Shown: positions 1 to 64,000 of the stretch, piece by piece
How positions within the stretch are numbered: position 1 is the first letter of the stretch
Layout: every line of letters begins with the position of its first letter
Assembly (NCBI GenBank): GCA_934792465.1
Contig: CAKVOK010000002.1
Coordinates: forward strand, 23,109-87,108
Direction of reading: 5' to 3'
Source of the DNA: an uncultured Clostridia bacterium
GTDB taxonomy: Bacteria; Bacillota; Clostridia; RUG12999
Length of the DNA: 64,000 nucleotides
Translations under genes and position numbers: made by a program
Notes under the pieces: generated by a model
What the model was told of the DNA's origin: nothing
Databases searched by the model: none
The model's input: only the letters and a program-made list of their open reading frames with translations

Positions 1-2
1 AA

Positions 3-377
3 ATGAAAACGGTGTGTGATATGTTTTCGGCAGTGGGAAGAACGATAGTTGTTCCGGAAGGAAAGATGCATGCGGTAACGGCTGTTTCGGGTTCCGGACC
101 GGCTTATATATACATGATTATGGAGGCTCTCGCAGACGGCGGAGTTTTGTGCGGACTTGCACGCAGTGAGGCATACACTTTGGCGGCACAGACTGTACTC
201 GGCAGTGCCGAAATGCTTCTTTCAACGGGAAAACATCCGGGCGAACTGAAAGATGCGGTATGCTCACCGGGAGGAACGACCATAGAAGCCGTTGCTTCTC
301 TGGAAAAGAGCGGACTGCGCAGCGCATTGATAGAAGCGGTTTTGAAATGTAAAGAAAAGTCGGAAAAACTTGTGTAA
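3..377 (+). CDS. proC: Pyrroline-5-carboxylate reductase, C-terminal part. The 5' end lies outside the window.
   Basis: The translation carries the ProC C-terminal dimerisation-domain motifs GSGPAY, HPGELKD.V.SPGGTTIEA and a C-terminal LEK..LR.A..EA stretch. The ORF runs in from the window edge. Confidence 0.85.
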   Translation: MKTVCDMFSAVGRTIVVPEGKMHAVTAVSGSGPAYIYMIMEALADGGVLCGLARSEAYTLAAQTVLGSAEMLLSTGKHPGELKDAVCSPGGTTIEAVASLEKSGLRSALIEAVLKCKEKSEKLV

Positions 378-437
378 TAAACTTGTCCCCGCATTAATAT
401 AATGTATTGCAAAGCATTATATCGGCAGGGGGGATAG

Positions 438-992
438 TTGTTGAACAGATTTAAAATATCCGTAATATTTGCGGCGCTTTTTGTTGCCGGAGTTTTTATG
501 GGCTCGATTGCGTCGGGTTTTCTTTCCGCCGAAAAGTGTTATGAAATGATAAGCCCTTTTGCGGTGCAGTGCAAAAAGCAGAGAGCGGACGTGTTCATAT
601 CTGCGTTTTTGTATTCCGTAAGACCGCTTATTTTTATGTGGATATTCGGATTTACCGGGATTTCGTTTTATTGCTGCGGTACAGCGCTTTTATACAGGGG
701 CAGCGTTCTCGGACTTGTCGCCGGCGGACTTATTCGCATTTACGGAGCGGCGAATGGCTGTATCCTTATATTATCCGGTATACTTCCGCATAATATAATT
801 TATATACCGCTGCTTATTTATGCGGCATCAGTTATTTTTATATACAGCAGAAACCGAAAATATATAAATTTGAAAAGTTTTTTGTTTTTTGCCTGTATTT
901 TGATTATCGGCAGTTTGATTACCTCGCTTTGCGACAGCGTTATTACTTATGATTTACTGAACAGGGGGATAAAAAGTGTTACTAATGGATGA
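438..992 (+). CDS. spoIIM: Stage II sporulation protein M (SpoIIM family integral membrane protein)
   Basis: It is a ~180-aa polytopic membrane protein. The LPHNIIYIPLLIYAASVIFIY segment matches the SpoIIM LPQNIFLIPAYLVTASISL motif. It sits next to xerD, as in the Bacillus ripX-fur-spoIIM neighbourhood. It has a TTG start with a stop codon immediately upstream. Confidence 0.6.
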   Translation: MLNRFKISVIFAALFVAGVFMGSIASGFLSAEKCYEMISPFAVQCKKQRADVFISAFLYSVRPLIFMWIFGFTGISFYCCGTALLYRGSVLGLVAGGLIRIYGAANGCILILSGILPHNIIYIPLLIYAASVIFIYSRNRKYINLKSFLFFACILIIGSLITSLCDSVITYDLLNRGIKSVTNG

Positions 993-1854
993 ATACGAGG
1001 TTTTTTTGCAGAAAAGTAAAAATCTTTCGCATAATACAATGCTTTCTTATATACGTGATATACATAAATATGCGTCATACCTCGAAAATGCTGAGCTTGA
1101 CTGCGTTATGGCATCGAAAGACGATATAGTCGACTATTTGGCACTGATGCAGAAAAACGGACAGGCAGCCTCGTCGGTACTTCGTATGATAGCCTCGCTT
1201 CGTTCATATTACGGTTTCATTTTGGAAAACGGTGCGGTTTCGGCAGACCCGACAATCGGACTTAAAGCTCCGAAGCTCCCCAAACGTGAATTTGAGATAT
1301 TAACGCCGCGTGAAACGGAAATGTTTTTGAGCCAGCCCGAATGTACCAATTTCAAAGGCTACCGGGACAAAGCGATGCTCGAACTCATTTATGCTACGGG
1401 TATAAAGGTGAGCGAATTGATAGCGCTTTCCATAGACGATTTGAATATTAAGGAAAGCTACATATTATGCGGCTCGGGAACGAAAAAACGCATTATTCCT
1501 TTCGGAGTAATTGCGAAAAATGCGCTCAAACAATATCTTGAAAATGCAAGATTTAAAAAGCAGTTTGACGAAGAAAACAATTATCTTTTTATAAATGTAA
1601 AAGGCGGAACGCTTTCCAGACAGGGATTTTGGAAAATAATTAAGTTCTATAAGGATAAAGCAAAGATAGACAAAGAGATTAATTCCAATACGCTCAGGCA
1701 TTCTTTTGCGGTGCATCTTATGGAAAACGGTGCGGATATTGCTTCCGTGCAGGAAATGCTCGGTCATACGGCGGTGACATCGACGAAAATTTATGCCGAA
1801 ACCGTTAACAGGCGTCTGCATGATGTGTATAAAAAAACGCATCCGCGCGCATAA
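976..1854 (+). CDS. xerD: Tyrosine site-specific recombinase XerD (XerC/XerD family)
   Basis: The N-terminal SAM-like domain ends ...NTMLSYIRDI... The C-terminal catalytic domain has R..LRHSFAVHLMENGADIASVQEMLGHT...T.IY (R-H-R-Y tyrosine recombinase signature). It is 292 aa long. Confidence 0.8.
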   Translation: MLLMDEYEVFLQKSKNLSHNTMLSYIRDIHKYASYLENAELDCVMASKDDIVDYLALMQKNGQAASSVLRMIASLRSYYGFILENGAVSADPTIGLKAPKLPKREFEILTPRETEMFLSQPECTNFKGYRDKAMLELIYATGIKVSELIALSIDDLNIKESYILCGSGTKKRIIPFGVIAKNALKQYLENARFKKQFDEENNYLFINVKGGTLSRQGFWKIIKFYKDKAKIDKEINSNTLRHSFAVHLMENGADIASVQEMLGHTAVTSTKIYAETVNRRLHDVYKKTHPRA

Positions 1855-1979
1855 TGTAATATAAATGTAAGTTTTTTAAATTTTTTTTAAAAAATACTTG
1901 AAATTGCTGTATTTTTATGTTATAATATAATAATGTAAATATATATTAACTTAAGAAAATATTCTCAGGAGGTTTTTTC

Positions 1980-2408
1980 ATGGAAATAGCAAAAATAATC
2001 GTGGGTATAATACATATACTCCTTTCAATTATTCTTATTGCTCTTATTCTTTTACAGTCGGGTAAAGAAGCCGGTTTGTCAGGTGCCGTTGCAGGTGCTG
2101 CGGATTCGTTCTTCGGCAAAAACAAGGGTAGGACAATGGATGCGATTTTCAGCAAATTTACGAAGATTTGTGCAATAGGATTTTTGATTACATCGCTCTT
2201 TTTGGCATACGGTGATTCGGTTATCAAGAATACTCCGGCAGCAGCTCCGCAGTCCACGGCAGCACCTCAGGTGACGGCAGCTCCGGGTGACGATGCACAG
2301 GCAGCAGACGAAACGGCTGCGCCCGAAGGAACAACTGCACCGGAAGAAACTGCAGAAGCAACACAGGCACCGAAAACAGCCGAAACTCCTTCTGCGGATG
2401 CAGAATAA
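1980..2408 (+). CDS. secG: Preprotein translocase subunit SecG with a C-terminal Ala/Pro/Thr/Glu-rich low-complexity tail
   Basis: The N-terminus has LLSIILIALILLQSGKEAGLSGAVAGAADSFFGKNKGRTMDAIFSKFT, the canonical SecG TM1-loop-TM2 signature. A strong RBS, GGAGG, sits upstream. Confidence 0.8.
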   Translation: MEIAKIIVGIIHILLSIILIALILLQSGKEAGLSGAVAGAADSFFGKNKGRTMDAIFSKFTKICAIGFLITSLFLAYGDSVIKNTPAAAPQSTAAPQVTAAPGDDAQAADETAAPEGTTAPEETAEATQAPKTAETPSADAE

Positions 2409-2509
2409 CGGATTTTAAATAAGCGTAAAATCATCGAATGTAATGTTCGGTGATTTTGTGTTTATTACATAATAAATTGTGCCGTGCTGCGGCAGAACGG
2501 AGAAGTCTT

Positions 2510-3130
2510 ATGAATATAAAAACGCTTGTATTGGGTCCCGTATCGACAAATTGCTATATATGCAGCGAAGGCAAATTCGGGTTTGTTGTGGACCCGGCTG
2601 CGAATGCCGAAAAAATATATGAAGAAGCCAAAAATTTGACTGTTAAATATATAATTGTGACTCATGCGCATTTTGACCATATAGAAGCTGCGGCAAAGCT
2701 GAAAGAGCTTACCGGGGCAAAGCTTGTTATAAGCGAAACGGACAGCAAAGCATTGAATGATTCGACGCTGAACCTTGCAGCGGCATTCGGCGCACTTGTT
2801 CCGCACGTTGAGGCTGATATAACCGTTAAAGACGGCGAAACACTTTCGGTTGACGGTTTCTCGATTAGGTTTATTATGACACCGGGACATACGCAGGGGT
2901 CGATGTGTATACTTGTTAATAATCAATATCTTTTTTCGGGAGATACGCTTTTTGCGCTCAGCGTAGGCAGAACGGATTTTCCGGGCGGAAGTTTCAAGGA
3001 TATTGTAAATTCGGTTAGAAAATTGTTTTTGCTTGATGACGGCATAAAGGTTTTTCCGGGACACAACGAAACCACGTCCATAGGCGAAGAAAAGAAATTC
3101 AATCCGTATGTGAATGGAGATAACACATGA
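2510..3130 (+). CDS. MBL-fold metallo-hydrolase (glyoxalase II / hydroxyacylglutathione hydrolase-like)
   Basis: It carries the HAHFDH metal-binding motif (THAHFDHIEAA) and a TPGHTQGS segment. I place the start at ATG 2510, after a GGAGAAG RBS; the upstream in-frame extension of the ORF-track call has no RBS. Confidence 0.8.
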   Translation: MNIKTLVLGPVSTNCYICSEGKFGFVVDPAANAEKIYEEAKNLTVKYIIVTHAHFDHIEAAAKLKELTGAKLVISETDSKALNDSTLNLAAAFGALVPHVEADITVKDGETLSVDGFSIRFIMTPGHTQGSMCILVNNQYLFSGDTLFALSVGRTDFPGGSFKDIVNSVRKLFLLDDGIKVFPGHNETTSIGEEKKFNPYVNGDNT

Positions 3131-4521
3131 ATGTTTATATAAAAGGTCATAAGCATACTACACCGATGCTCGAAATCGTCCATGCCATGACGGGAGAAAA
3201 AGCGTTGCTGACAGACGATATATCGGCGGCGGACGTTATAAGCATTGCGGACGAAAACACTGTGACGACTACGATTGTTGCGGACGGAACACCGCATACG
3301 CTTTCCATGGAGCTGAAAAAAAGCGATTTCAGAAACGAAGCGCAGAGCAATATGGATAATGTGAAAAGGTGCTATTATTTGCTTGCTTCAAAGCTGTATA
3401 ACAAAACTCTGCCGTGGGGACATATGACAGGCATACGCCCGGCCAAAATTGCACTTTCATATGAAAATAAGCATGATTATATGAATGACTTCTGCCTCTC
3501 GGAGGAAAAGGCTTCGCTGGCATTTGAGGTTGCGGAAAACAGCCTTAAAATCGAAAATAATATAAATAAAGACGATATAAGTATATACATAGGTATTCCG
3601 TTTTGCCCCACAAGATGTCTGTACTGCTCTTTTGTATCATTACCTATGGACAAGCAGAAAAAGTATGTAGAGCCTTATGTACGGTCGCTGTGCCGGGAAA
3701 TCGAATATACCGGAAAAATTCTTAAAGACAAGAGAATAAATACGGTGTATATCGGCGGAGGAACGCCGACTTCTCTTTCGGCGGAACAGCTTGATATGAT
3801 TTTAAAATCCGTAAATAATAATTTTGAGATAAAAGAGGAATTTACGGTCGAAGCCGGGCGTCCCGATACGATAACGAAAGAAAAGCTTGATGTGCTGAAA
3901 TCCGCCGGGGTTACGAGAATCAGTATAAATCCGCAGACGATGAACAATGAAATTCTTGAAAAAATAGGCAGAAAGCATACGGAAAAAATGTTTCTGGAAG
4001 CATATGAAACAGCTGTGACGGCAGGGTTTGACAATATAAATACAGATGTTATAGCAGGTCTGCCGGAGGAAACAAGCGATATGTTTTTATCGTCACTCGA
4101 AAAAATAGTGTCGCTGAATCCCGCTTCCGTAACGATTCACGCTATGTGCATAAAGCGCAGCTCGCAGCTGAAAACAAAGATAAACACGCTGAAAACATAT
4201 TCGCCTGAAATAATGGTAAATTCGGGATATAAGCTTCTGAAAGAACACGGCTTGCACCCGTATTATATGTATCGTCAGAAAGATACGCTTTCAAACCTTG
4301 AAAATACGGGATATGCGAAAAAAGGCTTTGAATGTATATACAATATCTTTATGATGGAGGATATAGGTACTGTTATAGGCATAGGCGCAGGGAGCGTTTC
4401 GAAGATTGTGAAAGAAAACAAAATCGAGCGTGTATTCAATTTGAAAGACGCATACGAATATGTTAAAAGCTTTGATAAAATAATACGGAGAAAAGACGAA
4501 ACAGAGGAACTTTTGAAGTGA
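3127..4521 (+). CDS. hemZ: Radical SAM coproporphyrinogen-III oxidase-like protein (HemZ / HemN-like family)
   Basis: It has the CxxxCxYC radical-SAM cluster motif (CPTRCLYCSF) within a ~460-aa HemN-like fold. An N-terminal extension is typical of clostridial HemZ. Confidence 0.7.
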   Translation: MNVYIKGHKHTTPMLEIVHAMTGEKALLTDDISAADVISIADENTVTTTIVADGTPHTLSMELKKSDFRNEAQSNMDNVKRCYYLLASKLYNKTLPWGHMTGIRPAKIALSYENKHDYMNDFCLSEEKASLAFEVAENSLKIENNINKDDISIYIGIPFCPTRCLYCSFVSLPMDKQKKYVEPYVRSLCREIEYTGKILKDKRINTVYIGGGTPTSLSAEQLDMILKSVNNNFEIKEEFTVEAGRPDTITKEKLDVLKSAGVTRISINPQTMNNEILEKIGRKHTEKMFLEAYETAVTAGFDNINTDVIAGLPEETSDMFLSSLEKIVSLNPASVTIHAMCIKRSSQLKTKINTLKTYSPEIMVNSGYKLLKEHGLHPYYMYRQKDTLSNLENTGYAKKGFECIYNIFMMEDIGTVIGIGAGSVSKIVKENKIERVFNLKDAYEYVKSFDKIIRRKDETEELLK

Positions 4522-4558
4522 TTTGTATGCCGCTTATACGGCAGAAAAGGAGACAGAA

Positions 4559-6304
4559 ATGGCATTTGACGGAATCGCCGTAAGATGTGCGGTACATGAA
4601 TTGAATAGACTGCTTTTGGGCGGCAGAATCGATAAGATATATATGCCGGATAAAGACGAAATAATTGTATGCTTTCGTTCTCTCGGGAAGAATCGCAAAT
4701 TGCTTTTAAGCTGCAATCCGTCCTTGCCGAGAGTGCATTTTATCAGTCAAAACCGGGAGAATCCGCTTTCTCCGCCGTCGTTTTGTATGCTGCTGAGAAA
4801 GCAGCTGTCCGGCGGCAAGCTGATTTCCGTGAGTCAACCGGATATGGAGCGTATCATAGAATTCGGGGTTGAGGCTAAAAATGAACTCGGCGATACGGTG
4901 GTACGCTATCTGATTATAGAAATCATGGGTCGTCACAGCAATATTATTTTGACAGATGAAAACATGCGGATAACGGAATGTATACGCCGTGTGGACGCAA
5001 GCGTAAGCCGCGCAAGGCTTGTGCTGCCAGGTATGGAATACGAATATCCGCCGCCGCAAAATAAGCTTTTGCCGGAAAATGTGACATACGAAGAGGTTAA
5101 AAGAATAATATTTGACTGCCCGAATGAAAAAAGATTGGATAAGCATATATTGGAGAATTTTGCGGGTTTTTCACCGATGCTTTCGAGAGAACCGGTGTTC
5201 AGAGCCTGCGGCGACGCTTCGCCGGTATATATGCAAATATCCGCAACACAGGCGGAGCGGACGGCAGAGGAGCTTTTCAGATTTCTTGAAGATTTGAAAG
5301 AACGCCGTTTTTCTCCGTGCATAGTGTATGACGATGGCAAACCGAAAGATTTTTCGGCATTTGAAATAACTATGTATGATAATCGCAAAGAGGTAGAATC
5401 GCTGACAGAAAGTCTCGATGGCTTTTATTATGAACGCGAGTTTCATACGAAGCTTCTGCGCAAGGGCTCCGATATGATTAAGACAGTGGCGAATCTCCTC
5501 GAAAGATACCGAAGAAAAGCGGTTTTGCAGCAGGATTCCATAGCAGAGAGCGAAAAGAAAGATGAGTACAAAGTATGCGGCGATGTTATAACCGCAAATA
5601 TATATAAGATTCATAAAGGGGACAAACGGCTGATTGCGGAGAATTTTTATGACGGAAGCGAGATTGATATTTCTCTTGACGCACAGCTGTCGCCGTCGGA
5701 AAATGCCCAGAGATATTATTCAATGTACAACAAACTGAAAAATACTGCGGAAAAGGCAAAGGTTCAGCTTGAACATTCGCTGAAAGACATTGAATATCTG
5801 GAAAGTATTCAGACGGCGATAGAAAATTCCGAGAACCTTTCGGACCTTTCCGAAATCAAACTGGAGTTGTATGACGAGGGATATATCAGACGGCCGAAAA
5901 GCTCGAAAAAAGAAAAGGAAAAACAAAGTATGCCGATGAGGTTTGTAAGCTCGGACGGATTTGATATATTTGTCGGCAAGAATAACAGGCAGAACGATTA
6001 TCTTACGCTGAAGCTTGCAAAAAAACAGGATATATGGTTTCATACAAAAACGATACCCGGTTCGCATACGGTTATTTCGGCAGGCAACGGCGAAGTTCCG
6101 GAGAGTACGCTGAGAGAAGCGGCAATGCTTGCGGCATACCATTCCAAGGCGAGAAATTCGCAGAATGTACCGGTTGATTATACCGTGATTAAAAATGTTA
6201 AAAAACCGTCCGGGGCAAAGCCGGGAATGGTTATATACGTGGATTATAATACAGTTTATGTTACACCGGACGAAGAAAAAATCCAAATGATGAAAAAGGG
6301 ATAG
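4559..6304 (+). CDS. rqcH: NFACT-family RNA-binding protein (fibronectin-binding protein A / ribosome quality control RqcH homolog)
   Basis: The N-terminal NFACT-N region begins MAFDGIAVRCAVHELN. Size and domain order (NFACT-N, coiled coil, NFACT-R with DIWFHTKTIPGSH) match FbpA/RqcH. ATG 4559 is preceded by an AAAGGAGA RBS. Confidence 0.8.
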   Translation: MAFDGIAVRCAVHELNRLLLGGRIDKIYMPDKDEIIVCFRSLGKNRKLLLSCNPSLPRVHFISQNRENPLSPPSFCMLLRKQLSGGKLISVSQPDMERIIEFGVEAKNELGDTVVRYLIIEIMGRHSNIILTDENMRITECIRRVDASVSRARLVLPGMEYEYPPPQNKLLPENVTYEEVKRIIFDCPNEKRLDKHILENFAGFSPMLSREPVFRACGDASPVYMQISATQAERTAEELFRFLEDLKERRFSPCIVYDDGKPKDFSAFEITMYDNRKEVESLTESLDGFYYEREFHTKLLRKGSDMIKTVANLLERYRRKAVLQQDSIAESEKKDEYKVCGDVITANIYKIHKGDKRLIAENFYDGSEIDISLDAQLSPSENAQRYYSMYNKLKNTAEKAKVQLEHSLKDIEYLESIQTAIENSENLSDLSEIKLELYDEGYIRRPKSSKKEKEKQSMPMRFVSSDGFDIFVGKNNRQNDYLTLKLAKKQDIWFHTKTIPGSHTVISAGNGEVPESTLREAAMLAAYHSKARNSQNVPVDYTVIKNVKKPSGAKPGMVIYVDYNTVYVTPDEEKIQMMKKG

Positions 6305-6341
6305 AAAAGGATAAACGGATATAGAAAGGCTGAAACAAAAC

Positions 6342-7364
6342 ATGAAGGTTGATATTTTCGATTATGAGCTTCCGCAGGAGCTGATTGCGCAGACTCCGGC
6401 GGAAAAAAGGGATTCTTCAAGGCTTCTTATGCTGAATAAGAGTACCGGAGAGATAGAACACGGTCATTTTACGGATATAAAATCAAAATTAAGACCCGGT
6501 GATTGTCTTGTACTGAACAATACAAGGGTTATTCCGGCACGTCTGATAGGTCAGCGCAGCAACGGCGGAGAAGCGGAGCTTCTTCTGCTCAGGCGTATCG
6601 ATACATATTCGTGGGAAACTATGGTGCGCCCGGGTAAGAAGCTGAGAACAGGCAAAGAAATTGTTTTCGGAGACGGCAAGCTGAAAGGAACGATTACGGA
6701 GGAACTGGAAAACGGAAACCGTGTAGTTCGGTTTGAATTTGACGGCATATTTGAAGAAGTTTTGAATGAACTCGGAGAGATGCCGCTGCCGCCGTATATA
6801 ACGGAGAAACTGGCAGATAAAGAACGCTATCAGACAGTGTATTCGAAGTATGAGGGCAGTGCGGCAGCTCCGACGGCAGGGCTGCATTTTACGAATGAGC
6901 TGCTCGGCGAGATAGCGCAGGAAGGTGTGAAAATCGTATATCTCACGCTTCATGTGGGAATAGGTACGTTCAGACCTGTTAAGGCCGATAATGTGGAAGA
7001 ACACAGTATGCACAGCGAGGTATATAATATACCGGAGGAAGCGGCGAAAATAATTAACGAAACGAAACAGGCGGGCGGCAGAATTATTGCCGTAGGAACA
7101 ACCTCCACGAGAACTCTTGAATCGGCGTCGGACGAAAACGGCGTGCTTCATTCGGGAAGCGGCAGCACGAATATTTTTATATATCCCGGATATAAATTTA
7201 AAATGACAGACGCACTTATAACGAATTTTCATCTGCCGAAGTCTACGCTTATAATGCTTGTCAGTGCGCTTGCGGGATATGAAAACACCATGAATGCGTA
7301 TAAAGTTGCGGTGCGTGAGAGATACCGCTTTTTCAGCTTCGGTGATGCGATGTTTATTTATTGA
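6342..7364 (+). CDS. queA: S-adenosylmethionine:tRNA ribosyltransferase-isomerase
   Basis: It matches QueA full length: [43 protein letters not shown]...[13 protein letters not shown], and a ~340-aa length. Confidence 0.9.
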
Positions 7365-7466
7365 GGTTGCATAAAAAAGTTTTTTATTATGTTTTATGGA
7401 AGTGATGGAATTATTGCCTGCAAAAAAATACAGAAATGAATTTTTGAACAGGAAAGGTGAATAAAT

Positions 7467-7757
7467 ATGACGAATTTTAAAGATTTTTTAAATGAACAGC
7501 TTAAAGACGAAAACTTTAAAAAAGAATATGATGCACTGCGTCCGGAAATGGCAATAATTCAGGCTATGATTGATGCAAGAAAAGATTCAGGCATGACTCA
7601 AAAGGAGCTCTCGGAAAAAACGGGTATCAACCAGGCTGATATAAGTAAGCTTGAAAACGGAACGGCAAACCCTTCTTTGAGAACATTACAGCGTTTGGCT
7701 GATGGCATGGGAATGGTATTAAAGCTTGAGTTTGTACGACCGACAACAAGACAATAA
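7467..7757 (+). CDS. XRE-family helix-turn-helix protein, HigA/HicB-type antitoxin-like. It is an orphan with no toxin partner in the window.
   Basis: It is 96 aa with a C-terminal HTH (MTQKELSEKTGINQADISKLENG) typical of type II antitoxins. A strong RBS, AAAGGTGA, sits upstream. Confidence 0.55.
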   Translation: MTNFKDFLNEQLKDENFKKEYDALRPEMAIIQAMIDARKDSGMTQKELSEKTGINQADISKLENGTANPSLRTLQRLADGMGMVLKLEFVRPTTRQ

Positions 7758-7769
7758 ATATGTGAAAAA

Positions 7770-7812
7770 GAGGGTGTTGCAGAATGAAATTGTTTTGCAG
7801 CGCCCTCTTTTG
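7770..7812 (+). terminator. Rho-independent terminator. A 13-bp stem AGAGGGTGTTGCA / TGCAGCGCCCTCT with 2 G-U wobbles, followed by a T-tract.
   Basis: The hairpin plus TTTT is read directly from the sequence, immediately 3' of the 7467-7757 gene. Confidence 0.6.
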
Positions 7813-7863
7813 GGGCTTTAGAAAAATATTGCTTTATGCGGTCTGTGCATTTTTATAATGCCC
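7806..7863. repeat. Short copy of an interspersed MITE-like repeat (shared ends GGGGCTTTAGAAAAATA..TGC and TATGCGGTCTGTGCATTTTTATAATGCC)
   Basis: The element ends are shared with 15908-16176 and, inverted, with 33830-33912. This copy lacks the internal segment. Confidence 0.6.
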
Positions 7864-8086
7864 CTTTTACATATTTATACTTATTTAAACATTATAAATA
7901 AAAATGTGGAAAGCGTTATTAAATTTTTATGCAAGTTATGTCGTTTTTGCGCAAGTTATGACATTGCTATTGCATAAAATAAAAAAATCATGTAAAATTA
8001 TAATATGAAAATCTTTGAAAAATTACCCTGAGGTAAAAGATTTTAAAAATTATAAAAGCCGGCAGGGCGGCAGTAAGGAGATTTAT

Positions 8087-8629
8087 ATGGTAATTGCTTT
8101 GGTGATTGTACTGGTTGTTATTGTTTTGTGGTTTATTTCAACACAGCGTAAGCTGGTTGCAATGGACGAGAATATCAATAACGCAATGAGTCAGATAGGC
8201 GTTCAGCTTTCGTCGAGGTGGGACGCACTGACAGCCCTTTTGGATTTGACAAAGGGATATGCGGAGCATGAATACAAGACGCTTTCGGACACGATAAAAA
8301 TGCGCTCGTCCATAAGTGCCAAAAGTTCTGCCGCAGAAGTAAACGCACAGGAGAACCTGATAACGGAAGCTGTAAGCAGAATAATGGCTGTTGCCGAAAG
8401 CTATCCTGAGCTTAAGGCAAACGAGAATTATATCAAGACTATGGACAGCGTAAACGAATATGAGAAAATGGTTCGCCAGTCGAGACTGATATACAACGAC
8501 AGCGTTACAAAGCTGAACCGTGCGATTCGTATGTTTCCGACATCAATTGCGGCAGGTTTGATGCATATTACAAGCCGCGATTATCTGGAAGCGAACGAAA
8601 AGAAAGCCGATATGCCGAGCATGAAATAA
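8087..8629 (+). CDS. lemA: LemA family protein
   Basis: It has a single N-terminal TM helix followed by LemA motifs (QRKLVAMDENINNAMSQIGVQLSSRWDALTALLD...YPELKANENY...E...R..YNDSV). ATG 8087 is preceded by an AAGGAG RBS. Confidence 0.8.
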   Translation: MVIALVIVLVVIVLWFISTQRKLVAMDENINNAMSQIGVQLSSRWDALTALLDLTKGYAEHEYKTLSDTIKMRSSISAKSSAAEVNAQENLITEAVSRIMAVAESYPELKANENYIKTMDSVNEYEKMVRQSRLIYNDSVTKLNRAIRMFPTSIAAGLMHITSRDYLEANEKKADMPSMK

Positions 8630-8685
8630 AAAACCTTGGCAAAGTTTATTTGTGCCGTGAAAAGACGGCGGAAACGGAGATTCAT

Positions 8686-10335
8686 ATGAAGCTTATTAAA
8701 AAGCTGTTGATTGCGATTCCGGTTGCTGCTGCGTTGTTTTCTTATTCTGTTGCTGCAAAAAACAACGTTTCGGAAATTGCAATTGACGTAACCGTCAGAG
8801 ATGACGGCAGTGCCTATGTTGTTCAGAATTGGACAGGTGAATTCAACGAGGGAACGGAAAATTACATACCGATTAATACAAACGATATCGGAATATCGGA
8901 TTTTAAAGTGTCGGATGCCGGCGGAGAATATACCTTTGAGGACAACTGGGATATTGATGCCGACTTTGATTCAAAGAAGAGAAAGTGCGGAATCAATGAA
9001 ACCGATGATGGAATAGAGCTTTGCTTCGGAATATCGGAATACGGCGAGAACAGATATGCGATAGAATATGTTGTGTCGGATTTTATTAAATCGTATTCGG
9101 ACAGGGACGGAACGAACTTTATGTTTATAAATCCGAATATGTCAACTTTTCCGACGGACGGCAGGATTACGATTGTGCTGGAGAACGGAACGCCGCTGAA
9201 TCAGGATAATGCGGCGATATGGGCGTTTGGATTTGAGGGCGAAATAGAGTTTGCGGACGGAAAAATAAACGCATACACAACAAACCCTCTGGAGGGCGAT
9301 AATTCCATGATTGTCATGTTCGGCATGGACAAAGGGATAATCACGCCCGAAACAACGGTTGACGAGTCCTTTGAGGAAGTAAAAAATATTGCTTTTGAAG
9401 ACAGCGATTACGGGTATGAAGAAGCCGGCTTTTTGGAAGAGCTTATAGGCTATATTGTTTTGGCGGGATTTTTTGCCGCAATTTTTATGCTTGTAGCATA
9501 TTTTATAAAAAGAAAAAAAGAAATCAAAGCGTTTTACAAAGAAGCGGGATATTTTAGAGATGTGCCGAACGGCGGTGATATTGAGATTTCGCATTTTCTT
9601 GCACAGCAGTTTAATATAGCAGGAAACGAAAGCCTTATTATAGGAGCGTTAATGCTTTCCATGATTAATAAAGGATGTATTGAACCGCAGTCGGAAGAAA
9701 ATATCGGAGTGTTCGGAAAATCGAAAAAGTCGGTAAATATGAAGCTGATAAAAGAGCCTGATACAAGCGTTGAGAAAAGGCTGTATAAGGTGCTTAAGGC
9801 GGCTTCGGGCGATGACGGTATTTTGCAGGAAAAAGAGCTTGAAAAATATGCTTATAAACATCCGAAATCGGTGAACGGGCTTATAGATTCCGCCAAAAGC
9901 GACGGCGAAAGTGCTTTTGTTGCCGAGGGCGGATTTGTAAACGGATACGGAAACCGAATTAAAAATCTGACGGAAACGGGTAAAAAAGAGCTTGCCGAGG
10001 TTATCGGACTGAAAAAGTATCTTGAAGAATTTTCTCTGATAGCCGAAAGGGAGATAAACGAAATCTTGATATGGCAGGATTATATGGTGTATGCAACGCT
10101 GTTCGGAATTGCCGATAAGGTTATAAAACAGTTTGAAAAGGTTTATCCCGACAAGATACCCGAATTTGAAAATTATAACAGAAATGTGATTATTGCACAC
10201 AGCTATTATCACAGTATGCACAGGTCGGCGGAGAGAGCCGAACAGCAGGCGAGAACAAGCGGTTCGGGAGGCCGGTCGTCCGTAGGCGGCGGAGGCGGTT
10301 TCTCCGGCGGCGGAAGCGGAGGCGGTTCGAGATGA
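8686..10335 (+). CDS. DUF2207 domain-containing membrane protein (TPM/LemA-partner family) with a C-terminal glycine-rich tail
   Basis: It has a signal peptide, a long extracellular domain, a TM helix at about residue 270, and a C-terminal GSGGRSSVGGGGGFSGGGSGGGSR tail typical of DUF2207. It is conserved immediately downstream of lemA. Confidence 0.7.
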   Translation: MKLIKKLLIAIPVAAALFSYSVAAKNNVSEIAIDVTVRDDGSAYVVQNWTGEFNEGTENYIPINTNDIGISDFKVSDAGGEYTFEDNWDIDADFDSKKRKCGINETDDGIELCFGISEYGENRYAIEYVVSDFIKSYSDRDGTNFMFINPNMSTFPTDGRITIVLENGTPLNQDNAAIWAFGFEGEIEFADGKINAYTTNPLEGDNSMIVMFGMDKGIITPETTVDESFEEVKNIAFEDSDYGYEEAGFLEELIGYIVLAGFFAAIFMLVAYFIKRKKEIKAFYKEAGYFRDVPNGGDIEISHFLAQQFNIAGNESLIIGALMLSMINKGCIEPQSEENIGVFGKSKKSVNMKLIKEPDTSVEKRLYKVLKAASGDDGILQEKELEKYAYKHPKSVNGLIDSAKSDGESAFVAEGGFVNGYGNRIKNLTETGKKELAEVIGLKKYLEEFSLIAEREINEILIWQDYMVYATLFGIADKVIKQFEKVYPDKIPEFENYNRNVIIAHSYYHSMHRSAERAEQQARTSGSGGRSSVGGGGGFSGGGSGGGSR

Positions 10336-10360
10336 ACCGTAAATTTGTTGCGGAAAGCCG

Positions 10361-11443
10361 GTGGTGTGTTTGGATGTCCTTAATTTTGTGACGGTAACGC
10401 TGTATGGCTGCATTATCATGATACTGTTCATGAATGAAACTGAAAACAAATTGCATATTTGCGGATTGTTTGCGATTTGCCTGCTCGGCGGAATTTTAAA
10501 CCTTGTTTTGCGGCAAAAATTCAGCAACGGTATATTGTACATGACTTATCCGCTGACGGTGCATTTGCCGTTGCTGCTGTACTTTATATTTGTAATGAAA
10601 AACTCGGTGTACGGGGCGATATTTGCGCTTACGGCGGCATATATGCTGACCACGCCGAGAAAGTGGCTGTGTATATTGGTAACACATCTGCTCGGCGGCG
10701 GAGCTTTGGCGGAAGCGGCGGCAGAAATAGGCGTATCGGTTGTACTTTTGCTGCTGATTGCGAAATTCATGTCGAAAATCGTAAGAAAAATATTTGCCGG
10801 AGGGCCGAAAGAAGCAAAATATCTTTGCATACTGCCGGCGGCGGTTTATGTGATTACATATGCTACGACGGTATACAGTGATTTTTTAATGAGCCGGCCG
10901 AATATAACAATACCTGTGCTGACAACGGCATTGTCCGTGTTTTTTATAGGCTTTGAGATATACTTTTTCGATTACGCATTTGAAAGGGTAAATATACGCC
11001 ACAGCAAACAGCTTGCGGATTTGCAGCTGCGTTCCGTTGAAAGACTTGCGGAATGTATAGGCGGCGGAGAAACGTATTTTTGTGAGAATAAAACGGTAAA
11101 CGGATTTTTGTCGATGTACAAATCTGCTGCTGCCGCAAAAAATATATTCTTTGTCTGCAACTGCAATTTGCCGGAAAATATCAATACGTTTGATGTACTT
11201 GTCATTATTGCAAGTGTACTTGATGATGCACTGAATACGGCAAAGCAGTATATTCGGTTTGAAGCCGTGCGGAACAAAAACCAGATAAGCATTAAAGCGG
11301 AAACGGACGGAAAAGGAATTTATGACAATGCCATGCTGGCAACGCTGGATTCCTCCGTAAAGAAAAACAACGGTATGATTTATACCGACAAAGAAAATTA
11401 TAAAATACAAATATCAATTAAAAAAGGAGAAGATTTAAAATGA
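10361..11443 (+). CDS. Orphan membrane sensor histidine kinase-like protein (AgrC/LytS-type GHKL ATPase domain, HPK10-like)
   Basis: It has 5-6 predicted TM helices. A candidate H-box lies at NIRHSKQLADLQLR. The C-terminal GHKL-like segment is VLDDALNTAKQYIRF...ISIKAETDGKGIYDNAM...GMIYTDKENYKIQISI. The start is uncertain: GTG 10361 or ATG 10418. No response regulator is adjacent. Confidence 0.45.
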   Translation: MVCLDVLNFVTVTLYGCIIMILFMNETENKLHICGLFAICLLGGILNLVLRQKFSNGILYMTYPLTVHLPLLLYFIFVMKNSVYGAIFALTAAYMLTTPRKWLCILVTHLLGGGALAEAAAEIGVSVVLLLLIAKFMSKIVRKIFAGGPKEAKYLCILPAAVYVITYATTVYSDFLMSRPNITIPVLTTALSVFFIGFEIYFFDYAFERVNIRHSKQLADLQLRSVERLAECIGGGETYFCENKTVNGFLSMYKSAAAAKNIFFVCNCNLPENINTFDVLVIIASVLDDALNTAKQYIRFEAVRNKNQISIKAETDGKGIYDNAMLATLDSSVKKNNGMIYTDKENYKIQISIKKGEDLK

Positions 11444-12264
11444 AATCAATTAAAAGAACAGGTGCGGCATTGCTTGCATTATCAATGTGCATGAGCGGAA
11501 GCGTATTTGCTAAGGGAAAGATTTTTGTGGATATGGAAGAGGTAAAGAGCGATACACCTCCGCAGGTTATTAACGACAGAACAATGGTTCCTGTTCGTGC
11601 AATATCCGAAATGCTCGGCTATGATGTAAAATGGATTGAGGAAAAAGAACAGGTTGAGGTTTATGAAAAAGACCTTGCAACGCCGGTTATTACTATGAAT
11701 ATAGATAATACAAAAGCAACATACCTGGCATATGATGAGGAGAAAAAGGATTATGTAAGCGTAGACGCTGTTTTGGATTCTCCGGCAACACTTATAAACG
11801 ACAGGACTTTTGTACCGCTTCGCTTTATTTCGGAGGCTGTTGGCTACACTGTTGATTATGATGAAGCAAATGAGGACGTTTATATGTATTCCCCGGAATA
11901 TAATGCCGCAGATGAAGCCCTTACCGATGAAGAATTGAAATATGTTTCCGAACAGACAACAGAAGATTGGGTGGCTATGTCGGACGATGAAAAAATCGAA
12001 CTTGTTCAGCTGATTGCGGATTGGTGGAATGAGAACGGTGATACGGTTGAAGATGAGGACGCAGCTATAGTTAAAGCGATTGACGAAAAAATGCAGGGAT
12101 ATAAAAAAGACAACAAAGACGAATATGTTTTTGACGCTGCTTGCGAACTCTACAAAATAGACGCAACAAAATACGTTAAAGAAGATTCGGCAGAACAAAC
12201 AACGGAAGAAACAACAGATGAAGCTGCGGATAAAACTACAGAAGAGACAGAGGCGGAGAAATGA
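11440..12264 (+). CDS. Secreted protein with two copper amine oxidase N-terminal-like (stalk) domains and an acidic C-terminal tail
   Basis: It has a signal peptide (ALLALSMCMSGSVFA). Two repeats match the copper amine oxidase N-terminal domain pattern: INDRTMVPVRAISEMLGYDVKWIE and INDRTFVPLRFISEAVGYTVDYDE. The C-terminus is D/E-rich. Confidence 0.6.
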   Translation: MKSIKRTGAALLALSMCMSGSVFAKGKIFVDMEEVKSDTPPQVINDRTMVPVRAISEMLGYDVKWIEEKEQVEVYEKDLATPVITMNIDNTKATYLAYDEEKKDYVSVDAVLDSPATLINDRTFVPLRFISEAVGYTVDYDEANEDVYMYSPEYNAADEALTDEELKYVSEQTTEDWVAMSDDEKIELVQLIADWWNENGDTVEDEDAAIVKAIDEKMQGYKKDNKDEYVFDAACELYKIDATKYVKEDSAEQTTEETTDEAADKTTEETEAEK

Positions 12265-14618
12265 GAAAATTTTTAGCGTGTATTCTTACGGTTGCTATGT
12301 TGGCGGCTTGCGGCGTGAATACGGTTTTTGCCGCATTTACGATTGAGAAAGACGCTCAGACCGCAATGGAAAAAAATCAGTCCGAAGTGTTGGCAGCAGT
12401 CGAAAATGCAGAAATTACAAACGATTTTACACAAGATGACCTTGAAAGTATCATAGTTCATGCGTGCAAGTATTCCGTTGACAAAAGCTACGGTGCTTCA
12501 CTTGAAGTGGTTAATTTCAGCCTTACGCCGGCAACCGATTCAAAAGCCGGTTCGGTTAAGGCAAATGTAGTTCTCTCGCAGGAGGACGGCGAAGTGGTAT
12601 TTCTTGTGAAAAAAGATATTCCTAAGCTCTCCGGTGCTTCGGACAGCACCGACAAGGTTACCGTAGACGAAGTAAAAGCTACCGTAACCGCTGCGTTGGA
12701 AAAGCTGAAAATATCAAATACCACTGCGAAAGATGATATTCTCGAAGCGGCTGAATATGCTGCTCCGAGCGGTGTTTCGATTTCGGTAGATAAGTTTGAT
12801 TTGACAGTAGCTCAAAGCGGCGGCACGGGAACTCTTGAAGCAACGATAACCGTTAAGCTTGCGGACGGCGAAAGCGGAAGCTTTAAATACAGCAAAACGT
12901 TCTCAAACGGTACGGCGCAGGAGGAATCCAAGCTGAAAAAAGAGATTGCGGCGGCAAAAAGCGCAATCAGTGCCGCTATGTGGGATTTTGAAGTATCAAA
13001 CGATACGACAAAAGAAGAAATTCTGAAAATGGCAAATAACGCACTTCCGAGCGGCAGCACCGTTACGGTGTCACTGAACAGCTCCGATATTTCGATTACG
13101 AAAGCAAGTACAACGATTGAGGGAACGCTTTCCGCAACACTTACGCTCAATTGCGGCGGCATTGAAGAACGCCATTCGGTGGCAAAGACAATCCCGAAAG
13201 TAGTGAATGCAGAATCAACAAAGATTGATGCGGACAGAAGCGCTGTCAGCAAGGCTGTCAGTGCCATAACATATACGAATAAGACGACAAAAGAGGATAT
13301 GTTCGAGGCGGCGCAAAAAGCAGTGAAAAACGGTTCTAAGCTTGCTTGGAAAGGTGAAGTCAAGAAAGTGAAGGCTACTTTTGAGGCGGAGGGATTAATT
13401 ACCGGTGACCTTTCTATAACACTCGGCGGAGAAACGAGAGAACTGGGATTTCGTGAGAGAATTCCGAAGCTCACATCTAAGATGCCGAATAAAACAATTC
13501 CGGTTACTGAAGATGAATGGAAGGTTTTGCGCCTTACAAACAAGGAACGTGCGAAACAGGGGCTGTATTTGCTGACTATGGCGGGTCCGCTTCAGGATGC
13601 GTGCAATATTCGCGAGAAAGAAGCTCTGGAAAGCTTTTCTCATACCAGACCGGACGGAACAAAATTCAGTACGGCAATTTCGCAGTCGTTTAAGCACAAT
13701 ATTGTGGGCGAAAATCTTCATCACTGCACGCCGGGACACGAAAATCCGGAAAGAGCTGTGACGGACTGGATGAACAGCCCCGCACATAGAGAAAATATTC
13801 TCAGAGATAGCTTTGATTATATCGGTATCGGCATAAACGATACGAATGCGGTTCAGATTTTTGCAGGCGTGGAAAATCCGATAGAAACGGTAACTTCAAG
13901 TACAGGTTCTATGAGCTTTGAAGATGAAGAAGCCATGATAAAAGAATATCTTATTTGCCGTACAAGCGGCGGCACGGAAACATATATTCCGCTCGATACG
14001 GACTATATGACAAAGACGGACGGGGGATATACGCTTAAGATACGCAGTACAAACCCCATAGTCGTGACCGTGGGAACTTCGACAACAGAGGTTAAAGAAG
14101 AAAAGGTATCATTCAACGATGTAAAAGATAGTGACTACTTCGCAGTACCTGTTAAATGGGCGGTTGAAAAGGGTATAACCACAGGTACGTCAAATACGAC
14201 GTTCTCACCTGCCGAAACCTGCACACGTGCGCAGATTCTGACATTCCTCTGGAGAGCCGTAGGCTCGCCGAAATCAAGCAAGGCGAATCCGTTCGGAGAT
14301 GTTAAAGCAAGCGATTATTACTATGACGCGGCCGTATGGGCAAGCGAAAAAGGCATGGTATCGGGAAATACGTTTGCGGGCGACACTCCGTGCACACGTT
14401 CGTCAACCGTTGTTTATATGTGGAAAAACGCAGGTTCGCCGAAAATTGAAATTCCGAGCAAATTCAGCGATGTACCGCTTAGCTCCGAATATGCGCCGGC
14501 GGTTGCATGGGCATTGGCAAACAGCGTAACAAGCGGAACATCGGAAACGGAATTTTCACCGGATACGATATGCGACAGAGGTCAGATTGTGACGTTCTTA
14601 AACAGAGCGTTAAGTTAA
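12261..14618 (+). CDS. Cell-surface lipoprotein with repeated N-terminal beta domains, a CAP (SCP/PR-1, YkwD-like) domain and three C-terminal SLH repeats
   Basis: It has a lipobox (LAACG). The CAP domain motifs are W..L.LTN.ER...GL, HTRPDGT and WMNSPAHRENIL. Three SLH-like repeats follow: F-DV....W.A..KGITTGTS.T.FSP...TRAQI... Confidence 0.65.
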   Translation: MRKFLACILTVAMLAACGVNTVFAAFTIEKDAQTAMEKNQSEVLAAVENAEITNDFTQDDLESIIVHACKYSVDKSYGASLEVVNFSLTPATDSKAGSVKANVVLSQEDGEVVFLVKKDIPKLSGASDSTDKVTVDEVKATVTAALEKLKISNTTAKDDILEAAEYAAPSGVSISVDKFDLTVAQSGGTGTLEATITVKLADGESGSFKYSKTFSNGTAQEESKLKKEIAAAKSAISAAMWDFEVSNDTTKEEILKMANNALPSGSTVTVSLNSSDISITKASTTIEGTLSATLTLNCGGIEERHSVAKTIPKVVNAESTKIDADRSAVSKAVSAITYTNKTTKEDMFEAAQKAVKNGSKLAWKGEVKKVKATFEAEGLITGDLSITLGGETRELGFRERIPKLTSKMPNKTIPVTEDEWKVLRLTNKERAKQGLYLLTMAGPLQDACNIREKEALESFSHTRPDGTKFSTAISQSFKHNIVGENLHHCTPGHENPERAVTDWMNSPAHRENILRDSFDYIGIGINDTNAVQIFAGVENPIETVTSSTGSMSFEDEEAMIKEYLICRTSGGTETYIPLDTDYMTKTDGGYTLKIRSTNPIVVTVGTSTTEVKEEKVSFNDVKDSDYFAVPVKWAVEKGITTGTSNTTFSPAETCTRAQILTFLWRAVGSPKSSKANPFGDVKASDYYYDAAVWASEKGMVSGNTFAGDTPCTRSSTVVYMWKNAGSPKIEIPSKFSDVPLSSEYAPAVAWALANSVTSGTSETEFSPDTICDRGQIVTFLNRALS

Positions 14619-14639
14619 AATAAAAAAGGAGAAATTACG

Positions 14640-15869
14640 ATGTGTAAAAAAATATTAAGTGTATTTATTGCAATTTGTACATTGCTGACAATGACGGCAG
14701 GAACTGTTTTTGCCGATGAAACAACGGAGCTTAAAGCTGCAAGAAAGGCTCTTACATCAAGAGAAAAAGAAATAGTGGCATATAACGATATTACGCCGGA
14801 AGAATTTCTGATTAATGCCGCAAAGGTACTTCCGGAGGGCAGCACGGTTGAGCTTTCATTCAAAAACTCGGATGCTGATTTGCGTATTTACAGAGCAACA
14901 ACCGAAAAAGCAGGTTCGATATTCGCAAATATGGTTTTAACTTGCGGAGTTTATAAACAAAGTGAAATGGTAACCGTACCGATTCCGCAGCTTACGGACA
15001 CAGAAGCCGACAGCGACAGAGAAAAGATCGGAAAAGACAAAGAGATAATTGAAAATGCAATAAAATGGGTGTACGTTACAAACGACACGACGGCAGACGA
15101 TATCTTGAACGAATTGAGAAAGTCAATAAAGAACGGTTCGGAGATTGCTTGGGATACGGATTATAAAAAACAGGACGCAACAGAAAAATCTGCCGGCGGC
15201 AGACTTGACGGAACATTGATTCTTACTTTAAATAACAGAAAAGAAACAATTAAAGTGTTAAAAACAGTTCATTTCGAAGCACCTGCAAAAACAGATGATG
15301 AACAGAAGCCCGCAGAAGAACAGAAACCGGCGGAAGAACCAAAGCCTGCCGCAAACATTTCGTTCAAAGATGTAAAGGCAGATGATTATTATGCTGATTC
15401 CGTAAAATGGGCAGTTGAAAAAAACATAACAACGGGTACGTCAAATACAACGTTCTCGCCGGAAGATACATGCACACGTGCACAGATTATAACATTTCTC
15501 TGGAGAGCTGTCGGTTCGCCGAAAGCAAGTGCGGCAAATCCGTTCGGTGATGTTAAAACGAGCGATTATTATTATGACGCAGCCGTATGGGCGAGTGAAA
15601 AAGGAATGGTGTCGGGAAATGTGTTTGCCGGCGATACGCCTTGCACACGTGCGTCAACCGTAACATATCTTTGGAAGAACGCAGGTTCTCAGGGAATAAG
15701 ATATGATGGATGCTTTGACGATGTATCCGAAGATGCTGACTATGCGACAGCGGTAATGTGGGCATTTGAGGAAGGAATCACAAGCGGAACATCGGAAACG
15801 GAATTTTCGCCTGACGCTATATGCAACAGGGGTCAGATTGTGACATTCCTTAACAGAGCAATAGATTAA
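14640..15869 (+). CDS. SLH-domain cell-surface protein. It is a tandem paralog of the 12261-14618 gene and lacks the CAP domain.
   Basis: It has a signal peptide. Its N-terminal domain resembles the repeats of the upstream gene. The C-terminal three SLH repeats are about 85% identical at the nucleotide level to 14120-14610. Confidence 0.65.
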   Translation: MCKKILSVFIAICTLLTMTAGTVFADETTELKAARKALTSREKEIVAYNDITPEEFLINAAKVLPEGSTVELSFKNSDADLRIYRATTEKAGSIFANMVLTCGVYKQSEMVTVPIPQLTDTEADSDREKIGKDKEIIENAIKWVYVTNDTTADDILNELRKSIKNGSEIAWDTDYKKQDATEKSAGGRLDGTLILTLNNRKETIKVLKTVHFEAPAKTDDEQKPAEEQKPAEEPKPAANISFKDVKADDYYADSVKWAVEKNITTGTSNTTFSPEDTCTRAQIITFLWRAVGSPKASAANPFGDVKTSDYYYDAAVWASEKGMVSGNVFAGDTPCTRASTVTYLWKNAGSQGIRYDGCFDDVSEDADYATAVMWAFEEGITSGTSETEFSPDAICNRGQIVTFLNRAID

Positions 15870-15874
15870 TAGAT

Positions 15875-15912
15875 GAGGGTGTAGAAAAACGATTTCGTTT
15901 TGATGCACCCTC
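15875..15912 (+). terminator. Rho-independent terminator (GAGGGTG...AAAACGA-TT-TCGTTTT...CACCCTC) followed by TTTTGGGG
   Basis: The hairpin and T-tract lie immediately 3' of the 14640-15869 gene. The 3' arm is contiguous with the start of the MITE-like repeat. Confidence 0.6.
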
Positions 15913-16176
15913 TTTTGGGGCTTTAGAAAAATAGTGCAGAATGGACAAACTGAGCAAAAGCAAGGCTACGTCCTTGCTTTTGGTACCCGAAGGTGTACAT
16001 AAGTACATCGAGAGGCGAAGGTTGTTCATAGCATAAAGCAATATTTATTTTAGAAATTCGTTCTCGAACGAATTTCAACATCTGTTTTAATTCATTTGGT
16101 GCATTTGGGTGTTCTCTCTTATACTTTGTATCGGTATTTTCTTGCTTTATGCGGTCTGTGCATTTTTATAATGCCT
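15908..16176. repeat. Full-length copy (~270 bp) of the MITE-like interspersed repeat. It contains two perfect 11-bp hairpins: CAAAAGCAAGG-CTACGT-CCTTGCTTTTG and GAAATTCGTTC-TC-GAACGAATTTC.
   Basis: Both ends are shared with 7806-7863 and, in reverse complement, with 33830-33912. The internal palindromes are read directly. No ORF lies inside it. Confidence 0.65.
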
Positions 16177-16217
16177 CGTTTTACACTGTTTTCGGAATAA
16201 CGGTCTTATCCAAAAAG

Positions 16218-16260
16218 GACTACAAGAATTGACTACGCAGAAATATCAATACGCGGCGAT
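16218..16260 (+). promoter_or_regulatory. Conserved upstream cis-element (GACTAC-N7-GACTAC ... CGGCGAT), a candidate activator-binding site. It lies 60 bp upstream of the -35 box.
   Basis: It is near-identical to 26477-26519. Both the internal spacing (36 bp to CGGCGAT) and the distance to the -35 hexamer (60 bp) are identical in the two copies. Confidence 0.5.
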
Positions 16261-16277
16261 TATTCAAGAATGAATTA

Positions 16278-16306
16278 TTGCAAACCAAACGTTCATGAGT
16301 TATAAT
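16278..16306 (+). promoter_or_regulatory. Sigma-A-like promoter TTGCAA-17-TATAAT for the 16375 operon
   Basis: The hexamers and the 17-bp spacer are read directly, ~70 bp upstream of the start codon. Confidence 0.5.
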
Positions 16307-16374
16307 TGAGTTGTCATTAATGCAAGCCAACTCCGCATATGACAAAAAACTAAATTCATGAAAGGAATGGTTTT

Positions 16375-18060
16375 ATGGCAAAGAAAATATTGGCAATGTT
16401 ACTCGGCGCAATGCTTATGTGCAGCGGATTAGCGTCGGCGGAAGAAGTAATCACGGGCGACATCGTAATGGACGAGAGATTCAATTACGGCAGTGCAGCC
16501 GAAATGTACGAGGCTACGGGCGCAAGCCTCTGGGGCGACGGTTCGAGCGTAGACGTGGGCGTGGCAAACGGTGCGCTTATGTTCAAGTCGCTTTCTACGG
16601 GTACGGACGGAATCAAGCTTCCGGTTTCGACGGAAACGGAGAACGAGGGCAAACAAACGATTGAAATGAAAATTAAGCGTTCCGACGCAAATACTTTCTG
16701 GCAGATACAGTTCTTCGGAAAAGAAGCAAACGGAACGGAAAGATATTTCACAATGCTTGACCTCAACAAAAGCGGACTCGTCTGGAAAGACGCAAATATC
16801 GGTTGGGGCGGCGCTCAAACTCTTACGACAATAAAGGGTATGGAGCCGCAGACAACGCTTGGTGTGCTGAATACATATATGAAGATAAAATTGGTTATCG
16901 ATTGGAACACTGATAAGATTAAACTCTTCATCAACGATAACGAACAGGATATTGCACCTTTTGTATTTAACCAGGCGGCAAATGTTGTAAAGGTATCGAG
17001 AATAGACCTTTTGAAACAGTCCGCAAGTGCCGATAATACAGTAACAAGCATAGACAGAATCAGAGTGGTAAACGGCGAAATAAACAATTATACGCCGGAG
17101 TCCGCATACGAGTATAAAGAAGAATTCAGCTATACAAATGTCGAAGATGTATTTGAAAACGGTATCGGAAAAACATCTGCTGTGGATGCCAATATCCCGG
17201 AAAACGATCCGAGTACGCTGTATGTACTTGACGGCAAGGGCAGATTGCAGATAAAGCAAAGTACGGCAAACGGTGAAACCGCACAGACAAACGGTCTGTG
17301 GATACCGGTTTCCGCATCGCAAGCGGACGTAAAATACATTGAGATGAGAATCAAAAGAAGCGGCAAAGCCAAAGCATGGTATAATATGACGGCATACGGA
17401 GTAAATGCGAATGGAGCGAGAAGAGCCGTTACAATGCTTGAACACGTAAACAATAAAAACGGCTTGCAGTGGAAAGGCGAGCCCTGGAGCTGGACAGGCG
17501 GCGGAAACATAAAAACTCTGAAAGACGGCAGAACGGTTGATTCCATTGCACAGTGGACGGTTGTAAAGCTGAAAATCAACTTTGCAAATAAATCGGTAGA
17601 CGGACTCTGGATAGACGGAGAAAAACAGGACACATGCCCGAAATTCTTTACAAGCGATGTAGTAGCGCTTGAGGGAATTACATTCAGCAAACAGGTTTCG
17701 ACATCAAACAACGCATGGGTAGGTATTGATTATATCCGTGTTTGGGACGAGCAGTCTGAAGAAAACAAGCTTGACGTTGAGCTTATGGAGGACAGCGGAA
17801 CATATACGGTAAACGCAGTAATGAACGACCTCGGATATTTCAAATCGAATGTTGTCGTAGCATATTATGACGAGGCCGGCAAGATTATCGGAATAGACAC
17901 AACAAGTCTGGACAAAATGACAACGCTTGACAACGGCATGGTTGTAAAATCAGCTTCATTTACACCAAATCTTGCGAATATTAAAAAAGCAAAGGTAATG
18001 GCAGTTGATTCATTAACAAACTTTGCGCCGATGTGTAATAGTATGGAATTAACAAAATAA
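16375..18060 (+). CDS. Secreted protein with two tandem ConA/LamG-like beta-sandwich domains (KIKRS...FWQ...G..R.F..LD.NKSGL.WK motif) and a C-terminal beta domain
   Basis: It has a signal peptide (MLMCSGLASA). An internal duplication is visible: MKIKRSDANTFWQIQFFGKEANGTERYFTMLDLNKSGLVWK and MRIKRSGKAKAWYNMTAYGVNANGARRAVTMLEHVNNKNGLQWK. The same domain type occurs in the 20749 protein. Confidence 0.5.
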   Translation: MAKKILAMLLGAMLMCSGLASAEEVITGDIVMDERFNYGSAAEMYEATGASLWGDGSSVDVGVANGALMFKSLSTGTDGIKLPVSTETENEGKQTIEMKIKRSDANTFWQIQFFGKEANGTERYFTMLDLNKSGLVWKDANIGWGGAQTLTTIKGMEPQTTLGVLNTYMKIKLVIDWNTDKIKLFINDNEQDIAPFVFNQAANVVKVSRIDLLKQSASADNTVTSIDRIRVVNGEINNYTPESAYEYKEEFSYTNVEDVFENGIGKTSAVDANIPENDPSTLYVLDGKGRLQIKQSTANGETAQTNGLWIPVSASQADVKYIEMRIKRSGKAKAWYNMTAYGVNANGARRAVTMLEHVNNKNGLQWKGEPWSWTGGGNIKTLKDGRTVDSIAQWTVVKLKINFANKSVDGLWIDGEKQDTCPKFFTSDVVALEGITFSKQVSTSNNAWVGIDYIRVWDEQSEENKLDVELMEDSGTYTVNAVMNDLGYFKSNVVVAYYDEAGKIIGIDTTSLDKMTTLDNGMVVKSASFTPNLANIKKAKVMAVDSLTNFAPMCNSMELTK

Positions 18061-18079
18061 GCTATTCAAGGAGAAAAAG

Positions 18080-20722
18080 ATGAAAAAGAACAAACGAGTT
18101 ATTGTCGCATTAACAGCGCTTTTGGTGCTGAACGTCTTTTCGTTCGGCACATATGCGAAAATTACGGATAAAATGACGGCGGATCTGAACGCATACGGTA
18201 TTTTGAAGGACGAACGCTTTGAAGATAAGATTACGAGAGCGGAATTTTCAGCAATGATTGTAAGACTTCTGAAAATCGATACAAGCTCATATCCGATTGA
18301 AAAATCTCCGTTCGTTGACGTGAATGAGGACGATTGGTTTTATAATGAAATTAACATTATGAAAAGCATTAAGATAATCGACGGATATAACAGCACGGAA
18401 TTTCGGCCGTTTGAAGATGTAACATATGAGCAGGCGGTGAAAATTGTCGTATGCGCACTCGGATATAAGGATATTGCCGAGAGTAAAGGCGGTTATCCGG
18501 ACGGGTATATCAGCGTTGCGTCGTCGCTGAATCTGCTGAACGGCGTAGGCAGCGACAGCGGTGTAATGCTCAGAGAAAATGCGGCACGTCTTGTTTATAA
18601 CGCACTTGACGTAAGCCTTATAACGTATGATTATACGGGCGGCATGACGACAGACAGCGACAACACGCTGCGAAAAATCCACGAAACGCTTGCGGACGGC
18701 AGAGAAATCATTGTCAAAAAAGGCGTCATAACGGCAAACTACGAGCTGGGACTCGTGCGCAGTATTCCGAATATAAAAGAAAATCAGGTTGAAATAAACG
18801 GCGAGATTTTCAATGCCGGAGATACGAATGCGGCAGAGCTTGTCGGCATGAAAGTGGAATACCATGCAATAACGGGCGATGATAGCGTGCCGACGCTTTT
18901 AAACGTAAGAGTAACGGACGATAACTCGGTTCTTTCCATCAACGGCAGCGACTTTGACAGAGTAGATGGAAAAACTCTTTATTACACGGAAAACGGAAAA
19001 GACGAAAAGCTTTCGCTTTCCGAAAACAAAATTTATGTAAGAAATTATGATGTCGTTTCGGGATATACCGATAAGGACATAACACTGAAAAACGGCTCTA
19101 TGACGCTTGTGGATAACGACGGAGATGAAAGCTACGATATAATCTTTGTTGAAGAATATGAAAATATAAGAGCGGAAAAATATGAGAACGGCAAAGTGTT
19201 TTTTGCCGAAAACAGAACGTTTGAGGGCAGCACGCTGATTGATATAGACGAGGACAACGATATTAAATATATTCTGCTGGCATCTCAGACGGAAAGCATA
19301 GCCTTGGACAAGGCGGAGGAATATATAAAAGAAAACAGTATATTGAGTATGCTGTTCTCCGCAGATAAAACAGTGCTGAAAATCATTGTTACGAACAAAA
19401 CGGCGGAGGGAAAGATAGAACAGTACAGCGAGGAAGATAATAATATTACGATTGGCGGCGAAACATACGATATGACGGAAAATGTAATATCGGATGCGGC
19501 AATCGGCGATAATGTAACGGCATATCTGGATTTCGGCGGAAAAGTATGCGAGATTAAAAGAACGGAAAACGGCGAAAAGAAATATGCGTATGTTATTGCG
19601 GCAAAAGAGAAAAACGGAATATCGGGCACGATTGAAATAAAGGTGCTTGTTCCGGGAGAGCTTAAAGCGGATATTAAAATAGACGACAGCGATGAGGATA
19701 ATACAACGTCCTTGCCGATACTGAAAGGACATAACAGCGGAATAGAAGTGCTTACGCTCAGGGATAGGGTAAGCTTCGGCGGCAAATCGCTGAAAGGCGA
19801 CAAGCTGATTGAAGCGCTGAATGATAACAGGCTCATAAGATATACTTTGGACAGCAACGGAGAAATTTCAAAAATAGAAATTCCCGAAAGAACGGGTACG
19901 GGCGAACAGCGTACATACAATGCTTATGAGAAAATCTTCGGAAAAACCGGAACGGGAGCATTTGCGATAGATGATAACAGCGTCGGCATATGTCTGCCGA
20001 AAAACGAGATAAATACAGAGGACGATTATTACACCGAGATAGAACTGAACAACGGTGAAAAATACAGCGTTAAAGGATATAATGTCGATGAAAACACGCA
20101 TTGTGCGGAGATTATAGTGCTTACGCTGGAAATGGATTCGAGCATAAAAGAAGCGATTAACGATTCGAGCGACCCGGCAATTGTATGCAAGGTTACAACG
20201 GAGCTGAACGATGAGGAAACGGCGGCGAAAAAAGTCGTGTTCCTGAGCGAGGGAAAAGAAATGACGAAATTCGTAAGCCCCGGTTCGAGTGCGGACAGCG
20301 AGCTTCTGGAAACGGGAACGGTGTTCTATTATGCCGAAAACTTCAAGGGAGATATTGTAGAAGTTAAAACAGTGGAGCATCTTAAAGGCAACAACGGCAT
20401 ATACAGCGAGGGCAGCCCGACTACGGAACAGAAAATACTCGGCGAAATGATAAAGGTAACTCCGAATCAGCTGAGCGACAACGGAAACAGATTCGTATAC
20501 GAGGTATTGCTCAATACGGGTTTGTCGGATTATGAAACGCTTAATATAAATGTAAGAAACACACCGCCGATATTTGTGTATAACGAAAGAACCAACACCG
20601 TAAGATGCGGCACATTGGAGGACATCGTGCCTACATGGAGAGCGTCCGGCAGTGCGGTTTCAAAAATATTTGCGGAGATAAGATATTCAAAGGTGAAAGC
20701 TGTTGTGGTAACGGAGCGGTAA
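18080..20722 (+). CDS. S-layer homology (SLH) domain protein with N-terminal SLH repeats and a large beta-rich extracellular region
   Basis: It has a signal peptide. The SLH repeats near the N-terminus are ITRAEFSAMIVRLL, IIDGYNSTEFRPFEDVTYEQAVKIVVCALGY and GYPDGYISVASSLNLLNG. It is a paralog of the 42611 protein. Confidence 0.65.
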   Translation: MKKNKRVIVALTALLVLNVFSFGTYAKITDKMTADLNAYGILKDERFEDKITRAEFSAMIVRLLKIDTSSYPIEKSPFVDVNEDDWFYNEINIMKSIKIIDGYNSTEFRPFEDVTYEQAVKIVVCALGYKDIAESKGGYPDGYISVASSLNLLNGVGSDSGVMLRENAARLVYNALDVSLITYDYTGGMTTDSDNTLRKIHETLADGREIIVKKGVITANYELGLVRSIPNIKENQVEINGEIFNAGDTNAAELVGMKVEYHAITGDDSVPTLLNVRVTDDNSVLSINGSDFDRVDGKTLYYTENGKDEKLSLSENKIYVRNYDVVSGYTDKDITLKNGSMTLVDNDGDESYDIIFVEEYENIRAEKYENGKVFFAENRTFEGSTLIDIDEDNDIKYILLASQTESIALDKAEEYIKENSILSMLFSADKTVLKIIVTNKTAEGKIEQYSEEDNNITIGGETYDMTENVISDAAIGDNVTAYLDFGGKVCEIKRTENGEKKYAYVIAAKEKNGISGTIEIKVLVPGELKADIKIDDSDEDNTTSLPILKGHNSGIEVLTLRDRVSFGGKSLKGDKLIEALNDNRLIRYTLDSNGEISKIEIPERTGTGEQRTYNAYEKIFGKTGTGAFAIDDNSVGICLPKNEINTEDDYYTEIELNNGEKYSVKGYNVDENTHCAEIIVLTLEMDSSIKEAINDSSDPAIVCKVTTELNDEETAAKKVVFLSEGKEMTKFVSPGSSADSELLETGTVFYYAENFKGDIVEVKTVEHLKGNNGIYSEGSPTTEQKILGEMIKVTPNQLSDNGNRFVYEVLLNTGLSDYETLNINVRNTPPIFVYNERTNTVRCGTLEDIVPTWRASGSAVSKIFAEIRYSKVKAVVVTER

Positions 20723-20748
20723 TACATTGATTGGGGAAAGGAAGAAAA

Positions 20749-23700
20749 ATGATGATAAAAAAATTAGTTTCGGTGTTTTTGATTTCTTGTTTAGCCGTAA
20801 TGCCGTCATTTGCGGAAATTTCCGATGATGTGTATGAAGCGGAAAGCGTGTACGAATCCGAGGACGTTCAACTTTTTGCGGCGGAATCGGCACAGGAACC
20901 TGTCGGCGGATATGTCGTAAATGAAAATTTCGATTATGCAACTCCCGAAGAAATGCTTGACGAAAGCACGGGAATCGGTATGTTTCCGATGATTAACCCG
21001 TATATCGACGATAAATACGGAAGCACGGTAATTACGTTTGAGGACGGAATAATGTCGATGAAGCAGAACAATCCGAACGGAACGTCTTCCGTTACGAACG
21101 GCGTTGTTTTGCCGATACCGAACAAAGAGGGCGACACGACAACGCAGACGGTGGAATTTAAGATAAAAAGAAATTCAAAAACCGCATTTTGGCAGTGTAT
21201 GTTCTACGGATATAATGCCGCAGGCGCAAAGCGTGAGTTCGGTATTCTCGATATGAACAAGAGCGGCCTCGGCTGGAAAGGCACAAACGGCGCATGGGGC
21301 GGCTCGGGAGCGGGCAGCATAACGAAGCTGGACGGAAAAGACAGCAGAAATATAATAAATATTATAAACGAGTGGATTGTTGTAAAAATGGATTTTGATT
21401 TTAAAAACCAGGTTATCACACTCTATATAAACGGTGAAAAGCAATCAAAAGCACCTGTGTTTTATTCGGGTGCGGGCGTTGTTAAGATGTCGAATTTCTG
21501 TATTTTGAAACAAACGGGAAGCACGCACGGAACAATATCCCAGGTTGATTATTTCAGAATGTGGAACAATGAAAGAGAACTTCTGAAACAGGAGCTTGAC
21601 GCAATTTCCGTATCGGAACTTACGGACGAGCATCTTTCGGAGATAACCTCCGACCTGAAACAGCCGCTCATATCGCAGGGTTCTCCTTACGGCGGAAATA
21701 TTACATGGAAATCGAACAAGCCGGAGGTTATTTCAAACGACGGTATTGTTACAAGACAGGAAAATGATGAAAGCGTAATCCTTACGGCAACGGACGAATT
21801 GGGATCGGTTAAGGTGGCGAGAAGCTTTTATTTCAACGTAAAGGGAAATAATTCGGCGGATTTTGACCCGACAGGATATTATCTCGTGTATGAAAACGAT
21901 TTTTCATCGGGAGAAGCGGACACAAGCTGGGCATTGCGTGCAACGGGAAATTCCAAAACAGCTATGGAGGACGGAAAGATTGCGGCAGTTAAAGAATCGC
22001 AATCCAACACGGTAAGCGCAAAGCTTAATATTCTCGGTGCGGAAGATATATACGGCGTATCGGGAAAAGTATATGTATTTGCCGATGTCGGAGCGGAAAA
22101 TATTGCGGATATGGAGATGTCGCTGCTCGACAGCTCGTCCAAAACAATTGCAAAAATATCGTTTGATAAGCTCGGCTGTTTTGCGGCGGCGGGAACGTAT
22201 CTTTCGGGCGGTACGGAGCAGTATTCCGGCTCATATCCATATCCGAACGGAGATTATGTAAAGGTGAGATTTGAGGCAGACCCCGTAGCCGGAAGCTTTA
22301 AGCTTCGGATAAACAATATCCCGGTTACGATAGACGGAGATGATATGCTGCCGAATATAAACCAGACAACGAATATACAGTCCGTGCTTTTCAGAATAAA
22401 TTCGGGAACCGAATATCCGGCAAAAATGACAGTGGACAACGTAAAGGTGTATATTCCCGATGAAAAAAGAATGGAAATGGCGAAAAACAGGGTTGTTTTC
22501 GACGCTATAAGAATGGCAAACAGCAAAGAAAGCCATATAACGGGCGATTTGAATTTGTTCACGGATAAGTATCTCGGTACGGATATATCTTGGGAATCGG
22601 ACAAACCGAATATAATCTCGGCGGACGGCAAGGTAAACCGCCCGACAGACGCAGCGGCGGATGTGACGCTGACGGCAGTAATCAGTATGGGCGAACAAAA
22701 GGAAAACGTGGTATTTAATCTTAAGGTTATGAAAGACGACCCGTATAATTATGCTTTTGAAAGAAAGGTAACGTCAAATCTTTCGGCACAGCAAGGCAGC
22801 AGCATAAATTATATCAACGATGGTGATACGGAAACGAAATACATAACGGTTGCAGCGGGAAAATCAATGAATATCCTTGTCGATATGGACGGAATGTATA
22901 ATATCAACAGACTTATAATTCCGGGCGGACTTGATACGATAACGGGATATAAAATAGAGGTTTCCGAAAACAATTCCGAATATACGGAGGTTGCGTCCGG
23001 CGAGAAGCTTGAAAAAACAACGGCATTTAAACTTGTAAAGGCAAAATATTTAAGACTTACGGTAGAAAAAGAAAGCGGCGTTTCGGTCGAAATTCCCGAA
23101 CTGGAAATAAGAACCGAATTTACGGACGAAGAAGCGGCAGACGCAGACCTTGAAGCGTTTGCGCCGAATCTGCCGAAAAGTACAACGGAAAATATTACTT
23201 TGCCAACAGAGGGACAATACGGCAGCACGATAACCTGGACTTCGAGCAAGCCCGATGTTATTTCGCCGGCAGGTATTGTGAACAGGGGAAGCGAAACGGT
23301 TACGGTTATCCTGACGGCGGAAATCAGAAAAGGCAGCATTGCAAAAACAAAAACGTATCAGGTATCTGTAACGGGAAAACAGACGTCATCGTCCGGCGGC
23401 GGTGGCGGCGGAGGAGGAAAATCTTCCGCAAAGTCAAGTTCATACATACCGGTTATATCCGTTGAAAATCCTCCGGCGGAGGAAGTAATATTCAGCGATT
23501 TGGCAGGTGCGGAATGGGCGAAAGAATATATAATCGCACTTTATAACAAGGGAGCGGTAAACGGATACGGAAACAAAACGTTTGCGCCGTTTAACAATGT
23601 AACCCGCGAGGAATTTGTGAAAATACTTATCATCGCATTTGATATAGCACCGCAGACTGCGGAAATAAGCTTCGGTGACTGCGAAAAAGGAATGTGGTAT

Positions 23701-24027
23701 GCAGACTATATAGAAACAGGCGTTAAAACAGGTATTGTAAACGGAATGAGCGACAGCCGTTTCGGCATCGGCGAATACATAACACGTGAAGATATAATCA
23801 CGCTTACCGCCCGTGCGCTCGAATATAAGGGCATAGCGAATACGGGTGCGGATACTGCGCCTCCGGATATGGCAGATGTCAGCGCATACGCTCAAAATGC
23901 GGTGCGTATGCTTATGGGATATGATATAGTAAACGGAGATACGAATGGAAAAATCAATCCGAAAAGCTTCGCAACAAGAGCCGAAACCGCTAAGATAATC
24001 GGAAAGGCAGCGGCACTTATAAAATAA
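20749..24027 (+). CDS. Large secreted multidomain surface protein. Its domains, in order: ConA/LamG-like, three Ig-like (Big) repeats, F5/8 type C (discoidin) carbohydrate-binding domain, poly-Gly linker, three C-terminal SLH repeats.
   Basis: It has a signal peptide. The KIKRNSKTAFWQ...LDMNKSGLGWKG domain is shared with the 16375 protein. Three ITW.S.KP.VIS..G.V.R repeats follow. The discoidin motif is INDGDTETKY...YNINRLII...YKIEVSENNSEYTEV. The linker is SSSGGGGGGGGKSS. The three SLH repeats are FSDLAGAEWAKEYIIALYNKGAVNGYGNKTFAP...TREEF, ...GMSDSRFG...ITRED and ...GKINPKSFATRAE. I place the start at ATG 20749, after a GGAAAGGAAG RBS. Confidence 0.7.
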   Translation: MMIKKLVSVFLISCLAVMPSFAEISDDVYEAESVYESEDVQLFAAESAQEPVGGYVVNENFDYATPEEMLDESTGIGMFPMINPYIDDKYGSTVITFEDGIMSMKQNNPNGTSSVTNGVVLPIPNKEGDTTTQTVEFKIKRNSKTAFWQCMFYGYNAAGAKREFGILDMNKSGLGWKGTNGAWGGSGAGSITKLDGKDSRNIINIINEWIVVKMDFDFKNQVITLYINGEKQSKAPVFYSGAGVVKMSNFCILKQTGSTHGTISQVDYFRMWNNERELLKQELDAISVSELTDEHLSEITSDLKQPLISQGSPYGGNITWKSNKPEVISNDGIVTRQENDESVILTATDELGSVKVARSFYFNVKGNNSADFDPTGYYLVYENDFSSGEADTSWALRATGNSKTAMEDGKIAAVKESQSNTVSAKLNILGAEDIYGVSGKVYVFADVGAENIADMEMSLLDSSSKTIAKISFDKLGCFAAAGTYLSGGTEQYSGSYPYPNGDYVKVRFEADPVAGSFKLRINNIPVTIDGDDMLPNINQTTNIQSVLFRINSGTEYPAKMTVDNVKVYIPDEKRMEMAKNRVVFDAIRMANSKESHITGDLNLFTDKYLGTDISWESDKPNIISADGKVNRPTDAAADVTLTAVISMGEQKENVVFNLKVMKDDPYNYAFERKVTSNLSAQQGSSINYINDGDTETKYITVAAGKSMNILVDMDGMYNINRLIIPGGLDTITGYKIEVSENNSEYTEVASGEKLEKTTAFKLVKAKYLRLTVEKESGVSVEIPELEIRTEFTDEEAADADLEAFAPNLPKSTTENITLPTEGQYGSTITWTSSKPDVISPAGIVNRGSETVTVILTAEIRKGSIAKTKTYQVSVTGKQTSSSGGGGGGGGKSSAKSSSYIPVISVENPPAEEVIFSDLAGAEWAKEYIIALYNKGAVNGYGNKTFAPFNNVTREEFVKILIIAFDIAPQTAEISFGDCEKGMWYADYIETGVKTGIVNGMSDSRFGIGEYITREDIITLTARALEYKGIANTGADTAPPDMADVSAYAQNAVRMLMGYDIVNGDTNGKINPKSFATRAETAKIIGKAAALIK

Positions 24028-24033
24028 TCTGAA

Positions 24034-24080
24034 AAAACCGTCCGATAAAAGACGAAATTATCGACTTATCGGGCGGTTTG
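24034..24080 (+). terminator. Rho-independent terminator (AAACCGTCCGATAA ... TTATCGGGCGGTTT)
   Basis: The inverted repeat lies directly 3' of the 20749-24027 gene. Confidence 0.5.
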
Positions 24081-24089
24081 AACTTAATA

Positions 24090-24118
24090 TTGATTTTTTG
24101 CGCGAAATATGTTATACT
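24090..24118 (+). promoter_or_regulatory. Sigma-A-like promoter TTGATT-17-TATACT for the AraC-type sensor gene
   Basis: The hexamers are read directly, ~30 bp upstream of ATG 24150. Confidence 0.45.
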
Positions 24119-24149
24119 ATATGTATCATAAATCAAAAGGGAGAAGAAA

Positions 24150-26378
24150 ATGAATATCAAGGATTTTGTCACCAATAAAAAATTATTTTTAAAATACTGT
24201 ACGATGATATTTGTTTCGCTTTTTATAACTATTATATTCAGTTCCGCAGTTATAAACAAAACAAGAAGCTTTGCCGAAGAACAGATAAAGAACAACGGCT
24301 ATCAGTCGCTGAAACAGGTTCAGATTGCGCTCGACAGAGAAATTGTAAATATAAGGAAAACAGCAATGTCGGTGACGAGAAACAAGGAGCTTTCCGCATA
24401 TGTGTATAACTCTGACGATATTAACAGCATATACAGACTTTCCGAATTGGTTGACATGACGAATTTCAGGGATTTGGTAGGCGATTTCGTGCTGTTCGGA
24501 TATATTTATATGAAAGACAGTGACCTGATAATCTGCGAAAAGGGAAAATTCACTCCCAAGGAATTTTATGCATACCTCGGCTGTGAGGACGAAACATACC
24601 AGGAATGGTACAGGAAGATTAACGGAAAATATTACAATACGTATACCGAACCGATAAACATTACGCTTGCGGACGCATACGAGAGCAACAAGGTTGTGCC
24701 GTATTTCCAGTCGTTTCCGCTTAGGTCGTTTGAAAAAGGAAATCTTGTTATTTTTCTTGATTACAATAAGATAAATCAGATTTACGGCAGCAGATATTCG
24801 GACGGGAAAAATGCGCTTTTTGTGTTGGACAAGAACAACAAAGTCGTTTTCTCGTTTGGCGATGAATCGAAATTTGATAAAAGCTACAGTGACTTTGATG
24901 AAAAATATACTTCCGTAGGAAGAGATCTCATGGTGTTCAAAAGGGACTCACAGCTCAGCGACGTTACGTATATTTCCGTGGAAGAAAAAAGCTTTATAAG
25001 GGAACAGTTGAAGGGTGTTACGAGGGCGATATATTTGTATATACTGGTCGTTATTCTGATTTGCATTACGATTCCGGTGATAATAGCGCACAAGTTCACA
25101 TCGCCGGTGGTCGGCATATACAGGATGCTCAAAGGCAACAATATAAAAGAGCCGGACAGTATAGCCGAGGTTGTAAATTCCGTCAAGAAATTTATCGAGG
25201 AAAAGGATTCGGCGGAAATATCGTATAAGAAGCAGAAAGCGCAGTTTGCGGAGCAATCTCTGACAAACGCCGTTATAGGATTGCTGGAGGATTTCGTATG
25301 CGACGACGAGGGCAGAGAGTGTCTTGAAAAATATTTCACAAATAAATATATCAGAGTTATCACGGCGGAATTGGCGGATATTCAGACGAATGAGGATTGT
25401 GCGCTTTTGAGATATGCCGTGAAGAATGTCGGCACGGAGGTGCTTGAAAAAAATTCGGCGGTGTATGCGCTTGATTACGGCTGGAACAAGGTTATTTTTA
25501 TAATAAATTACGATAAAGACAATGCCGAAACGATTATGACGGAGTGCGAATATATCTCGGACGTATTTGCGGACGAATTCGGAGTTACTCTGAATATGGG
25601 AATCGGTAAAATGACGGACGATATTCAGAATATGTCAACGTCTTTTGCATCATCGGGAGAAATGCTCGAAGGACTTAATCTCAGCGGTGAACGCATAGGA
25701 ATATACGAGAACCGCCGCCGCAACGAAAGTATATATTATTTCACGGCGGAGCATGAAAACATGATTTTAAAGGCACTTGTAAATTCGGACAGCGAGAGCG
25801 CTTCGGAGGTAATAAACAAGGCGGTCGAGCTGCATAAGACGTCATCGCCGGATATTATAAAATGCTTGCATTTTCATCTTATAGCGACTGTGCTGAAGCT
25901 TGTAAACGATGAAAAGCTCGGACTTTCCGAAACGGAGCTGGAAAACCTCGGAATCGAACGGCTTTTCACTTGCGAAAAGATAACCGATCTGACGAACGAG
26001 ATAAACAGTGTGTTTGCGAAAATATGCTCTGCGGTGAAAGAACAGGGCAACAGCAAAAAAGATGTGTTTAAAACGCTTGTGATGGGATTTGTGGACGAGC
26101 ATTACGGCGACAACGGAATGAGCCTTGATATGGTAGCTTCGGCGTTCAATGTACACCCGACATATATATCGCATTTCTTCAAGGATACGGTGCGGAAGAA
26201 TTTTACAGAGTATGTAACGGAAAAGAGAATCAGCCGTGCGTGCGAGCTTCTCGAAACGGGAGCGACGCTCAACGATATTGCGATTTCGGTGGGATATGCG
26301 AACAGCACGGTACTTGTGAAGAAATTTAAAAAGGTCATGGGAGTTACGCCCGGAGAATACAGAAAATCAATCAAGTGA
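24150..26378 (+). CDS. Transmembrane one-component regulator. Its domains, in order: N-terminal TM, extracytoplasmic sensor domain, second TM, cytoplasmic linker, C-terminal AraC-family HTH. It is YesN-like but has no receiver domain.
   Basis: The first TM helix is IFVSLFITIIFSSAV. The second TM helix, at about residue 290, is AIYLYILVVILICITIPVIIA. The C-terminal AraC HTH_18 signature is VASAFNVHPTYISHFFKD....F..Y....R...A..LL..T...LNDIAISVGYANSTVLVKKFKKVMGVTPGEYR. No HisKA or receiver motif is present. Confidence 0.75.
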   Translation: MNIKDFVTNKKLFLKYCTMIFVSLFITIIFSSAVINKTRSFAEEQIKNNGYQSLKQVQIALDREIVNIRKTAMSVTRNKELSAYVYNSDDINSIYRLSELVDMTNFRDLVGDFVLFGYIYMKDSDLIICEKGKFTPKEFYAYLGCEDETYQEWYRKINGKYYNTYTEPINITLADAYESNKVVPYFQSFPLRSFEKGNLVIFLDYNKINQIYGSRYSDGKNALFVLDKNNKVVFSFGDESKFDKSYSDFDEKYTSVGRDLMVFKRDSQLSDVTYISVEEKSFIREQLKGVTRAIYLYILVVILICITIPVIIAHKFTSPVVGIYRMLKGNNIKEPDSIAEVVNSVKKFIEEKDSAEISYKKQKAQFAEQSLTNAVIGLLEDFVCDDEGRECLEKYFTNKYIRVITAELADIQTNEDCALLRYAVKNVGTEVLEKNSAVYALDYGWNKVIFIINYDKDNAETIMTECEYISDVFADEFGVTLNMGIGKMTDDIQNMSTSFASSGEMLEGLNLSGERIGIYENRRRNESIYYFTAEHENMILKALVNSDSESASEVINKAVELHKTSSPDIIKCLHFHLIATVLKLVNDEKLGLSETELENLGIERLFTCEKITDLTNEINSVFAKICSAVKEQGNSKKDVFKTLVMGFVDEHYGDNGMSLDMVASAFNVHPTYISHFFKDTVRKNFTEYVTEKRISRACELLETGATLNDIAISVGYANSTVLVKKFKKVMGVTPGEYRKSIK

Positions 26379-26420
26379 CTTTATAAAAATGCACAGGACG
26401 CATAAAACAAAAAAGTTTTT

Positions 26421-26464
26421 AAAGAAGTTGCAGTAAAATGAAATCATTTTGCCGCAACTTCTTT
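26421..26464 (+). terminator. Long imperfect hairpin of the AAAATGAAA family (AAAGAAGTTGC..TAAAATGA-AA-TCATTTTG..GCAACTTCTTT), a candidate terminator or attenuator
   Basis: It is read directly. Related hairpins lie at 33934-33968 and 38670-38707. Confidence 0.45.
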
Positions 26465-26476
26465 GCATATAAAACA

Positions 26477-26519
26477 GACTACAAAAATTGACTATGAAAA
26501 AACAGCAATATACGGCGAT
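26477..26519 (+). promoter_or_regulatory. Second copy of the conserved upstream cis-element (GACTAC-N7-GACTAT ... CGGCGAT), 60 bp upstream of the -35 box
   Basis: It is near-identical to 16218-16260 with the same spacing to the promoter. It lies immediately downstream of the AraC-type sensor regulator gene. Confidence 0.5.
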
Positions 26520-26536
26520 AAAGCAAAAGCGGATTA

Positions 26537-26565
26537 TTGATTTTTTGCCGAAAAAAAGGTATAAT
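26537..26565 (+). promoter_or_regulatory. Sigma-A-like promoter TTGATT-17-TATAAT for the 26617 operon
   Basis: The consensus hexamers and the 17-bp spacing are read directly. Confidence 0.55.
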
Positions 26566-26616
26566 GTAGATATGTGCAGCAAGGCACGTATGAAAAAGAT
26601 TTCGGAGGACGATGGA

Positions 26617-29600
26617 ATGAAGAAAATATCAGCAATATTTTTGACAGTATGCATTTTGTGTACGAGCGTATACGCAGCGGAAAACGGCGGTACGGAACAG
26701 ATGTCGGCGGACGGAGGTTACAGTTACAATTTTGTTGACCCCGACTGGATGAGCGACGAGGATTTTTTCGGAGTATATGACAAGGAACAGGGGATTTTTA
26801 CAAATCCGGGCAAATTAAATTACGACGGATTTTCGGGACTTGCCGCTGTCAAAGAGCTTGTTGAAGCGGGAGATTACGAGGGTGCTAAGGAAGAATACAA
26901 GGCATATTACGTAAAAAAGAAAGAAAATCTTAATCTGTTTATAAATTCGACGTCCAAGACGGACGTCATAGTCAGCAGAATGTATGAAAACCAGGTGATG
27001 TACAATCCGCTCTCCGCAACGCTTGTCGATACGGTTAAATTCACAAATGCGGAAACAACAGCCTCAATGGACGTGACAAGCGATGTCAAAAGCATAATGG
27101 GAGCGAGCGACAAAAGGTCGATTTTTCAGCTGGTGGCATTGAAAAAAGACGGCAGCAGCGCAGAGATATATTCGAGAAGCGCAGCGGCGGGCAAACGCCC
27201 CGTAATTGAAGTTACGATAAACGGTATTTTGAACAGAATCGAACCGTACGGCGATACATATATCTGCGGCGGAGAAAACGAAAACATGAACTACGGCAAC
27301 GAAGAAATGCTGAGAGTGGAGGAAAGCGTAACATCAATTCAGCCGGAGGGCGCATGGGAAACCGGCATAAACGATGCCGGAAACGATATAAATACAAACG
27401 GCGTAACCGACAGATTCGACGATGCGGAAACGAAAAGAACATATTTGATGTTTGATTTCAGCTCGCTTAGTTCTGCGGATATAACAAGTGCAGTGCTGAA
27501 GCTGACGGGAAAGAACGCAGGCGGTACGGGCGAAATGGAAATTCTGTGTTTCAGAAATGCCGATACCGCAATTGAGGAAGATACCGTTACATGGTGCAAA
27601 AAAGGAAGCTTCGCAAATGAACATTATGTGTTCAATTCCTATGGATTCAAAGACCCTGACGGAATAGAAACCATATTTTATGCCAAGCCTTACGGAATGA
27701 TAAACAGATATTACGGCGATGTCGGACGTTTCGAAGGGTCGCAGCTGTCGCCTGTCAAGATGTTCAGCGAAACCGGCAACGAGTATTACGGATACGTTGC
27801 CTGCAAGATGTTCGGCGATTATGTTAAGATGAGGGGCGGAAAATACGATGACAGCTATACATCGCTCTGTGCGGCGTGCCGATTGCTGTATATGCCGAAT
27901 CTTATAATGAAGATAATAACAAGCAAGCATATGTCCGCAGAACTTTTCACGGCACTTATGAAAAATCTGTGGCTCAATGCGAACTATATGCAATATACTT
28001 TCAGACCCGGAACAAACTGGGGTTCGTTCCAGATGTCCGGACTCTTCACAACGGGTGCGTATTTCAACGAATTTTCGGATTATTATAACTGGGTTGAAAA
28101 GCCGGACAGTCCGAACGGAGATACGGAAGCGGTATCGCTGAAATATATTCAGAGTGCGGCATACAGAATGTATTTGCTGTCGCAGAATACGATAATAGAC
28201 GAGGATTACAGCTCTACGGAAAAATCCGTGGGATACTGCGCAACGAATATGAATATGTTTTTGAATCCGCTGACCGTTACGGATGTTACGGGGGTTACGT
28301 TCCCGTATAATGACGAAACGATGAAACGTGTCGTAGGCTGCCTTACATATTTCAGGGACTTGCTCGGGCCGGGAGGATATGACATTCAGTGGGGAAACTC
28401 CGGTTCGCATAACGTGAATATGAAATATGTAATAGATAATTTCCTGAAATATTATAATGTTCCGTCGCTGAAATGGTATACGACAAACGGCAAGGAGGGC
28501 ACGGCACCGGAATATACTTCGGTTTTGTATCCGGGTGCGAAAGTTGCGATAATGAAAAGCGGCTGGGACGACAATGCGGCATATCTTCATACGTCTTATG
28601 ATGTGGCAGGCGTTCATGCGCATGATGATGACTTGTCACCGATAATATTCGCAAAAGGAAAATATCTGCTTTCCGACCAAAGCTACAGCGGTTATGCGCT
28701 CGACGCTACGGCGCAGAACTGGCTCATAAGTGCGGAAGCGCATAACGTAATAAAAATAAACGAGAAATTTCCGAACAACACATCGGAGCTGAACGACTGG
28801 GTTACGAACGACGGGTTCGATTTGTTTGCGGCGACAAAAACGAATAATGAGGTCAGCTTCAAAAGAAATATCTTTTTTGTTCGTCCGAATTACTGGATTG
28901 TGACGGATTATCTCGTGCCGAACGATAAGGAAACGGAGAACACATACAGACAGATGTGGCATATGCCGCCGGACGCAAAGCTTGATATAATCGATGAAAC
29001 TTCAAATAAGGCGAAAAGCGCTTATGACTATGTGAATTTGAGTATAATTCCGGTAGGAGGAGATAAGCTCGAAGCGGATATACGAGAAGGCTATTACGGT
29101 ACGGGCAGTACGACGGATATGTCTATGGAAAACTACGTCAATTACATTAAAAATGAAAAAGGTACGGTTACGTACAATACCATACTCCGCCCGGAAATAC
29201 CGGATGAAAAGCTGAACGTAAATACAACGGAAATAGAAATGCCCGATGTAACGGAAAACGGAGCGTCCGCATTCAGCATGGATATAAGCTCAAACGGAAA
29301 AACGAGCGAGGCAACATATTATATTTTAAATGATGAATTGCAAAAGGGCAAGCGAGATGTCGGCAGCTATAATTTCGACGGAAAGGTTTTCTATGCCGAA
29401 AAATCAAGCGGCGGCGAATTTAAGAATATAAACCTTTATAAGGGTAAGGAGCTTAAAGAAAAAGGGAAAACCGTTATAAAGACGGGAGCACCCTCGGAGA
29501 TTAACGATTTGTCGGTAAGCTATGACGGCAGCGTAATGAATATAAGAAGCTCGGAATCGAAAGAAGATATAGGGCTTGATACGATAACGCTGCTTGCGGG

Positions 29601-30393
29601 GGATAAGACGGAAAAGGTGAAATTCAACGATGAGGAAATCAGCTTTTCCAGAACAAAAAATTACATATATTTCGGAGCAAAACCGATTGTTGACGATGAA
29701 GAATACACAAAACCGGATAATAACACCGGAGGCGGTTCGGGAAGCTCGCACGGCGGCAGCTCCGGCGGCAAGACCTCGTCTTCCGGTCCGACCGGCGGCA
29801 GCAGCGGCAGCAGCGGCACTGTAACGCCGATAAAACCGGCAATATCGGAAGCAATGAAAAAAGAGCTTGAAAATCATTGGGCGAAAGACGAAATTATACC
29901 GCTTATAAACAATAAAATCGTCGGCGGAGACGAAAACGGCAGGCTGAATCTTGACGATACGATAACAAGAGCGGAATTTACCGCAATGCTTGTGCGTGCG
30001 TTTAAGCTTGAGGGGCAAAGCGATAAGACGTATAAAGACGTCAGCGGCGGCGATTGGTTCGCACCGTATGTCGGAGCGGCTTCCGCAGAAAATATTATAA
30101 ACGGATATGACGACGGAACGTTCGGACCGGATAAACCCGTTACACGGGAAGAAATGGCGAAAATTACGGTGAGCATATTTAAGAAATATAAGGAAATTCC
30201 GGAAGCGGACACGCAGAAATATGCGGACGACGCCGATATTTCGGACTGGGCAAACAAGTATGTGTATGAAGCCTGCCGGGCGGAAATAATGAACGGCACG
30301 GAAAGCGGCAGCTTCAATCCGAAGAAAGAAGCACTGCGCTGTGAAGCCATGGCGACGGTTTCAAGACTTCTTAACAAGACAAAAGGAGAATAA
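26617..30393 (+). CDS. SLH-anchored polysaccharide lyase of the heparinase II/III-like superfamily. Its domains, in order: N-terminal beta domains (one DNRLRE-like), (alpha/alpha)-toroid region, Hepar_II_III beta-sandwich, Gly/Ser linker, three SLH repeats.
   Basis: It has a signal peptide (FLTVCILCTSVYA). The heparinase II/III signature is GVHAHDDDLSPIIFAKGKYLLSDQSYSGY (H-x-H-x-D-x-L-S), followed by FFVRPNYWIVTDYL...YRQMWHMP. The YLMFDFSSLSSADITSAVLKL segment resembles the DNRLRE/CBM-like pattern. The linker is GGGSGSSHGGSSGGKTSSSGPTGGSSGSSG. The C-terminal SLH repeats carry ITRAEFTAMLVRAF, INGYDDGTFGPDKPVTREEMAKI and MNGTESGSFNPKKEALRCEAMATVSRLL. I place the start at ATG 26617, after a GGAGGA RBS. 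Confidence 0.7.
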   Translation: MKKISAIFLTVCILCTSVYAAENGGTEQMSADGGYSYNFVDPDWMSDEDFFGVYDKEQGIFTNPGKLNYDGFSGLAAVKELVEAGDYEGAKEEYKAYYVKKKENLNLFINSTSKTDVIVSRMYENQVMYNPLSATLVDTVKFTNAETTASMDVTSDVKSIMGASDKRSIFQLVALKKDGSSAEIYSRSAAAGKRPVIEVTINGILNRIEPYGDTYICGGENENMNYGNEEMLRVEESVTSIQPEGAWETGINDAGNDINTNGVTDRFDDAETKRTYLMFDFSSLSSADITSAVLKLTGKNAGGTGEMEILCFRNADTAIEEDTVTWCKKGSFANEHYVFNSYGFKDPDGIETIFYAKPYGMINRYYGDVGRFEGSQLSPVKMFSETGNEYYGYVACKMFGDYVKMRGGKYDDSYTSLCAACRLLYMPNLIMKIITSKHMSAELFTALMKNLWLNANYMQYTFRPGTNWGSFQMSGLFTTGAYFNEFSDYYNWVEKPDSPNGDTEAVSLKYIQSAAYRMYLLSQNTIIDEDYSSTEKSVGYCATNMNMFLNPLTVTDVTGVTFPYNDETMKRVVGCLTYFRDLLGPGGYDIQWGNSGSHNVNMKYVIDNFLKYYNVPSLKWYTTNGKEGTAPEYTSVLYPGAKVAIMKSGWDDNAAYLHTSYDVAGVHAHDDDLSPIIFAKGKYLLSDQSYSGYALDATAQNWLISAEAHNVIKINEKFPNNTSELNDWVTNDGFDLFAATKTNNEVSFKRNIFFVRPNYWIVTDYLVPNDKETENTYRQMWHMPPDAKLDIIDETSNKAKSAYDYVNLSIIPVGGDKLEADIREGYYGTGSTTDMSMENYVNYIKNEKGTVTYNTILRPEIPDEKLNVNTTEIEMPDVTENGASAFSMDISSNGKTSEATYYILNDELQKGKRDVGSYNFDGKVFYAEKSSGGEFKNINLYKGKELKEKGKTVIKTGAPSEINDLSVSYDGSVMNIRSSESKEDIGLDTITLLAGDKTEKVKFNDEEISFSRTKNYIYFGAKPIVDDEEYTKPDNNTGGGSGSSHGGSSGGKTSSSGPTGGSSGSSGTVTPIKPAISEAMKKELENHWAKDEIIPLINNKIVGGDENGRLNLDDTITRAEFTAMLVRAFKLEGQSDKTYKDVSGGDWFAPYVGAASAENIINGYDDGTFGPDKPVTREEMAKITVSIFKKYKEIPEADTQKYADDADISDWANKYVYEACRAEIMNGTESGSFNPKKEALRCEAMATVSRLLNKTKGE

Positions 30394-30394
30394 A

Positions 30395-31321
30395 ATGGTA
30401 GACAGCACAATTAAAGATACCCATGGCTTTATATGGGAAATAAAACAAAACAAATTTTTGTATCTTATGCTATTGCCGGGAATATTGTTTTACATTATAT
30501 TTCATTATGTACCGATGTACGGCGCAATAATCGCATTCAAGGATTATTCGCCGATACTCGGAATAATGCACAGTGAATGGGTAGGTTTCAAGCATTTTGA
30601 AAGCTTTTTCAAGAGCGCATATTTTGTCAGGGTGCTGAAAAATACCCTTGGGCTGAGCATTTACGGACTTCTGGCAGGGTTTCCCGTGCCGATAATACTT
30701 GCGCTGCTGCTGAACGAGATAGGCTGTTCGTGGTTCAAAAAAACGGTGCAGACCGTAACGTATATACCGCATTTTATTTCGATTGTCGTATTTTCGGGTA
30801 TGATAGTCAATTTTACAATGCAAAACGGACTTATAAATGTGCTGCTTTCATATTTCGGATTTGAAAGAACAAATTTGCTCTTAAAACCCGAACTGTTCAA
30901 GTCGATATACGTATGGAGCGATATATGGCAGCAGGCAGGCTGGAACTCCATTATTTATATAGCGGCGCTCAGCTCCATAGACCAGGAGCTCTACGAAGCG
31001 GCGACGCTGGACGGCGCAAACAGATTTCAGCAGACGCTGCACGTTACGCTGCCGGGAATATCGTCCACGATAACGGTGCTTCTGATTTTGCAGATAGGCG
31101 GAATAATGAACATAGGCTTTGAAAAGGTTATCCTCCTTTATAATTCCATGAACATGGAAACTGCGGATATTATTTCGAGTTACGTTTACAGAAAAGGTAT
31201 TATAAACAACAATTTCAGCTTTTCCACCGCCATAGGACTTTTTAATTCGGCAGTGAATCTGATACTTCTGATAACCGCAAACTTCATAAGTAAACGGGTA
31301 AGCGAAAATTCGCTTTGGTAG
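30395..31321 (+). CDS. lplB: Carbohydrate ABC transporter permease, LplB/YtcP type (polysaccharide ABC transporter permease)
   Basis: The LplB-type N-terminal region is LYLMLLPGILFYIIFHYVPMYGAIIAFKDYSP. It has 6 TM helices and an EAATLDGA-type permease loop. ATG 30395 is preceded by an AAAGGAGA RBS. Confidence 0.8.
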   Translation: MVDSTIKDTHGFIWEIKQNKFLYLMLLPGILFYIIFHYVPMYGAIIAFKDYSPILGIMHSEWVGFKHFESFFKSAYFVRVLKNTLGLSIYGLLAGFPVPIILALLLNEIGCSWFKKTVQTVTYIPHFISIVVFSGMIVNFTMQNGLINVLLSYFGFERTNLLLKPELFKSIYVWSDIWQQAGWNSIIYIAALSSIDQELYEAATLDGANRFQQTLHVTLPGISSTITVLLILQIGGIMNIGFEKVILLYNSMNMETADIISSYVYRKGIINNNFSFSTAIGLFNSAVNLILLITANFISKRVSENSLW

Positions 31322-31341
31322 AAAGGAGTTTTATCATAATA

Positions 31342-32223
31342 ATGAGGAAATCAAAAGGGAAAATAATATTCGATATATTTAATTACGTATTGATGATAAT
31401 GCTTGTGATTATAACAATATATCCGTTTTTATACGTAATATTCGCATCGTTTTCAGACCCTGCGGAGCTTATCAAGCTAAACGGAATACTTCTGAGGCCG
31501 GCAGGATTCTCTCTCGAAGGGTATAAAGCCGTGATAAGCAACAAGGAAATATTCACGGGATATATGAACACGATATTTTACGTTGTTGTCGGAACGTCGT
31601 GCAGTGTGTTTTTTACGATACTTACCGCATATCCGCTGTCCAAAAAGAATTTGAAATACGGCAGATATGTTATGCTGATGATAATTTTTACGATGTTCTT
31701 TTCGGGCGGAATGATTCCGAGTTATCTGACGGTGAAAAACCTCGGATTGCTAAATACCCGAGGAGCAATCATTATTCCGGGACTTATTCTTACGTATAAT
31801 CTGATTATAATGAGAACATCGTTTTCGGCAATACCAAGTGCCGTTGAAGAATCGGCAAAGATAGACGGAGCAAATGATTTCACGATATTGTTTCGGATAG
31901 TAGTGCCACTTTCGTGGTCTGTAATAGCCGTTATGGTGCTTTACTACGGTGTTGGGCAGTGGAACGCATGGTTCAACGCAAGTATTTATCTGAAAGACAG
32001 AAAGCTGTTTCCGTTGCAGCTGTTTTTGAGAGAAATACTTATAAATTCGTCAACGGACAAAATGGTGCAGAGCGCAGGCAGCGGTTCGGGAGCGAAAGCG
32101 TCGCTTGAAGAGGTTTTGAAAAATGCGCTCGTGGTAGTATCCACAGTGCCGATAATGATAGTATATCCGTTTTTGCAGAAGCATTTTGTAAAGGGTGTTA
32201 TGATAGGAGCGGTAAAAGGATAA
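31342..32223 (+). CDS. lplC: Carbohydrate ABC transporter permease, LplC type
   Basis: The MalG-like permease has an ESAKIDGANDFTILFRIVVP (EAA loop) segment. It ends ...KGVMIGAVKG. I place the start at ATG 31342. Confidence 0.8.
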   Translation: MRKSKGKIIFDIFNYVLMIMLVIITIYPFLYVIFASFSDPAELIKLNGILLRPAGFSLEGYKAVISNKEIFTGYMNTIFYVVVGTSCSVFFTILTAYPLSKKNLKYGRYVMLMIIFTMFFSGGMIPSYLTVKNLGLLNTRGAIIIPGLILTYNLIIMRTSFSAIPSAVEESAKIDGANDFTILFRIVVPLSWSVIAVMVLYYGVGQWNAWFNASIYLKDRKLFPLQLFLREILINSSTDKMVQSAGSGSGAKASLEEVLKNALVVVSTVPIMIVYPFLQKHFVKGVMIGAVKG

Positions 32224-32251
32224 AAATATATTAAAAAAAGGAGAGGTTAAA

Positions 32252-33817
32252 ATGAAAAAAATTACGTTCATGCTTGCAATCTGCATGATTGCGTCAACAT
32301 TCGCCGGTTGCGGAAACAAAAAAGCGGAGGAAAAAGGAAAGGATAAACTTACATGGTGGACGACGAACTATGCCGTTAAGTATGTCGAAAATTACGGCAA
32401 TGTGGAGGCATACAAGAAGATACAGGAAAAAACAGGCATTGATATTGAGTTTGTCCATGCGAACGTAAATCAGATGAGCGAGCAGTTCAATATTATGGTT
32501 TCTTCCGGAGATATGGCGGATATTATAGATTATAACTATACATATTATCCCGGCGGAGTGGCAAAGGCAATCAAGGATAAGATTATCATAACCATAGACG
32601 ATTATGTAAAAGAGGGAAAGACGCCGAATTTGTCGAAAATATTTAAAGAAAATCCGGAGATTGAAAAGGGTTCGAGAAATTTCGACGGTACTTTGGCACT
32701 CTTTCCGTCGCTGAAACAGGATATATCCATCAATGCATATTTCGGACCTATGATAAGAGAAGATTGGCTGAAAAAACTCGGACTTGAAATACCGACAGGC
32801 ATAGAGGAATGGCACACGGTTCTTACGGCATTCAAAAACAACGACCCGAACGGAAACGGTGAGGCGGACGAAATACCTCTTGTTGCCGATAAAAATGCGC
32901 AGTTCAGCACGCTTGCCGCAGCATACGGAGTTACAAACAACTTCTGTCTGAAAAACGGCGAAAAAGTTGTATACGGTCCTATGGAACCGGAATTTAAAGA
33001 ATTTCTTGCGGAAATGAACAAATGGTATAACGAGGGACTCATAGATAAAGAATTTGCGGCGCTTACACAGGTAAATGTCGATTCAAGAATTACGTCCGAT
33101 GTCGGCGGCGCATTTGTCGGATATTCGGGAAGTCAGATGGGCAATTATATCGCAGCGAAGAAAGGCGAGGACGTGAATTTCAAGCTCAGTGCAGCGCCTT
33201 GGCCGTCCGCAAACGGTGGAAAAGGCTACAGCGGTCTTGACGAAATGGCACGCCTTGTAAGCAACGGACAGGGAGCAGGCATTTCGTCAACGAACAAAAA
33301 CGTTGAAAAAACAATAAAGCTGCTTGACTACTGCTACAGCGACGAAGCGACGGAGCTGCAAAACTGGGGTATCGAGGGAAAGACCTATACAAAAGAAAAC
33401 GGCAAGAACAAGTTTACGGACGATATAGTGAATAATCCGGACGGAAAAGACCCTATGGAAGCAATTTCAAAATATGCGCTTCCGATATACGGCAGCGGCG
33501 GCAAGATAATGGATTCGGCAGCGTATAATGCAATAGGCAGAGCGTATGACGAGCAGAAAGCCGCAGCCGATACCTGGAGCAAAGCAGACCTTTCGCTGCT
33601 TCTGCCGACGCTTGTGTTCACTATGGACGAAACGGAAGTAATAGCGGATGTAATGGGCGACATAACAAGCTATTACAATGAAATGCTCGTTAAGATAATC
33701 ACAGGCGTTGAACCCGTAAGTATGCATGATGAATTTGTTAAGAAAATCAAGGATATGAATATTGAAAAGGCTATAAAGGCATACAGAACGGCATACGACA
33801 GGTATAAGAAAAACTAA
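32252..33817 (+). CDS. lplA: Extracellular solute-binding lipoprotein of the LplA/YtcQ family (ABC sugar importer substrate-binding component)
   Basis: It has a lipobox (TFAGCGNK). Its ~520-aa size and sequence are typical of large family-1 SBPs paired with LplBC. Confidence 0.8.
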   Translation: MKKITFMLAICMIASTFAGCGNKKAEEKGKDKLTWWTTNYAVKYVENYGNVEAYKKIQEKTGIDIEFVHANVNQMSEQFNIMVSSGDMADIIDYNYTYYPGGVAKAIKDKIIITIDDYVKEGKTPNLSKIFKENPEIEKGSRNFDGTLALFPSLKQDISINAYFGPMIREDWLKKLGLEIPTGIEEWHTVLTAFKNNDPNGNGEADEIPLVADKNAQFSTLAAAYGVTNNFCLKNGEKVVYGPMEPEFKEFLAEMNKWYNEGLIDKEFAALTQVNVDSRITSDVGGAFVGYSGSQMGNYIAAKKGEDVNFKLSAAPWPSANGGKGYSGLDEMARLVSNGQGAGISSTNKNVEKTIKLLDYCYSDEATELQNWGIEGKTYTKENGKNKFTDDIVNNPDGKDPMEAISKYALPIYGSGGKIMDSAAYNAIGRAYDEQKAAADTWSKADLSLLLPTLVFTMDETEVIADVMGDITSYYNEMLVKIITGVEPVSMHDEFVKKIKDMNIEKAIKAYRTAYDRYKKN

Positions 33818-33829
33818 AACTTGGGACTT

Positions 33830-33912
33830 TACAAAAATGTGCAGACCGCAGGAAGTAAGACTTTGCCTTGCTTTTGCTCAGTTTGTCCATTCTGCACTAT
33901 TTTTCTAAAATC
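33830..33912. repeat. Inverted, internally deleted copy of the MITE-like repeat
   Basis: It is the reverse complement of TTAGAAAAATAGTGCAGAATGGACAAACTGAGCAAAAGCAAGGC ... TGCGGTCTGCACATTTTTGT and matches both ends of 15908-16176. Confidence 0.6.
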
Positions 33913-33933
33913 CCACCCACCAAAAAAATACAG

Positions 33934-33968
33934 AGTTGCAGCAAAATGAAAACCGTTTTGCTGCAACT
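33934..33968 (+). other. Perfect 13-bp stem hairpin AGTTGCAGCAAAA-TGAAAACCG-TTTTGCTGCAACT followed by TTTTATAAAAG (terminator-like, AAAATGAAA family)
   Basis: It is read directly. It lies between the solute-binding-protein gene and the GH88/105 gene. Confidence 0.5.
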
Positions 33969-33990
33969 TTTATAAAAGAAAGGTAAAATC

Positions 33991-35091
33991 ATGAATAATA
34001 TCAAAGATGCAATGGAATATTCAATCCGAAAAGTAAGTGAGGGTATCGAAACATTCGGGAATCTGTATCCGCAGTCGGCAAGTGTGAACAATGTATACGG
34101 AACTATGGAAAATATCGACTGGACAAACGGATTTTGGTGCGGAATGCTTTGGATGGCTTATAAATATACGAATGATGAAAAGTATAAAAAGGCGGCACTG
34201 GATCACGTGGCGGATTTTTATAACAGGATTGAAAATAAGATAAACACAGGCCACCATGACATGGGGTTTTTATATATGCCGTCATGCGTTGAAGCGTATA
34301 AGCTAACGGGCGATGAAACCGCAAAAAAGGCGGCACTCGCCGCTGCGGACAATATGTGCGGCAGATTTTGCGAAAAAGGCGGATTTATACAGGCGTGGGG
34401 CGAACTCGGTACGAAAGAGAATTACAGACTTATTATAGACTGTCTGTTAAATCTTCCGCTGCTGTTTTGGGCGGCGGAGGAAACAGGGGAAAAAGCTTAT
34501 AAAGAAATTGCCGAACGCCATCTGAATACTACGTTAAACGTGATTTTCAGAGATGATTATTCAACGTATCATACATATTATTTCGACCCCGAAACAGGCA
34601 AATCGCTGTACGGCGCAACGCATCAGGGATATTCGGACAGCTCGATATGGGCGAGAGGGCAGGCATGGGGAGTGTATGGACTTGCCCTTGCTTATAAATA
34701 TACGAAAAATCCGAAATTAATTGATATGTTCGTCAATGTTACGGAACTTTTTTTGTCGCATTTGCCGAGCGATAATATACCGGCATGGGACCTCATATTT
34801 ACGGATACGAAAACGCAGAAAGATACGTCCGCAGCAGCAATCGTAATATGCGGAATCCTTGAAATGAAAGGATTGTGCGAAATCCCCGAAAAGTTCGTTG
34901 AAAAAGCAGCGGAAATGCTTCGGGCGCTGTGCGAAACCTGCCTGACGGAGAATATTAAGGAATCAAACGGAATACTTATGCATGGCGTGTATTCGATGCC
35001 GCATAACGGCGGTGTGGACGAATGTACGATATGGGGAGATTATTACTTCATGGAAGCGCTTATGCGTATGCTTAATCCCGAACTGCTTTGA
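33991..35091 (+). CDS. Unsaturated glucuronyl / rhamnogalacturonyl hydrolase (GH88/GH105 family, (alpha/alpha)6 barrel)
   Basis: The family motifs are HHDMGFLYMPSCVEAY, RLIIDCLLNLPLLFWAA, WARGQAWGVYGLALAYKYT and a ~366-aa length. Confidence 0.8.
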   Translation: MNNIKDAMEYSIRKVSEGIETFGNLYPQSASVNNVYGTMENIDWTNGFWCGMLWMAYKYTNDEKYKKAALDHVADFYNRIENKINTGHHDMGFLYMPSCVEAYKLTGDETAKKAALAAADNMCGRFCEKGGFIQAWGELGTKENYRLIIDCLLNLPLLFWAAEETGEKAYKEIAERHLNTTLNVIFRDDYSTYHTYYFDPETGKSLYGATHQGYSDSSIWARGQAWGVYGLALAYKYTKNPKLIDMFVNVTELFLSHLPSDNIPAWDLIFTDTKTQKDTSAAAIVICGILEMKGLCEIPEKFVEKAAEMLRALCETCLTENIKESNGILMHGVYSMPHNGGVDECTIWGDYYFMEALMRMLNPELL

Positions 35092-35210
35092 TTGGAGAAA
35101 AGTTTGAATAAAATTGCCCATAGCACCGCTCACTGCAAAGCGGCACTCTGAATAATTTTCTTTCAAACTTGGTTTTGTGCCTTGAACCACGGAAAGGAAT
35201 GGTTATAAAT

Positions 35211-37463
35211 ATGGAAACTGTATTGAAATATAAAAATCCGTCGGAGGATTGGCTTGAGGGACTTCCGATAGGCAACGGCAGGCTTGCCGCAATGATTACG
35301 GGAGGTGAAAAGCATGACGATATTTGGCTTAATCATGAATGGCTGTGGAGAGGGAAAAACAGAAGCAGAGATAATATAAAATCTGCGGATATGCTGAAAG
35401 AGGTTCGGCGATTTCTCACAAACGGCGATTTTTACCGTGCGACCGCTCTTGCGAATGTGTGTTTCGGCGGCTTGGGCGGAATATCCGGTATGGAAAACAG
35501 CATAGATTCGTATCAGCCGGCAGGGAAACTGCGTTTTGATATGGAAAATCCGTGCGGATATATCGGACGGCGGCTTGATATAAAGCACGGTGTTGCGAGC
35601 GTTGAACGGGGAAATGTTACTTCTTATTTCATAGCACATCCGGGTATAAATATGATTGTCTGCCGTTGGGAGGGCGATATTTGCGGTACGCTGGAATATA
35701 CACGTACAGCCGATGAAAATGCGGAAGAAAAATGTGTTGCGTCGGGTAATGAAATTATTTATAAATGCAGGTTTAAAGACGGTATTTCGTTTCAATGCAA
35801 TATTAAGCTCGAAACGGACGGACAAGCAATGGCGGAAAGCGGCAAAATCACAGTGTGCGAGGCAAATTGGCTGACTGTGTTTATTAACATTGCAACAGAG
35901 GTAAAAGGGATTGACTGCGAGCTTGAAAAATATCCGACACCGTATAATATGACTTGGGAAGAAATAATACAGACGCATAAATCAAGGTTTGCGGAGGTCA
36001 TGGAACGGTTTTGTCTTGAACTCGATTTGCCCGAAAATGATTTGTATACCGATGAGCGTATCGAAAGGCTCAAAAAAGGCGAAAAGGACGATTTGTTACC
36101 GCTGCTGTATTTTAACTACGGCAGGTATCTTCTGGTTTCTTCGTCAATCTGCGGCGAGCTGCCGGCAAATTTGCAGGGAAAATGGAACGATAATATAAAT
36201 CCGCCGTGGGGCAGCGACTATCATTTGGATATTAATTTGCAGATGAATTATTGGGCGGCGGAAGCCGTTAATATGTCGGAATGTACCGAGGCGCTGTTCA
36301 AATATATCGAGAGAATGATTCCTCATGCGAGGAAAGCGGCGGCGGATTTGTACGGCTGCCGGGGCATATATCTGCCTTTGCGTGCGGACGCATGGGATAA
36401 ATCCACGCCGGAGTCATACGGCTGGGCGGCATGGATTGGTGCGGCGGCGTGGATTGCCCGGCATTTTTGGCAGCATTACATATATACGGGTGATATAATA
36501 TTTTTGAAAGAACGTGCATATCCTTTTTTCAGGGAAACAGCAAGATTTTATGAAGATTATCTCGTTGAGGACAAAGACGGCGTAATGCAGATTATGCCGA
36601 GTCAGTCACCGGAAAACAGGTTTGAGGGAACGGGAATGTTTCCCGTAAGCATAGGAATATCATCTGCTATGGACGTTCAGCTTGCATACGATTTGTTCGG
36701 ATATGCCGTAAAATCCGCCGAGATTTTGGAAACCGATAAGGAAGATGTTGAAGCATGGAGAAAAATGAGAGATAATCTGCCGAAGTTTGAGATAGGCAGT
36801 GACGGCAGGCTGCTCGAATGGGACAGGGAGTATGCGGAGGTTGAACCGGGGCATAGGCATTTGTCGCATTTGTACGGACTTTATCCCTCGGATTTGTTCA
36901 ATCCGTCGGAAAGACCGGTGCAGTATACTGCGGCGGAAAAGTCGCTGGAATATCGGCTTGCGCAGGGCGGCGCACATACCGGCTGGAGCCGTGCGTGGAC
37001 GGCATGCCTTTATGCACGGCTCGGAAAAGGCGAAAAGGTGTGGGAACATCTTAATGCGAGCATAAAGGAATTTGCAACGGTTACGCTGCTTGATTTGCAT
37101 CCGCCGAGAATTTTTCAGATAGACGGCAATCTCGGAGCGGCGGCAGCTGTGACGGAAGCGATTGTGCAGTATTTCGGCGGAACGCTGCATTTGCTGCGTG
37201 CGCTGCCGAAAGCGTGGGAAAGCGGAAGCGTAAGCGGAATGAAAATTCCCGGCGGTGCTGCATTGAATATGAAGTGGAAAGACGGCGTGCCGACAGAAAT
37301 TGAAATTGTCGGCACACGGCAAAGCATAAAAATTGCATTGCCGGCAGGTAATGCAGTGAAACATATTTATGATACGAAAAATATGCGCAGTGTTGAATTT
37401 GCATCCGAAAACGGAGAGATATGTTTTCAGATTAAAGGCGATAGTACAATTGTAATTGAATAA
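35211..37463 (+). CDS. Glycoside hydrolase family 95 (alpha-L-fucosidase-like)
   Basis: The N-terminus is W.EGLPIGNGRLAAMITGG...IWLNHEWLWRG. The central (alpha/alpha)6 motif is LQGKWNDNINPPWGSDYHLDINLQMNYWAAEAVNMSEC. Its ~750-aa length is typical of GH95. Confidence 0.8.
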   Translation: METVLKYKNPSEDWLEGLPIGNGRLAAMITGGEKHDDIWLNHEWLWRGKNRSRDNIKSADMLKEVRRFLTNGDFYRATALANVCFGGLGGISGMENSIDSYQPAGKLRFDMENPCGYIGRRLDIKHGVASVERGNVTSYFIAHPGINMIVCRWEGDICGTLEYTRTADENAEEKCVASGNEIIYKCRFKDGISFQCNIKLETDGQAMAESGKITVCEANWLTVFINIATEVKGIDCELEKYPTPYNMTWEEIIQTHKSRFAEVMERFCLELDLPENDLYTDERIERLKKGEKDDLLPLLYFNYGRYLLVSSSICGELPANLQGKWNDNINPPWGSDYHLDINLQMNYWAAEAVNMSECTEALFKYIERMIPHARKAAADLYGCRGIYLPLRADAWDKSTPESYGWAAWIGAAAWIARHFWQHYIYTGDIIFLKERAYPFFRETARFYEDYLVEDKDGVMQIMPSQSPENRFEGTGMFPVSIGISSAMDVQLAYDLFGYAVKSAEILETDKEDVEAWRKMRDNLPKFEIGSDGRLLEWDREYAEVEPGHRHLSHLYGLYPSDLFNPSERPVQYTAAEKSLEYRLAQGGAHTGWSRAWTACLYARLGKGEKVWEHLNASIKEFATVTLLDLHPPRIFQIDGNLGAAAAVTEAIVQYFGGTLHLLRALPKAWESGSVSGMKIPGGAALNMKWKDGVPTEIEIVGTRQSIKIALPAGNAVKHIYDTKNMRSVEFASENGEICFQIKGDSTIVIE

Positions 37464-37483
37464 TGGGCATTTTTACTCAGCCA

Positions 37484-37525
37484 CTCTGGGTTTTGGAAAA
37501 ATAGTGCGGAACGGGAAAAATGCGT
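37484..37525. repeat. Partial copy (5' end only) of the MITE-like repeat (CTCTGGGTTTTGGAAAAATAGTGCGGAACGGGAAAA)
   Basis: It resembles CCCTCTTTTGGGGCTTTAGAAAAATAGTGCAGAATGGACAAA of the 15908 copy. Confidence 0.4.
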
Positions 37526-37595
37526 TTCACCTCTTGACAAATTCCGATATGTATTGTATCATATAATTATAAATATTCCGGATGGGTTGGATATG

Positions 37596-37928
37596 ATTAT
37601 GGATTACAAAATACGGGTCGCGCGGAAAGAGGATGCGGAAAAGCTTTTGAAAATATATGCTCCGTATGTTGAGAACACGGCTATAACGTTTGAATATACA
37701 GTTCCGACGAAAGATGAATTTGAAAAACGTATTGAAAATACGCTGAAAAAATATCCGTATATTGCAGCGGAACGCAATGATGAGATTTTAGGCTATGCAT
37801 ACGCCGGCGAGCTTTATCACCGTGAAGCGTATATGCATTCTGCGGAAACGAGTATTTATGTGGCACGTGACGGCAGGACGGTGCCGTATGCGGTGAAGAA
37901 ATTTGCGGAATATCTCAGCTTTATCTGA
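37596..37928 (+). pseudogene. GNAT-family N-acetyltransferase remnant, apparently 3'-truncated. It lacks the acetyl-CoA binding R/Q-x-x-G-x-G/A segment.
   Basis: The N-terminal GNAT beta1-alpha1-alpha2 region is KIRVARKEDAEKLLKIYAPYVENTAITFEY. The ORF stops right after SIYVARDG, where the conserved RGxGxG motif should follow. No continuation exists in other frames. A TTGACA-17-TATCAT promoter lies upstream. Confidence 0.4.
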
Positions 37929-37936
37929 ATTTGCTA

Positions 37937-37965
37937 TTGCTTTTTCGGAAAATATGTGGTATACT
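37937..37965 (+). promoter_or_regulatory. Sigma-A-like promoter TTGCTT-17-TGgTATACT (extended -10) for the SGNH hydrolase gene
   Basis: It is read directly. Confidence 0.45.
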
Positions 37966-38007
37966 GTAGTCGATGAAAAATTTAATAAAAAAAGGGGATA
38001 AATACCA

Positions 38008-38643
38008 ATGATGAAAATTCTTTTTCAGGGTGATTCGATAACGGATTGCGGAAGAAACACAAGTAACGGAAGCATGATTTCCATAGGTCAGGGATACGCT
38101 ATGCTCGTATGCGCTGCACTCGGATATAAATATCCGCAGGAATATGAATTTGAAAACAGAGGAATCAGCGGGAACAGAGTTGTGGACGTGTATTCGAGAA
38201 TCAAGGCGGACGGCTGGAATCTTGAACCCGACGTGTTCAGCATACTCATAGGCGTAAATGATGTATGGCACGAAATAGGCGGCGGCAACGGCGTAGACGC
38301 CGCACGCTACGAGAAAGTGTATCGAATGATGATAGAAGATACGCTTGAAAGACTTCCCGATACGAAATTTATGATACTTGAGCCGTTTGTGCTTAAAGCA
38401 GCGGCAACGGAAGAGAAATGGGACGAATTTAAGAGCGAGGTTGCTCTGCGTGCCGCAGCTGCGAAGAGAGTGGCAGAGGACTATAACCTTGTCTTTGTTC
38501 CGCTTCAGGAAAAATTTGATGCGGCGGCAGAGAAAACAAATGATGCGTCCTATTGGCTTGCGGACGGAGTTCACCCGACACCGGCAGGTCACGGACTGAT
38601 AGCCGAAGCTTGGCTTGAAGCGTTTGAAAAGAATATAAAATAA
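38008..38643 (+). CDS. SGNH/GDSL-family hydrolase (carbohydrate esterase-like, candidate glycan deacetylase)
   Basis: Block I is GDSITDCG and block V is DGVHPTPAGH, within a ~210-aa protein. Confidence 0.8.
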   Translation: MMKILFQGDSITDCGRNTSNGSMISIGQGYAMLVCAALGYKYPQEYEFENRGISGNRVVDVYSRIKADGWNLEPDVFSILIGVNDVWHEIGGGNGVDAARYEKVYRMMIEDTLERLPDTKFMILEPFVLKAAATEEKWDEFKSEVALRAAAAKRVAEDYNLVFVPLQEKFDAAAEKTNDASYWLADGVHPTPAGHGLIAEAWLEAFEKNIK

Positions 38644-38669
38644 ATCTGGACTTTATAAAAGTTCCGCAG

Positions 38670-38707
38670 GGAGTTGCGGCAAAATGAAATCATTTTGCGG
38701 CAACTCC
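38670..38707 (+). terminator. 18-bp near-perfect hairpin GGAGTTGCGGCAAAATGA-AA-TCATTTTGCGGCAACTCC followed by a T-rich tract
   Basis: It is read directly. It is a member of the AAAATGAAA hairpin family. The flank GGACTTTATAAAAGTTCCGCAGG resembles the MITE 3' end in inverted orientation. Confidence 0.55.
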
Positions 38708-38794
38708 TTTGTGTTTGCATACACGTACATAATAAAAAAGCCCATTTTAAAGACTTTTTTATTATGTGCGTGTATGCTGAATAAATATTGTATG

Positions 38795-38824
38795 TTTACA
38801 TACGGTGCGGCAGTATGATATAAT
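38795..38824 (+). promoter_or_regulatory. Sigma-A-like promoter TTTACA-18-TGaTATAAT for the 38883 operon
   Basis: It is read directly. Confidence 0.45.
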
Positions 38825-38882
38825 TTTTACATAACATATCGGCGATTTTCAAAATAATAAAACATGAAAGGAAATGGGTATT

Positions 38883-40934
38883 ATGAAAAAAATCACAGAA
38901 ATGAAAAATTTGAAAAAGACTGCCGCCGCACTTACGGCAGCGGTGCTGATGACATCGGCGGCTTCGGCACAGGTTGTCTATGAACAGGATTTCGGAGGCA
39001 CGCAATATGATTTGTTCGGTTCGAATTTCAATTACACATCATTGGGGAATGCAAATTATGATGCAAATTATATAAAATTTTTGTTTCCCGGCGAAACGGT
39101 TGAAAACGAGGACGGAACGACAACACTTAATCCCAAAGACTACGGAACACCGCAATTTGGAATTAATCCGGATACAATAGGACTCAACAATTATGATGCG
39201 GTAAGCTTTTTCTCGATTGAAAACGGGAAAGGTGTAATAACAAAAATAGGAAACCGAGGCACCTACAACCGTTACGGCTTTAAAAGAAGCCTTGCGGAGG
39301 AAACGGCGGCGTTCAACAAAGCCGAATATGAAAAAGAAAACGGTGCAGCACCGGAAGACCAGACCTTTGACAGCGTAATAAAATCGGGTGTGTGGAATTT
39401 TGATTTTACATTGCAGTCGATGCAGAGCGGAAGAAAGTTTTTTATATTGAGAAACGGCGATACGGAAAAGTTTGCCGTAAATCTCGAAAAATGGGGAAGA
39501 AACGTAGGTATTGCAGATACAATAGACAAAGCGTCGGTAAATAAAATCGGTGAAGATAATATTGATAACAACGGCGCAAATTACGGTCATGCCGTGGCAT
39601 GGGACACGGGTGCGGAGGACTTTCTGAGATTGCAGATTGATTTCGACAAGCAGACACTCCAAATTTACAGAAACACAAGAACACCCGAAAATCCGAACTG
39701 GAAGCTTGTAACGAGGATACCGATAAAAGATGAAAGCGGAAGCATTACGGGATATGACGATGAAAGCGGAATATCGCTTGAAAAATTCGGCGTTGATTTG
39801 AGCGAAGGTATAGACAGTTTCGGTTATGAAGAAATGTTCCACGGAAATCCGTGCAGAATGATAATAGATGATATAAAAATTTCAAGAGTTTCGGACGGTG
39901 CGGAGCTGTATTCCTGCAGCTTTGACGATGCGGAAAAGGACAGCTGGTGGGATTACGGTTTTAAAAGCACATCAAAATACACTACGGCTTGGATGGAGGA
40001 CGGCAGATTAAACTATCGTTCGGCAACAAATGACTTAGGAAATACGATAATAGACAGAGAAATAGGCGAGAATGCAGACAGCGGAGTTTGGACGGTAACG
40101 GTGAAGTACTGGGCAGAGGGCTTGGAAATAGGCGGATCAAGCGTTCCGGCATCTATTTCCGGAGGAGTAAGAAGCTTTATAAACTTCCTGAATGATGAGC
40201 ATAATACCTACAGCATGGTAAACGGTTATGTAAATGATGTTGCGCTCGGAATAAGCTGCGGCAATTTCAATTACCCGCATATGTGGCAGGTTACATGCCT
40301 TAACGGAGAAACAAAAAGCGATTTGCTGAATGCGAATTGTAAAAGACCTGACGGAAAGTCGCTGACGATAGAACCGGAAAAAGGTGCGGAGTATAAGTTT
40401 GTATTTGATTTTAATGCGCACAAAATGTATGTATATGCCAAATTCGTATACAACAATCGCAATTTCAGCGTTGTAAATCCCGAGGGATACGATTTGCCGG
40501 AGGGATTCAGCTTCAATAAAATAAGATTGTTTGATACAAGTGCGAATAAAAAAGCGTGGGCGGCATGGGATCACCTTAAAATAGAAAAATTTGACGGCAC
40601 GGAAAATGTAAAAATTACAACGGACAGCGATTTTGTAGGCAGCGGCGATGTTGTAGGTATCGGTGTTGAATCGTTCAGAGCACCGAGCGAGGAATCGAAG
40701 ATCACATACATAGACAGCAGCAGAATCAGTATTGTTTCGGCGATATATTCGGGAAATAAGCTTGTAAACGTTAAGGTTTCGGAAAATGTTCAGCACAGCG
40801 CATTTGAAGAATTTAAAACGGATTTAAGCTTTGACAACAGCGGAGATTATACTGTTAAGGTATTTGCGATGGATTCCGAAAGCTTCAAACCGCTTGCGGA
40901 CGTTAAGGAGCTTACATGGGTTAATATGGACTGA
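38883..40934 (+). CDS. Secreted hypothetical protein (~680 aa) with the N-terminal Y-E-x-D-F motif and ConA/LamG-like beta-sandwich features. It has no SLH domain.
   Basis: It has a signal peptide (AAVLMTSAASAQ), then VVYEQDFGG. The rest is a beta-rich sequence with no recognisable catalytic motif. It is the first gene of the second module. Confidence 0.5.
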   Translation: MKKITEMKNLKKTAAALTAAVLMTSAASAQVVYEQDFGGTQYDLFGSNFNYTSLGNANYDANYIKFLFPGETVENEDGTTTLNPKDYGTPQFGINPDTIGLNNYDAVSFFSIENGKGVITKIGNRGTYNRYGFKRSLAEETAAFNKAEYEKENGAAPEDQTFDSVIKSGVWNFDFTLQSMQSGRKFFILRNGDTEKFAVNLEKWGRNVGIADTIDKASVNKIGEDNIDNNGANYGHAVAWDTGAEDFLRLQIDFDKQTLQIYRNTRTPENPNWKLVTRIPIKDESGSITGYDDESGISLEKFGVDLSEGIDSFGYEEMFHGNPCRMIIDDIKISRVSDGAELYSCSFDDAEKDSWWDYGFKSTSKYTTAWMEDGRLNYRSATNDLGNTIIDREIGENADSGVWTVTVKYWAEGLEIGGSSVPASISGGVRSFINFLNDEHNTYSMVNGYVNDVALGISCGNFNYPHMWQVTCLNGETKSDLLNANCKRPDGKSLTIEPEKGAEYKFVFDFNAHKMYVYAKFVYNNRNFSVVNPEGYDLPEGFSFNKIRLFDTSANKKAWAAWDHLKIEKFDGTENVKITTDSDFVGSGDVVGIGVESFRAPSEESKITYIDSSRISIVSAIYSGNKLVNVKVSENVQHSAFEEFKTDLSFDNSGDYTVKVFAMDSESFKPLADVKELTWVNMD

Positions 40935-40953
40935 ACGGCAAGGAGAACAAAAC

Positions 40954-42597
40954 ATGATAAAAAAGATTACAGTCGATTTTATGCTGATTTTATCGTTAAT
41001 GACACAATGCGTATTTGCGGGGACGGAGGTTAAAACCTCCTCCCTTGCAAGCGGTTTTGACGAAATAACGATTACGGTCGAAAATGATAATACGCAGGGA
41101 TTTATAAGCGTATATGTCTATGCGGAAAACAAAACCAAGCTTGTATTTATGGGTCAGCAGAGAGCGGAAAGTAAAAATATATTCAGCTTCGGCATTAAAC
41201 CCGAAAGTGAAAGATTTGAAAAATATACGGTGCGGATAAATCGCAGCGGCGAATCGGAGGAAATTGATTTTAAATATTATACGTACAGGCAGCAGGAGGA
41301 TGCAATTGCAAGGCTGCTGTCGGGGAATGAAATAACGGCGGAGCTTGCTGAAATTCTGTCGCTTGATATAAGCGAAGAAAGTCTGTACGGCAGATTGGAG
41401 AATAAATCGTCGGTATTGAGCGAAATGAAGAAAAATTCGGATGTAACCCCGGAAAATATCGGCGAAGTATTTACTCAGTCTGCGGTCAATGCTGCTTTTA
41501 GAAGCAGAAATCCGTCTACACTCAAAATGCTGGCAGAACAGTATAAGGATATAACAAAGCTGGAAGAAAATTATAAAACCGAGCTTGAATGGTATAATGA
41601 TACGGAAGATAAAGCGGAATTTTGGAACAGGATTTCCGCCGTAGAGTATGCCGATGCGGACGAATACGGCAAAGCCTTTGCCGCACAGGCGTTTTTGTAC
41701 AAAGAAGCCGACGTGCCGTATTCGGGACTTGAAGCCTTTATACGCTCCTGCAACGGGAAATATATGCAGAACGGAAAAACATTGAATGTTGATTTTAGCG
41801 TGCTGAATCTGAAAAACCGGACGGATATTGACAAGACAATGTACAAAATCGCAGATACGCTGTATGAGAGCATAGAAGCACTGGAAACGGCAATAAAAAA
41901 AGCTGCGGAGGAGGTAAAAGCGGAGAGCGGCAGCGGAGCCGGCAGCTCCGGCGGCGGTTCATCGTCCGGCGGCAGTGTAAAAAGCGGCAGCGGAAACAGC
42001 GGTTCGGGTACGTCAAGTACATATATCAAGCCGACAACGCAAAATACGGGAAGCATAGCTTTCGGTGACATAGCAAATGTGCCGTGGGCGAAAGAAGCAA
42101 TACTCGGTCTTGCGGAAAGAGGTGTTGTAAACGGTATGGGTGCAGGAATATTCGAACCCGAAATGCTTGTTACAAGAGAGCAGTTCGCCAAAATGGCTGT
42201 GCTTGCGTTCGGATTTAAAACGGACGTCGGCGGCGCAAGCTTTGCGGACGCAGACAGCAGCGCATGGTATATGCCATATATTTCGGCATGCAATGCGAAC
42301 GGAATTATGATAGGCACCGGCGAAAGATTCGGAATCGGAGAAGCGGTATCGAGGCAGGATATTGCGGTTGTACTGTACAGAATACTGAAAATCAAGGGAA
42401 TAAGCGGCTCAGCTGAGAAAAATAATTTCAGCGATGCGGCGAAGATTGCGGATTATGCCGAGGAAGCGGTGAACTTCCTTTATAATAAAGGCATTATGAA
42501 TGGCACGGGAGATAATAAAGTATCGCCGGGCAAATTTGCCGACAGAGCGGAAACGGCAAAGCTGATATACGATACTCTTAAATTCATGGGCGAGTAA
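40954..42597 (+). CDS. Secreted protein with an N-terminal beta domain, an alpha-helical region, a Gly/Ser linker and three C-terminal SLH repeats
   Basis: It has a signal peptide. The linker is SGSGAGSSGGGSSSGGSVKSGSGNSGSGTSS. The SLH repeats are FGDIANVPWAKEAILGLAERGVVNGMGAGIFEPEMLVTREQFAKM, ...GERFGIGEAVSRQDIAVVLYRIL and ...NKVSPGKFADRAETAKLIYDTL. Confidence 0.65.
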   Translation: MIKKITVDFMLILSLMTQCVFAGTEVKTSSLASGFDEITITVENDNTQGFISVYVYAENKTKLVFMGQQRAESKNIFSFGIKPESERFEKYTVRINRSGESEEIDFKYYTYRQQEDAIARLLSGNEITAELAEILSLDISEESLYGRLENKSSVLSEMKKNSDVTPENIGEVFTQSAVNAAFRSRNPSTLKMLAEQYKDITKLEENYKTELEWYNDTEDKAEFWNRISAVEYADADEYGKAFAAQAFLYKEADVPYSGLEAFIRSCNGKYMQNGKTLNVDFSVLNLKNRTDIDKTMYKIADTLYESIEALETAIKKAAEEVKAESGSGAGSSGGGSSSGGSVKSGSGNSGSGTSSTYIKPTTQNTGSIAFGDIANVPWAKEAILGLAERGVVNGMGAGIFEPEMLVTREQFAKMAVLAFGFKTDVGGASFADADSSAWYMPYISACNANGIMIGTGERFGIGEAVSRQDIAVVLYRILKIKGISGSAEKNNFSDAAKIADYAEEAVNFLYNKGIMNGTGDNKVSPGKFADRAETAKLIYDTLKFMGE

Positions 42598-42610
42598 AGG
42601 GGGAAACGTC

Positions 42611-45394
42611 ATGAAAAAAATTATAGCGTTTGTCTTGACGGCGATATTTGCAATGTCGTGCATATCTGCGTCGGCAGATGAAATAAAAAACAGTGAAAAA
42701 TTCAAAAGATATTGCACAATTCTGAAATCGGCAGGCATAGAAACGGGATTTTCGAACGAAAACAATGTAATATCAAGAGAAAAACTGGCGGAACTTGCAC
42801 TAAAACTTACCAAAACAGAGAGCGAAAAATGCACATCGGCAAAATACATTGATGTTCCTCTGAAACATTATGCGGCGGATTTGGTGTATACGGTTACGCA
42901 GAACGGATATATGGCAGGCTTTGACGATAATACATTCAGATTGAATCAACCTGCCTCGGCATATGAATTTGCGAGAGTGCTGCTGTATATGCTCGATTAC
43001 GGTACAATGGCAAAAAAATTGGCATGGACGGAAGCGGATTTTAACAAACGGATTGCCGGAACAAATCTGCTTAACGGAACAAATTCATCGGTGCTTACCG
43101 AGGGCAATGCTGCCGTTATGCTTTATAATATGCTGAAAGAGCCTGTGCTTATCGTTGAAAGCATAACGAATAAGGGAGCGGAATACAAAACCTCCGCAGA
43201 CAAAACATATATAACGGAAAAATGCAGCCTGCTCAAATGCAGCGGAGAAATTCGTGCCGACGGAGAGGCAGCGGCGGTGGGCATCGAGCCGACAGGCAAG
43301 GGAAAAGTGAATATCGGCGGAGAAATATATTATTATGACGGCGATTTAAAAAACAATATCGGATATACGGCGGAGTTTTATGCAACCGATATAAAGTCGG
43401 AGGATATTCAGACGATAATATATCTTGAAATAAAAGAACCGTCGGCAGAGATTACGATTGACGCCGAGGATATACAAAGCTTTTCCAAAGGAACTTTGAA
43501 ATATGAGTACGGCGGCAGAACAAAGACGGAGTATATAAACAGAAACAAAGCGAGTATATTTGTGAACGGCGCAAATGCCGAAAACGTTACGGATACCTTG
43601 TTTACACCGCAGTCCGGTAATTTAAGGCTTGCGGATTTTGACGGTGACGGAACGTTCGATTCGGTTTTTGTAACGTCTGTTGTGTATATCAAGGTTGCAC
43701 AGGTAAATACAACGGATTATACGATTGTCGATTCCGATATGAAATACGAGATTGTAAGCGATGAGGACGCATTAGATTCGGACGGAGGAATAGAAGGCAT
43801 TGCAAACGGAAGCATTATAGCACTTGCGCCGAGCGATTTTGAGTACAAATACATAAACGGACAAAAAATTCCTATGCCGAAGGCGAAAGCAAAACATCTC
43901 AAAGCACAAAAAATCGAAACAGCCGAATCCGGAACGGTAAAATCATACAACGAAGATATGATGACAATATCCGACGGAGAAAACGAAGTAAGTTTTGAAT
44001 ATTCAAAATGGTTCAAGCTTCTGGTTAATGCCGGAGTGTATAAGCTGCCGGATACGGACAGTAATATTACGGTTTATGCGGATAACGGAAAAATTGTTTA
44101 TGCGGACGTTAATTCAATATACGGCGGAGCAAACAAAAAATATACATACGGCTATCTTGTAAAAATGTCGATGAACAACGGCACGCTCGAAAATCCGCAG
44201 TTTAAAATTTATACGGAAGAGGGCATTATGGAAAAGCTCGAAGCTTCCGATAATTTAAAAATAGACGGAGCGAGAGCTTCGACGGCGGACAAAATTAAGA
44301 ATACAAAGCTTTGCCGAAACGGCGAAACGGTAAAACAGCTTGTATGCTTTGATTTAACGGAGGACGGAAAGTTGAAAACGCTTTATACCGCACGCGATTT
44401 TGCTTCAAAGCAAATAACGGACGAAGGCGGAAACACCGTTGACAATCCGGATTACGACCCGAACTACCGCGGATATAACGAAAATTGCTTTTCGTATGAC
44501 TACGGCTGTGCGGAATCGGAAAAAATCACATACAGACACGGATTCAGACATCTTTATACGTTGGACGAACAGGCAACAAAGGTGTTTGTTGTACCGTCGG
44601 ACAGCGAGGACGAAAAATATTTCCAATTAAGGACACCGAGCTATTTTATAAATACCTCGCAATACAGCGTGAAGCTTTATGACGTGCAGAAAAACTTTGT
44701 TCCGTCGGCTGTTGTATGTATGGTAAAGGCGAGTGCCGGCACGGTGGAAATACCGCTGGAGCTGTATCCCGGAAATCCGTGTGCCATAGTTATGAAAACA
44801 TCGCAGGCAATAGACGATGAGGGAGAGATAAGACCGCAGATAACGGTCATGGAAAACGGTTATCCGTTTAAGGTGGGCGCACCGTCCGGAGTTAGACGTG
44901 AATTGTTTGCGTCCGATGATGAAATGACATCGTATAACGGAACACGATACAGCGGAGGAATATATCCGTCCGTTAAATTCAAGGATTTGGTTCCGGGCGA
45001 CGTTATAATGTTCAAAACGAACGATAGGGGCGAAATCAGCGGATACAGAGTTCTCACGAGATACAATGATTTGTACGACGAAAACGGAAATTTTATATGC
45101 CGTGAAATAAATACCAATGACCCTACGGCATCAATGTATATAACCTGCGGAAAGGTTGTCGATATTTTTGACGATTACAGCTTTACGTTCAATATCGACC
45201 CGAACGAAAACGTATCGGGACTGCGGTATTGCTATCAGGGGATAAATTCGACCAACTTTGCTGTGAACCTATACGACCCGACAAAATCGTCGAAAGTCAT
45301 AAGCTGCACCTCTAAGGAAATACGGATAGGGGATTATATCGTTACGAGAAGCGAGAGCGGTAAGGCACTTGAAGTATTTATTTTCAGAAAATAA
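42611..45394 (+). CDS. SLH-domain protein (N-terminal SLH repeats plus a large beta-rich region), paralog of the 18080-20722 protein
   Basis: It has a signal peptide and an SLH-like segment ...GYMAGFDDNTFRLNQPASAYEFARVLLYML. Its overall architecture and several blocks align with 18080-20722. Confidence 0.6.
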   Translation: MKKIIAFVLTAIFAMSCISASADEIKNSEKFKRYCTILKSAGIETGFSNENNVISREKLAELALKLTKTESEKCTSAKYIDVPLKHYAADLVYTVTQNGYMAGFDDNTFRLNQPASAYEFARVLLYMLDYGTMAKKLAWTEADFNKRIAGTNLLNGTNSSVLTEGNAAVMLYNMLKEPVLIVESITNKGAEYKTSADKTYITEKCSLLKCSGEIRADGEAAAVGIEPTGKGKVNIGGEIYYYDGDLKNNIGYTAEFYATDIKSEDIQTIIYLEIKEPSAEITIDAEDIQSFSKGTLKYEYGGRTKTEYINRNKASIFVNGANAENVTDTLFTPQSGNLRLADFDGDGTFDSVFVTSVVYIKVAQVNTTDYTIVDSDMKYEIVSDEDALDSDGGIEGIANGSIIALAPSDFEYKYINGQKIPMPKAKAKHLKAQKIETAESGTVKSYNEDMMTISDGENEVSFEYSKWFKLLVNAGVYKLPDTDSNITVYADNGKIVYADVNSIYGGANKKYTYGYLVKMSMNNGTLENPQFKIYTEEGIMEKLEASDNLKIDGARASTADKIKNTKLCRNGETVKQLVCFDLTEDGKLKTLYTARDFASKQITDEGGNTVDNPDYDPNYRGYNENCFSYDYGCAESEKITYRHGFRHLYTLDEQATKVFVVPSDSEDEKYFQLRTPSYFINTSQYSVKLYDVQKNFVPSAVVCMVKASAGTVEIPLELYPGNPCAIVMKTSQAIDDEGEIRPQITVMENGYPFKVGAPSGVRRELFASDDEMTSYNGTRYSGGIYPSVKFKDLVPGDVIMFKTNDRGEISGYRVLTRYNDLYDENGNFICREINTNDPTASMYITCGKVVDIFDDYSFTFNIDPNENVSGLRYCYQGINSTNFAVNLYDPTKSSKVISCTSKEIRIGDYIVTRSESGKALEVFIFRK

Positions 45395-45416
45395 TCGGAG
45401 TCAGGGAGGAAAAAAG

Positions 45417-46370
45417 GTGAAACGCACAGAATATATAAGTAGGTGCAAAAAAGGAGCTGCCGCAGTCTTGAAGGACGAGATGAAAAATTACTGGCAGCTG
45501 TATGTGTTACTTATTTTGCCCATAGCTTATTTTATAATTTTTAAATATTTACCCATGTACGGTGCGCAGATTGCATTCAGGGACTATAGTCCCGTGAAAG
45601 GCATAACCGGCAGCCCTTGGGTAGGACTTAAACATTTCAAAGCCTTCTTTTTGAGTCCGCAATGCAAAATGCTTATTGTAAATACCGTAGCGCTGAGCTT
45701 GTATTCGATAATTGCGGGATTTATTTTCCCGATTATACTTGCGATATGCTTTAATTACATAGGAAATGCAGGGTTGAAAAAGCTTGTGCAGACGGCAACA
45801 TTTATACCTAATTTTATTTCTACGGTTGTAATGGTCGGAATTTTGTTTCAGCTGTTCAATCCGAGAATAGGTGTAATAACAAATCTTATTGAAGCAATAG
45901 CGCATACAAAAATTGACATACTCGGCAATCCGAAAATGTTCAGGCATCTTTATGTCTGGTCGGGAGTGTGGCAGACGGCAGGCTGGAACTCCGTTATATA
46001 CATTGCCGCACTCACGGGTGTCGATGACCAGCTTCATGAGGCCGCAATCGTAGACGGCGCAAGCAAAATCAAGAGAATAATACATATTGATATACCGGCG
46101 ATTATGCCTACGGCGATTATAATGTTCATACTTAATCTCGGCGGAGTAATGACCGTTGGGTTCGAGAAAACGCTGCTCATGCAAAATTCGCTGAATATAG
46201 GATATTCGGAGGTTATAGACACATATGTCTACAAGATAGGTATAGCGGCGCAGGGAGCAAGCTTTTCCTATCCCTCGGCGATAGGTATTGTTCAGGCGAT
46301 AATAAACTTTATACTTGTATTTACGGTAAACAAAATTTCGGCAAGGGTTTCGGAAACCTCGTTGTGGTAA
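45417..46370 (+). CDS. lplB: Carbohydrate ABC transporter permease, LplB/YtcP type (second copy)
   Basis: The LILPIAYFIIFKYLPMYGAQIAFRDYSP N-terminus is paralogous to 30395-31321. It has a GTG start after an AGGGAGG RBS, or alternatively ATG 45479. Confidence 0.75.
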   Translation: MKRTEYISRCKKGAAAVLKDEMKNYWQLYVLLILPIAYFIIFKYLPMYGAQIAFRDYSPVKGITGSPWVGLKHFKAFFLSPQCKMLIVNTVALSLYSIIAGFIFPIILAICFNYIGNAGLKKLVQTATFIPNFISTVVMVGILFQLFNPRIGVITNLIEAIAHTKIDILGNPKMFRHLYVWSGVWQTAGWNSVIYIAALTGVDDQLHEAAIVDGASKIKRIIHIDIPAIMPTAIIMFILNLGGVMTVGFEKTLLMQNSLNIGYSEVIDTYVYKIGIAAQGASFSYPSAIGIVQAIINFILVFTVNKISARVSETSLW

Positions 46371-46383
46371 GGGCGGTGAAAGA

Positions 46384-47292
46384 ATGGCAAAAAAGGAAAA
46401 ATCAATATCTGAACGCAATATGTTCAAAGGTGATGTTACGTTCGACATAATAAATCATATAATAGTATTTATCGTTCTTATTATAGTTGCGTATCCGATA
46501 ATTTATGTTGTAAGCGCATCCTTCAGCTCGCCGACGGCGATTATGGCGGGGAAGATAAGGCTTTTGCCGGTTGAGCCGGGGCTTGAGGGATATAAAGTTT
46601 TGCTGAAATATTCAAAGGTGCTTACGGGATTTTACAATTCCGTGATATATACGGTGTTCGGTACGCTGATAAGCATGTTTCTGACGGTATGCGGGGCGTA
46701 TCCGCTGTCACGTCCGGATTTTAAGGTGAGAGGGAAAATACTGCTGATGTTCGCATTTACAATGTGGTTTACGGGCGGCATAATCCCGACGTATATGATA
46801 GTGCAGAAAATAGGCATACTCGATACACGTCTGGCGATTCTGCTCCCCACGGCGATAAGCTTTTACAATCTCACGATTGTAAGGACGTATTTTGTGAACA
46901 GCATACCAAAGGAGCTGAATGAAGCGGCGAGAATAGACGGCTGCGATGATTTCAGATATCTGATAAAAATTGCACTGCCGCTTTCCGTACCTGTGCTGGC
47001 AGTCGTCGGAATGTATTATGCGGTGGGACAATGGAACTCATATTTCAACGCATTTTTATATTTGCAGTCGCAGAAGCTTTTTCCGCTGCAGATAGTATTA
47101 AGGGATATACTTATACTTAATTCGGCAAACGACGCAATCGGCGATTTACAAATTGCAAGCCAAAGAGAATATATGTCGGAGCTTTTGAAATATTCTCTTA
47201 TCGTTGTTTCGTCATTGCCGGTAATAATGATTTATCTTGTAGTCCAGAAGCATTTGATAAAAGGAATTATGATAGGAGCAATAAAAGGCTAA
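46384..47292 (+). CDS. lplC: Carbohydrate ABC transporter permease, LplC type (second copy)
   Basis: It is a paralog of 31342-32223, with the same EAA loop (EAARIDGCDDFRYLIKIALP) and C-terminus KGIMIGAIKG. Confidence 0.8.
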   Translation: MAKKEKSISERNMFKGDVTFDIINHIIVFIVLIIVAYPIIYVVSASFSSPTAIMAGKIRLLPVEPGLEGYKVLLKYSKVLTGFYNSVIYTVFGTLISMFLTVCGAYPLSRPDFKVRGKILLMFAFTMWFTGGIIPTYMIVQKIGILDTRLAILLPTAISFYNLTIVRTYFVNSIPKELNEAARIDGCDDFRYLIKIALPLSVPVLAVVGMYYAVGQWNSYFNAFLYLQSQKLFPLQIVLRDILILNSANDAIGDLQIASQREYMSELLKYSLIVVSSLPVIMIYLVVQKHLIKGIMIGAIKG

Positions 47293-47307
47293 AAGGAGGC
47301 AGGCAAT

Positions 47308-48936
47308 ATGAAAAAATCAATGAAAATCGTTGCGGCGGTATTGACGGCAACACTTATATTCACAGGCTGTTCAAACGGCAAAAAGAAAAAAGAGAACGTA
47401 AACGTAAAGCTTACGGAAACGGGAAGCTATCCCATAGTCGAAGAGCCGGTTACATTATCCGTGCTGACGCCGGCATCGACATATGTAGAAGATTATTCGA
47501 CAAATGAATTTACAAAATATTATGAGAAAAAAACAAATGTAAAAATAGATTGGCAGATAATATCCGGCGAGCTTGCGCAGAAGCTTAATGTTATAATCGC
47601 AAGCGGAAATTATCCCGATGTATTTTTAAACTGTACAATAAAGAAGCCGGCACAGGCACAGTACGGACGCGATGGAATTATACTCCCGCTTAACGATTTG
47701 ATAGAAAAGCATACGGTTAATATTAAAAAGGTACTCGGCGAGAATGAATATATCAAAAAGCAGTATACCGCACCGGACGGCAATATATACGGTCTCGGAG
47801 CTTTCTCCTCCGCATATCATGCGCGTACATCTACGAAGATGTGGGTGTATGAGCCGTGGCTCAAACAATCAGGTATAGATATGCCGGAAACAACTGAGGA
47901 TTTCAAAAACTTTCTTATTAAAGTGCGTGACGGAGATTTCAACGGCAATGGCAAAAAGGACGAAATACCGATTCTCGGACTCGGCACGAGAGATACGATA
48001 AAATTCATTATGAATGCGTTTACGTATATGGACGATTATGAAGATTTTGAGTTCTTTGTTGAAAACGGCAAGGTTGTGTATTCTCCGACAACAGACGGCT
48101 TCAAAGAGGGGCTTAAATATGTCAGAGATTTGTATAAAGAGGGACTTATAGCGAAAGACAGCTTTGTTATAGACCGCCAGCAGAGAACGGCGATAGTGGA
48201 AAACCGGGAATATCCGCTTGTTGCGTGCTGCCCGGCACTTTGGTACGGTCAGTTTACGGTAAACAACGGAGGCACCGGCAGATTTGCGGAATTTACGGCT
48301 GTGCCGCCGCTGACGGGTCCGTCCGGCAGAAAAGCCGCCGCTTTGCGTCAGCCGCTTATAGACGGTCAGAAATTCAGTATTTCAGCATCATGCGAATATC
48401 CCGAGGTTGCTATCCGCTGGATTGACAGATTCTTCTGCGAAGAGGGATTTCTCGATGCGGAAAAAGGTCAGGAGGGCGTAGGCTGGAGAAAGGCTAAGGA
48501 CGGCGAAAAGAATATTTTCGGTCAGCCGGCGAAATATGCCGACCTTACGGGAGAATTCGGTGAAACTCAGAATAAGCATTGGGTGCAGCTTGTTCCGGAA
48601 TACAGAAGTGAAGAAGGCGAATTTTTCTTTGCATCGGACGATACGAGCGGAAAGAGCCTTGAAGCAAGACTTTATAAGGAATCACAGAAATATGAGCCTT
48701 ATGTGGAGGATAAGACGTTGCCGGATATGTTCTACGGCGAGGACGTTATAAACGAATATTCCACCCTGAAAACGAATATTTATAACGAAACATATAAGAT
48801 GGTTGCGGATATGATACTCGGCGATAAGGAAATAGATTCGCAGTGGGATAATTATATAAGCACGCTTGAAAAACAGGGATTGAAAAGATATACGGAAATT
48901 CAGCAGAAAACATATGATAATTATATAAAGAATTAA
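47308..48936 (+). CDS. lplA: Extracellular solute-binding lipoprotein, LplA/YtcQ family (second copy)
   Basis: It has a lipobox (IFTGCSNG) and a ~540-aa size. It immediately follows the lplB/lplC pair. Confidence 0.8.
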   Translation: MKKSMKIVAAVLTATLIFTGCSNGKKKKENVNVKLTETGSYPIVEEPVTLSVLTPASTYVEDYSTNEFTKYYEKKTNVKIDWQIISGELAQKLNVIIASGNYPDVFLNCTIKKPAQAQYGRDGIILPLNDLIEKHTVNIKKVLGENEYIKKQYTAPDGNIYGLGAFSSAYHARTSTKMWVYEPWLKQSGIDMPETTEDFKNFLIKVRDGDFNGNGKKDEIPILGLGTRDTIKFIMNAFTYMDDYEDFEFFVENGKVVYSPTTDGFKEGLKYVRDLYKEGLIAKDSFVIDRQQRTAIVENREYPLVACCPALWYGQFTVNNGGTGRFAEFTAVPPLTGPSGRKAAALRQPLIDGQKFSISASCEYPEVAIRWIDRFFCEEGFLDAEKGQEGVGWRKAKDGEKNIFGQPAKYADLTGEFGETQNKHWVQLVPEYRSEEGEFFFASDDTSGKSLEARLYKESQKYEPYVEDKTLPDMFYGEDVINEYSTLKTNIYNETYKMVADMILGDKEIDSQWDNYISTLEKQGLKRYTEIQQKTYDNYIKN

Positions 48937-48956
48937 TATCAAAAGGAGAGAATGTC

Positions 48957-51170
48957 TTGAATAAACGAAAGGTATTTTTTGCTACATTTTTACTTTCATA
49001 TATTGTGCTTGCGATTGTGATAGCCGTGATTTATACGGGAGTATACGGCAGCTATGCGAAAACCTTAAAAACAAAAAGCGAACAATACAATGTATTGCAG
49101 TTAAAGAAGAACGTTTCGTTTATAGACAAGACACTGCAAAAGATAAATCTAAGCATGGAAGCGGTAAAAAGCTCGGACGCATTTGCGGAAATATGCAATG
49201 CCGACAGCGATGTTGACATTATAAATCTGATTAATATTCAAAACAGCCTGAAAAGCACAGAGGCGGACGAATATCTGTTTAAGGTGCAATATATAAGCCT
49301 GGCGGATAAAAATTTCATTGCGGCGCGCAGCAATTCCACGCTCGGCAAGGAAGAATATTTTTCGAAAATTGTACGTTTTAAAAATTTATCCGATGAAAAG
49401 ATAATGAAAACCGTCAGTTCGGGGAAGAAAAGCCGATATGTATTCCCTGCGGAAACGGTAACGCTGTCCGGCATAAAAACAAAAGCAATATCGGTTGTAA
49501 CGGTTTTCGAAAAAGACGGAAGAAAAATAGGATATATGAACAGCATAATAGCTGTAAAATCCGTGCGTGATGCCGTTATTGATGGATTTGAAAACGGATT
49601 TGCCGCTGTTTATGACGAAAATAAAAATTTGCTGTATGCGGACAAGGATTGTAAAACGGATTTTTACAAATACGACAAAATGCTTTTGAACGGCAAAAAT
49701 GTTGTTATTGCTTCAAGAAGCGATTATAACCGCTGGACATATGTGGTATCGGAAAATCAAAAATATGTTTTCGGAGCACTCAGCAGAGTAAAGCTGCTTA
49801 TATTTGCCGCAACACTGATTGCCATTATATTTGCGCTTGTTTTCGGCAAGCTTTTCATGCGAAAAAACGTAATGCCGATAGGCGAAATACTCGACCTTGT
49901 GGAGCATGACGGGGAAACCGAAGCGAAAAGCAGCATTTACGATAATATATATTCATATGTATTTTTACTGAAAAACGATTTGGAATTGCTGAAAAAATAT
50001 TTTGAGAAAAATGTGAATTTCTTGCAGGGAGGTATTGTAAGAAAGCTTTTGGACGGTGATTTCAAATCTGAAGAGGAGTTGTTTGAGCAATGCCGATATA
50101 CCGGTCTTGATTTTGAAAATCGGCTGTTTTGGATTACGGTGGTAAAATCCGGACCGGAATGGCTCGGACATGAGATTAAAATAAAAAATCAGGAGCTTGT
50201 GGAGGCATTATGCTACGCTGTTCTGGAAAAAAACGGGAAATATTATAAGGACACGGATTTTTATATCTGTCGTGCGGGAGAAAACATAACGGCGATTTTG
50301 TTCAGCAGAGTTTCGGGAGATATTTCAAAGGCGCAGAGGCACAGAGGCGGAATTGAACGTATTCTGAAAAAACAGCTGGACAATAAAATCGGCAAAGAGT
50401 TTTACCTCGGAACGGGAGAAACCGTGGAAGATGCACTTTTGATAAGCCGCAGCTACGGCGAAGTTTTGTCGGCTATTGAAAGGGAAAGGGCAATAAGTAA
50501 CGAAAAAAGCATGTCTATATCCGCAAATTATTGGTATCCTCTTGAAGTGGAGAACCGTATTGCCAATATGACCGTAAATGGCGAAATTGATGGGATTAAA
50601 AAGGTAATTTCGGAAATTGAAGAGAAAAATTTCAAGGAACAAAATCTGACGGATGCAGATTTGCTTGCATTGTATTATGAAATCAAGGCGACGCTTGTAA
50701 AGCTGCTGAAAATGAATTCGGTAGAGGTGTCGGAGGAGGTTATATCGGCACCGGACGAGAAAAAGCCGGAAGCGGCAGTCAGATACATTTTAAACGTCAT
50801 AGAAGAAATATGTAAGGAAAGCGGTAAAAAGAACAAAAACCGCGACGAAGAAAATTATGAAAGAATCAAACATTTCATATATAAAAATTATTGGAATCCG
50901 GATATGTCGCTGACGCTCATAAGCGATAAATTCGGGTTGAACGAAACGTATATCTCGGCTTTATTCAAAAAATACAACGGAAATTATTTGTCTTATCTCG
51001 AAAGCGTAAGGCTTGAATGTGCCTGCAAAATGATGCTGAGCGAAAAAATTAATATAAACGAGGTTGCGGAAATAGTGGGCTACAACAGCGACCAGTCTTT
51101 CAGACGTGCATTCAAGAGGTATTACGGTATATCGCCGACGAGCTATAAGGAGCTTTATAAGAATAAATGA
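48957..51170 (+). CDS. Transmembrane one-component AraC-family regulator with an extracytoplasmic sensor domain (second copy, paralog of 24150-26378)
   Basis: It has an N-terminal TM helix (FLLSYIVLAIVIAVIY) and a second TM helix at about residue 275 (LLIFAATLIAIIFALVFG). The C-terminal AraC HTH is LISDKFGLNETYISALFKK...VAEIVGYNSDQSFRRAFKRYYGISPTSYK. It has a TTG start after an AAAGGAGAG RBS. Confidence 0.7.
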   Translation: MNKRKVFFATFLLSYIVLAIVIAVIYTGVYGSYAKTLKTKSEQYNVLQLKKNVSFIDKTLQKINLSMEAVKSSDAFAEICNADSDVDIINLINIQNSLKSTEADEYLFKVQYISLADKNFIAARSNSTLGKEEYFSKIVRFKNLSDEKIMKTVSSGKKSRYVFPAETVTLSGIKTKAISVVTVFEKDGRKIGYMNSIIAVKSVRDAVIDGFENGFAAVYDENKNLLYADKDCKTDFYKYDKMLLNGKNVVIASRSDYNRWTYVVSENQKYVFGALSRVKLLIFAATLIAIIFALVFGKLFMRKNVMPIGEILDLVEHDGETEAKSSIYDNIYSYVFLLKNDLELLKKYFEKNVNFLQGGIVRKLLDGDFKSEEELFEQCRYTGLDFENRLFWITVVKSGPEWLGHEIKIKNQELVEALCYAVLEKNGKYYKDTDFYICRAGENITAILFSRVSGDISKAQRHRGGIERILKKQLDNKIGKEFYLGTGETVEDALLISRSYGEVLSAIERERAISNEKSMSISANYWYPLEVENRIANMTVNGEIDGIKKVISEIEEKNFKEQNLTDADLLALYYEIKATLVKLLKMNSVEVSEEVISAPDEKKPEAAVRYILNVIEEICKESGKKNKNRDEENYERIKHFIYKNYWNPDMSLTLISDKFGLNETYISALFKKYNGNYLSYLESVRLECACKMMLSEKININEVAEIVGYNSDQSFRRAFKRYYGISPTSYKELYKNK

Positions 51171-51199
51171 CAGAGATACATTAATCGGGAGGAAAGTAT

Positions 51200-54100
51200 A
51201 TGAGTTTCAAAAAAATATGTGCGTTTATGCTGTGCGTATTCATGCTGATTCCGTCGCTTTGTTCGGCGGAGGAAACGCTGTGGACGGAGAAGAATATTTC
51301 CGTGGACGAAACACAGCTGAATTGGGTCGGCGAAAGAAAATTTGATGATGTAAAGCCGATAACGAGAGGAGAAACGGCGGCACTCACGGCAAAGGCTCTC
51401 GGCATGGTTTATGCCGGTGATGACAGAAAATATAAAGACGTAAGCCAGGTATACGGTAACAGAATAAGTGCGGTAACGGCACTCAATATAATGCAGGGCA
51501 GCAGCGACGGATATTTTTATCCGGATTCGTATATTACGAGAGAAGAGCTTGCGGCTGTTGCCGTAAGGGCATATAATGCAGTATCACAGACACCTGTGTC
51601 GGCAGAGATTAAAGAGGATGCATACAACGATTTTGATATGATAAGCGACTGGGCGGCGGAATATGTGTTCGCAGCCGTTCAGCTGAAAGCGATTTCGGCA
51701 AAAAATAAGCTGATACGTCCGAAAGATTACGCAACAAGAGCGGAATGTATAGAGGCTGTGGCAAAGGCGGCAGGCTTAAAAATGTTCGAGTATACCAAAA
51801 CGGAAGCAAAGCAGCAGGATAAGACCGAAGCCGTTCAGAAGCCGCAGCAGGATTCGGGAAAGCTTATAACGGAGGTTAGCGAAGTCGGCGACAGTATTTT
51901 AAATGGCAGAGATATGGGAACCGTTGCCGAACTTGACGCTTCAAAAGATGTCAGCAAGGAATATGAGGTGTATCAAAAAGCGGTTGTAAGGAATCAGATG
52001 GGTACGAGCGGAATCTATATGAAAGCAAGATTTTCGGCAGGGAGTGCGGTAAAGCTTTATGCGGCAAGAACAACCGAGATACCGGAAATCGAAACCTCCG
52101 CACCGTATGCTCCGTCGTCATATCTTCGGGTATGCGACCCGGACGGCACTCTTGTGGGATTTTACGATTTTACGGATATTGAAGGCAAAAAGGCAATAGA
52201 AGTAGTGCCCTCGGTTAAAAAAGAGGGAATATGGACATTTACGTTTACGGGATGCCGTACAAACGATACGGTGGAATTCGGATTCGGCGGTGCTTCGTCA
52301 TGGGGAATAGGCGGCATGTCGGCATTTGTTCCGACAGAAACCACTCCGAACGAGATGTATGTATACTGCCAGCCACAGGCAATGGAAATACAGGTCGTTA
52401 CGGGTGCGAACGCAACGGTTGCGTTCAGCGATGAAACCGGCAAAAAAATAAGTCCCGAAGAGTTTAATTCATCGTGGTACAAGAAAAAATACACAGCAAA
52501 GCCGGCAATCGGCGACAGCGTGTATAAGCTGGAAATCGGCAAAGGCAGAGATGCGATAGCCATAGATATGGCACCGTCGCTGATGTGTCCCACTGCGGAA
52601 ATGGCTAAGGATTTGAAAGGCGGCTGGGTAGAAAGCCACGGCAAGCTTATGCAGGGACCGTTGCAGGCACGAATCAGAGATTTGGCGGTTAATATTGTTG
52701 ACAATTGCAATCTCGATGTCGATATAGGCGAAATTCCGCCGCTGCCGGCAAAGGAAGATATTAAGAATATCATGGCGGAAGCACAGATGTTCGGCAAATA
52801 TGCACCTATAGGCGGATTGAATTATGCTTTTAATATGCAGATTTTAGATACTGATGATATTTTCCTCGGATATATGGCAACGGAAAATGTGAAAAACGGC
52901 ACTGAAAAATTTGCCGATTATCAGGCAGGCGAATTTATGCAGGTAAATTTAAATCCTCTTGACGGAATGAGCGCCGCATTGAGAATACCGGCACAGCTTA
53001 ATTATTTTTACGGCAACGAAGCGCTTATGCGCCGCTGTGAGCTGTATCTTTTGAGTGGACTCTACAGCTTAAGCGAGGATATGTATGCCAGAGAGAACAG
53101 GCTTGATTCCGGTTCGACGGGCACAACGCACGCAGGCTTTTTCTTTAAATATACAACGCACGCATACCAGCTGCTGAAACCGCTTCTCCCGAAAGAAGAT
53201 CTTGAGATTATAGAGGAAGCAATAATAGCATATGCGGACGCACAGCCGAACTACAGGGGATATGTTACAAATCAAATGCTTCATGCTAACGAAGGGCTTT
53301 TGTGTACATATATTTCAACCGGCATCGAGCGTTATCATGAGGCTTGGAAACGTCAGATAAGAACCGTGATAAATCCTGTTAAAGGCTGGGACGGCTTCGG
53401 ATTTAATCACGAGGGCGGATATTATATTGAACAGCTGGGCTGCGATGGAAACTACAGCTGGCTGAATCAGTATTTCTTTGCGAATATGTACCGCGAATAC
53501 AGCTTGCTTGATACGGCAGATGAGGAAATATACACGGCAATGAGAAATATAATACACGAAAATATGGTATTTGAAAGCTATGCATGGCTTACGAATCCTT
53601 TGAACTGTGAGCAGGATTTCCCGATGTCCGATTCTTTTACAAGCCGTACAAAATCGTGGCACGGTTATATTAACGGATTCCCCGGAAAAGAACGTGTTAT
53701 GGATATAGAACCGCTGGCGAAACGCAGACAGCTTTTGCAGTATCATGACGATACGGGACCGTCATTCCCGTCAAGCGTATTTCCGCATTTGCTGAATAAT
53801 GAGGATTGGGCATATCAGCATATAAAGGAGCATTACACGGAATACGACAAGAAATTTGAACAGCACACAGGCGGCTGGACGAACGACTTGTACGGATTGT
53901 TTGAGGACGCATATTACGGCGAGAATAAAGACATGGAACCGGCGCAGCTCCCGTGCGAGGGCGAGGACGGAATCAAAGAATATCAGGGATTTATAGCATA
54001 TAAAAACAAGGGAATCTACGGCTATACGTTTTATAATTTCAGGCAGGAATGGAATCTCCCGGCTATATCGTGGATGGGCGGAGGACCGAACATAATCTGG

Positions 54101-54616
54101 AGCGAAAAAACGGGCGGCAGCCTTATGGGACAGAAGCCAACGGATTATGCAAATCCGAAAAACGTGGATTCACCGGACAAAATAAAACATTCCTGCGTAT
54201 ACTTTACGGACGCTTCGGGAACGTTCATAGCAAGCGGAAAGGAAAAAGCTTCGCTGAAATGGATTGAGGAAAACAAAATCTGGGAAATATCCGGAACTAT
54301 GCCGGAAACGAATCAGACGGTTACGTGGAGATATGAGCTTACGGACAGCGGAATCAGAATCGCAGTATCGTTATCATCTCCGAAAGGCATAACAGCATGG
54401 GTTAATCTGCCGTTGTTTGAAAATAATAAGGGAACTGCTTTGAGGGTTGAAAAATACAGCGAGGGCAGCCTGGACATAGGCAGAGGAAGCAATATTATGA
54501 CATACAAATGGGATTCCGATAAATCCAAGCTTGAGGAAGCCGGTGATTTGGTGAGAAATTTAAGAATACAGATCCCGAAAAGCGGAAAAGTCACAATAGA
54601 TATTTCGTGCAGATAG
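51200..54616 (+). CDS. Large SLH-anchored secreted protein (1138 aa). Its domains, in order: N-terminal SLH repeats, beta-sandwich region, predicted (alpha/alpha)-toroid region, C-terminal beta-sandwich. It belongs to no recognisable CAZy family and is a candidate novel glycan-active enzyme.
   Basis: It has a signal peptide. The SLH repeats are ITRGETAALTAKALG, YITREELAAVAVRAY and YATRAECIEAVAKAAG. The conserved block IDMAPSLMCPTAEMAKDLKGGW and a helical region with repeated aromatic-rich helices are shared with the 58537 protein. Confidence 0.55.
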   Translation: MSFKKICAFMLCVFMLIPSLCSAEETLWTEKNISVDETQLNWVGERKFDDVKPITRGETAALTAKALGMVYAGDDRKYKDVSQVYGNRISAVTALNIMQGSSDGYFYPDSYITREELAAVAVRAYNAVSQTPVSAEIKEDAYNDFDMISDWAAEYVFAAVQLKAISAKNKLIRPKDYATRAECIEAVAKAAGLKMFEYTKTEAKQQDKTEAVQKPQQDSGKLITEVSEVGDSILNGRDMGTVAELDASKDVSKEYEVYQKAVVRNQMGTSGIYMKARFSAGSAVKLYAARTTEIPEIETSAPYAPSSYLRVCDPDGTLVGFYDFTDIEGKKAIEVVPSVKKEGIWTFTFTGCRTNDTVEFGFGGASSWGIGGMSAFVPTETTPNEMYVYCQPQAMEIQVVTGANATVAFSDETGKKISPEEFNSSWYKKKYTAKPAIGDSVYKLEIGKGRDAIAIDMAPSLMCPTAEMAKDLKGGWVESHGKLMQGPLQARIRDLAVNIVDNCNLDVDIGEIPPLPAKEDIKNIMAEAQMFGKYAPIGGLNYAFNMQILDTDDIFLGYMATENVKNGTEKFADYQAGEFMQVNLNPLDGMSAALRIPAQLNYFYGNEALMRRCELYLLSGLYSLSEDMYARENRLDSGSTGTTHAGFFFKYTTHAYQLLKPLLPKEDLEIIEEAIIAYADAQPNYRGYVTNQMLHANEGLLCTYISTGIERYHEAWKRQIRTVINPVKGWDGFGFNHEGGYYIEQLGCDGNYSWLNQYFFANMYREYSLLDTADEEIYTAMRNIIHENMVFESYAWLTNPLNCEQDFPMSDSFTSRTKSWHGYINGFPGKERVMDIEPLAKRRQLLQYHDDTGPSFPSSVFPHLLNNEDWAYQHIKEHYTEYDKKFEQHTGGWTNDLYGLFEDAYYGENKDMEPAQLPCEGEDGIKEYQGFIAYKNKGIYGYTFYNFRQEWNLPAISWMGGGPNIIWSEKTGGSLMGQKPTDYANPKNVDSPDKIKHSCVYFTDASGTFIASGKEKASLKWIEENKIWEISGTMPETNQTVTWRYELTDSGIRIAVSLSSPKGITAWVNLPLFENNKGTALRVEKYSEGSLDIGRGSNIMTYKWDSDKSKLEEAGDLVRNLRIQIPKSGKVTIDISCR

Positions 54617-54627
54617 GAGAATTCAAA

Positions 54628-55902
54628 ATGAAAAGAATTTGTTTGTTGTTATGTACGGTAATTTTCTTCGCCATGCCCTGCATGGCGGAGAAAAACGGCA
54701 GAAACTATATTTTTGAAACGGATTTCGGAGGATATACCGAGGGTGACGACGCAATAAAATACTTGGCGTCAACGGGGCTTACGTCAACGTTTTCAGCAGA
54801 AATGGGCGACAGGATTGAGATATGCGACGGTGCTTTGTATGTTGATATATCCGAGAGAAGCAGCGGATTTCCGAGTATGAAAATACCGAAATCCTATACA
54901 CAGGATAAAGACGTGCTTGTATTGGAATTTGATTTGAAGCTTGCCGGGAAATTGAGCGCAATGACGTTTCCGCAGTTTGGTACGATTGCCCAGACGTGGA
55001 TGGGCGTAAGCTCTAACGATACGGCACTTGACGCACGCTTTACGGATGCGTCCGTGACAAGCGGAAACAAATGGAGAAGTGCCGGAGTAATATTCAAATG
55101 GGGAGAAAATGCGCCGTGGTATCATTTTAAATATACAGTTGATGTCGGTGCGTCAAAAATGGCGGTAAACGTGAGCGGCGAACCGAGCTTCAACGACAAT
55201 AACATACCGATATTTTCGGGTTCGGGCATACCCGTAATATCTTTTGATATACGGGGCGGAGCATATATGATAGATAATATAGAGCTTTATACTATGGGCA
55301 AAATGCAGATTAAAAGCTCCGGTATTCAAAACGGCGATGTAAATGTTCCGTGCGAAAAATCCGTAGATATAGAGTTTACACAGGATGTGGACGAAAGCAC
55401 GTTAAACGAAATCACGATATCGGGACTTGAAACCGGAGATTATACCGTAGAAAAGATAAACGGTAATATGGTGCGCATTAAGTTTAAAAAGCCTCTGGAA
55501 TATGCCACCGAATATACAGTGAATGCAGAGAAAATTAAAGCGGTAAACGGACTTGCGGCGGACGGAGCGGTAATAAGCTTTACAACGGAAGCCGCACCGG
55601 AGGTATATATAAAAGACGTTTCCGCAGTTTATGACGGAAATATGCAAACGGTGACGGTAAAGGTTGCGAATACGTCTGCCGAAAGTAAAAGCATGACTCT
55701 GTTTATGGCGGTATACGACGAATATAACAGCTTAACGCAAATGAACTGTATCAGCTGCACTGCGGAAGCGGAAAGCGAGAAAACCGCTGTGCTTGCGCAG
55801 AAGAATGCGAACGGCACGGTGAAACTGTATCTGTGGAACAGTGCAGAGCTTATGCAGCCGTATTGCATGGAATACATGCCGGATTTTACGGAGGGTAACT
55901 GA
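54628..55902 (+). CDS. Secreted ConA/LamG-like domain protein with a C-terminal Ig-like domain (Y-E-x-D-F family member)
   Basis: It has a signal peptide (FFAMPCMA), then NYIFETDFGG. The LamG-like core ends YMIDNIELY. It is followed by Ig-like beta domains. Confidence 0.5.
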   Translation: MKRICLLLCTVIFFAMPCMAEKNGRNYIFETDFGGYTEGDDAIKYLASTGLTSTFSAEMGDRIEICDGALYVDISERSSGFPSMKIPKSYTQDKDVLVLEFDLKLAGKLSAMTFPQFGTIAQTWMGVSSNDTALDARFTDASVTSGNKWRSAGVIFKWGENAPWYHFKYTVDVGASKMAVNVSGEPSFNDNNIPIFSGSGIPVISFDIRGGAYMIDNIELYTMGKMQIKSSGIQNGDVNVPCEKSVDIEFTQDVDESTLNEITISGLETGDYTVEKINGNMVRIKFKKPLEYATEYTVNAEKIKAVNGLAADGAVISFTTEAAPEVYIKDVSAVYDGNMQTVTVKVANTSAESKSMTLFMAVYDEYNSLTQMNCISCTAEAESEKTAVLAQKNANGTVKLYLWNSAELMQPYCMEYMPDFTEGN

Positions 55903-55903
55903 T

Positions 55904-57262
55904 ATGAAAAAAATATTTATTTTAGTAATGCTTGCCGTATCGGTGTTTGGTACATCGTATGCCGCCGGCATTGAAACGATATATGAGGAAGATTTTGAAA
56001 CCACGGGCAAATTAACGGCTGTGCAATACATGGACGAAAATGCGAATATAGAACAGCCGAAAGTAACGAATAGCGGACTGAAAAGTATAGATTTCGTGAA
56101 GGAGGGCGGCTCGAATGCACTTAAATTCACGGGATATACTTCATCGGAGTTGTCGGGAAACGGCACAAAAACAGTAAACTTTGTTTTTGACAAACCGTAT
56201 ACGCTTGCGGATTATCCGAATACCAAGCTTGTTGTTTCGTTCTCGGAATATATAACGCTTGCCGATGCGAATGCATATGAGCATACATATATTCAAGGCG
56301 GCGGGAAAAATGTTATTCAGATGTTCTGGTCGGCAAAGAATGGCGAAGCACCCTTATACAGATGCAATAACAAGGGCAATATAGGCAAAAAAGCGGACTT
56401 GAACCGAAAAATAGAATCAATATATGTTTTTGATATGGAAAACAAAATGTTCGATTTTATTTTCGACGGCAGCGAGTTTAATTCAAATTCTATGATGTCC
56501 GATACGGTTACGCAAATAGACATGTTGGGATTCAAAATAGAAAAAGGACATATATTTTCAGTCGATAATATAAAGGTTTATGCCATATCTGCCGGTGTTC
56601 CGCTCGAAATAACCGAGCCGAGTCTGAACGGCGATGAAAACGTGAACGTGGAAAGCGGATTTACGGCGAAAATTTCTTCGTACATTAAAAATGAAGATAA
56701 AATAAGTGTGACGGCAGGCGGCACAACACTTGATAAAAGCAAATATTCGATAAATCAGAAATATGTTGCCGAGGACGGCGGATATGTTCTGCTTACGCTG
56801 AAATTTAACGAAAAGCTTGATTATCTTACAAAATATGAAATAATATTTGATTCCGAGCTTAAAGACATAACGGGGACGGCGTTGGGTGAAACAAAAATAT
56901 TTGCGTTTACGACCGAAAAAGAAGCGAGAGTATATATGAACGGAGTTGAATGTTTTTCGGGATTTTCGGGCACCGGAGAACGGCTTATATCCGTTGCCGA
57001 GGCAAACGGGAAATATGTAACGTTTCGTATATCGGCGGCAAATGACTTTACATCGGAAAAAACAGGCGCATTTGTTGTAGAATGTTGTGATGCCGACGGA
57101 AATCCGCTCACAAAAGCTGTTCTGGAGGGGAAATTTATTGCCGGAGAAAACAGTTTTACATACGGCACATATATCGGAAACGATATATGCAGCGTGAAAG
57201 CGTATGTTATTGATTCTGTGATCGGCGGGAAAATGATGTCCGATACGGCGGTGTTTGAATAA
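55904..57262 (+). CDS. Secreted ConA/LamG-like domain protein with a C-terminal Ig-like domain (Y-E-x-D-F family member)
   Basis: It has a signal peptide (VFGTSYAAG), then IETIYEEDFETTG. The core ends IFSVDNIKVY. It is a paralog of 57327-58532. Confidence 0.5.
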   Translation: MKKIFILVMLAVSVFGTSYAAGIETIYEEDFETTGKLTAVQYMDENANIEQPKVTNSGLKSIDFVKEGGSNALKFTGYTSSELSGNGTKTVNFVFDKPYTLADYPNTKLVVSFSEYITLADANAYEHTYIQGGGKNVIQMFWSAKNGEAPLYRCNNKGNIGKKADLNRKIESIYVFDMENKMFDFIFDGSEFNSNSMMSDTVTQIDMLGFKIEKGHIFSVDNIKVYAISAGVPLEITEPSLNGDENVNVESGFTAKISSYIKNEDKISVTAGGTTLDKSKYSINQKYVAEDGGYVLLTLKFNEKLDYLTKYEIIFDSELKDITGTALGETKIFAFTTEKEARVYMNGVECFSGFSGTGERLISVAEANGKYVTFRISAANDFTSEKTGAFVVECCDADGNPLTKAVLEGKFIAGENSFTYGTYIGNDICSVKAYVIDSVIGGKMMSDTAVFE

Positions 57263-57326
57263 AATAGATAATTGCATTATAATATTTTACAATTAACCGA
57301 TTTGAATAAACCGAAAGGAGAAAATA

Positions 57327-58532
57327 ATGAAGAAGTTTTTTGCTGCGGTTTCGGCGGCAATATGGCTCACGGTCGGCGTTTCGGCAAACGATAACTGCCT
57401 GATGTATCATGATTTTGAGGGGATTACCGACAATGCCGAAACGTATATTTCGGATACGGAAAGTATTATAACATCAAGTACGAACAGCGGATTGAAAAAT
57501 TATGATTTTATATTTGAAAACGGAAGTACAAGACTTTGCTTTACCGCTTACAAATCCGGAGAATTAACGGGCAATGCATCGAGAAAATTTGCATTTGTGT
57601 TCCCTGAATACAGTCCTGAAAAATATCCCGGCACAAAGCTTGTGCTTGGATATGATGAAACGGTATATGAAAGAAGGGACGGAAACAATATTCATATGAA
57701 TGTGTCCGACGGCACCGGAAAACAGATGACGCAGCTTTTTGCATTCCCGGAGGGAGATTCCGATAAGCTGCGTATGCTTATGAAAGATACGGTATACGTG
57801 CGTCACGGAGAAAATACCGAATACAGGCTGACAGCAGATATAGGTACGCAAAAATTTGTGTTCGGCGTTGGAGAGAATTTCAGCAAGGAGTATGATTTTC
57901 AAAGCAATATATCGGAGATTTCAATGATTTCATGGTTACCGACAAAGAATGAAAAATATTCCCTGGATAATATATATGCATGGGTTGTGCCGAATACGTT
58001 TTCGGTATCGGAATATACAAAAAAAATAAGAGTTTCCGATAAAAAAATATCTGTGTATTTATCAGCTCCGGCGGACAAAACCGTATTGGACAAAATAAGT
58101 GTTAATAATGAGAAAAGCGGATTTTTTGTAACACAGAATTTTAAGAAAGCACAGCTGGATATAGTTCTTAAAAATGTTTCTTACGGCGAAAAGTATAAAA
58201 TAAGCTTTGAGGACGGATTTAAAGACATTGCCGGGAATAAGATGACTGCGGAATTTGAAGCGGTAGCCGAAAGCTTTCCCGAATTTAATATTGATTCATC
58301 ATATGAGCATATCGGAAACGATATAAAATATCGGGCATATGCCGAAAATCCATCCGAAAGCAGTGCAAAAGCATATATTATTGCCGGACTCTATGACGAA
58401 AACGGCATACTTACTCAATGTGCATTTTTTGAAGGTATGTTTAAACCTATGCAAAAGCAGGGATTTGAGGGTGTGTTCAAGGATTGTGCAAATTCAAATG
58501 TAAGGATATATGCGGCAGCAAAAGAGGGGTGA
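57327..58532 (+). CDS. Secreted ConA/LamG-like domain protein with a C-terminal Ig-like domain (Y-E-x-D-F family member)
   Basis: It has a signal peptide (WLTVGVSAND), then CLMYHDFEG. Aligned blocks are TNSGLKNYDF / TNSGLKSIDF and PGTKLVLGYDETVY / PNTKLVVSFSEYI. The core ends YSLDNIYAW. Confidence 0.5.
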   Translation: MKKFFAAVSAAIWLTVGVSANDNCLMYHDFEGITDNAETYISDTESIITSSTNSGLKNYDFIFENGSTRLCFTAYKSGELTGNASRKFAFVFPEYSPEKYPGTKLVLGYDETVYERRDGNNIHMNVSDGTGKQMTQLFAFPEGDSDKLRMLMKDTVYVRHGENTEYRLTADIGTQKFVFGVGENFSKEYDFQSNISEISMISWLPTKNEKYSLDNIYAWVVPNTFSVSEYTKKIRVSDKKISVYLSAPADKTVLDKISVNNEKSGFFVTQNFKKAQLDIVLKNVSYGEKYKISFEDGFKDIAGNKMTAEFEAVAESFPEFNIDSSYEHIGNDIKYRAYAENPSESSAKAYIIAGLYDENGILTQCAFFEGMFKPMQKQGFEGVFKDCANSNVRIYAAAKEG

Positions 58533-58536
58533 GCAT

Positions 58537-61500
58537 ATGAAGAAAATAATTGTATTTATTATAATGCTCGCCGTTATTACAATGCAGGCTGCCGCATATG
58601 TCACGGAACCGCTTACTGTGTATGACGGCAAGCTCGGCATGTACGAAACGAAGGTATATACGGACGAAGCGGTAACGCTTAAAGCATATTCGGGCGGCGA
58701 GGAAGCGGAAAGCGTGTCGAAGCTGACATCGGGCGGCGGATATATAGGTATCCGTACAAAAAAAGATATGGAATACAAGCTGTTTCGCAACGGAACGGAA
58801 ATAATTCCGCAAAGCTTTGATTATACGGCAGATTTTACGGTGACGGGAACCTCGGCAAATAGCGGATATTCGCCGCAGGAAAAGCTGTATTTTGAATTTT
58901 CCGAACCGATACTTCAAAGCAGTATCGGCTCAATAAAGGTGTATGCGAACGGCAAAGAGGAAAACGTCACCGTTTCGGCTGCGGAAAATAGGATAGAAAT
59001 ATCGAGGGCAAAAGGTTTGTTTGCTTATAATACGGATTTTAAGGTTGATTTGAGCGAACTTTGCGATTTGCTTGAAAGAAAGCTTGAAATCAGCGTATAC
59101 GAATTTAAAAGCTGCGATGTATCGGAAAATTTTTCGGTGTATCAGGAAGCAAAGGTATTTTCGCAGGCAGGTATAGGCGGATTCGCCATGCTTGCGGAAT
59201 TAAGCGGAGATACGGTTTTTCATTTTTCGAGAAAGACGCAGATTCCGAAAAGCGAAGCACTTCCGTTTGTTCCGTCATGCTATGCGAAAATATACGACCC
59301 GAACGGACGGCTCGCATACATATATGATTTTACATATTCGGAAACAGGTACGGAAATTCGGGAAGTATCGCTTCCGTATATGGAGGGAATATGGCAGATT
59401 CAGTTCATAAGCGGACGGGAAAAGGATATTCTCGGCATAGGCATATCGAATGCCGAAAGCTGGGGCGTAAGAGGAGAAACGATTCTCGGCATTACAGAAA
59501 CAACGCTGAAAAGCAGTTATGTTTATGTTGCGGAAAAAGCGGACAGCATGATAGTATCTTCAACGGCAGGCAGCAGCTTTAAAATATACGCTGAGGACGG
59601 AACGCCGAAAGGTACTTCGGGCACTGTTTCGGGAAAAACATTCGCAAGAACAAATTGTGAAATAAGCAATATTTCGGCAGATGAAGTGTATCGCATAGAA
59701 TTGGACGAATATTTCCGTGACGGAATCATAGTGGACAGAATACCGTCGCTTATGTGTCCCACAGCGGAAATGGCAAGGACGCTTAAAGGCGGCTGGGAAG
59801 ATGCCGACGGCATAATCGTGCAGGGGGCAGTGCAGAAAAATATGCGGAAAGAAGCGTTACGGCTGCTCAGAGAGAAAAATTTGAACGTATCAGCACCGCA
59901 AAAACCGCAGCAGCTGCCGAATATCGAAAACCCTGTTGCGGAAAGCCTTATGTTCGGCTCATACGGTCTTGTATCTCCTGTCGGCGACCAAATAAAACGC
60001 CAGGTAACAGATCCGTCAAGCCCGTATCTCGGCAGATTTTTGACAACGGCGGAATATAATTCGGGTAATATGGTTTCGTGGGAAACGGGAAACTATAATG
60101 CATGGGGTTCAACGGCATTCGGCGCACTTGCCGCAACAAATGCGGAGCTTAATTATTTCTACGAAAACGAAGCGCTGATAAACAGAAGTGCATTGTCGAT
60201 TCTCGGCAGTCTTGCGGCGCTTTCGGAGGATTTTATCATACGTGAGGGAAACGATGCGGCGAATTATCCGACAACGCACGGGAATTTTTATTTCAGCTGG
60301 ATTTCCAAATGCTATGCATATATAAGGGATTATCTCGATGAGCAGACAAAAAATACCATAGATTTGGGTATTTCCGCACTTTGCGACAAACAGGGAAATT
60401 ACAGAGGAATGAGAGTGAATAATCAATGGATGTTCACTGTGACGGCTGTTGAAGCGGTATCGAGGTCGGTGGGCGAAAACCGTCATTTGGATTTCGCCAA
60501 GCGGCATATAAGAGGGCTTGCGAACGGCTCGCATCTCGGCTGGCAGGGTCAAAGCTCGGCAGGCTATTATATTGAAAACAACGGGTGCGACGGCTCGTAT
60601 CACAATCTTAACCGACAACTCATATATACAATGTACAAGGAGCATAAGGCTTCGGAAAACGCAGACGGAGAAATTCTTGCTATGCTTAGTGAATCGATAA
60701 AAAAGAATGTTGAATTTGCCTCTCTGTTTTGGGTAACACAGCCGGAATATACGGATGCATACGGCCCGAACTGCTTTACGACCAGAACAGACGCAGCGGC
60801 AGAATGTATAGACCATATGGCATATCCGGCTATAGCCGATGAATTTCCGCTTGCAAAACGCAGATTTGAGGTTCAGAATATGCCGAAAAAAGGATTCGGC
60901 GGAGCAGGAACATTTCCGTATTATGTCAACAATGACGAATGGGCAATGCGCCTTATAAACCGATATTGGACTTCATACGAAAATGGGACGAGAGGATATT
61001 CCTCAAACGGAAGTCCGCAATGGTATGAAGTATTGAAAAATCGTGATAATTGCACAGCGGAACCGCTTCCGTGCGAATATGAAAGCGGAATTTGGGAAGA
61101 ACCGGGTATTATTGCAGTAAAGCATAAGGGTATATATTTCAATGTCTTTTATGCGTTCCCGGAAAGCATTTCCATGCCGGAAAAGTCGTATATGGGCGGA
61201 GGAATCACAATGCTTTGGAGCGAGCCTACGGGAACGGTTGTTGCTTCCGAAAAGCATAAAAACTATCCGAATGTGAGAAATGCCGATGATATAAGGGCGA
61301 CTTGCGTATACGGCGAAAACGAAAACGGCGGATTTATATTCAACGGGAAAGGCAAGGCAGAGCTTGAGTGGCTTGAAAACGGAAAAAGCTTTGAAATTTC
61401 GGAAAGTATACCGAACAGCTCAGCAAGCGTTGCATGGACATATACTCTGCTTGAAGATTGCGTTGAAATGAAAGTTAAAGCAAGCGGTATTACAAACGGA

Positions 61501-61956
61501 GCGGTGAATATTCCGATAAAAAAGACAGAGGAAAAAGCCGTTGTGACAAGTGATGAAAATGCTGTGTATTATACATACGGAAATGAGGAGGTCGCATTTT
61601 CGAGCGAGAATGAATGCAGCGTAATAGCGGACGGCAATATATCAAAACTGCGTGTGAAGCTTGACGGGAATAACGAGGCGAAAATTATGATTTCCGCACA
61701 GCTTACGGGAGGATTACAGATAGCAGAGGAAAACGGCGGAGATGTAACACTGCTGAACGGAAACGCAGGGACAAAAAATGCAGATGTTTATTATGTGGAA
61801 TATGACAAAAAGGGACGAATTACATCAGCAGAAAAACGAACAGTGTCTGTAAAGGCGCATGAATACAAAAAGATTTATATTACAGATGGAAAGCGTATAT
61901 TTATATGGGACGGAAATATGAGTCCCGTGCAGCGGAAAGGAATGGTACGGCAATGA
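58537..61956 (+). CDS. Large secreted protein (~1140 aa), paralog of 51200-54616, with N-terminal Ig-like domains instead of SLH repeats. It is a candidate novel glycan-active enzyme.
   Basis: It has a signal peptide (MLAVITMQAAA). Blocks shared with 51200 are IPSLMCPTAEMARTLKGGW, NYFYENEAL, GCDGSYHNLN, and the Y.NFR/FYAFPE and WSE.TGG regions near the C-terminus. I place the start at ATG 58537. Confidence 0.55.
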   Translation: MKKIIVFIIMLAVITMQAAAYVTEPLTVYDGKLGMYETKVYTDEAVTLKAYSGGEEAESVSKLTSGGGYIGIRTKKDMEYKLFRNGTEIIPQSFDYTADFTVTGTSANSGYSPQEKLYFEFSEPILQSSIGSIKVYANGKEENVTVSAAENRIEISRAKGLFAYNTDFKVDLSELCDLLERKLEISVYEFKSCDVSENFSVYQEAKVFSQAGIGGFAMLAELSGDTVFHFSRKTQIPKSEALPFVPSCYAKIYDPNGRLAYIYDFTYSETGTEIREVSLPYMEGIWQIQFISGREKDILGIGISNAESWGVRGETILGITETTLKSSYVYVAEKADSMIVSSTAGSSFKIYAEDGTPKGTSGTVSGKTFARTNCEISNISADEVYRIELDEYFRDGIIVDRIPSLMCPTAEMARTLKGGWEDADGIIVQGAVQKNMRKEALRLLREKNLNVSAPQKPQQLPNIENPVAESLMFGSYGLVSPVGDQIKRQVTDPSSPYLGRFLTTAEYNSGNMVSWETGNYNAWGSTAFGALAATNAELNYFYENEALINRSALSILGSLAALSEDFIIREGNDAANYPTTHGNFYFSWISKCYAYIRDYLDEQTKNTIDLGISALCDKQGNYRGMRVNNQWMFTVTAVEAVSRSVGENRHLDFAKRHIRGLANGSHLGWQGQSSAGYYIENNGCDGSYHNLNRQLIYTMYKEHKASENADGEILAMLSESIKKNVEFASLFWVTQPEYTDAYGPNCFTTRTDAAAECIDHMAYPAIADEFPLAKRRFEVQNMPKKGFGGAGTFPYYVNNDEWAMRLINRYWTSYENGTRGYSSNGSPQWYEVLKNRDNCTAEPLPCEYESGIWEEPGIIAVKHKGIYFNVFYAFPESISMPEKSYMGGGITMLWSEPTGTVVASEKHKNYPNVRNADDIRATCVYGENENGGFIFNGKGKAELEWLENGKSFEISESIPNSSASVAWTYTLLEDCVEMKVKASGITNGAVNIPIKKTEEKAVVTSDENAVYYTYGNEEVAFSSENECSVIADGNISKLRVKLDGNNEAKIMISAQLTGGLQIAEENGGDVTLLNGNAGTKNADVYYVEYDKKGRITSAEKRTVSVKAHEYKKIYITDGKRIFIWDGNMSPVQRKGMVRQ

Positions 61957-64000
61957 GCAAGGCGGAATGGATGAGCGGAAAATACGGTGTTATGGTTCAT
62001 TATCTTTCGCATATACTTTCGGCAGACGGTACAAAAAAGCTGTCGCCGAACGAAATGGCGGAGAATTTTAATGTAAAAGAATTTGTGAAAAGTATAAAGA
62101 GAATGGGCGCAAGCTGGGTTATATTCCCGATAGGACAAAACACGGGATTTTATTGGTCGGAAAATCCGTATATAGAGAAGCTTGCGCCGGGACATTGCGC
62201 AAATCGTGACCTTATTTCGGATATTGCGGAGGAACTTAATGTGCAGGGCATACGGTTTATCGCATATCTGCCGACAGAAACGGATGCGCAAAGCGAGGAA
62301 ATGAGAAAGGCGTTCGGCTGGGATTTGTCGGCGGACAAAAAAGAATTTATGAAAAGATATATTCCGATTGTAAGATATTATGCGGAAAAATTCGGCGATA
62401 AACTCAGCGGCTGGTGGTTTGACGGCAATTACAAATCGTCTGAAAAATCGTTTTTAAGAACGCATGACTGGGATAACGGCAGATTTGACAGGGAAGAATG
62501 GTTTGCTGCCGTTAAGGCGGGAAACCCCGAAGCTGCGGTTGCTATGTGTACAGGTGCAAATCATATGGGATATGTTTTTGAGGAAGAGGAGTATTTGCCC
62601 GGAGAAACGAATGATTTGACGCATTTCCCATGGGAATATGACAGCCGGGAAAAACAGTGGCACGTACTTACGTGGCTGGATTGCTTCTGGATGTACGGCG
62701 AGGGCAAAATGCCTCCTTTGAGATATTCAAACAAGACATTGTATGAATATGTCAGAAGATGCACCGACAAAAAAGGTGCGGTCACGCTGAATATAGGAAT
62801 ATATGAGGACGGCACACTTGCAGAGGAGGCCGTTCACCAGGTCGAGGGACTGCGTACTGCGCTTGCCGTTGAAAATCCTATAGAGTTGACAAATATATAC
62901 GGAGAATTGATTAAAAAATTTGAAATCCATGCGGATAGTATGAAAGACGAAATGCCGTATGAGCCGGCGGCATGCGAGGACGGAATGTATGCCGAAAAAG
63001 GTTCGGAACTTAGCAGTATGTGGAACTGGACAACATCGTTTGTAACGGGTCTTGCGCCTATGTATTATCAGGTTGAAAAGTCGGAAAAATATTTGAAATG
63101 GGCAAATGCTTTTGAAAAATATTATCATGCGAAGATGTTTGATACGCCGCTTGAAAGTATGCACGATATAGGTTTTTTATACAGTCCGTACAGCGTGGCA
63201 ATGCATAAGCTTACGGGTGATATGTCGCACAGAAACGACGCACTTCGTGCAGCAGATGAGCTTGCAAAACGTTTCGATATAAACGGACGGTATATTGACG
63301 CATGGGGACGTATGAATGACGACGGCAGAACAGGCAGAGCGATTATAGATTGCATGATGAATATAGCACTGCTGATGTGGGCATTTAAAGAAACGGGTCA
63401 TACGTATTACCGTGACGTCGCAAAGGCACATGCAGATACTACGAAAAAATATTTTATACGTGACGATTTTTCGGTTGCACATTCGTTTGATTTCGACAGA
63501 AAAACAGGCAAGGTTTTGAGAGAAAACAACGGCTGCGGATATGCAAACGGCAGCTGGTGGGCGAGAGGAACGGCATGGGCGATTTACGGCTTCGCTCTTA
63601 TCGGCAGATACGAAGAGGAATACGCTCGGCTTTCGGAGAAAATAGCCAAGGCTTATATAGGCCGGCTCGAAAAGGATAAATATGTGCCTGTCTGGGACTT
63701 CAGACTGCCGAAAGATATGCCGGCAAAGAAGTGCGGCACAGAACCTGCCGATTGGGACGAAACAGACGCAAGGAATAAAATATATAATGTAGATACGTCC
63801 GCTGCGGCAATATCGGCGTGCGGAATGCTTACGCTGTATGAACTCGGCGGCAGCACGGATATGCTTTCTTTCGCAGTGAAAACGCTGGAAGCGCTTAGTG
63901 CGGAATATGTGAACAGAAACGTGAATGTTCCCGGCATTCTGAAATATCAGAACGGGCAGAAATCATATACAACCTACGGCGATTATTTCTATACGGAGCT
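61953..64000 (+). CDS. Two-domain glycoside-hydrolase fusion. The N-terminal half is an uncharacterised GH-like module; the C-terminal half is a GH88/GH105-like unsaturated uronyl hydrolase domain. The 3' end lies outside the window.
   Basis: My in-frame translation finds no stop codon to the window end. The N-terminal half includes GASWVIFPIGQNTGFYWSENPY...GWWFDGNYKS. The C-terminal half includes HDIGFLYSPYSVAMHKL, RAIIDCMMNIALLMWAF and WWARGTAWAIYGFALIGRY, which match GH88/105 motifs. The start overlaps the stop of the upstream gene (ATGA). Confidence 0.55.
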   Translation, partial: MSKAEWMSGKYGVMVHYLSHILSADGTKKLSPNEMAENFNVKEFVKSIKRMGASWVIFPIGQNTGFYWSENPYIEKLAPGHCANRDLISDIAEELNVQGIRFIAYLPTETDAQSEEMRKAFGWDLSADKKEFMKRYIPIVRYYAEKFGDKLSGWWFDGNYKSSEKSFLRTHDWDNGRFDREEWFAAVKAGNPEAAVAMCTGANHMGYVFEEEEYLPGETNDLTHFPWEYDSREKQWHVLTWLDCFWMYGEGKMPPLRYSNKTLYEYVRRCTDKKGAVTLNIGIYEDGTLAEEAVHQVEGLRTALAVENPIELTNIYGELIKKFEIHADSMKDEMPYEPAACEDGMYAEKGSELSSMWNWTTSFVTGLAPMYYQVEKSEKYLKWANAFEKYYHAKMFDTPLESMHDIGFLYSPYSVAMHKLTGDMSHRNDALRAADELAKRFDINGRYIDAWGRMNDDGRTGRAIIDCMMNIALLMWAFKETGHTYYRDVAKAHADTTKKYFIRDDFSVAHSFDFDRKTGKVLRENNGCGYANGSWWARGTAWAIYGFALIGRYEEEYARLSEKIAKAYIGRLEKDKYVPVWDFRLPKDMPAKKCGTEPADWDETDARNKIYNVDTSAAAISACGMLTLYELGGSTDMLSFAVKTLEALSAEYVNRNVNVPGILKYQNGQKSYTTYGDYFYTE

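Follow-up and report, generated by a model that had tools for sequence, protein, structure and literature searches.

A dispersed, strain-variable family of small non-coding repeats at gene-terminator positions in an uncultured human-gut Clostridia bacterium

The uncultured human-gut Clostridia bacterium studied here carries a dispersed family of small non-coding repeats at gene-terminator positions, and the presence of family members varies between strains at the same site. The repeat unit consists of a long terminator-like hairpin, H, followed by TTTT and a terminal-inverted-repeat (TIR) module (TIR-L ... TIR-R). The window, that is, the whole 64,000-nucleotide stretch of DNA analyzed, contains five related 36- to 38-nt hairpins H and eight clear TIR ends at six loci (A to F), degenerate and fragment copies included. 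These repeats probably (at roughly 0.7) form a species-restricted family of small, non-coding, non-autonomous mobile elements in which H is joined to the TIR module. The best reading is a MITE/BOX/SPRITE-like mobile repeat that would bring its own terminator. About 150 kb of sequence of this species was read in all, and no family copies were found in the related-species contigs readable for comparison. The copies in the window are as follows.

7770..7807, + strand: copy A, hairpin H (GAGGGTGTTGCAG..CTGCAGCGCCCTC); profile E=4e-9; 20-bp stem counting A/T tracts; flanked by A5 and T4
7812..7866, + strand: copy A, minimal 55-bp TIR module; TIR-L 7812-7832, TIR-R 7838-7866; TTTT on both sides
15875..15912, + strand: copy B, hairpin H; profile E=6.5e-10
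15917..16177, + strand: copy B, full 261-bp TIR module; TIR-L 15917-15944, TIR-R 16155-16177
26375..26402, - strand: copy C, solo TIR-R fragment; profile E=8e-5; overlaps the TGA stop of an AraC-type gene
26424..26461, no strand assigned: copy C, hairpin H of subtype GAAGTTGCAGTAAAATGA..TCATTTTGCCGCAACTTC; profile E=8e-10
33823..33914, - strand: copy D, reverse-oriented TIR module shortened by internal deletion; TIR-R 33823-33850, TIR-L 33887-33914
33933..33970, no strand assigned: copy D, hairpin H; profile E=2e-8, folded; TTTTAT next on the + strand
37463..37553, + strand: copy E, strain-variable 91-nt insert; weak TIR-L-like fragment at 37487-37514 (E=0.003)
38647..38668, - strand: copy F, degenerate TIR-R-like remnant; E=1.5, not significant alone
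38670..38707, no strand assigned: copy F, hairpin H (GGAGTTGCGGCAAAATGA..TCATTTTGCGGCAACTCC); profile E=3e-10

All six loci lie within 7.8-38.7 kb, and the profile search found no family copies in the 39-64 kb part of the window. The similarity among five sequences reported in the original prediction was real; each was present within a few bases of its given position, and BLAST scores were far above chance. With 15860-16200 as the query against the window, matches of 45 nt at 100% (33865-33909, E=2e-20), 34 nt at 100% (7829-7862, E=8e-14), 26 nt at 100% (7803-7828, E=5e-9), and 26 nt at 92% (26381-26406, E=3e-4) were obtained. The end fragment and hairpin of copy C, a sixth locus, were missed at that time, H was placed outside the element, and both the boundaries and the number of copies have been corrected. 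The 5'-end fragment placed at 37484-37525 corresponds to the weak TIR-L-like match in copy E; this insert has neither a hairpin nor a second TIR and is a degenerate fragment, not an intact copy. The inverted 3'-end-like sequence noted beside 38645-38667 was not significant by itself but adjoins a strong family hairpin, and the copy F remnant was accepted solely because of this direct contact.

H is a near-perfect palindrome (consensus, approximately GAG(G)TGTTGCrGCAAAAyGAwwTyrTTTTGCyGCAAC(C)CTC) flanked by A- and T-tracts, with stems of 15 to 20 bp on folding. The hairpin profile detected exactly five sites in the window at E<=4e-9 (7770, 15875, 26424, 33933, and 38670), the next best match having an E value of 0.23. 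Listed individually, the hairpin at 33933 scored E=2e-8. H is located 0 to 110 nt downstream of stop codons, in the slot that the empty alleles at sites A and B show to be that of ordinary terminators, and it is predicted to be able to act as an intrinsic terminator in either direction. H was not among the terminators called by a simple scan: its tail (TTTTGGGG or TTTGCATAT) has only four T residues before GGGG, short of the five T in eight that the scan requires. No target-site duplication was seen around H, and comparison of the flanks of the copies revealed no GTAG-type motif beside it, the flanks being alike only in A/T-richness. Two copies had been described as beginning inside the 3' arm of a Rho-independent terminator, GAGGGTG...CACCCTC. 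This hairpin is the repeated-family hairpin and belongs to the unit, indicating that the copies do not start inside a resident terminator.

The TIRs of the module are 24 to 27 nt long (consensus GGGrCTTTAnAAAAAT(A)GyrCAGA). The TIR profile recovered eight ends in the window at E<=0.004 (7812, 7864, 15917, 16175, 26376, 33823, 33914, and 37488) and then noise only. A few bases, usually TTTT, separate the module from H, to which TIR-L is the nearer end, and on folding the two ends of the module pair with each other as the closing stem. Module sizes range from 55 bp to the full form of 261 bp, a closed multi-hairpin fold; the shorter modules have lost internal sequence between short direct repeats, some of these deletions having been made in place. 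The module of copy D gave a 57-nt repeat match at 93% identity. In copy B, stems were found at 15955-15982, 15992-16009, and 16053-16076, along with an 11-bp long-range stem (16031-16041/16142-16152), and the two perfect 11-bp internal hairpins predicted from the sequence are present (15955-15965/15972-15982 and 16053-16063/16066-16076). The fold of this full copy is strong (minimum free energy, -107 kcal/mol; z=-8.3), and folding z-scores overall were -4.5 to -8.3. Between strains, the element diverges by about 5%, versus about 0.5% for the flanking genes. The changes cluster in one stem and both stem variants are spread across loci, indicating gene conversion between copies. The short forms would arise by deletion between direct repeats, and copies would swap patches by conversion.

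The element contains spurious open reading frames (ORFs) only, exemplified by a 31-aa ORF that lacks a ribosome-binding site and differs between strains mostly by non-synonymous changes, and no gene is called over the element in public contigs. Together with the TIR profile and the range of module sizes, this bears out the original description of non-coding, TIR-bounded repeats of variable length. The window has no transposase gene, as had been stated. The sole transposase trace was a 71-aa IS3-like remnant in L051, unlinked to the element. No phage, plasmid, or transposase relative was found, scans of sequence collections lacking the source genome with the element pattern gave chance matches only, and the species sequence examined contained no autonomous element with matching ends. 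Since no parent insertion sequence was found, mobilization of a MITE in trans can be proposed only conditionally; a transposase supplied from elsewhere would move the unit, possibly with a 3-bp duplication. The repeats share the MITE features of being small, non-coding, TIR-bounded, dispersed, and polymorphic for presence or absence. Two other assignments fit less well: the long TIRs and the lack of a common left-flank tetranucleotide are unlike an IS200/IS605-derived palindrome element, and a REP/BIME palindrome would have a GTAG-type motif, which is absent beside H although the palindrome is present.

Outside the window, a further copy was located at L018 9705-9840, and copies were present at three newly read loci. 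The L049 copy adjoins a different heparinase/SLH locus, and its module lies beside a non-H hairpin. The L050 copy follows an unrelated gene and contains a nested insertion of other small repeats, and L051 has two copies within 18 kb of housekeeping genes. In a wider search, the translated element was compared with proteins, so that the matches are spurious ORFs read through the element. These matches form 31 clusters set in about 18 different flanks; 17 of the clusters show H directly beside TIR-L, and module-to-module junctions without H were found in P0176, P0180, and P0155. No flank similarity extended beyond the element between copies. The roughly 18 further contexts and the three new loci indicate that the family is dispersed, as originally predicted.

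At site A, near-identical strains showed five allelic states: a resident hairpin only, in the same slot as H (L006/L009; GCTCCGAGC-AATAGCG-GCTCGGAGC); H only (L040); H with the 55-bp module (window and L001); H with a different deletion form (L041-L044); and H with the full 5' part of the module (L047). Longer internal module variants occur there in L041-L044, L047, and L002-L005. The TIR module is separable from H. Site B has two states, H with the full module or, in L005/L010, an unrelated hairpin (ATATGCACTCCAC-TTCATCC-GTGGGGTGCATAT) with the whole copy B unit missing. The two sites assort independently: L005 has the unit at A but not at B, and L006 has it at B but not at A. At both, the unit takes the precise place of another, ordinary terminator hairpin, and the resident hairpins are displaced precisely between their own A- and T-tracts. 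Simple cut-and-paste insertion does not explain the missing resident hairpin at either site. At site C, L028 has a different upstream gene and no copy, and homology returns just past the hairpin. The TIR-R end of copy D has two haplotypes among strains, the 91-nt insert of copy E is absent from L022, L017, L018, and L021, and a large strain-specific structural variant has its breakpoint at the copy F hairpin.

Target-site duplications, which the original prediction proposed to look for, gave a weak signal. Site A reads CGCCCTC-TTTTT-ACAT in L040 versus CCCTC-TTTT[module]TTTT-ACAT in the filled allele, and T5 against T4 plus T4 fits a 3-bp TTT duplication in low-complexity sequence. GTT stands on both sides of the copy at L051 5329-5582. 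Candidate duplications, 3 bp long and of low complexity, were seen at two copies only, and none was seen at copies D, G, and L050. TTTTAC is the right flank at A and B only and is also found in the empty alleles; no left-flank tetranucleotide was common to the copies compared.

The original prediction offered either a target preference for terminators or a terminator supplied by the element. The data favor the latter, since H travels with the TIR module nearly everywhere and the empty alleles carry a different terminator hairpin. The unit fills the terminator slot just downstream of stop codons, a position suggesting that the terminator comes with the unit, which would not simply have landed next to an existing one. 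With the unit in forward orientation, the upstream transcript would end at H, and the TIR stem followed by the resident T-tract would form a further terminator-like structure. With the unit reversed, that transcript would run through the module before ending at H.

It is possible, though less probable than a joined unit, that two independent elements are involved, H being a mobile terminator-like palindrome and the TIR module a MITE that homes in fixed orientation into the T-tract 3' of H. This would account for L040, where H lacks a module and the filled allele adds just the module and three T residues, for copies C and F, where H has module remnants only, for the module-to-module junctions without H, and for the non-H hairpin beside the L049 module. 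However, the H-TTTT-TIR-L junction recurs in 17 of the contexts derived from ORFs as well as in copies A, B, G, and L051; a module homing independently would have to be extremely specific for both site and orientation. Site B shows the two extreme states only. The H-only allele can also come from slippage across the TIR stem. A slippage deletion between the flanking T-runs would also count against the joined-unit explanation, as this allele may then not represent a pre-insertion or excision state.

A REP/BIME-type or other hairpin-directed system, in which an HUH/Y1 transposase (RAYT or IS200/IS605-like) whose gene lies elsewhere would recognize H and move it in single-stranded form, is unlikely. 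It would account for the absence of an evident duplication and for the replacement of hairpin by hairpin precisely between A- and T-tracts, and the conserved palindrome, the mosaic module combinations, and the position at gene 3' ends agree with it. The nested perfect palindromes, whose folding is equal on the two strands, are compatible with a structure formed by the DNA itself. Against this, no RAYT (Y1 HUH) or IS200-type gene was found in the approximately 150 kb of species sequence, no conserved GTAG-like tetranucleotide lies beside H, the flanks, TTTTAC at two sites aside, have no tetranucleotide in common as a fixed target, and the long true TIRs of the module are not a feature of IS200/IS605-derived elements. 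It is likewise doubtful that resident intrinsic terminators are overwritten by H, with or without the TIR module, as a self-propagating "terminator cassette." Such a cassette would move by an exchange that is directed by hairpins or structure and has its limits at the A- and T-tracts; template switching at stalled forks and an HUH-type enzyme acting on extruded hairpins are examples. The exchange would leave no duplication and preserve termination. If this were true, the element would have terminators as both target and payload; if replacement is active and structure-directed, it would be a new route of terminator turnover.

A functional structured RNA under selection (a small RNA gene or a 3'-UTR stabilizer or regulator) rather than a mobile repeat is very improbable. 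The predicted structure is very stable and one stem stays paired through two double substitutions, but the two stem variants are subfamily markers common to several loci, not independent covariation, and the helices that depend on G-U pairs are the weakly supported ones. Copies occur in both orientations relative to uniformly + strand genes, and presence/absence and many internal deletion forms are tolerated at one site. The original prediction allowed for a known structured RNA family; Rfam 15 gave no match at the gathering threshold in the whole window, only a chance snoRNA match at E<=1 in 15800-16400 (E=0.93, 17.9 bits versus a 40-bit cut-off), and none in L049 and L050. Local segmental duplication of intergenic DNA in one 40-kb neighborhood, which the confinement of the window loci might suggest, is refuted by the copies in unrelated loci (L049, L050, and two in L051), whose gene content excludes the same region, and by the further flanks without similarity outside the element.

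Good descriptions of small interspersed repeats exist for a few pathogens but hardly for uncultured gut Clostridia. The present family is a fresh example of the known small bacterial mobile repeats with one unusual habit, its occupation of the terminator slot. Copies C and F lie at breakpoints of strain-specific gene-content differences beside polysaccharide-utilization genes. The allele series at site A (resident hairpin, H alone, and H with several module forms) is unusually complete, making it a good natural system in which to ask how repeats of this kind move and decay and whether a mobile element can take over from a gene's terminator with no harm to expression. The family also fragments metagenome assemblies, whose contigs repeatedly end inside the element.

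SPRITE, a repeat with a proposed terminator function (2011, PMC3049150), resembles this family as an interspersed Firmicute repeat with an unusually long duplex core (about 18 bp), a U-rich tract after it, AAAA/TTTT ends, a concentration near gene 3' ends, and no recognizable parent insertion sequence. The two were compared by description, a sequence relation not being expected. SPRITE has no attached TIR module and no empty sites were available for it, whereas the present family has empty alleles, in which the slot is taken by another, resident hairpin. BOX elements of S. pneumoniae, boxA-(boxB)n-boxC (PMC3049150), are likewise non-coding, intergenic, strongly folded, and modular in length, with end modules that pair, internal hairpin modules that are present, absent, or repeated, and nested insertions of other small repeats, as in L050. 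Their sequences are unrelated to the present ones, however; length varies here by deletions between short direct repeats and not by module count, and H at one end is an asymmetry absent from BOX.

Classical MITEs (RUP and the Correia/NEMIS elements of Neisseria; PMC10969869) are also small, non-coding, intergenic, dispersed, and variable in presence between strains, with 24-27-nt TIRs paired in a long stem and an intergenic position that can influence transcription. They have a defined target and a TA duplication, and RUP has a candidate parent insertion sequence (PMC10969869), whereas the present unit shows at best a 3-bp duplication at two copies and displaces a resident hairpin. REP/BIME sequences with RAYT (PMC2817692) resemble the family as conserved extragenic palindromes at gene 3' ends that form mosaics without evident duplication, but here neither a GTAG-type motif nor a RAYT was seen, and the attached module is bounded by long true TIRs. 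In addition, H is longer and more AT-rich than typical REPs.

The repeats in the window form a real and newly seen family, which has a defined architecture, is dispersed and polymorphic, contains a separable module and decays by deletion and conversion. Judged from sequence, its members are most likely mobile repeats that do not move autonomously, comparable with MITE, BOX and SPRITE elements, and that bring a terminator-like hairpin with them. All five sequences named in the original prediction were found where it had placed them, and a BLAST search of the window with the long copy (45, 34 and 26 nt at 100% identity and 26 nt at 92%; E values from 2e-20 to 3e-4) indicated that the similarity among the copies is real. 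Two small profiles were built for the window search, one for the terminal repeat and one for the adjacent hairpin, H. The terminal-repeat profile detected eight ends at E<=0.004, with only noise beyond them, and the H profile detected exactly five sites (7770, 15875, 26424, 33933 and 38670; E<=4e-9, next-best match E=0.23). The loci listed originally were recovered, but the list was incomplete, the locus at 26375-26461 having been overlooked, and the hairpin that had been read as a resident terminator is instead a repeated family member. The proposed piece at 37487-37514 is a weak fragment; the piece at 38647-38668 lacks significance by itself, yet it adjoins a family hairpin.

Copies of the family in the window
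Copy A, 7770-7866, forward, H immediately after the upstream gene
Copy B, 15875-16177, forward, H immediately after the upstream gene, full module of 261 bp at 15917-16177
Copy C, 26375-26461, H separated from the stop codon by the module or its remnant
Copy D, 33823-33970, H separated from the stop codon by the module or its remnant
Copy E, 37463-37553
Copy F, 38647-38707, H separated from the stop codon by the module or its remnant

With all copies turned the same way, the unit consists of an A-rich stretch, H (36-38 nt, stem of 15-19 bp), usually TTTT, a left terminal inverted repeat (TIR-L) beginning GGGGCTTTAGAAAAATAGTGCAGA, a variable interior and a right repeat (TIR-R) terminating in TCTGTGCATTTTTATAATGCCCC. 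Folding of the full copy, which the original prediction had proposed, gave an MFE of -107 kcal/mol (z=-8.3), with the TIRs predicted to form a closing stem around nested perfect palindromes. The shorter copies were predicted to fold into two adjacent stem-loops (z -4.5 to -7.6). Comparison of the copies showed that the endpoints of interior deletions coincide with short direct repeats; a further copy, on contig L018, is explained by the repeats AGCAAAAGCAA/AGCATAAAGCAA and ATTTT/ATTTT. Units occur in both orientations in the window, which makes a strand-specific RNA role unlikely.

Since all window copies lie inside 31 kb, local duplication, the alternative recognized at the outset, had to be excluded. 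Scans with the degenerate 3'-end pattern GCGKNCTGYRCATTTTTRTAAWG gave no matches in viral contigs, one in GTDB genomes and five in JGI metagenomes, all six being chance matches in unrelated sequence; this indicates that the source species is absent from those collections and that the scans are uninformative on dispersal. The two frames of the element that run longest without a stop were therefore translated, and a protein database was searched for spurious ORFs on metagenome contigs. The 31 clusters obtained run through the element into about 18 distinct flanks. The translation of H (KEGAAKQFRFATPS) stands directly beside that of TIR-L in 17 of the sequences, indicating that the H-TTTT-TIR-L junction is family-wide. 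Three new loci were fetched. The L049 copy follows a different heparinase/SLH gene and has variant termini and an additional solo TIR-R, the L050 copy follows an unrelated gene, and L051 carries two copies within 18 kb of housekeeping genes. Copies in so many different flanks, together with the new loci, indicate a dispersed family and not a local duplication. Contigs from many samples stop inside the element, as expected of a multicopy repeat. No hairpin or TIR matches were found in 39 kb in total from the related taxa L038, L037 and L048 (QueA 94%, 89% and 73% identical), a thin sampling in which L038 and L037 cover only the region that is likewise without copies in the window.

The module of the L050 copy is interrupted by a second, unrelated TIR element of 282 bp (153-434), which has inverted ends of about 24 nt (CAGGCAATCGGAAACCGAGCCCTT / AAGGGTTCGATTTTCGCTTGCCCG) and replaces one arm and the loop of stem h6. 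This element had no Rfam or tRNA match and was not found in the other contigs of the species that were read. P0153, a spurious ORF that crosses it, is in a 15-member cluster, suggesting that the inserted element may itself be repeated.

Comparisons between strains provide the key evidence. At site B, the entire unit is missing from L005 and L010, whose flanking genes match those of the window at about 99.5% identity; in its stead stands an ordinary hairpin, ATATGCACTCCAC-TTCATCC-GTGGGGTGCATAT, and after it the TTTTAC that the filled allele also has. Five allelic states were found at site A.

Allelic states at site A
State 1, resident hairpin GCTCCGAGC-AATAGCG-GCTCGGAGC and no element (L006, L009)
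State 2, H alone, then TTTTT-ACAT (L040)
State 3, H and a 55-bp module (window, L001)
State 4, H and a different internal-deletion form (L041-L044; probably also L002-L005, whose contigs start inside the element)
State 5, H and the full 5' part (L047)

L005 has the unit at A but not at B, and L006 has it at B but not at A. This independent assortment indicates site-level events and not a strain without the family. In L006 and L009, a 96-aa HTH (Cro/C1-type) gene (7467-7757 in the window) is mostly deleted, with its last ~20 nt left.

The filled alleles at A and B have intact flanks but no resident hairpin, with H in that slot between the A- and T-tracts. The position of H and this hairpin-for-hairpin substitution argue for terminator activity, supporting and sharpening the original suggestion that the element supplies a terminator; H would then act as the terminator of the upstream gene. 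The T-tail of H is short, and a simple terminator scan made no call on it. This pattern of terminator replacement is the only feature that could lift the family above the ordinary.

H and the module may move as one unit, or the module may instead home into the T-tract of H. The filled site-A allele has exactly the module and three T more than L040; this would fit a 3-bp duplication and could equally reflect deletion by slippage across the TIR stem, from one flanking T-run to the other. A copy in L051 has GTT on either side, and no target-site duplication was seen around the remaining copies. A minority but attractive explanation is a hairpin-directed process, of the HUH type or by template switching, that would displace resident hairpins; the slot exchange at A and B is what it would produce. 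Simple insertion fails to explain the hairpin replacement at either site. For the preferred reading, a non-autonomous mobile repeat, mobilization would be by a transposase encoded elsewhere; as originally noted, the window encodes none. The sole transposase trace in the contigs of the species examined was a 71-aa rve_2/rve_3 remnant (IS3-type integrase core; L051, 16413-16628), near a tRNA-like sequence judged by eye (~16900-16985), and it has no evident tie to the element.

Among described systems, the small repeats of the pneumococcus come closest (PMC3049150; review PMC10969869). The long duplex and T-tract close to gene ends resemble SPRITE, the pairing of the end modules around an interior that varies resembles BOX, and the TIR stem resembles RUP and Correia elements. 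By analogy, the element would work like a fusion of these features, with no sequence membership in any of the families. It departs from REP/BIME and IS200-derived elements in their defining features, having long TIRs and no GTAG-type motif.

The other alternative considered originally was a known structured ncRNA family; Rfam searches returned no match at gathering or permissive cut-offs. When plasmid and phage sequences were searched by BLAST with the full element and with TIR-L, only short chance matches appeared, and the strongest, on a plasmid from Rhodococcus, does not correspond to the end of an IS. ISL3-family ends (GGCTCTT...AGTGCA) may look similar to those of the element. A resemblance of the H arms to IS6-type ends or dif sites was dismissed as low-complexity coincidence. 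A coding role for the 31-aa module ORF was rejected, as it has no ribosome-binding site and its between-strain changes are mostly nonsynonymous. An outward promoter in TIR-R (TTGCTT-19 nt-TATAAT) is unlikely, its spacer being too long and the scan making no call; a good resident promoter lies downstream of the element site in filled and empty alleles alike.

The site-B unit diverges by about 5% between strains, versus about 0.5% in neighbouring genes. Eight changes are clustered in one 18-nt stem (GGTGTAC-ATAA-GTACATC versus GGCGTAT-GTGT-ATACGTC) with pairing kept, and at other loci each version occurs about as often as the other (11 and 12 copies). Covariation was rejected as RNA evidence, because there are only two compensatory pairs, both in the same stem, and both variants are common across loci, which makes them subfamily markers. 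The simplest explanation would be patchwise gene conversion between copies and not RNA selection. The 561-aa gene directly downstream of copy B (16375-18060) is only 94% identical, with indels, to L002 and L005, versus >99% for its neighbours, and marks a spot where divergence or recombination is locally concentrated.

Larger structural variants have breakpoints at copies C and F. In L028 (2204-2339, against window 26379-26470), the heparinase-like SLH gene is preceded by a different gene of 1575 aa and not by the AraC regulator, and homology restarts just past the copy C hairpin. In L017, L018, L033 and L034, an aminotransferase/NifU/YtxC region follows the GDSL-lipase gene and replaces window 38874-64000, a block encoding SLH proteins, an ABC sugar transporter, an AraC regulator and Big_5 proteins. 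The breakpoint falls exactly at copy F, and the junction has a TIR-R remnant and a hairpin, then TTTTGGGG. Directly after copy F, a 24-bp inverted repeat (38717-38777; GCATACACGTACATAATAAAAAAG / CTTTTTTATTATGTGCGTGTATGC, 96% complementary) forms a second long hairpin outside the H family.

The window has a G+C content of 43%, strongly positive GC and AT skews, and all its genes on the + strand. Housekeeping genes (P5CR, SpoIIM, XerD-type recombinase, SecG and QueA) are followed by those for S-layer-homology proteins, AraC regulators, ABC sugar transporters and GH88/GH95/heparinase-like enzymes. Exact-protein look-ups matched window proteins in human-gut metagenome contigs, Hadza and Nepal cohorts among them. 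The nearest named QueA relatives (Lachnospiraceae, Clostridium) are only 68-72% identical, which indicates an uncultured species of Clostridia as the host.

Two neighbouring SLH-protein genes are 77-79% identical over ~430 nt of their 3' parts (14102-14618 and 15353-15869), at a spacing of 1251 nt; they are tandem paralogues with no relation to the element. The GNAT acetyltransferase gene (37554-37928) is truncated to a 124-aa ORF in the window, has a 195-aa form in L019, L020, L028 and L033 and another 5' deletion in L017/L018/L021, and is decaying by several independent routes. A conserved motif of ~45 nt (GACTACAAnAATTGACTAyG...ATAyrCGGCGAT; 16218-16265 and 26477-26525) lies upstream of the 561-aa gene, which has no Pfam match (16375), and of the SLH/heparinase-like gene (26488). 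It is kept in filled and empty alleles alike and thus lies outside the repeat unit. Its role may be that of an operator, or of a promoter-upstream site, common to both genes; a gene for an AraC-type regulator sits between them.

What the first reader, a model, noticed from the sequence alone, without database searches (positions are those of the whole stretch)
16218..26565. A ~45-nt cis-element is positioned identically upstream of two promoters
GACTAC-N7-GACTA(C/T)...CAATA..CGGCGAT occurs at 16218-16260 and 26477-26519. In both copies the first GACTAC lies exactly 36 bp before CGGCGAT. In both it lies exactly 60 bp before a near-consensus -35 hexamer (TTGCAA-17-TATAAT and TTGATT-17-TATAAT).

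The two regions are otherwise unrelated, so the conservation and the fixed phasing argue for a functional activator site around -95/-60. AraC-family regulators typically bind direct repeats just upstream of the -35 box. The transmembrane AraC-type sensor gene (24150-26378) lies between the two copies and ends ~100 bp before the second copy.
Basis: seen in the sequence. Interest (0 to 1): 0.65.

Follow-up and report, generated by a model that had tools for sequence, protein, structure and literature searches.

The report
Shared upstream operator of two sugar-operon promoters
Two promoters on either side of a membrane-anchored AraC-type sensor gene carry the same ~70-base upstream sequence, most likely the site where that sensor switches on a polysaccharide-degradation gene cluster; this is an ordinary kind of local gene switch, seen here in a poorly sampled bacterium.

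Summary
GACTAC-N7-GACTAY, CAATA-N2-CGGCGAT and a -35/17/-10 promoter sit in identical register at 16218 and 26477. The two regions align without gaps over 69 nt (16212-16280 vs 26471-26539; score 35, shuffles 10.5±1.2), and 63 of 95 positions match through the -10.

A profile of the module finds only these two sites in 64 kb. They head two operons of one polysaccharide-utilisation locus. Between them lies a 742-aa gene for a protein with two TM segments, a weak dCache match and an AraC DNA-binding domain.

A divergent natural allele of the second promoter keeps the module at 89% identity. Its upstream intergenic DNA is unalignable (45%) and the neighbouring lyase gene is 84-87% identical. The regulator's recognition helices are identical in that allele.

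The best reading is an activator operator for the adjacent AraC sensor. Binding is inferred, not shown.

Caveats:
- There are only two sites and two lineages.
- The hexamer repeat is not significant within a single sequence.
- The 36/60 spacing becomes 35/59 in the other allele.
- The "CGGCGAT" core is really GGCGAT.
- Public genome and metagenome scans gave only chance hits.

This is a new member of a known kind, of modest interest.

The parts
16212..16280 (+). Upstream module of promoter P1, about -101 to -33. It holds GACTAC 16218-16223, GACTAC 16231-16236, CAATAC-G-CGGCGAT 16247-16260 and ATTATTG 16274-16280.
   Evidence: ungapped alignment to 26471-26539, score 35 vs shuffles 10.5±1.2. 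(nhmmer E 4.8e-21).
16278..16306 (+). Core promoter P1: TTGCAA, 17-nt spacer, TATAAT. The inferred transcription start is near 16313.
   Evidence: 10 of 12 matches. Conserved in L003, L004 and L005.
16375..24027 (+). Operon 1, three secreted or cell-surface proteins: a 561-aa protein of unknown family, an 880-aa SLH protein, and a 1098-aa protein with aBig_2, F5/8 type C, LamG-like and SLH domains.
   Evidence: signal peptides.
24090..24118 (+). The regulator gene's own promoter: TTGATT, 17-nt spacer, TATACT. It follows a hairpin after operon 1 and has no GACTAC module. Its core resembles the P2 core.
24150..26378 (+). Membrane-anchored one-component regulator of 742 aa. TM segments lie at about residues 17-35 and 290-312, around an extracytoplasmic region with a weak, below-cutoff dCache match. 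The AraC/XylS DNA-binding domain is C-terminal (residues about 640-742).
   Evidence: HTH_18 at 8e-19, HTH_AraC, dCache_1 weak. (hydropathy)..
26421..26465 (+). Long-stem terminator hairpin after the regulator gene. It belongs to a repeated terminator family and is replaced by a different hairpin in allele B.
   Evidence: (family D3).
26471..26539 (+). Upstream module of promoter P2. It holds GACTAC 26477-26482, GACTAT 26490-26495, CAATAT-A-CGGCGAT 26506-26519 and ATTATTG 26533-26539.
   Evidence: (E 4.2e-20). Conserved in L001 and L003.
26537..26565 (+). Core promoter P2: TTGATT, 17-nt spacer, TATAAT. The inferred transcription start is near 26572.
   Evidence: 10 of 12 matches. Both hexamers are conserved in allele B.
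26617..33817 (+). Operon 2: a polysaccharide lyase (CBM96, heparinase II/III-like, SLH), two ABC permeases and a 521-aa protein placed like a solute-binding lipoprotein. GH88 (33991-35091) and GH95 (35169-37463) follow, after a repeat element and a hairpin.

Best explanation
The two copies are the upstream operator of two co-regulated promoters, P1 and P2, in one Gram-positive polysaccharide-utilisation locus.

The 742-aa regulator encoded between them has two TM segments, a weak dCache-like extracytoplasmic region and a C-terminal AraC DNA-binding domain. Proposed mechanism (inferred):
1. The extracytoplasmic domain senses a breakdown product of the target glycan.
2. The AraC-type DNA-binding domains, probably as a dimer or higher oligomer, occupy the module from about -95 to about -35.
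3. This activates sigma-A-type transcription of the surface-protein operon (16375-24027) and the lyase/ABC-importer operon (26617 onward).

The regulator gene has its own promoter without the module, so it is probably expressed independently of the signal.

Shown here:
- the sequence identity, its register and its statistical significance
- that the module occurs only at these two sites in the window
- the above-background conservation of the module between alleles
- the regulator's domain architecture.

Inferred:
- that the regulator binds the module
- that it activates rather than represses
- the transcription start sites
- the ligand.
For: - Identical register and a 69-nt ungapped match, score 35 against 10.5±1.2 in shuffles.
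- A sequence profile finds only these two sites in the window. The next hits have E above 0.1 and lie in coding DNA. Looser hexamer matches are at chance level and all fall in ORFs.
- Both sites sit upstream of 10-of-12 promoters that head operons of one locus, and the regulator gene lies between them.
- Allele comparison at P2, window vs L003:
  - upstream intergenic DNA 45% identical
  - whole module 89% (repeat block 25/27, GGCGAT-to-(-35) block 36/39)
  - promoter spacer 71%
  - 5' UTR 73%
  - lyase coding sequence 84-87%
- The DNA-binding domain is 95-100% identical and both recognition helices are identical across alleles. By BLAST identity the whole protein is 89% and the gene 81% at nucleotide level; DBD.
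- L003 is a natural mosaic. It combines an AraC gene that is window-like up to about position 26190 with an allele-B P2. The conserved blocks are what the two promoter versions share.
- These are the only two transcription-factor genes in the window. The second AraC (48957) is only 24% identical.
- Precedent: local AraC-type regulators of carbohydrate loci in Caldicellulosiruptor have tandem-repeat sites upstream of mapped promoters (PMC8579813). Membrane-tethered AraC-type HTCS regulators of Bacteroides have direct-repeat sites at PUL promoters (PMC3878776).
Against: - There is no binding or expression evidence.
- Only two sites and effectively two lineages are available.
- At P1 the whole 360-nt region is about 98% identical among strains. 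Three of the six substitutions fall inside the 43-nt motif, so P1 shows no extra constraint.
- The GACTAC repeat is not significant within one sequence.
- Its 13-bp period differs from the ~21-bp period of classical AraC/XylS and HTCS tandem sites.
- Both promoters have a consensus -10 and a 4-of-6 -35. They may not strictly need an activator.
- A 1-nt deletion in allele B changes the spacing between the repeats and the -35.
- The similarity runs through the core promoter and into the start of the signal-peptide coding sequence. Part of it therefore reflects duplication of a promoter cassette rather than selection on a binding site.
Confidence: 0.55

Rival explanations
1. The module is a real regulatory site, but a different factor binds it. 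Candidates are an unlinked or global regulator encoded outside the window, or a response regulator that recognises short direct repeats. On this view the nearby AraC gene is a coincidence, or it acts elsewhere.
For: - The 13-bp hexamer period and the far-upstream position (-95/-82) are not the textbook AraC geometry.
- No binding data exist.
- Only 64 kb of the genome is visible.
- The regulator's own promoter lacks the site.
Against: - No other transcription-factor gene is in the window apart from a 24%-identical AraC embedded in the second locus.
- The site occurs only at the two operons that flank this regulator.
- Local control by the adjacent regulator is the rule for such loci (PMC8579813, PMC3878776).
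- The DNA-binding domain and the site are conserved together across alleles.
Confidence: 0.2
2. The similarity is only a leftover of a duplicated promoter cassette. One promoter was copied to the other position and is decaying, and the shared upstream bases are not recognised by any specific factor.
For: - The ungapped alignment covers the whole promoter (63/95) and the first codons.
- The AraC gene's own core promoter also resembles the P2 core.
- The genome reuses intergenic modules such as terminators and a repeat element with inverted ends.
- At P1, recent substitutions are concentrated in the motif.
Against: - Conservation between P1 and P2 is blocky: 17/19, 6/10, 12/14, 5/10, 8/10, then 5/17 in the spacer. 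Neutral decay would be uniform.
- Between alleles of P2, the module (89%) is better kept than the adjacent coding DNA (84-87%). It is far better kept than the upstream intergenic DNA (45%).
- Duplication and function are not mutually exclusive.
Confidence: 0.15
3. The motif belongs to a mobile or repeated intergenic element, or it is a chance match.
For: A repeat element with inverted ends lies just upstream of both copies: 15916-16179 on the + strand, and its right-end box at 26381-26404 on the - strand.
Against: - Other copies of that element (7811-7866, 33831-33915, 37488) carry no GACTAC module.
- Allele B of P2 lacks the 26381 box but keeps the module.
- The shuffle statistics exclude chance.
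- In-frame coding of the region as an N-terminal extension of the lyase is excluded by frame-shifting indels in L002 and L003.
Confidence: 0.04

Closest known systems
Local AraC-family activators of carbohydrate-utilisation loci in Clostridia, such as PecR, HemR, AxuRS and XylQ of Caldicellulosiruptor bescii (PMC8579813)
   Same: The regulator gene sits in the locus it controls. The sites are repeats located upstream of promoter elements, which implies activation. The regulons are small and local, with CUT1-type ABC importers and CAZymes as targets.
   Different: Those sites are described as tandem repeats with large spacers. Here the clearest repeat is a hexamer with a 13-bp period, inside a 69-nt conserved block that also reaches the -35. 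This regulator is membrane-anchored with an extracytoplasmic sensor. None of those regulators is an orthologue.
Bacillus subtilis YesS/RhgR (PMC2788870, PMC3870299), a rhamnogalacturonan-locus AraC-family activator. Its length (~760 aa) and membrane anchoring with a C-terminal AraC domain are from my own knowledge, not checked here.
   Same: From my own knowledge of YesS: similar length and overall architecture, and placement next to LplABC-type ABC importer genes. Shown in the cited papers: it is a transcriptional activator of a pectin/rhamnogalacturonan locus.
   Different: No sequence comparison with YesS was run here. The word-indexed search for AraC homologues found only two close relatives and one at 23% identity. 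The substrate genes differ (heparinase-II/III-like lyase, GH88, GH95). I did not retrieve a YesS operator to compare with.
[quoted passage not shown]
   Same: [quoted passage not shown] Direct-repeat motifs lie upstream of several operons of the same polysaccharide locus. One such regulon, HTCS_Hep, controls heparin lyase genes.
   Different: HTCS proteins carry histidine-kinase and receiver domains and work by phosphorelay. This protein has neither in Pfam. HTCS motifs are two 12-16-bp sites with a period of about 21 bp. The phylum and the promoter type also differ.
Classical AraC/XylS operators: AraC I1-I2, XylS at Pm, and the MarA marbox (textbook knowledge)
   Same: A 'box, N6-7, box' layout within a ~19-bp site resembles GACTAC-N7-GACTAY. 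The promoter-proximal conserved block abuts the -35, as at class II AraC-type promoters.
   Different: In the classical sites the two boxes differ, because the two helix-turn-helix motifs differ, and the tandem sites repeat every ~21 bp next to the -35. Here the two boxes are identical and lie at -95 and -82.

Membership tests
AraC/XylS-family transcription factor (protein 24150-26378) | A C-terminal ~100-aa DNA-binding domain with two helix-turn-helix motifs (Pfam HTH_18 / HTH_AraC) | tested here: met
   HTH_18 at 8.2e-19 (68 bits, cutoff 33.6) and HTH_AraC at 2.4e-10; the same region matches many AraC-family NCBIfam models.
Membrane-anchored one-component AraC sensor (YesS-like architecture) | Two transmembrane segments that flank an extracytoplasmic sensor domain, with no kinase or receiver domains | tested here: met
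   hydropathy peaks at residues about 11-35 and 286-320; the dCache_1 match over residues 43-255 is weak (23 bits, below the cutoff of 45). No HisKA, HATPase or Response_reg hit.
Membrane-anchored one-component AraC sensor (YesS-like architecture) | Orthology to B. subtilis YesS/RhgR | not tested
   No YesS sequence was compared. Homologue searches returned only P0001, P0002 and a 23%-identical JGI protein.
AraC-type activator operator | A repeated recognition sequence located upstream of, or abutting, the -35 of the regulated promoter | tested here: met
   hexamer repeats 60 and 47 nt upstream of the -35. The conserved GRATTATTG block overlaps the -35.
AraC-type activator operator | Tandem half-sites of ~17 bp with a period of about 21 bp | tested here: not met
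   no consistent 20-22-bp self-similarity. The only clear repeat has a 13-bp period. A weak 42-bp-shift similarity (CAAGAAT..GAWTTAT) is not significant.
AraC-type activator operator | Specific binding by the cognate regulator and regulator-dependent transcription | not testable with these tools
   This needs EMSA or footprinting, reporter assays, and a deletion mutant.
Functional cis-regulatory element in general | Conserved above the neutral background in orthologous regions | tested here: inconclusive
   Met at P2: module 89% against 45% upstream and 84-87% in coding DNA. Not met at P1: the whole region is about 98% identical and 3 of 6 changes fall in the motif. Only two lineages are available.
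Mobile or repeated intergenic element (MITE/REP-like) | The motif is contained within the boundaries of a multi-copy element and travels with it | tested here: not met
   the nearby inverted-end element has other copies without the module. The module has exactly two copies, both at promoters.

The most novel reading that the evidence does not exclude
The module could be the first defined operator of a membrane-anchored dCache-AraC one-component sensor in Gram-positive polysaccharide loci. Its architecture would be non-canonical: identical hexamers (GACTAY) at a 13-bp period at -95/-82, a GGCGAT box at about -55, and a degenerate GAWTAT abutting the -35. Several DNA-binding domains of a membrane-tethered oligomer would then coat about 65 bp, instead of using the classical 21-bp tandem half-sites.
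Probability: 0.15. Interest if true: 0.45.

Novelty: new member of a known kind. Interest (0 to 1): 0.3.

Why it matters
If the prediction holds, it gives a concrete and testable operator for one member of the large family of membrane-anchored AraC sensors. This family accompanies ABC-importer polysaccharide loci in Firmicutes and is, to my knowledge, almost uncharacterised. The prediction is a 69-nt module with defined invariant positions.

It would also define a two-operon regulon: a cell-surface glycan-binding apparatus plus a lyase and an importer. The natural allele swap in L003 already points to the bases that matter.

Beyond this lineage the value is limited. The motif was not found in 185,579 reference genomes or in JGI metagenomes. 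The principle of a local AraC activator with a repeat upstream of the promoter is well established.

Tried and rejected
1. Related loci in reference genomes, queried with the AraC protein: no relative found.
2. Motif scan GACTAC-N7-GACTAY-N18-GGCGAT in genome contigs and metagenome contigs: 6 and 11 hits. All are in unrelated, mostly GC-rich organisms, with no similarity outside the fixed bases, so they are chance matches.
3. Homologue searches with the full AraC protein and with its sensor part alone: only the same-species protein, an 89% relative, and one protein at 23%. Deeper phylogenetic footprinting was therefore impossible.
4. The locus of the 23% homologue (L023) was inspected for a comparable two-promoter motif. 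Nothing interpretable was found.
5. Rfam scan of the window: no RNA family, so there is no riboswitch or sRNA explanation from known families.
6. Search for a 21-bp periodic sub-structure or a significant internal repeat: none. Even the hexamer repeat is within the shuffle range for a single sequence.
7. Looser hexamer-repeat matches (2 mismatches): 11 found against 7.3 expected, and the nine extra ones all lie in coding DNA.
8. Coding explanation. The ORF caller extends the lyase ORF to 26488 across the motif. This is rejected because L002 has a 2-nt deletion and L003 a 1-nt deletion in that stretch.
9. Membership of the adjacent inverted-end repeat element: rejected.
10. Other regulators in the window: none besides the second AraC. 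The 976-1854 ORF is a tyrosine recombinase.
Full report
**1. Observation**

| Element | First copy | Second copy |
|---|---|---|
| Hexamer 1 | GACTAC 16218-16223 | GACTAC 26477-26482 |
| Hexamer 2 | GACTAC 16231-16236 | GACTAT 26490-26495 |
| CAATAY | CAATAC 16247-16252 | CAATAT 26506-26511 |
| CGGCGAT | 16254-16260 | 26513-26519 |
| -35 hexamer | TTGCAA 16278-16283 | TTGATT 26537-26542 |
| -10 hexamer (17-nt spacer) | TATAAT 16301-16306 | TATAAT 26560-26565 |

The offsets of 36 nt (first hexamer to CGGCGAT) and 60 nt (first hexamer to -35) are exact in both copies. The promoter scan lists both promoters at 10 of 12 consensus positions.

The bare pattern GACTAYN7GACTAY is only weakly surprising: 2 matches against 0.35 expected, and 5 of 100 shuffles reach 2.

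- An ungapped alignment of 69 nt (16212-16280 vs 26471-26539) scores 35. Shuffles give 10.5±1.2, maximum 15.
- In the same register, 63 of 95 positions match from upstream of the first hexamer through the -10.
- MAFFT even aligns the first codons of the two signal peptides.

So the statement that the regions are otherwise unrelated is not correct. The shared unit is a promoter module of about 70-95 nt. It is not a 45-nt island in unrelated sequence.

**2. Context**

All genes run on the + strand.

- P1 heads three genes for secreted or cell-surface proteins (16375-24027). They are a 561-aa protein of unknown family, an 880-aa SLH protein, and a 1098-aa protein with aBig_2, F5/8 type C, LamG-like and SLH domains.
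- P2 heads a polysaccharide lyase (CBM96, heparinase II/III-like, SLH), two ABC permeases and a 521-aa protein placed like a solute-binding protein. GH88 and GH95 genes follow.
- Between the two operons lies a 742-aa gene (24150-26378).
  - Its product has hydrophobic segments at residues about 17-35 and 290-312.
  - The region between them gives a weak, below-cutoff dCache match.
  - A clear AraC/XylS DNA-binding domain sits at the C-terminus.
- That gene has its own promoter (TTGATT, 17 nt, TATACT, 24090-24118) behind a hairpin and without the module.
- The only other transcription-factor gene in the window is a second AraC of the same architecture (48957-51170). It sits inside a second polysaccharide locus and is 24% identical over its C-terminal half.

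**3. Is the module specific to these promoters?**

- A profile HMM built from the five available module sequences finds only the two sites in 64 kb (E 5e-21 and 4e-20). The next hits have E above 0.1 and lie in coding DNA.
- Hexamer-repeat matches with two mismatches are at chance frequency and all fall in ORFs.
- The window does contain other repeated intergenic modules.
  - One is a family of long-stem terminators.
  - The other is a hairpin-forming element with inverted ends GGGGCTTTAGAAAAA...TTTTTATAATGCCCC.
  - Copies of that element lie just upstream of both GACTAC modules.
- Other copies of the element (7811-7866, 33831-33915, 37488) have no GACTAC module.
- The second allele of P2 lacks the element's box but keeps the module.

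**4. Comparative evidence**

The organism is poorly sampled. The AraC protein has only a 100% match and an 89% relative in 5.8 billion proteins, plus one protein at 23%. It has no relative in the reference-genome collection.

Contigs from ENA and Logan give two informative comparisons.

*(a) L003 is a mosaic.* Its nucleotide identity to the window changes along the locus.

| Window interval | Identity to L003 |
|---|---|
| about 17800-26190 | about 99% |
| 26191-26468 | 77% |
| beyond 26469 (lyase gene) | 81-86% |

Beyond the breakpoint L003 resembles the L001 lineage. At P2 the two alleles compare as follows.

| Segment | Identity |
|---|---|
| Intergenic DNA upstream of the module (different terminators) | 45% |
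| Whole module | 89% |
| Hexamer-repeat block | 25/27 |
| GGCGAT to -35 block | 36/39 |
| Promoter spacer | 71% |
| -10 hexamer | 6/6 |
| 5' UTR | 73% |
| Lyase coding sequence | 84-87% |

The regulator's DNA-binding domain is 95-100% identical, and both recognition helices are identical. By BLAST identity the whole protein is 89% and the gene 81% at nucleotide level. This pattern is expected for a protein-binding site that is maintained together with its binding domain.

Allele B also has a 1-nt deletion between the second hexamer and GGCGAT. The 'exact' 36/60 spacing is therefore 35/59 there.

*(b) At P1 the whole 360 nt upstream of the start codon is about 98% identical among strains.* That comparison says little. 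Three of the six window-vs-L004 differences fall inside the 43-nt motif:
- the sixth base of the second hexamer (C/T)
- a base two positions after that hexamer
- the base before GGCGAT.

These are positions that also differ between P1 and P2. They mark tolerant positions and reduce the invariant core to GACTAC-AANAATT-GACTAY ... AATA ... GGCGAT ... ATTATTG.

**5. Mechanism**

The best-supported reading is a local activator operator. The membrane-anchored AraC sensor, expressed from its own promoter, would bind the module at about -95 to -35 of P1 and P2 when its extracytoplasmic domain detects a product of the target glycan. It would then activate both operons.

Activation rather than repression is inferred from two things: the position upstream of the core promoter, and the family's usual behaviour.

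- In Caldicellulosiruptor, AraC-type local regulators of carbohydrate loci have tandem-repeat sites upstream of mapped promoters (PMC8579813).
- Bacteroides membrane-tethered HTCS regulators with AraC-type domains have direct-repeat sites at several operons of one PUL (PMC3878776).

How the domains sit on the DNA is unresolved.

- The layout 'hexamer, N7, hexamer' resembles the 'box, N6-7, box' layout of single AraC/XylS/MarA sites (textbook knowledge). Here, however, the two boxes are identical and 13 bp apart.
- No 21-bp periodicity is detectable.
- A degenerate third hexamer (AATTAT in P1, GATTAT in P2) abuts the -35, 42 bp downstream of the second hexamer. This is suggestive but not statistically supported.

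**6. Rivals**

- *A different, unlinked regulator binds the site.* This cannot be excluded with 64 kb of sequence.
- *A duplicated promoter cassette with no specific binding site.* The full-length alignment favours it, as does the similarity of the regulator's own core promoter to the P2 core. Two results argue against it as the sole explanation: the blocky conservation between P1 and P2 (17/19, 6/10, 12/14, 5/10, 8/10, then 5/17) and the allele comparison.
- *Chance, a mobile element, or coding sequence.* These are effectively excluded.

**7. Comparison with the known, and verdict**

The protein passes the tests for the AraC/XylS family and for a membrane-anchored one-component architecture. 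Orthology to B. subtilis YesS was not tested.

The DNA element meets the positional criterion of an AraC-type activator site. It fails the classical 21-bp tandem half-site criterion. Binding cannot be tested here.

Scans of public genomes and metagenomes gave only chance hits. The motif is therefore lineage-specific as far as can be seen.

This is a plausible, testable, local operator: a new member of a well-known kind of system, in an uncultured SLH-bearing bacterium. The bacterium is presumably a Firmicute, inferred from its SLH proteins, 43% G+C and sigma-A-like promoters. Interest is modest at 0.3.

My probability that the module is a functional shared cis-element is about 0.75. That figure combines the best explanation with the different-regulator rival. 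My probability that the adjacent AraC sensor is its binder is about 0.55.

Noticed in passing
window 7811-7866 (+), 15916-16179 (+), 33831-33915 (-), 37488-37525 (+, left end only), 26381-26404 (-, right end only): A family of intergenic elements with inverted ends GGGGCTTTAGAAAAA...TTTTTATAATGCCCC. The 55-nt minimal copy folds as a DNA hairpin (z = -3.9). The 260-nt copy carries extra internal hairpins, including the perfect palindrome GAAATTCGTTC-TC-GAACGAATTTC near 16067. The family looks MITE- or REP-like and usually sits just after a terminator. There is no Rfam match.
   Followed up: partly
window 7770-7811, 15875-15916, 26421-26465, 33934-33970, 38671-38711: Long-stem terminator hairpins share a conserved inner stem and loop (GCRGYAAAATGAAATCATTTTGC) but have different outer stems. 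The terminators themselves therefore form a repeat family.
   Followed up: partly
window ~7931-7960: A perfect direct repeat, GCAAGTTATG-N10-GCAAGTTATG (20-bp period), lies upstream of a promoter-like sequence that precedes the LemA gene (8015-8629). It may be the site of another regulator.
   Followed up: no
window 38718-38779: A 19-nt inverted repeat (GCATACACGTACATAATAA ... TTATTATGTGCGTGTATGC, about 24-nt spacer) lies upstream of the first gene of the second polysaccharide locus (38874). It could be an operator or a hairpin, possibly related to the second AraC sensor (48957-51170).
   Followed up: no
L003 vs window 17200-17800 and 26190 onward: The related metagenomic contig L003 is a mosaic of ~99%-identical and 77-86%-identical segments. 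One breakpoint lies inside the 3' end of the AraC gene. This is evidence of homologous recombination shuffling alleles of this surface-protein and lyase locus within the population.
   Followed up: partly
window 24085-24126 vs 26531-26573: The core promoter of the AraC gene (ATATTGATTTTTTGC...TATACT) is clearly similar to the core of P2 (score 19). It lacks the upstream module, which suggests that promoter cassettes have been reused within the locus.
   Followed up: partly
window 12261-14618 and 14640-15869; L003 8929-9678: Two adjacent SLH-protein genes share 77-79% identical 3' parts with a 1251-nt spacing, so they are tandem paralogues. In L003 this region is rearranged to a single 249-aa SLH gene, whose end reads into the sequence that is intergenic in the window (from about 16004).
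   Followed up: no
window 15990-16010 vs L004 3385-3405: A small hairpin inside the long repeat-element copy differs between strains by changes that keep the pairing: TGTAC-ATAA-GTACA in the window and CGTAT-GTGT-ATACG in L004. This hints that the structure, not the sequence, is maintained.
   Followed up: no

Follow-up and report, generated by a model that had tools for sequence, protein, structure and literature searches.

Nine predicted ConA-like domains in six secreted proteins from two polysaccharide-utilization cassettes of an uncultured Clostridia bacterium

Six proteins with signal peptides, encoded in two paralogous polysaccharide-utilization cassettes, appear to carry a total of nine divergent ConA-like domains within the 64,000-nucleotide stretch of DNA analyzed here (the window). 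All six ORFs of the original prediction were present on the forward strand, at or near their proposed starts (Table 1). That prediction had treated them as one paralog family; BLASTP and profile-profile comparisons split them into three groups (A, B, and C), and the single six-member family was dropped because none of the direct profile-profile links between A and C, between B and C, or between the two domains of C was significant. The suggestion of a new family was likewise overstated, since the domains belong, as divergent members, to the known Concanavalin-A-like (ConA-like) lectin/glucanase superfamily, represented by PF22585 (Sialidase-like_CBM) and PF13385 (Laminin_G_3); the six proteins are rare, but they are not a new protein kind. 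On balance, we lean toward regarding them as secreted, non-catalytic proteins of the lectin/CBM type, built from PF22585/PF13385-type sandwiches and binding the glycan of the locus outside the cell.

Table 1. Positions of the six genes, their domains, and two large neighboring genes in the window; residue numbers or lengths are given where available.
Feature	Positions (nt)	Strand	Residues (aa)	Remarks
o16375	16375-18060	+	561	group A
o16375 ConA-like domain 1	16441-17088	+	~23-238	
o16375 ConA-like domain 2	17089-17772	+	~239-466	
o16375 X domain	17782-18057	+	~470-561	C-terminal beta-sandwich
o20749	20749-24027	+	1092	group A, with extra domains
o20749 ConA-like d1	~20887-21588	+		
o20749 ConA-like d2	~21856-22464	+		different from d1; ends MTVDNVKVY
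o20749 three SLH repeats	~23491-24024	+		Pfam SLH, 1e-28
o38883	38883-40934	+	683	group C
o38883 predicted ConA-like d1	38967-39902	+	~29-340	ends MIIDDIKISRV
o38883 predicted ConA-like d2	39903-40598	+	~341-572	ends AWDHLKIEKF
o38883 X domain	40650-40931	+	~590-683	C-terminal
o51200	51200-54616			paralog of o58510; SLH in place of the X-type pattern
o54628 (B1)	54628-55902	+	424	group B
B1 ConA-like domain	54688-55302	+		
B1 Big_5	~55306-55587	+		Pfam, 4e-11
B1 X domain	~55600-55899	+		
o55904 (B2)	55904-57262	+	452	group B
B2 ConA-like domain	55964-56602	+		first strand IYEEDF, last strand FSVDNIKVYAI
B2 Big_5	~56627-56914	+		
B2 X domain	~56930-57259	+		
o57327 (B3)	57327-58532	+	401	group B
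B3 ConA-like domain	57387-57998	+		
B3 Big_5	~58038-58256	+		
B3 X domain	~58269-58529	+		
o58510	58537-61956	+	~1139	secreted; X-type C-terminal pattern

Secretion was borne out on reading the sequences: all six proteins open with a signal peptide of basic-hydrophobic-AxA layout, with ends of the signal-peptidase-I type (..ASA/E, ..SFA/E, ..ASA/Q, ..CMA/E, ..SYA/A, and ..VSA/N). None of the six signal peptides contains a lipobox Cys (the AMPC of B1 is not a lipobox), and neither an LPXTG motif nor a hydrophobic C-terminal anchor is present in any of the proteins; five thus carry no recognizable anchor (SLH, LPXTG, or lipobox), and o20749 has SLH repeats.

Group A consists of o16375, with two tandem domains, and the N-terminal domain of o20749 (d1), to which both o16375 domains are 32-35% identical (E 1e-24 to 1e-33). 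The order in o20749 is signal peptide, d1, aBig_2, d2, aBig_2, F5/8 type C, aBig_2, Gly-rich linker, and three SLH repeats, with Pfam matches to three aBig_2 domains (6e-51), F5_F8_type_C (1e-9), and SLH. The members of group B, o54628, o55904, and o57327 (B1 to B3), had been described as tandem paralogs ending in an Ig-like domain; they are true tandem paralogs and each has a Big_5 Ig-like domain, but the chain ends in a further C-terminal beta-sandwich (the X domain, described below) rather than in the Ig-like domain. These paralogs have diverged to 21-27% identity, o55904 and o57327 being 26% identical over their full length (BLASTP E 6e-19), and hhalign joined B1 to B2 at P 1.4e-12 and B2 to B3 at P 6e-27. 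A search with the group B profile recovered 30 relatives among 1.84 billion representatives, 12 of them covering the full domain, and a scan of genome contigs placed the B type in one of 185,579 species genomes; the more distant relatives were PF22585/Laminin_G_3 proteins. Group C is o38883.

The two motifs by which the proteins had been grouped, 'Y-E-x-D-F' and 'DNIxVY', are the first and last beta-strands of the ConA-like sandwich, and the pair is not a private mark of a family; it is the generic edge-strand signature of PF22585/PF13385 ConA-like domains (first strand h-h-E/D-x-D/N-F, last strand h-D-N/D-I/V-x-V/I). The N-terminal pattern in its literal form, (Y/I/M)-x-(E/H)-x-(D/N/R)-F, matches only two of the six proteins and occurs three times across the window against 1.3 expected, but a looser form, h-h-x-x-[DNERS]-F, stands at all nine domain starts. 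Nor is it tied to the end of the signal peptide, as it appears again where internal domains begin (o16375 aa ~247, o20749 aa ~380, and o38883 aa ~343) and in the duplicated unit of the B3 ortholog in L001. Signal-peptidase-proximal bias was rejected as its source because of these internal starts and its recurrence in 14 domains from outside the window. The second motif, DN[IV]x[VLA][YW], was enriched: shuffling predicts 0.10 occurrences in 25 window proteins, and six were counted, four of them within the candidates. In o20749, both the N-terminal motif and MTVDNVKVY are present, but in two different domains. All 14 external domains contain both motifs, which, given that these domains were chosen by motif-based boundaries, shows matched spacing and is not an independent test. 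The acidic motif residues probably hold a structural metal site, to judge from other jelly-roll CBMs and from GH16 enzymes. The pair 'E-x-D-F ... D-N-I-x-V' offers a quick sequence flag for PF22585/LamG-type domains that lie below Pfam thresholds.

A profile built solely from the 14 external domains was tested against 238 window ORFs, and the six candidates took the top six ranks. The matches were strong for B2 (E 3.8e-12), B1 (E 6.5e-11; P 6.3e-10 over 175 columns), and o20749 (hmmsearch E 1.6e-6, two domain matches), weak for o16375 (hmmsearch E 7.7e-3) and B3, and not significant for o38883, in sixth place. Compared with the same profile by hhalign, group B gave P 5.9e-16, the group A alignment P 2.4e-6, and o20749 d2 P 7.2e-6, while group C stayed non-significant at P 0.02; negatives among 25 annotated window proteins gave P of at least 0.065. 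Seven of the ten external domain copies scanned against Pfam match PF22585/PF13385, and homology to PF22585 via intermediate sequences is demonstrable for B, A, and o20749 d2, not for o38883. Direct Pfam searches placed none of the nine candidate domains at the gathering threshold: for PF22585 (27 bits), o16375 scored 17.4 bits (E 0.0043, at a position off the domain) and the other five proteins had no match at E <= 1; for PF13385 Laminin_G_3 (27.6 bits), o20749 d1 scored 23.6 bits (aa 123-275, E 6.2e-5) and the remaining proteins had no match. No relevant match was obtained in NCBIfam, none in the PDB with o55904, o38883, or o16375 as single sequences, and nothing significant in a PDB profile search with the alignment of B and external domains. 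A literature search for PF22585 found no papers.

The original assignment of a ConA/LamG-like fold is supported by the predicted structures of B2 and o38883, by the sub-threshold Laminin_G_3 match of o20749 d1, and by the PF22585/LamG_3 relatives of group B. Structure prediction and fold comparison were run on B2 and o38883, and both gave a lectin-type beta-sandwich, o38883 at lower confidence; a word-indexed homolog search had returned 7, 6, and 2 close relatives, and the alignments for the models were therefore shallow. The AlphaFold model of B2 (pLDDT 80) has a 13-stranded N-terminal sandwich, with strands from residues 23-29 through 217-229, followed by an Ig-like domain (244-337) and a second sandwich (343-452). 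Its Foldseek matches include Aap, SraP, and YwfG lectin domains, legume lectins (TM 0.44-0.47, normalized to the target), NTNHA, SPRY, sialidase BT_1020, and the lectin wings of V. cholerae neuraminidase. The best whole-chain matches were adhesins of Gram-positive bacteria in which Ig-like repeats follow a lectin domain (8deo, 4m00, and 7yl4), which raises an alternative in which the proteins are adhesins or structural envelope proteins whose lectin head, on an Ig-like stalk, attaches to particles, host glycans, or cells. SLH envelope proteins, dense in this region, would suit such a role, and like SraP, Aap, and YwfG the window proteins present a lectin-fold head and then Ig-like domains on a secreted Gram-positive protein. 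They differ in lacking a sortase anchor or repeat region, the B and C proteins and o16375 containing neither LPXTG nor SLH nor a serine-rich repeat, and in a context of nutrient acquisition rather than colonization, as seen in their conserved synteny amid CAZyme-like genes, ABC importers, and AraC regulators and in the fusion of the module to an enzyme-like protein. With TM-scores to the adhesins of only 0.19-0.23, at 8% sequence identity, we consider this role unlikely.

The two cassettes, which belong to an Oscillospiraceae-like Firmicute, contain ABC importers, AraC-type regulators, an SLH-anchored lyase, GH88, GH95, and GH29-like enzymes, and two large unassigned proteins. The large proteins, o51200 and o58510, are 34% identical over 835 aa and flank the B genes; the order B1-B2-B3 between two such paralogs, beside an ABC importer and a regulator, is kept in L001, L002, and L004, the neighborhood of group A is kept in L007, and that of group C in L003. 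No Pfam, NCBIfam, or PDB match was found for o58510, which is not a recognized CAZyme, and the o51200/o58510 alignment returned nothing significant in a PDB profile search. In other genomes, P0023 and P0022 fuse a B3-type ConA+Big_5 unit to an o58510-type protein (the C-terminal part of P0023 is 43% identical to o58510 over 969 aa), P0037 joins a B-like domain to SLH and an o18080-like body, and PF22585 relatives occur within GH28 and GH2 proteins. Such fusions of the B module are typical behavior of accessory binding modules, and o58510 is likely a functional partner of the B proteins. A scan for promoters and terminators stayed at background level and gave no information on operon structure.

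An enzymatic role was also weighed, in which the ConA-like jelly roll would act catalytically, as a polysaccharide lyase or hydrolase (PL7, PL20, or GH16-like), on the glycan that the neighboring CAZymes attack. Several families of lyases and glycosidases have the ConA-like fold; the heparinase II/III-like protein and GH88 mark the locus as one that degrades a uronic-acid glycan; and one external bridging domain, at 28 bits, came close to the PF14099 Polysacc_lyase cut-off of 29.9. However, the six proteins gave no match at E <= 1 to any lyase or GH model in Pfam, lectins and adhesins rather than enzymes lead their structural matches, and the module occurs attached to a larger enzyme-like protein in the fashion of a CBM. 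Among 28 diverse domains, the Phe of the motif is the sole invariant residue and its Asp is nearly invariant, with no conserved polar or catalytic residue set beyond the two strand motifs. Catalysis by these domains thus appears quite improbable. As non-catalytic binding proteins, the six would bind the target glycan or its fragments outside the cell, acting as detached accessory modules for the neighboring enzymes and importer; the target would be acidic and fucose-containing, judging from the locus enzymes, and the three diverged B paralogs could offer different specificities. The locus context and gene fusions make glycan binding plausible, and we infer that the six proteins are located at the cell surface and work together with o51200 and o58510. 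Similar to PF22585/PF13385 domains are the predicted beta-sandwich, both strand motifs, the tandem copies, and the apparent attachment to carbohydrate-active proteins; in contrast, the window proteins are mostly free-standing, with Big_5 and a distinct C-terminal domain, and B is a very small clade.

The number of these proteins and their position beside transporters had been likened to the SusE/SusF proteins of Bacteroidetes. As membership, the resemblance fails: there is no lipobox, no SusC/SusD neighbors (the neighbors are ABC permeases and solute-binding proteins), and no SusE or SusF_SusE Pfam match at E <= 1. Both systems have several diverged, non-catalytic beta-sandwich proteins in a glycan-utilization locus with a transporter and enzymes, whereas the window proteins are ConA-like, unlike the starch-binding modules of SusE/SusF, and belong to a Gram-positive setting without an outer membrane; the likeness would be, at best, a functional analogy. 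Far less is understood of Gram-positive polysaccharide-utilization loci than of Bacteroidota PULs, and to our knowledge their non-catalytic glycan-capture components are largely uncatalogued; a search of the literature on Gram-positive PULs in general found nothing specific to such proteins. The nine lectin-fold domains, linked by adjacency and gene fusion to the unannotated o51200/o58510 family, together with that family provide handles on the substrate of the locus and on its missing enzyme activity.

The X domain is a C-terminal beta-sandwich of ~85 residues with the pattern ..A-x-Y-D-x-x-G-x-L ... V-K-x-F-x-W-D..P, common to o16375, o38883, B1 to B3, o58510, and P0023, and never found together with SLH. 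In leave-one-out tests, an HMM from which group B had been left out recovered the B1 domain at E 4.7e-7, and that of o16375 was marginal (E 0.073). The isolated C-terminal domains had no match in Pfam, and their alignment returned nothing significant in a PDB profile search. It is conceivable, as a long shot, that X is a docking module that tethers the anchor-less lectin-like proteins and the enzyme to SLH proteins of these cassettes (o18080, o42611, o40831, and o51200); if true, this would be a new cohesin-dockerin-like pair, within an S-layer-attached complex for glycan capture and degradation that would correspond, in a Gram-positive cell, to the Sus surface complex.

Membership of o38883 in this set is the point at which the grouping could be partly an artifact, its likeness arising from chance short motifs and common beta-sandwich folds. 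Neither of its domains has a significant sequence link to A, B, or the external profile (hhalign P 0.02-0.1; hmmsearch E 0.36-1.2), and its AlphaFold model has a mean pLDDT of 66, with d1 at 80-90 and the region of the N-terminal motif (aa 30-62) below 50. The model contains two sandwiches that match tandem galectins, laminin LG4-5, legume lectins, and SPRY in Foldseek, at low TM-scores. Against an unrelated origin, o38883 was the top-ranked non-training ORF with three different profiles, albeit at non-significant scores, and an HMM that excluded group C recovered its C-terminal domain at E 1.1e-4. Furthermore, o38883 and o16375 each stand in first position in their paralogous cassettes and have a common layout of signal peptide, two domains, and X. 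We therefore regard an unrelated o38883 as very unlikely; its apparent tie to groups A and B is confined to the fold, as seen in a medium-confidence model, and to the common C-terminal domain.

The six secreted proteins, originally predicted to be one family of Concanavalin-A-like (ConA)/LamG-like paralogs, lie in a stretch (12–64 kb) in which all genes are on the + strand. Each of the six ORFs, named by start position, opens with a signal peptide (basic end, hydrophobic stretch, cleavage site of the AxA type); no lipobox or LPXTG was found in any of the six sequences, and Pfam detected SLH repeats in o20749 only. All-vs-all BLASTP resolved three groups and did not bear out a single paralog family. 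In group A, o16375 consists of two tandem ∼220-aa domains, each matching the N-terminal domain of o20749 (32–35% identity, E 1e-24 to 1e-33). Within group B, o55904 (B2) and o57327 (B3) aligned end to end with 26% identity (E 6e-19), and o54628 (B1) was linked to both mainly via the Big_5 domain and C-terminal parts. The group C protein, o38883, matched no other candidate. By hhalign, using ortholog alignments drawn from syntenic contigs, group B was one family (B1–B2, P 1.4e-12; B2–B3, P 6e-27), A versus B was marginal (P 3.7e-4, last 54 columns), and C versus any other group was not significant.

The two motifs said to unite the six proteins held up in part. The literal N-terminal pattern, (Y/I/M)-x-(E/H)-x-(D/N/R)-F, fits just two of the six, but a looser form, hydrophobic-hydrophobic-x-x-[D/N/E/R/S]-F, opens all nine domains, including those starting internally at aa ∼247 of o16375, ∼380 of o20749, and ∼343 of o38883; it is therefore a feature of domain starts and not of the signal-peptide vicinity. 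The DN[IV]x[VLA][YW] strand occurs six times against 0.1 expected, with four occurrences in the candidates and two chance ones in o18080 and GH88. In o20749 this strand (MTVDNVKVY) closes a second, different domain from the one bearing the N-terminal motif.

When all 1.84 billion representatives were scanned by HMMER with the group B N-domain profile (E ≤ 1e-3), only 30 proteins came up, 12 of them spanning the whole domain; the distant relatives are multi-domain, and their matching regions are PF22585 (Sialidase-like_CBM) or PF13385 (Laminin_G_3) in Pfam. All 14 domain copies cut from outside proteins by motif-based boundaries start with ..[E/D/Q][E/D/N][D/N]F[E/D/N].. and end with ..[Y/F/L][I/L/F]D[D/N][I/V/L]x[V/I/M].., and the motifs are therefore a generic edge-strand signature of an already known type of domain. 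When only these 14 copies, and no window sequence, went into a profile, it matched group B (P 5.9e-16), group A (2.4e-6), and the second ConA-like domain of o20749 (7.2e-6), with P 0.02 for the two domains of o38883 and P ≥ 0.065 for every negative among 25 annotated window proteins. Over 238 six-frame ORFs, the corresponding HMM ranked the candidates as exactly the top six (E 3.8e-12 for B2, 6.5e-11 for B1, 1.6e-6 for o20749, 7.7e-3 for o16375, 0.011 for B3, and 0.36 for o38883), noise starting at E 2.6. None of the nine domains passed a Pfam gathering threshold directly, and PDB searches found no solved structure related by sequence. Rather than forming the new family proposed, the domains fit best within the ConA-like PF22585/PF13385 group, as divergent members that score below threshold; they make up a very small new clade of an already known kind.

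The proposed ConA/LamG-like fold was supported by structure prediction. An AlphaFold2 model of B2 from a 9-sequence alignment (mean pLDDT 80) contains an N-terminal 13-strand sandwich in which both motif segments are beta-strands (aa 23–29 and 217–229, pLDDT about 78–86). Foldseek against the PDB matched the model to the lectin-plus-stalk adhesins Aap, SraP, and YwfG, to the legume lectins 1lec and 1qnw (target-normalised TM 0.44–0.47), and to NTNHA, SPRY domains, V. cholerae neuraminidase, and sialidase BT_1020. The o38883 model was weaker (pLDDT 66, <50 in the first motif region); it matched tandem-repeat galectins, laminin LG4-5, legume lectins, and RyR SPRY domains and, as modelled, is consistent with two ConA-like sandwiches. 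The best whole-chain matches suggest a less likely alternative role as adhesin or envelope components, and one bridging domain just below threshold for PF14099 would fit another less likely one, a catalytic role as lyase or hydrolase; across 28 diverse domains the motif Phe is invariant and the motif Asp near-invariant, with nothing else so conserved and, outside the two strand motifs, no polar residues conserved as a set. Given this, together with the fold, remote CBM/LamG homology, gene fusions, and locus context, we lean towards reading the six as secreted, non-catalytic, lectin/CBM-type putative glycan-binding proteins that would aid the importers and enzymes encoded in two cassettes, the diverged group B paralogs supplying different specificities. 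The likeness drawn to SusE/SusF is only a loose functional analogy, as every membership test applied failed; the original prediction was partly confirmed as an observation and partly supported as an interpretation.

The region from 16375 to 64000 comprises two paralogous utilisation cassettes, the first protein of either having the layout signal peptide–ConA–ConA–X, where X is a C-terminal beta-sandwich. Their paralog pairs include the ABC permeases (44–45% identity), solute-binding proteins (23%), AraC-type regulators, o18080/o42611, and o51200/o58510. Going by the enzymes present, the target would be a glycan that is acidic and contains fucose. The CBM96 family is specific for alginate (PMC9971899). 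The CBM96 protein of cassette 1 probably cleaves uronate polysaccharides as a lyase anchored to the cell wall. The last ORF appears to be a fusion of a GH29-like region and a GH88/GH105-like C-terminal part, the latter likeness, to the protein at 33991, being by eye only.

Features of the two cassettes and their surroundings (window coordinates unless aa)
Feature	Position	Strand	Description
SLH protein pair	12261-15869		neighbours; C-terminal SLH regions 76% identical
o16375	16375	+	561 aa; group A
o20749	20749	+	1092 aa, ATG at 20749 as first residue; N-terminal domain in group A
o38883	38883	+	683 aa; group C
o54628 (B1)	54628	+	424 aa; group B
o55904 (B2)	55904	+	452 aa; group B
o57327 (B3)	57327	+	401 aa; group B
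B2 13-strand sandwich	aa 23-229		N-terminal; AlphaFold2
B2 Ig-like Big_5 domain	aa 244-337		AlphaFold2
B2 C-terminal sandwich	aa 343-452		AlphaFold2
o18080 / o42611	18080-20722 / 42611-45394	+	∼900-aa distant paralogs, 22% identity over 311 aa
o51200 / o58510	51200-54616 / 58537-61956	+	∼1140-aa secreted paralogs, 34% identity over 835 aa
CBM96 protein	26614-30393		1259 aa; CBM96, heparinase II/III N- and C-terminal domains, Gly/Ser linker, three SLH repeats
Last ORF	61977-64000 (past window end)		GH29-like alpha-L-fucosidase region (Pfam Alpha_L_fucos, 3.8e-10)
X copies	17782-18057, 40650-40931, 55600-55899, 56930-57259, 58269-58529, ∼61690-61950	+	shared pattern
Cassette 1			o16375; o18080 (SLH + ∼800 aa unannotated); o20749; AraC-type regulator; CBM96 + heparinase II/III + SLH lyase-like protein; ABC importer; GH88; GH95; GDSL esterase
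Cassette 2			o38883; SLH protein o40831; o42611 (o18080 paralog); ABC importer; AraC-type regulator; o51200 (SLH + ∼950 aa unannotated); B1; B2; B3; o58510 (o51200 paralog); GH29-like/GH88-like protein

The order o51200-B1-B2-B3-o58510 beside the importer is kept on three other contigs (L001, L002, and L004), one of them from an uncultured Oscillospiraceae MAG that was the only match among 185,579 species genomes; the group A and C neighbourhoods are likewise conserved. The B3 ortholog of this MAG (L001, 11431–13482) owes its length of 683 aa to a tandem duplication, inside the gene, of its ConA-like + Big_5 unit. In P0023, a stand-alone 1379-aa gene product of another genome, a B3-type unit of this kind is fused to an o58510-type protein (43% identity over 969 aa); P0022 is of the same fusion type, and in P0037 an N-terminal B-like ConA domain is combined with SLH and a body like that of o18080. 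In the window, o58510 begins at 58537, just after the end of B3 at 58532; these fusions and this adjacency indicate that the ConA-like unit acts like a portable accessory unit of these larger proteins, as CBMs do.

Two by-products of the analysis are the more intriguing leads: the o51200/o58510 family, which lacks annotation, and the X domain. The former had no match in NCBIfam, the PDB (single sequence or profile), or Pfam, save SLH in o51200, and might represent carbohydrate-active enzymes of a family not yet described; o18080 and o42611 carry an N-terminal SLH-like region on an otherwise unannotated body. The ∼85-aa X domain (..AxYDxxGxL...VKxFxWD..P) ends five of the six proteins, is also present in o58510 and P0023, and matched nothing in Pfam or the PDB. 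Leave-one-group-out HMMs over the 238 ORFs retrieved X in o38883 (E 1.1e-4) and B1 (E 4.7e-7), marginally in o16375 (E 0.073), and without significance in o58510 (E 0.48). X is the sole sequence-level link of o38883 to the other candidates; a less likely alternative is that o38883 is an unrelated look-alike. In this data set X and SLH never occur in the same protein, all X-bearers being without SLH; X thus seems to substitute for SLH, and this pattern suggests a possible alternative anchoring or docking role.

Upstream of the cassettes, the first protein of the neighbouring SLH pair also contains, besides ∼100-aa units repeated in its N-terminal part, a CAP (cysteine-rich secretory protein) domain. 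From 1 to 64000, the + strand bears all sizeable genes and the GC skew stays positive throughout (0.135–0.224 across the 4-kb bins), consistent with a location on the leading strand of a Firmicute chromosome.
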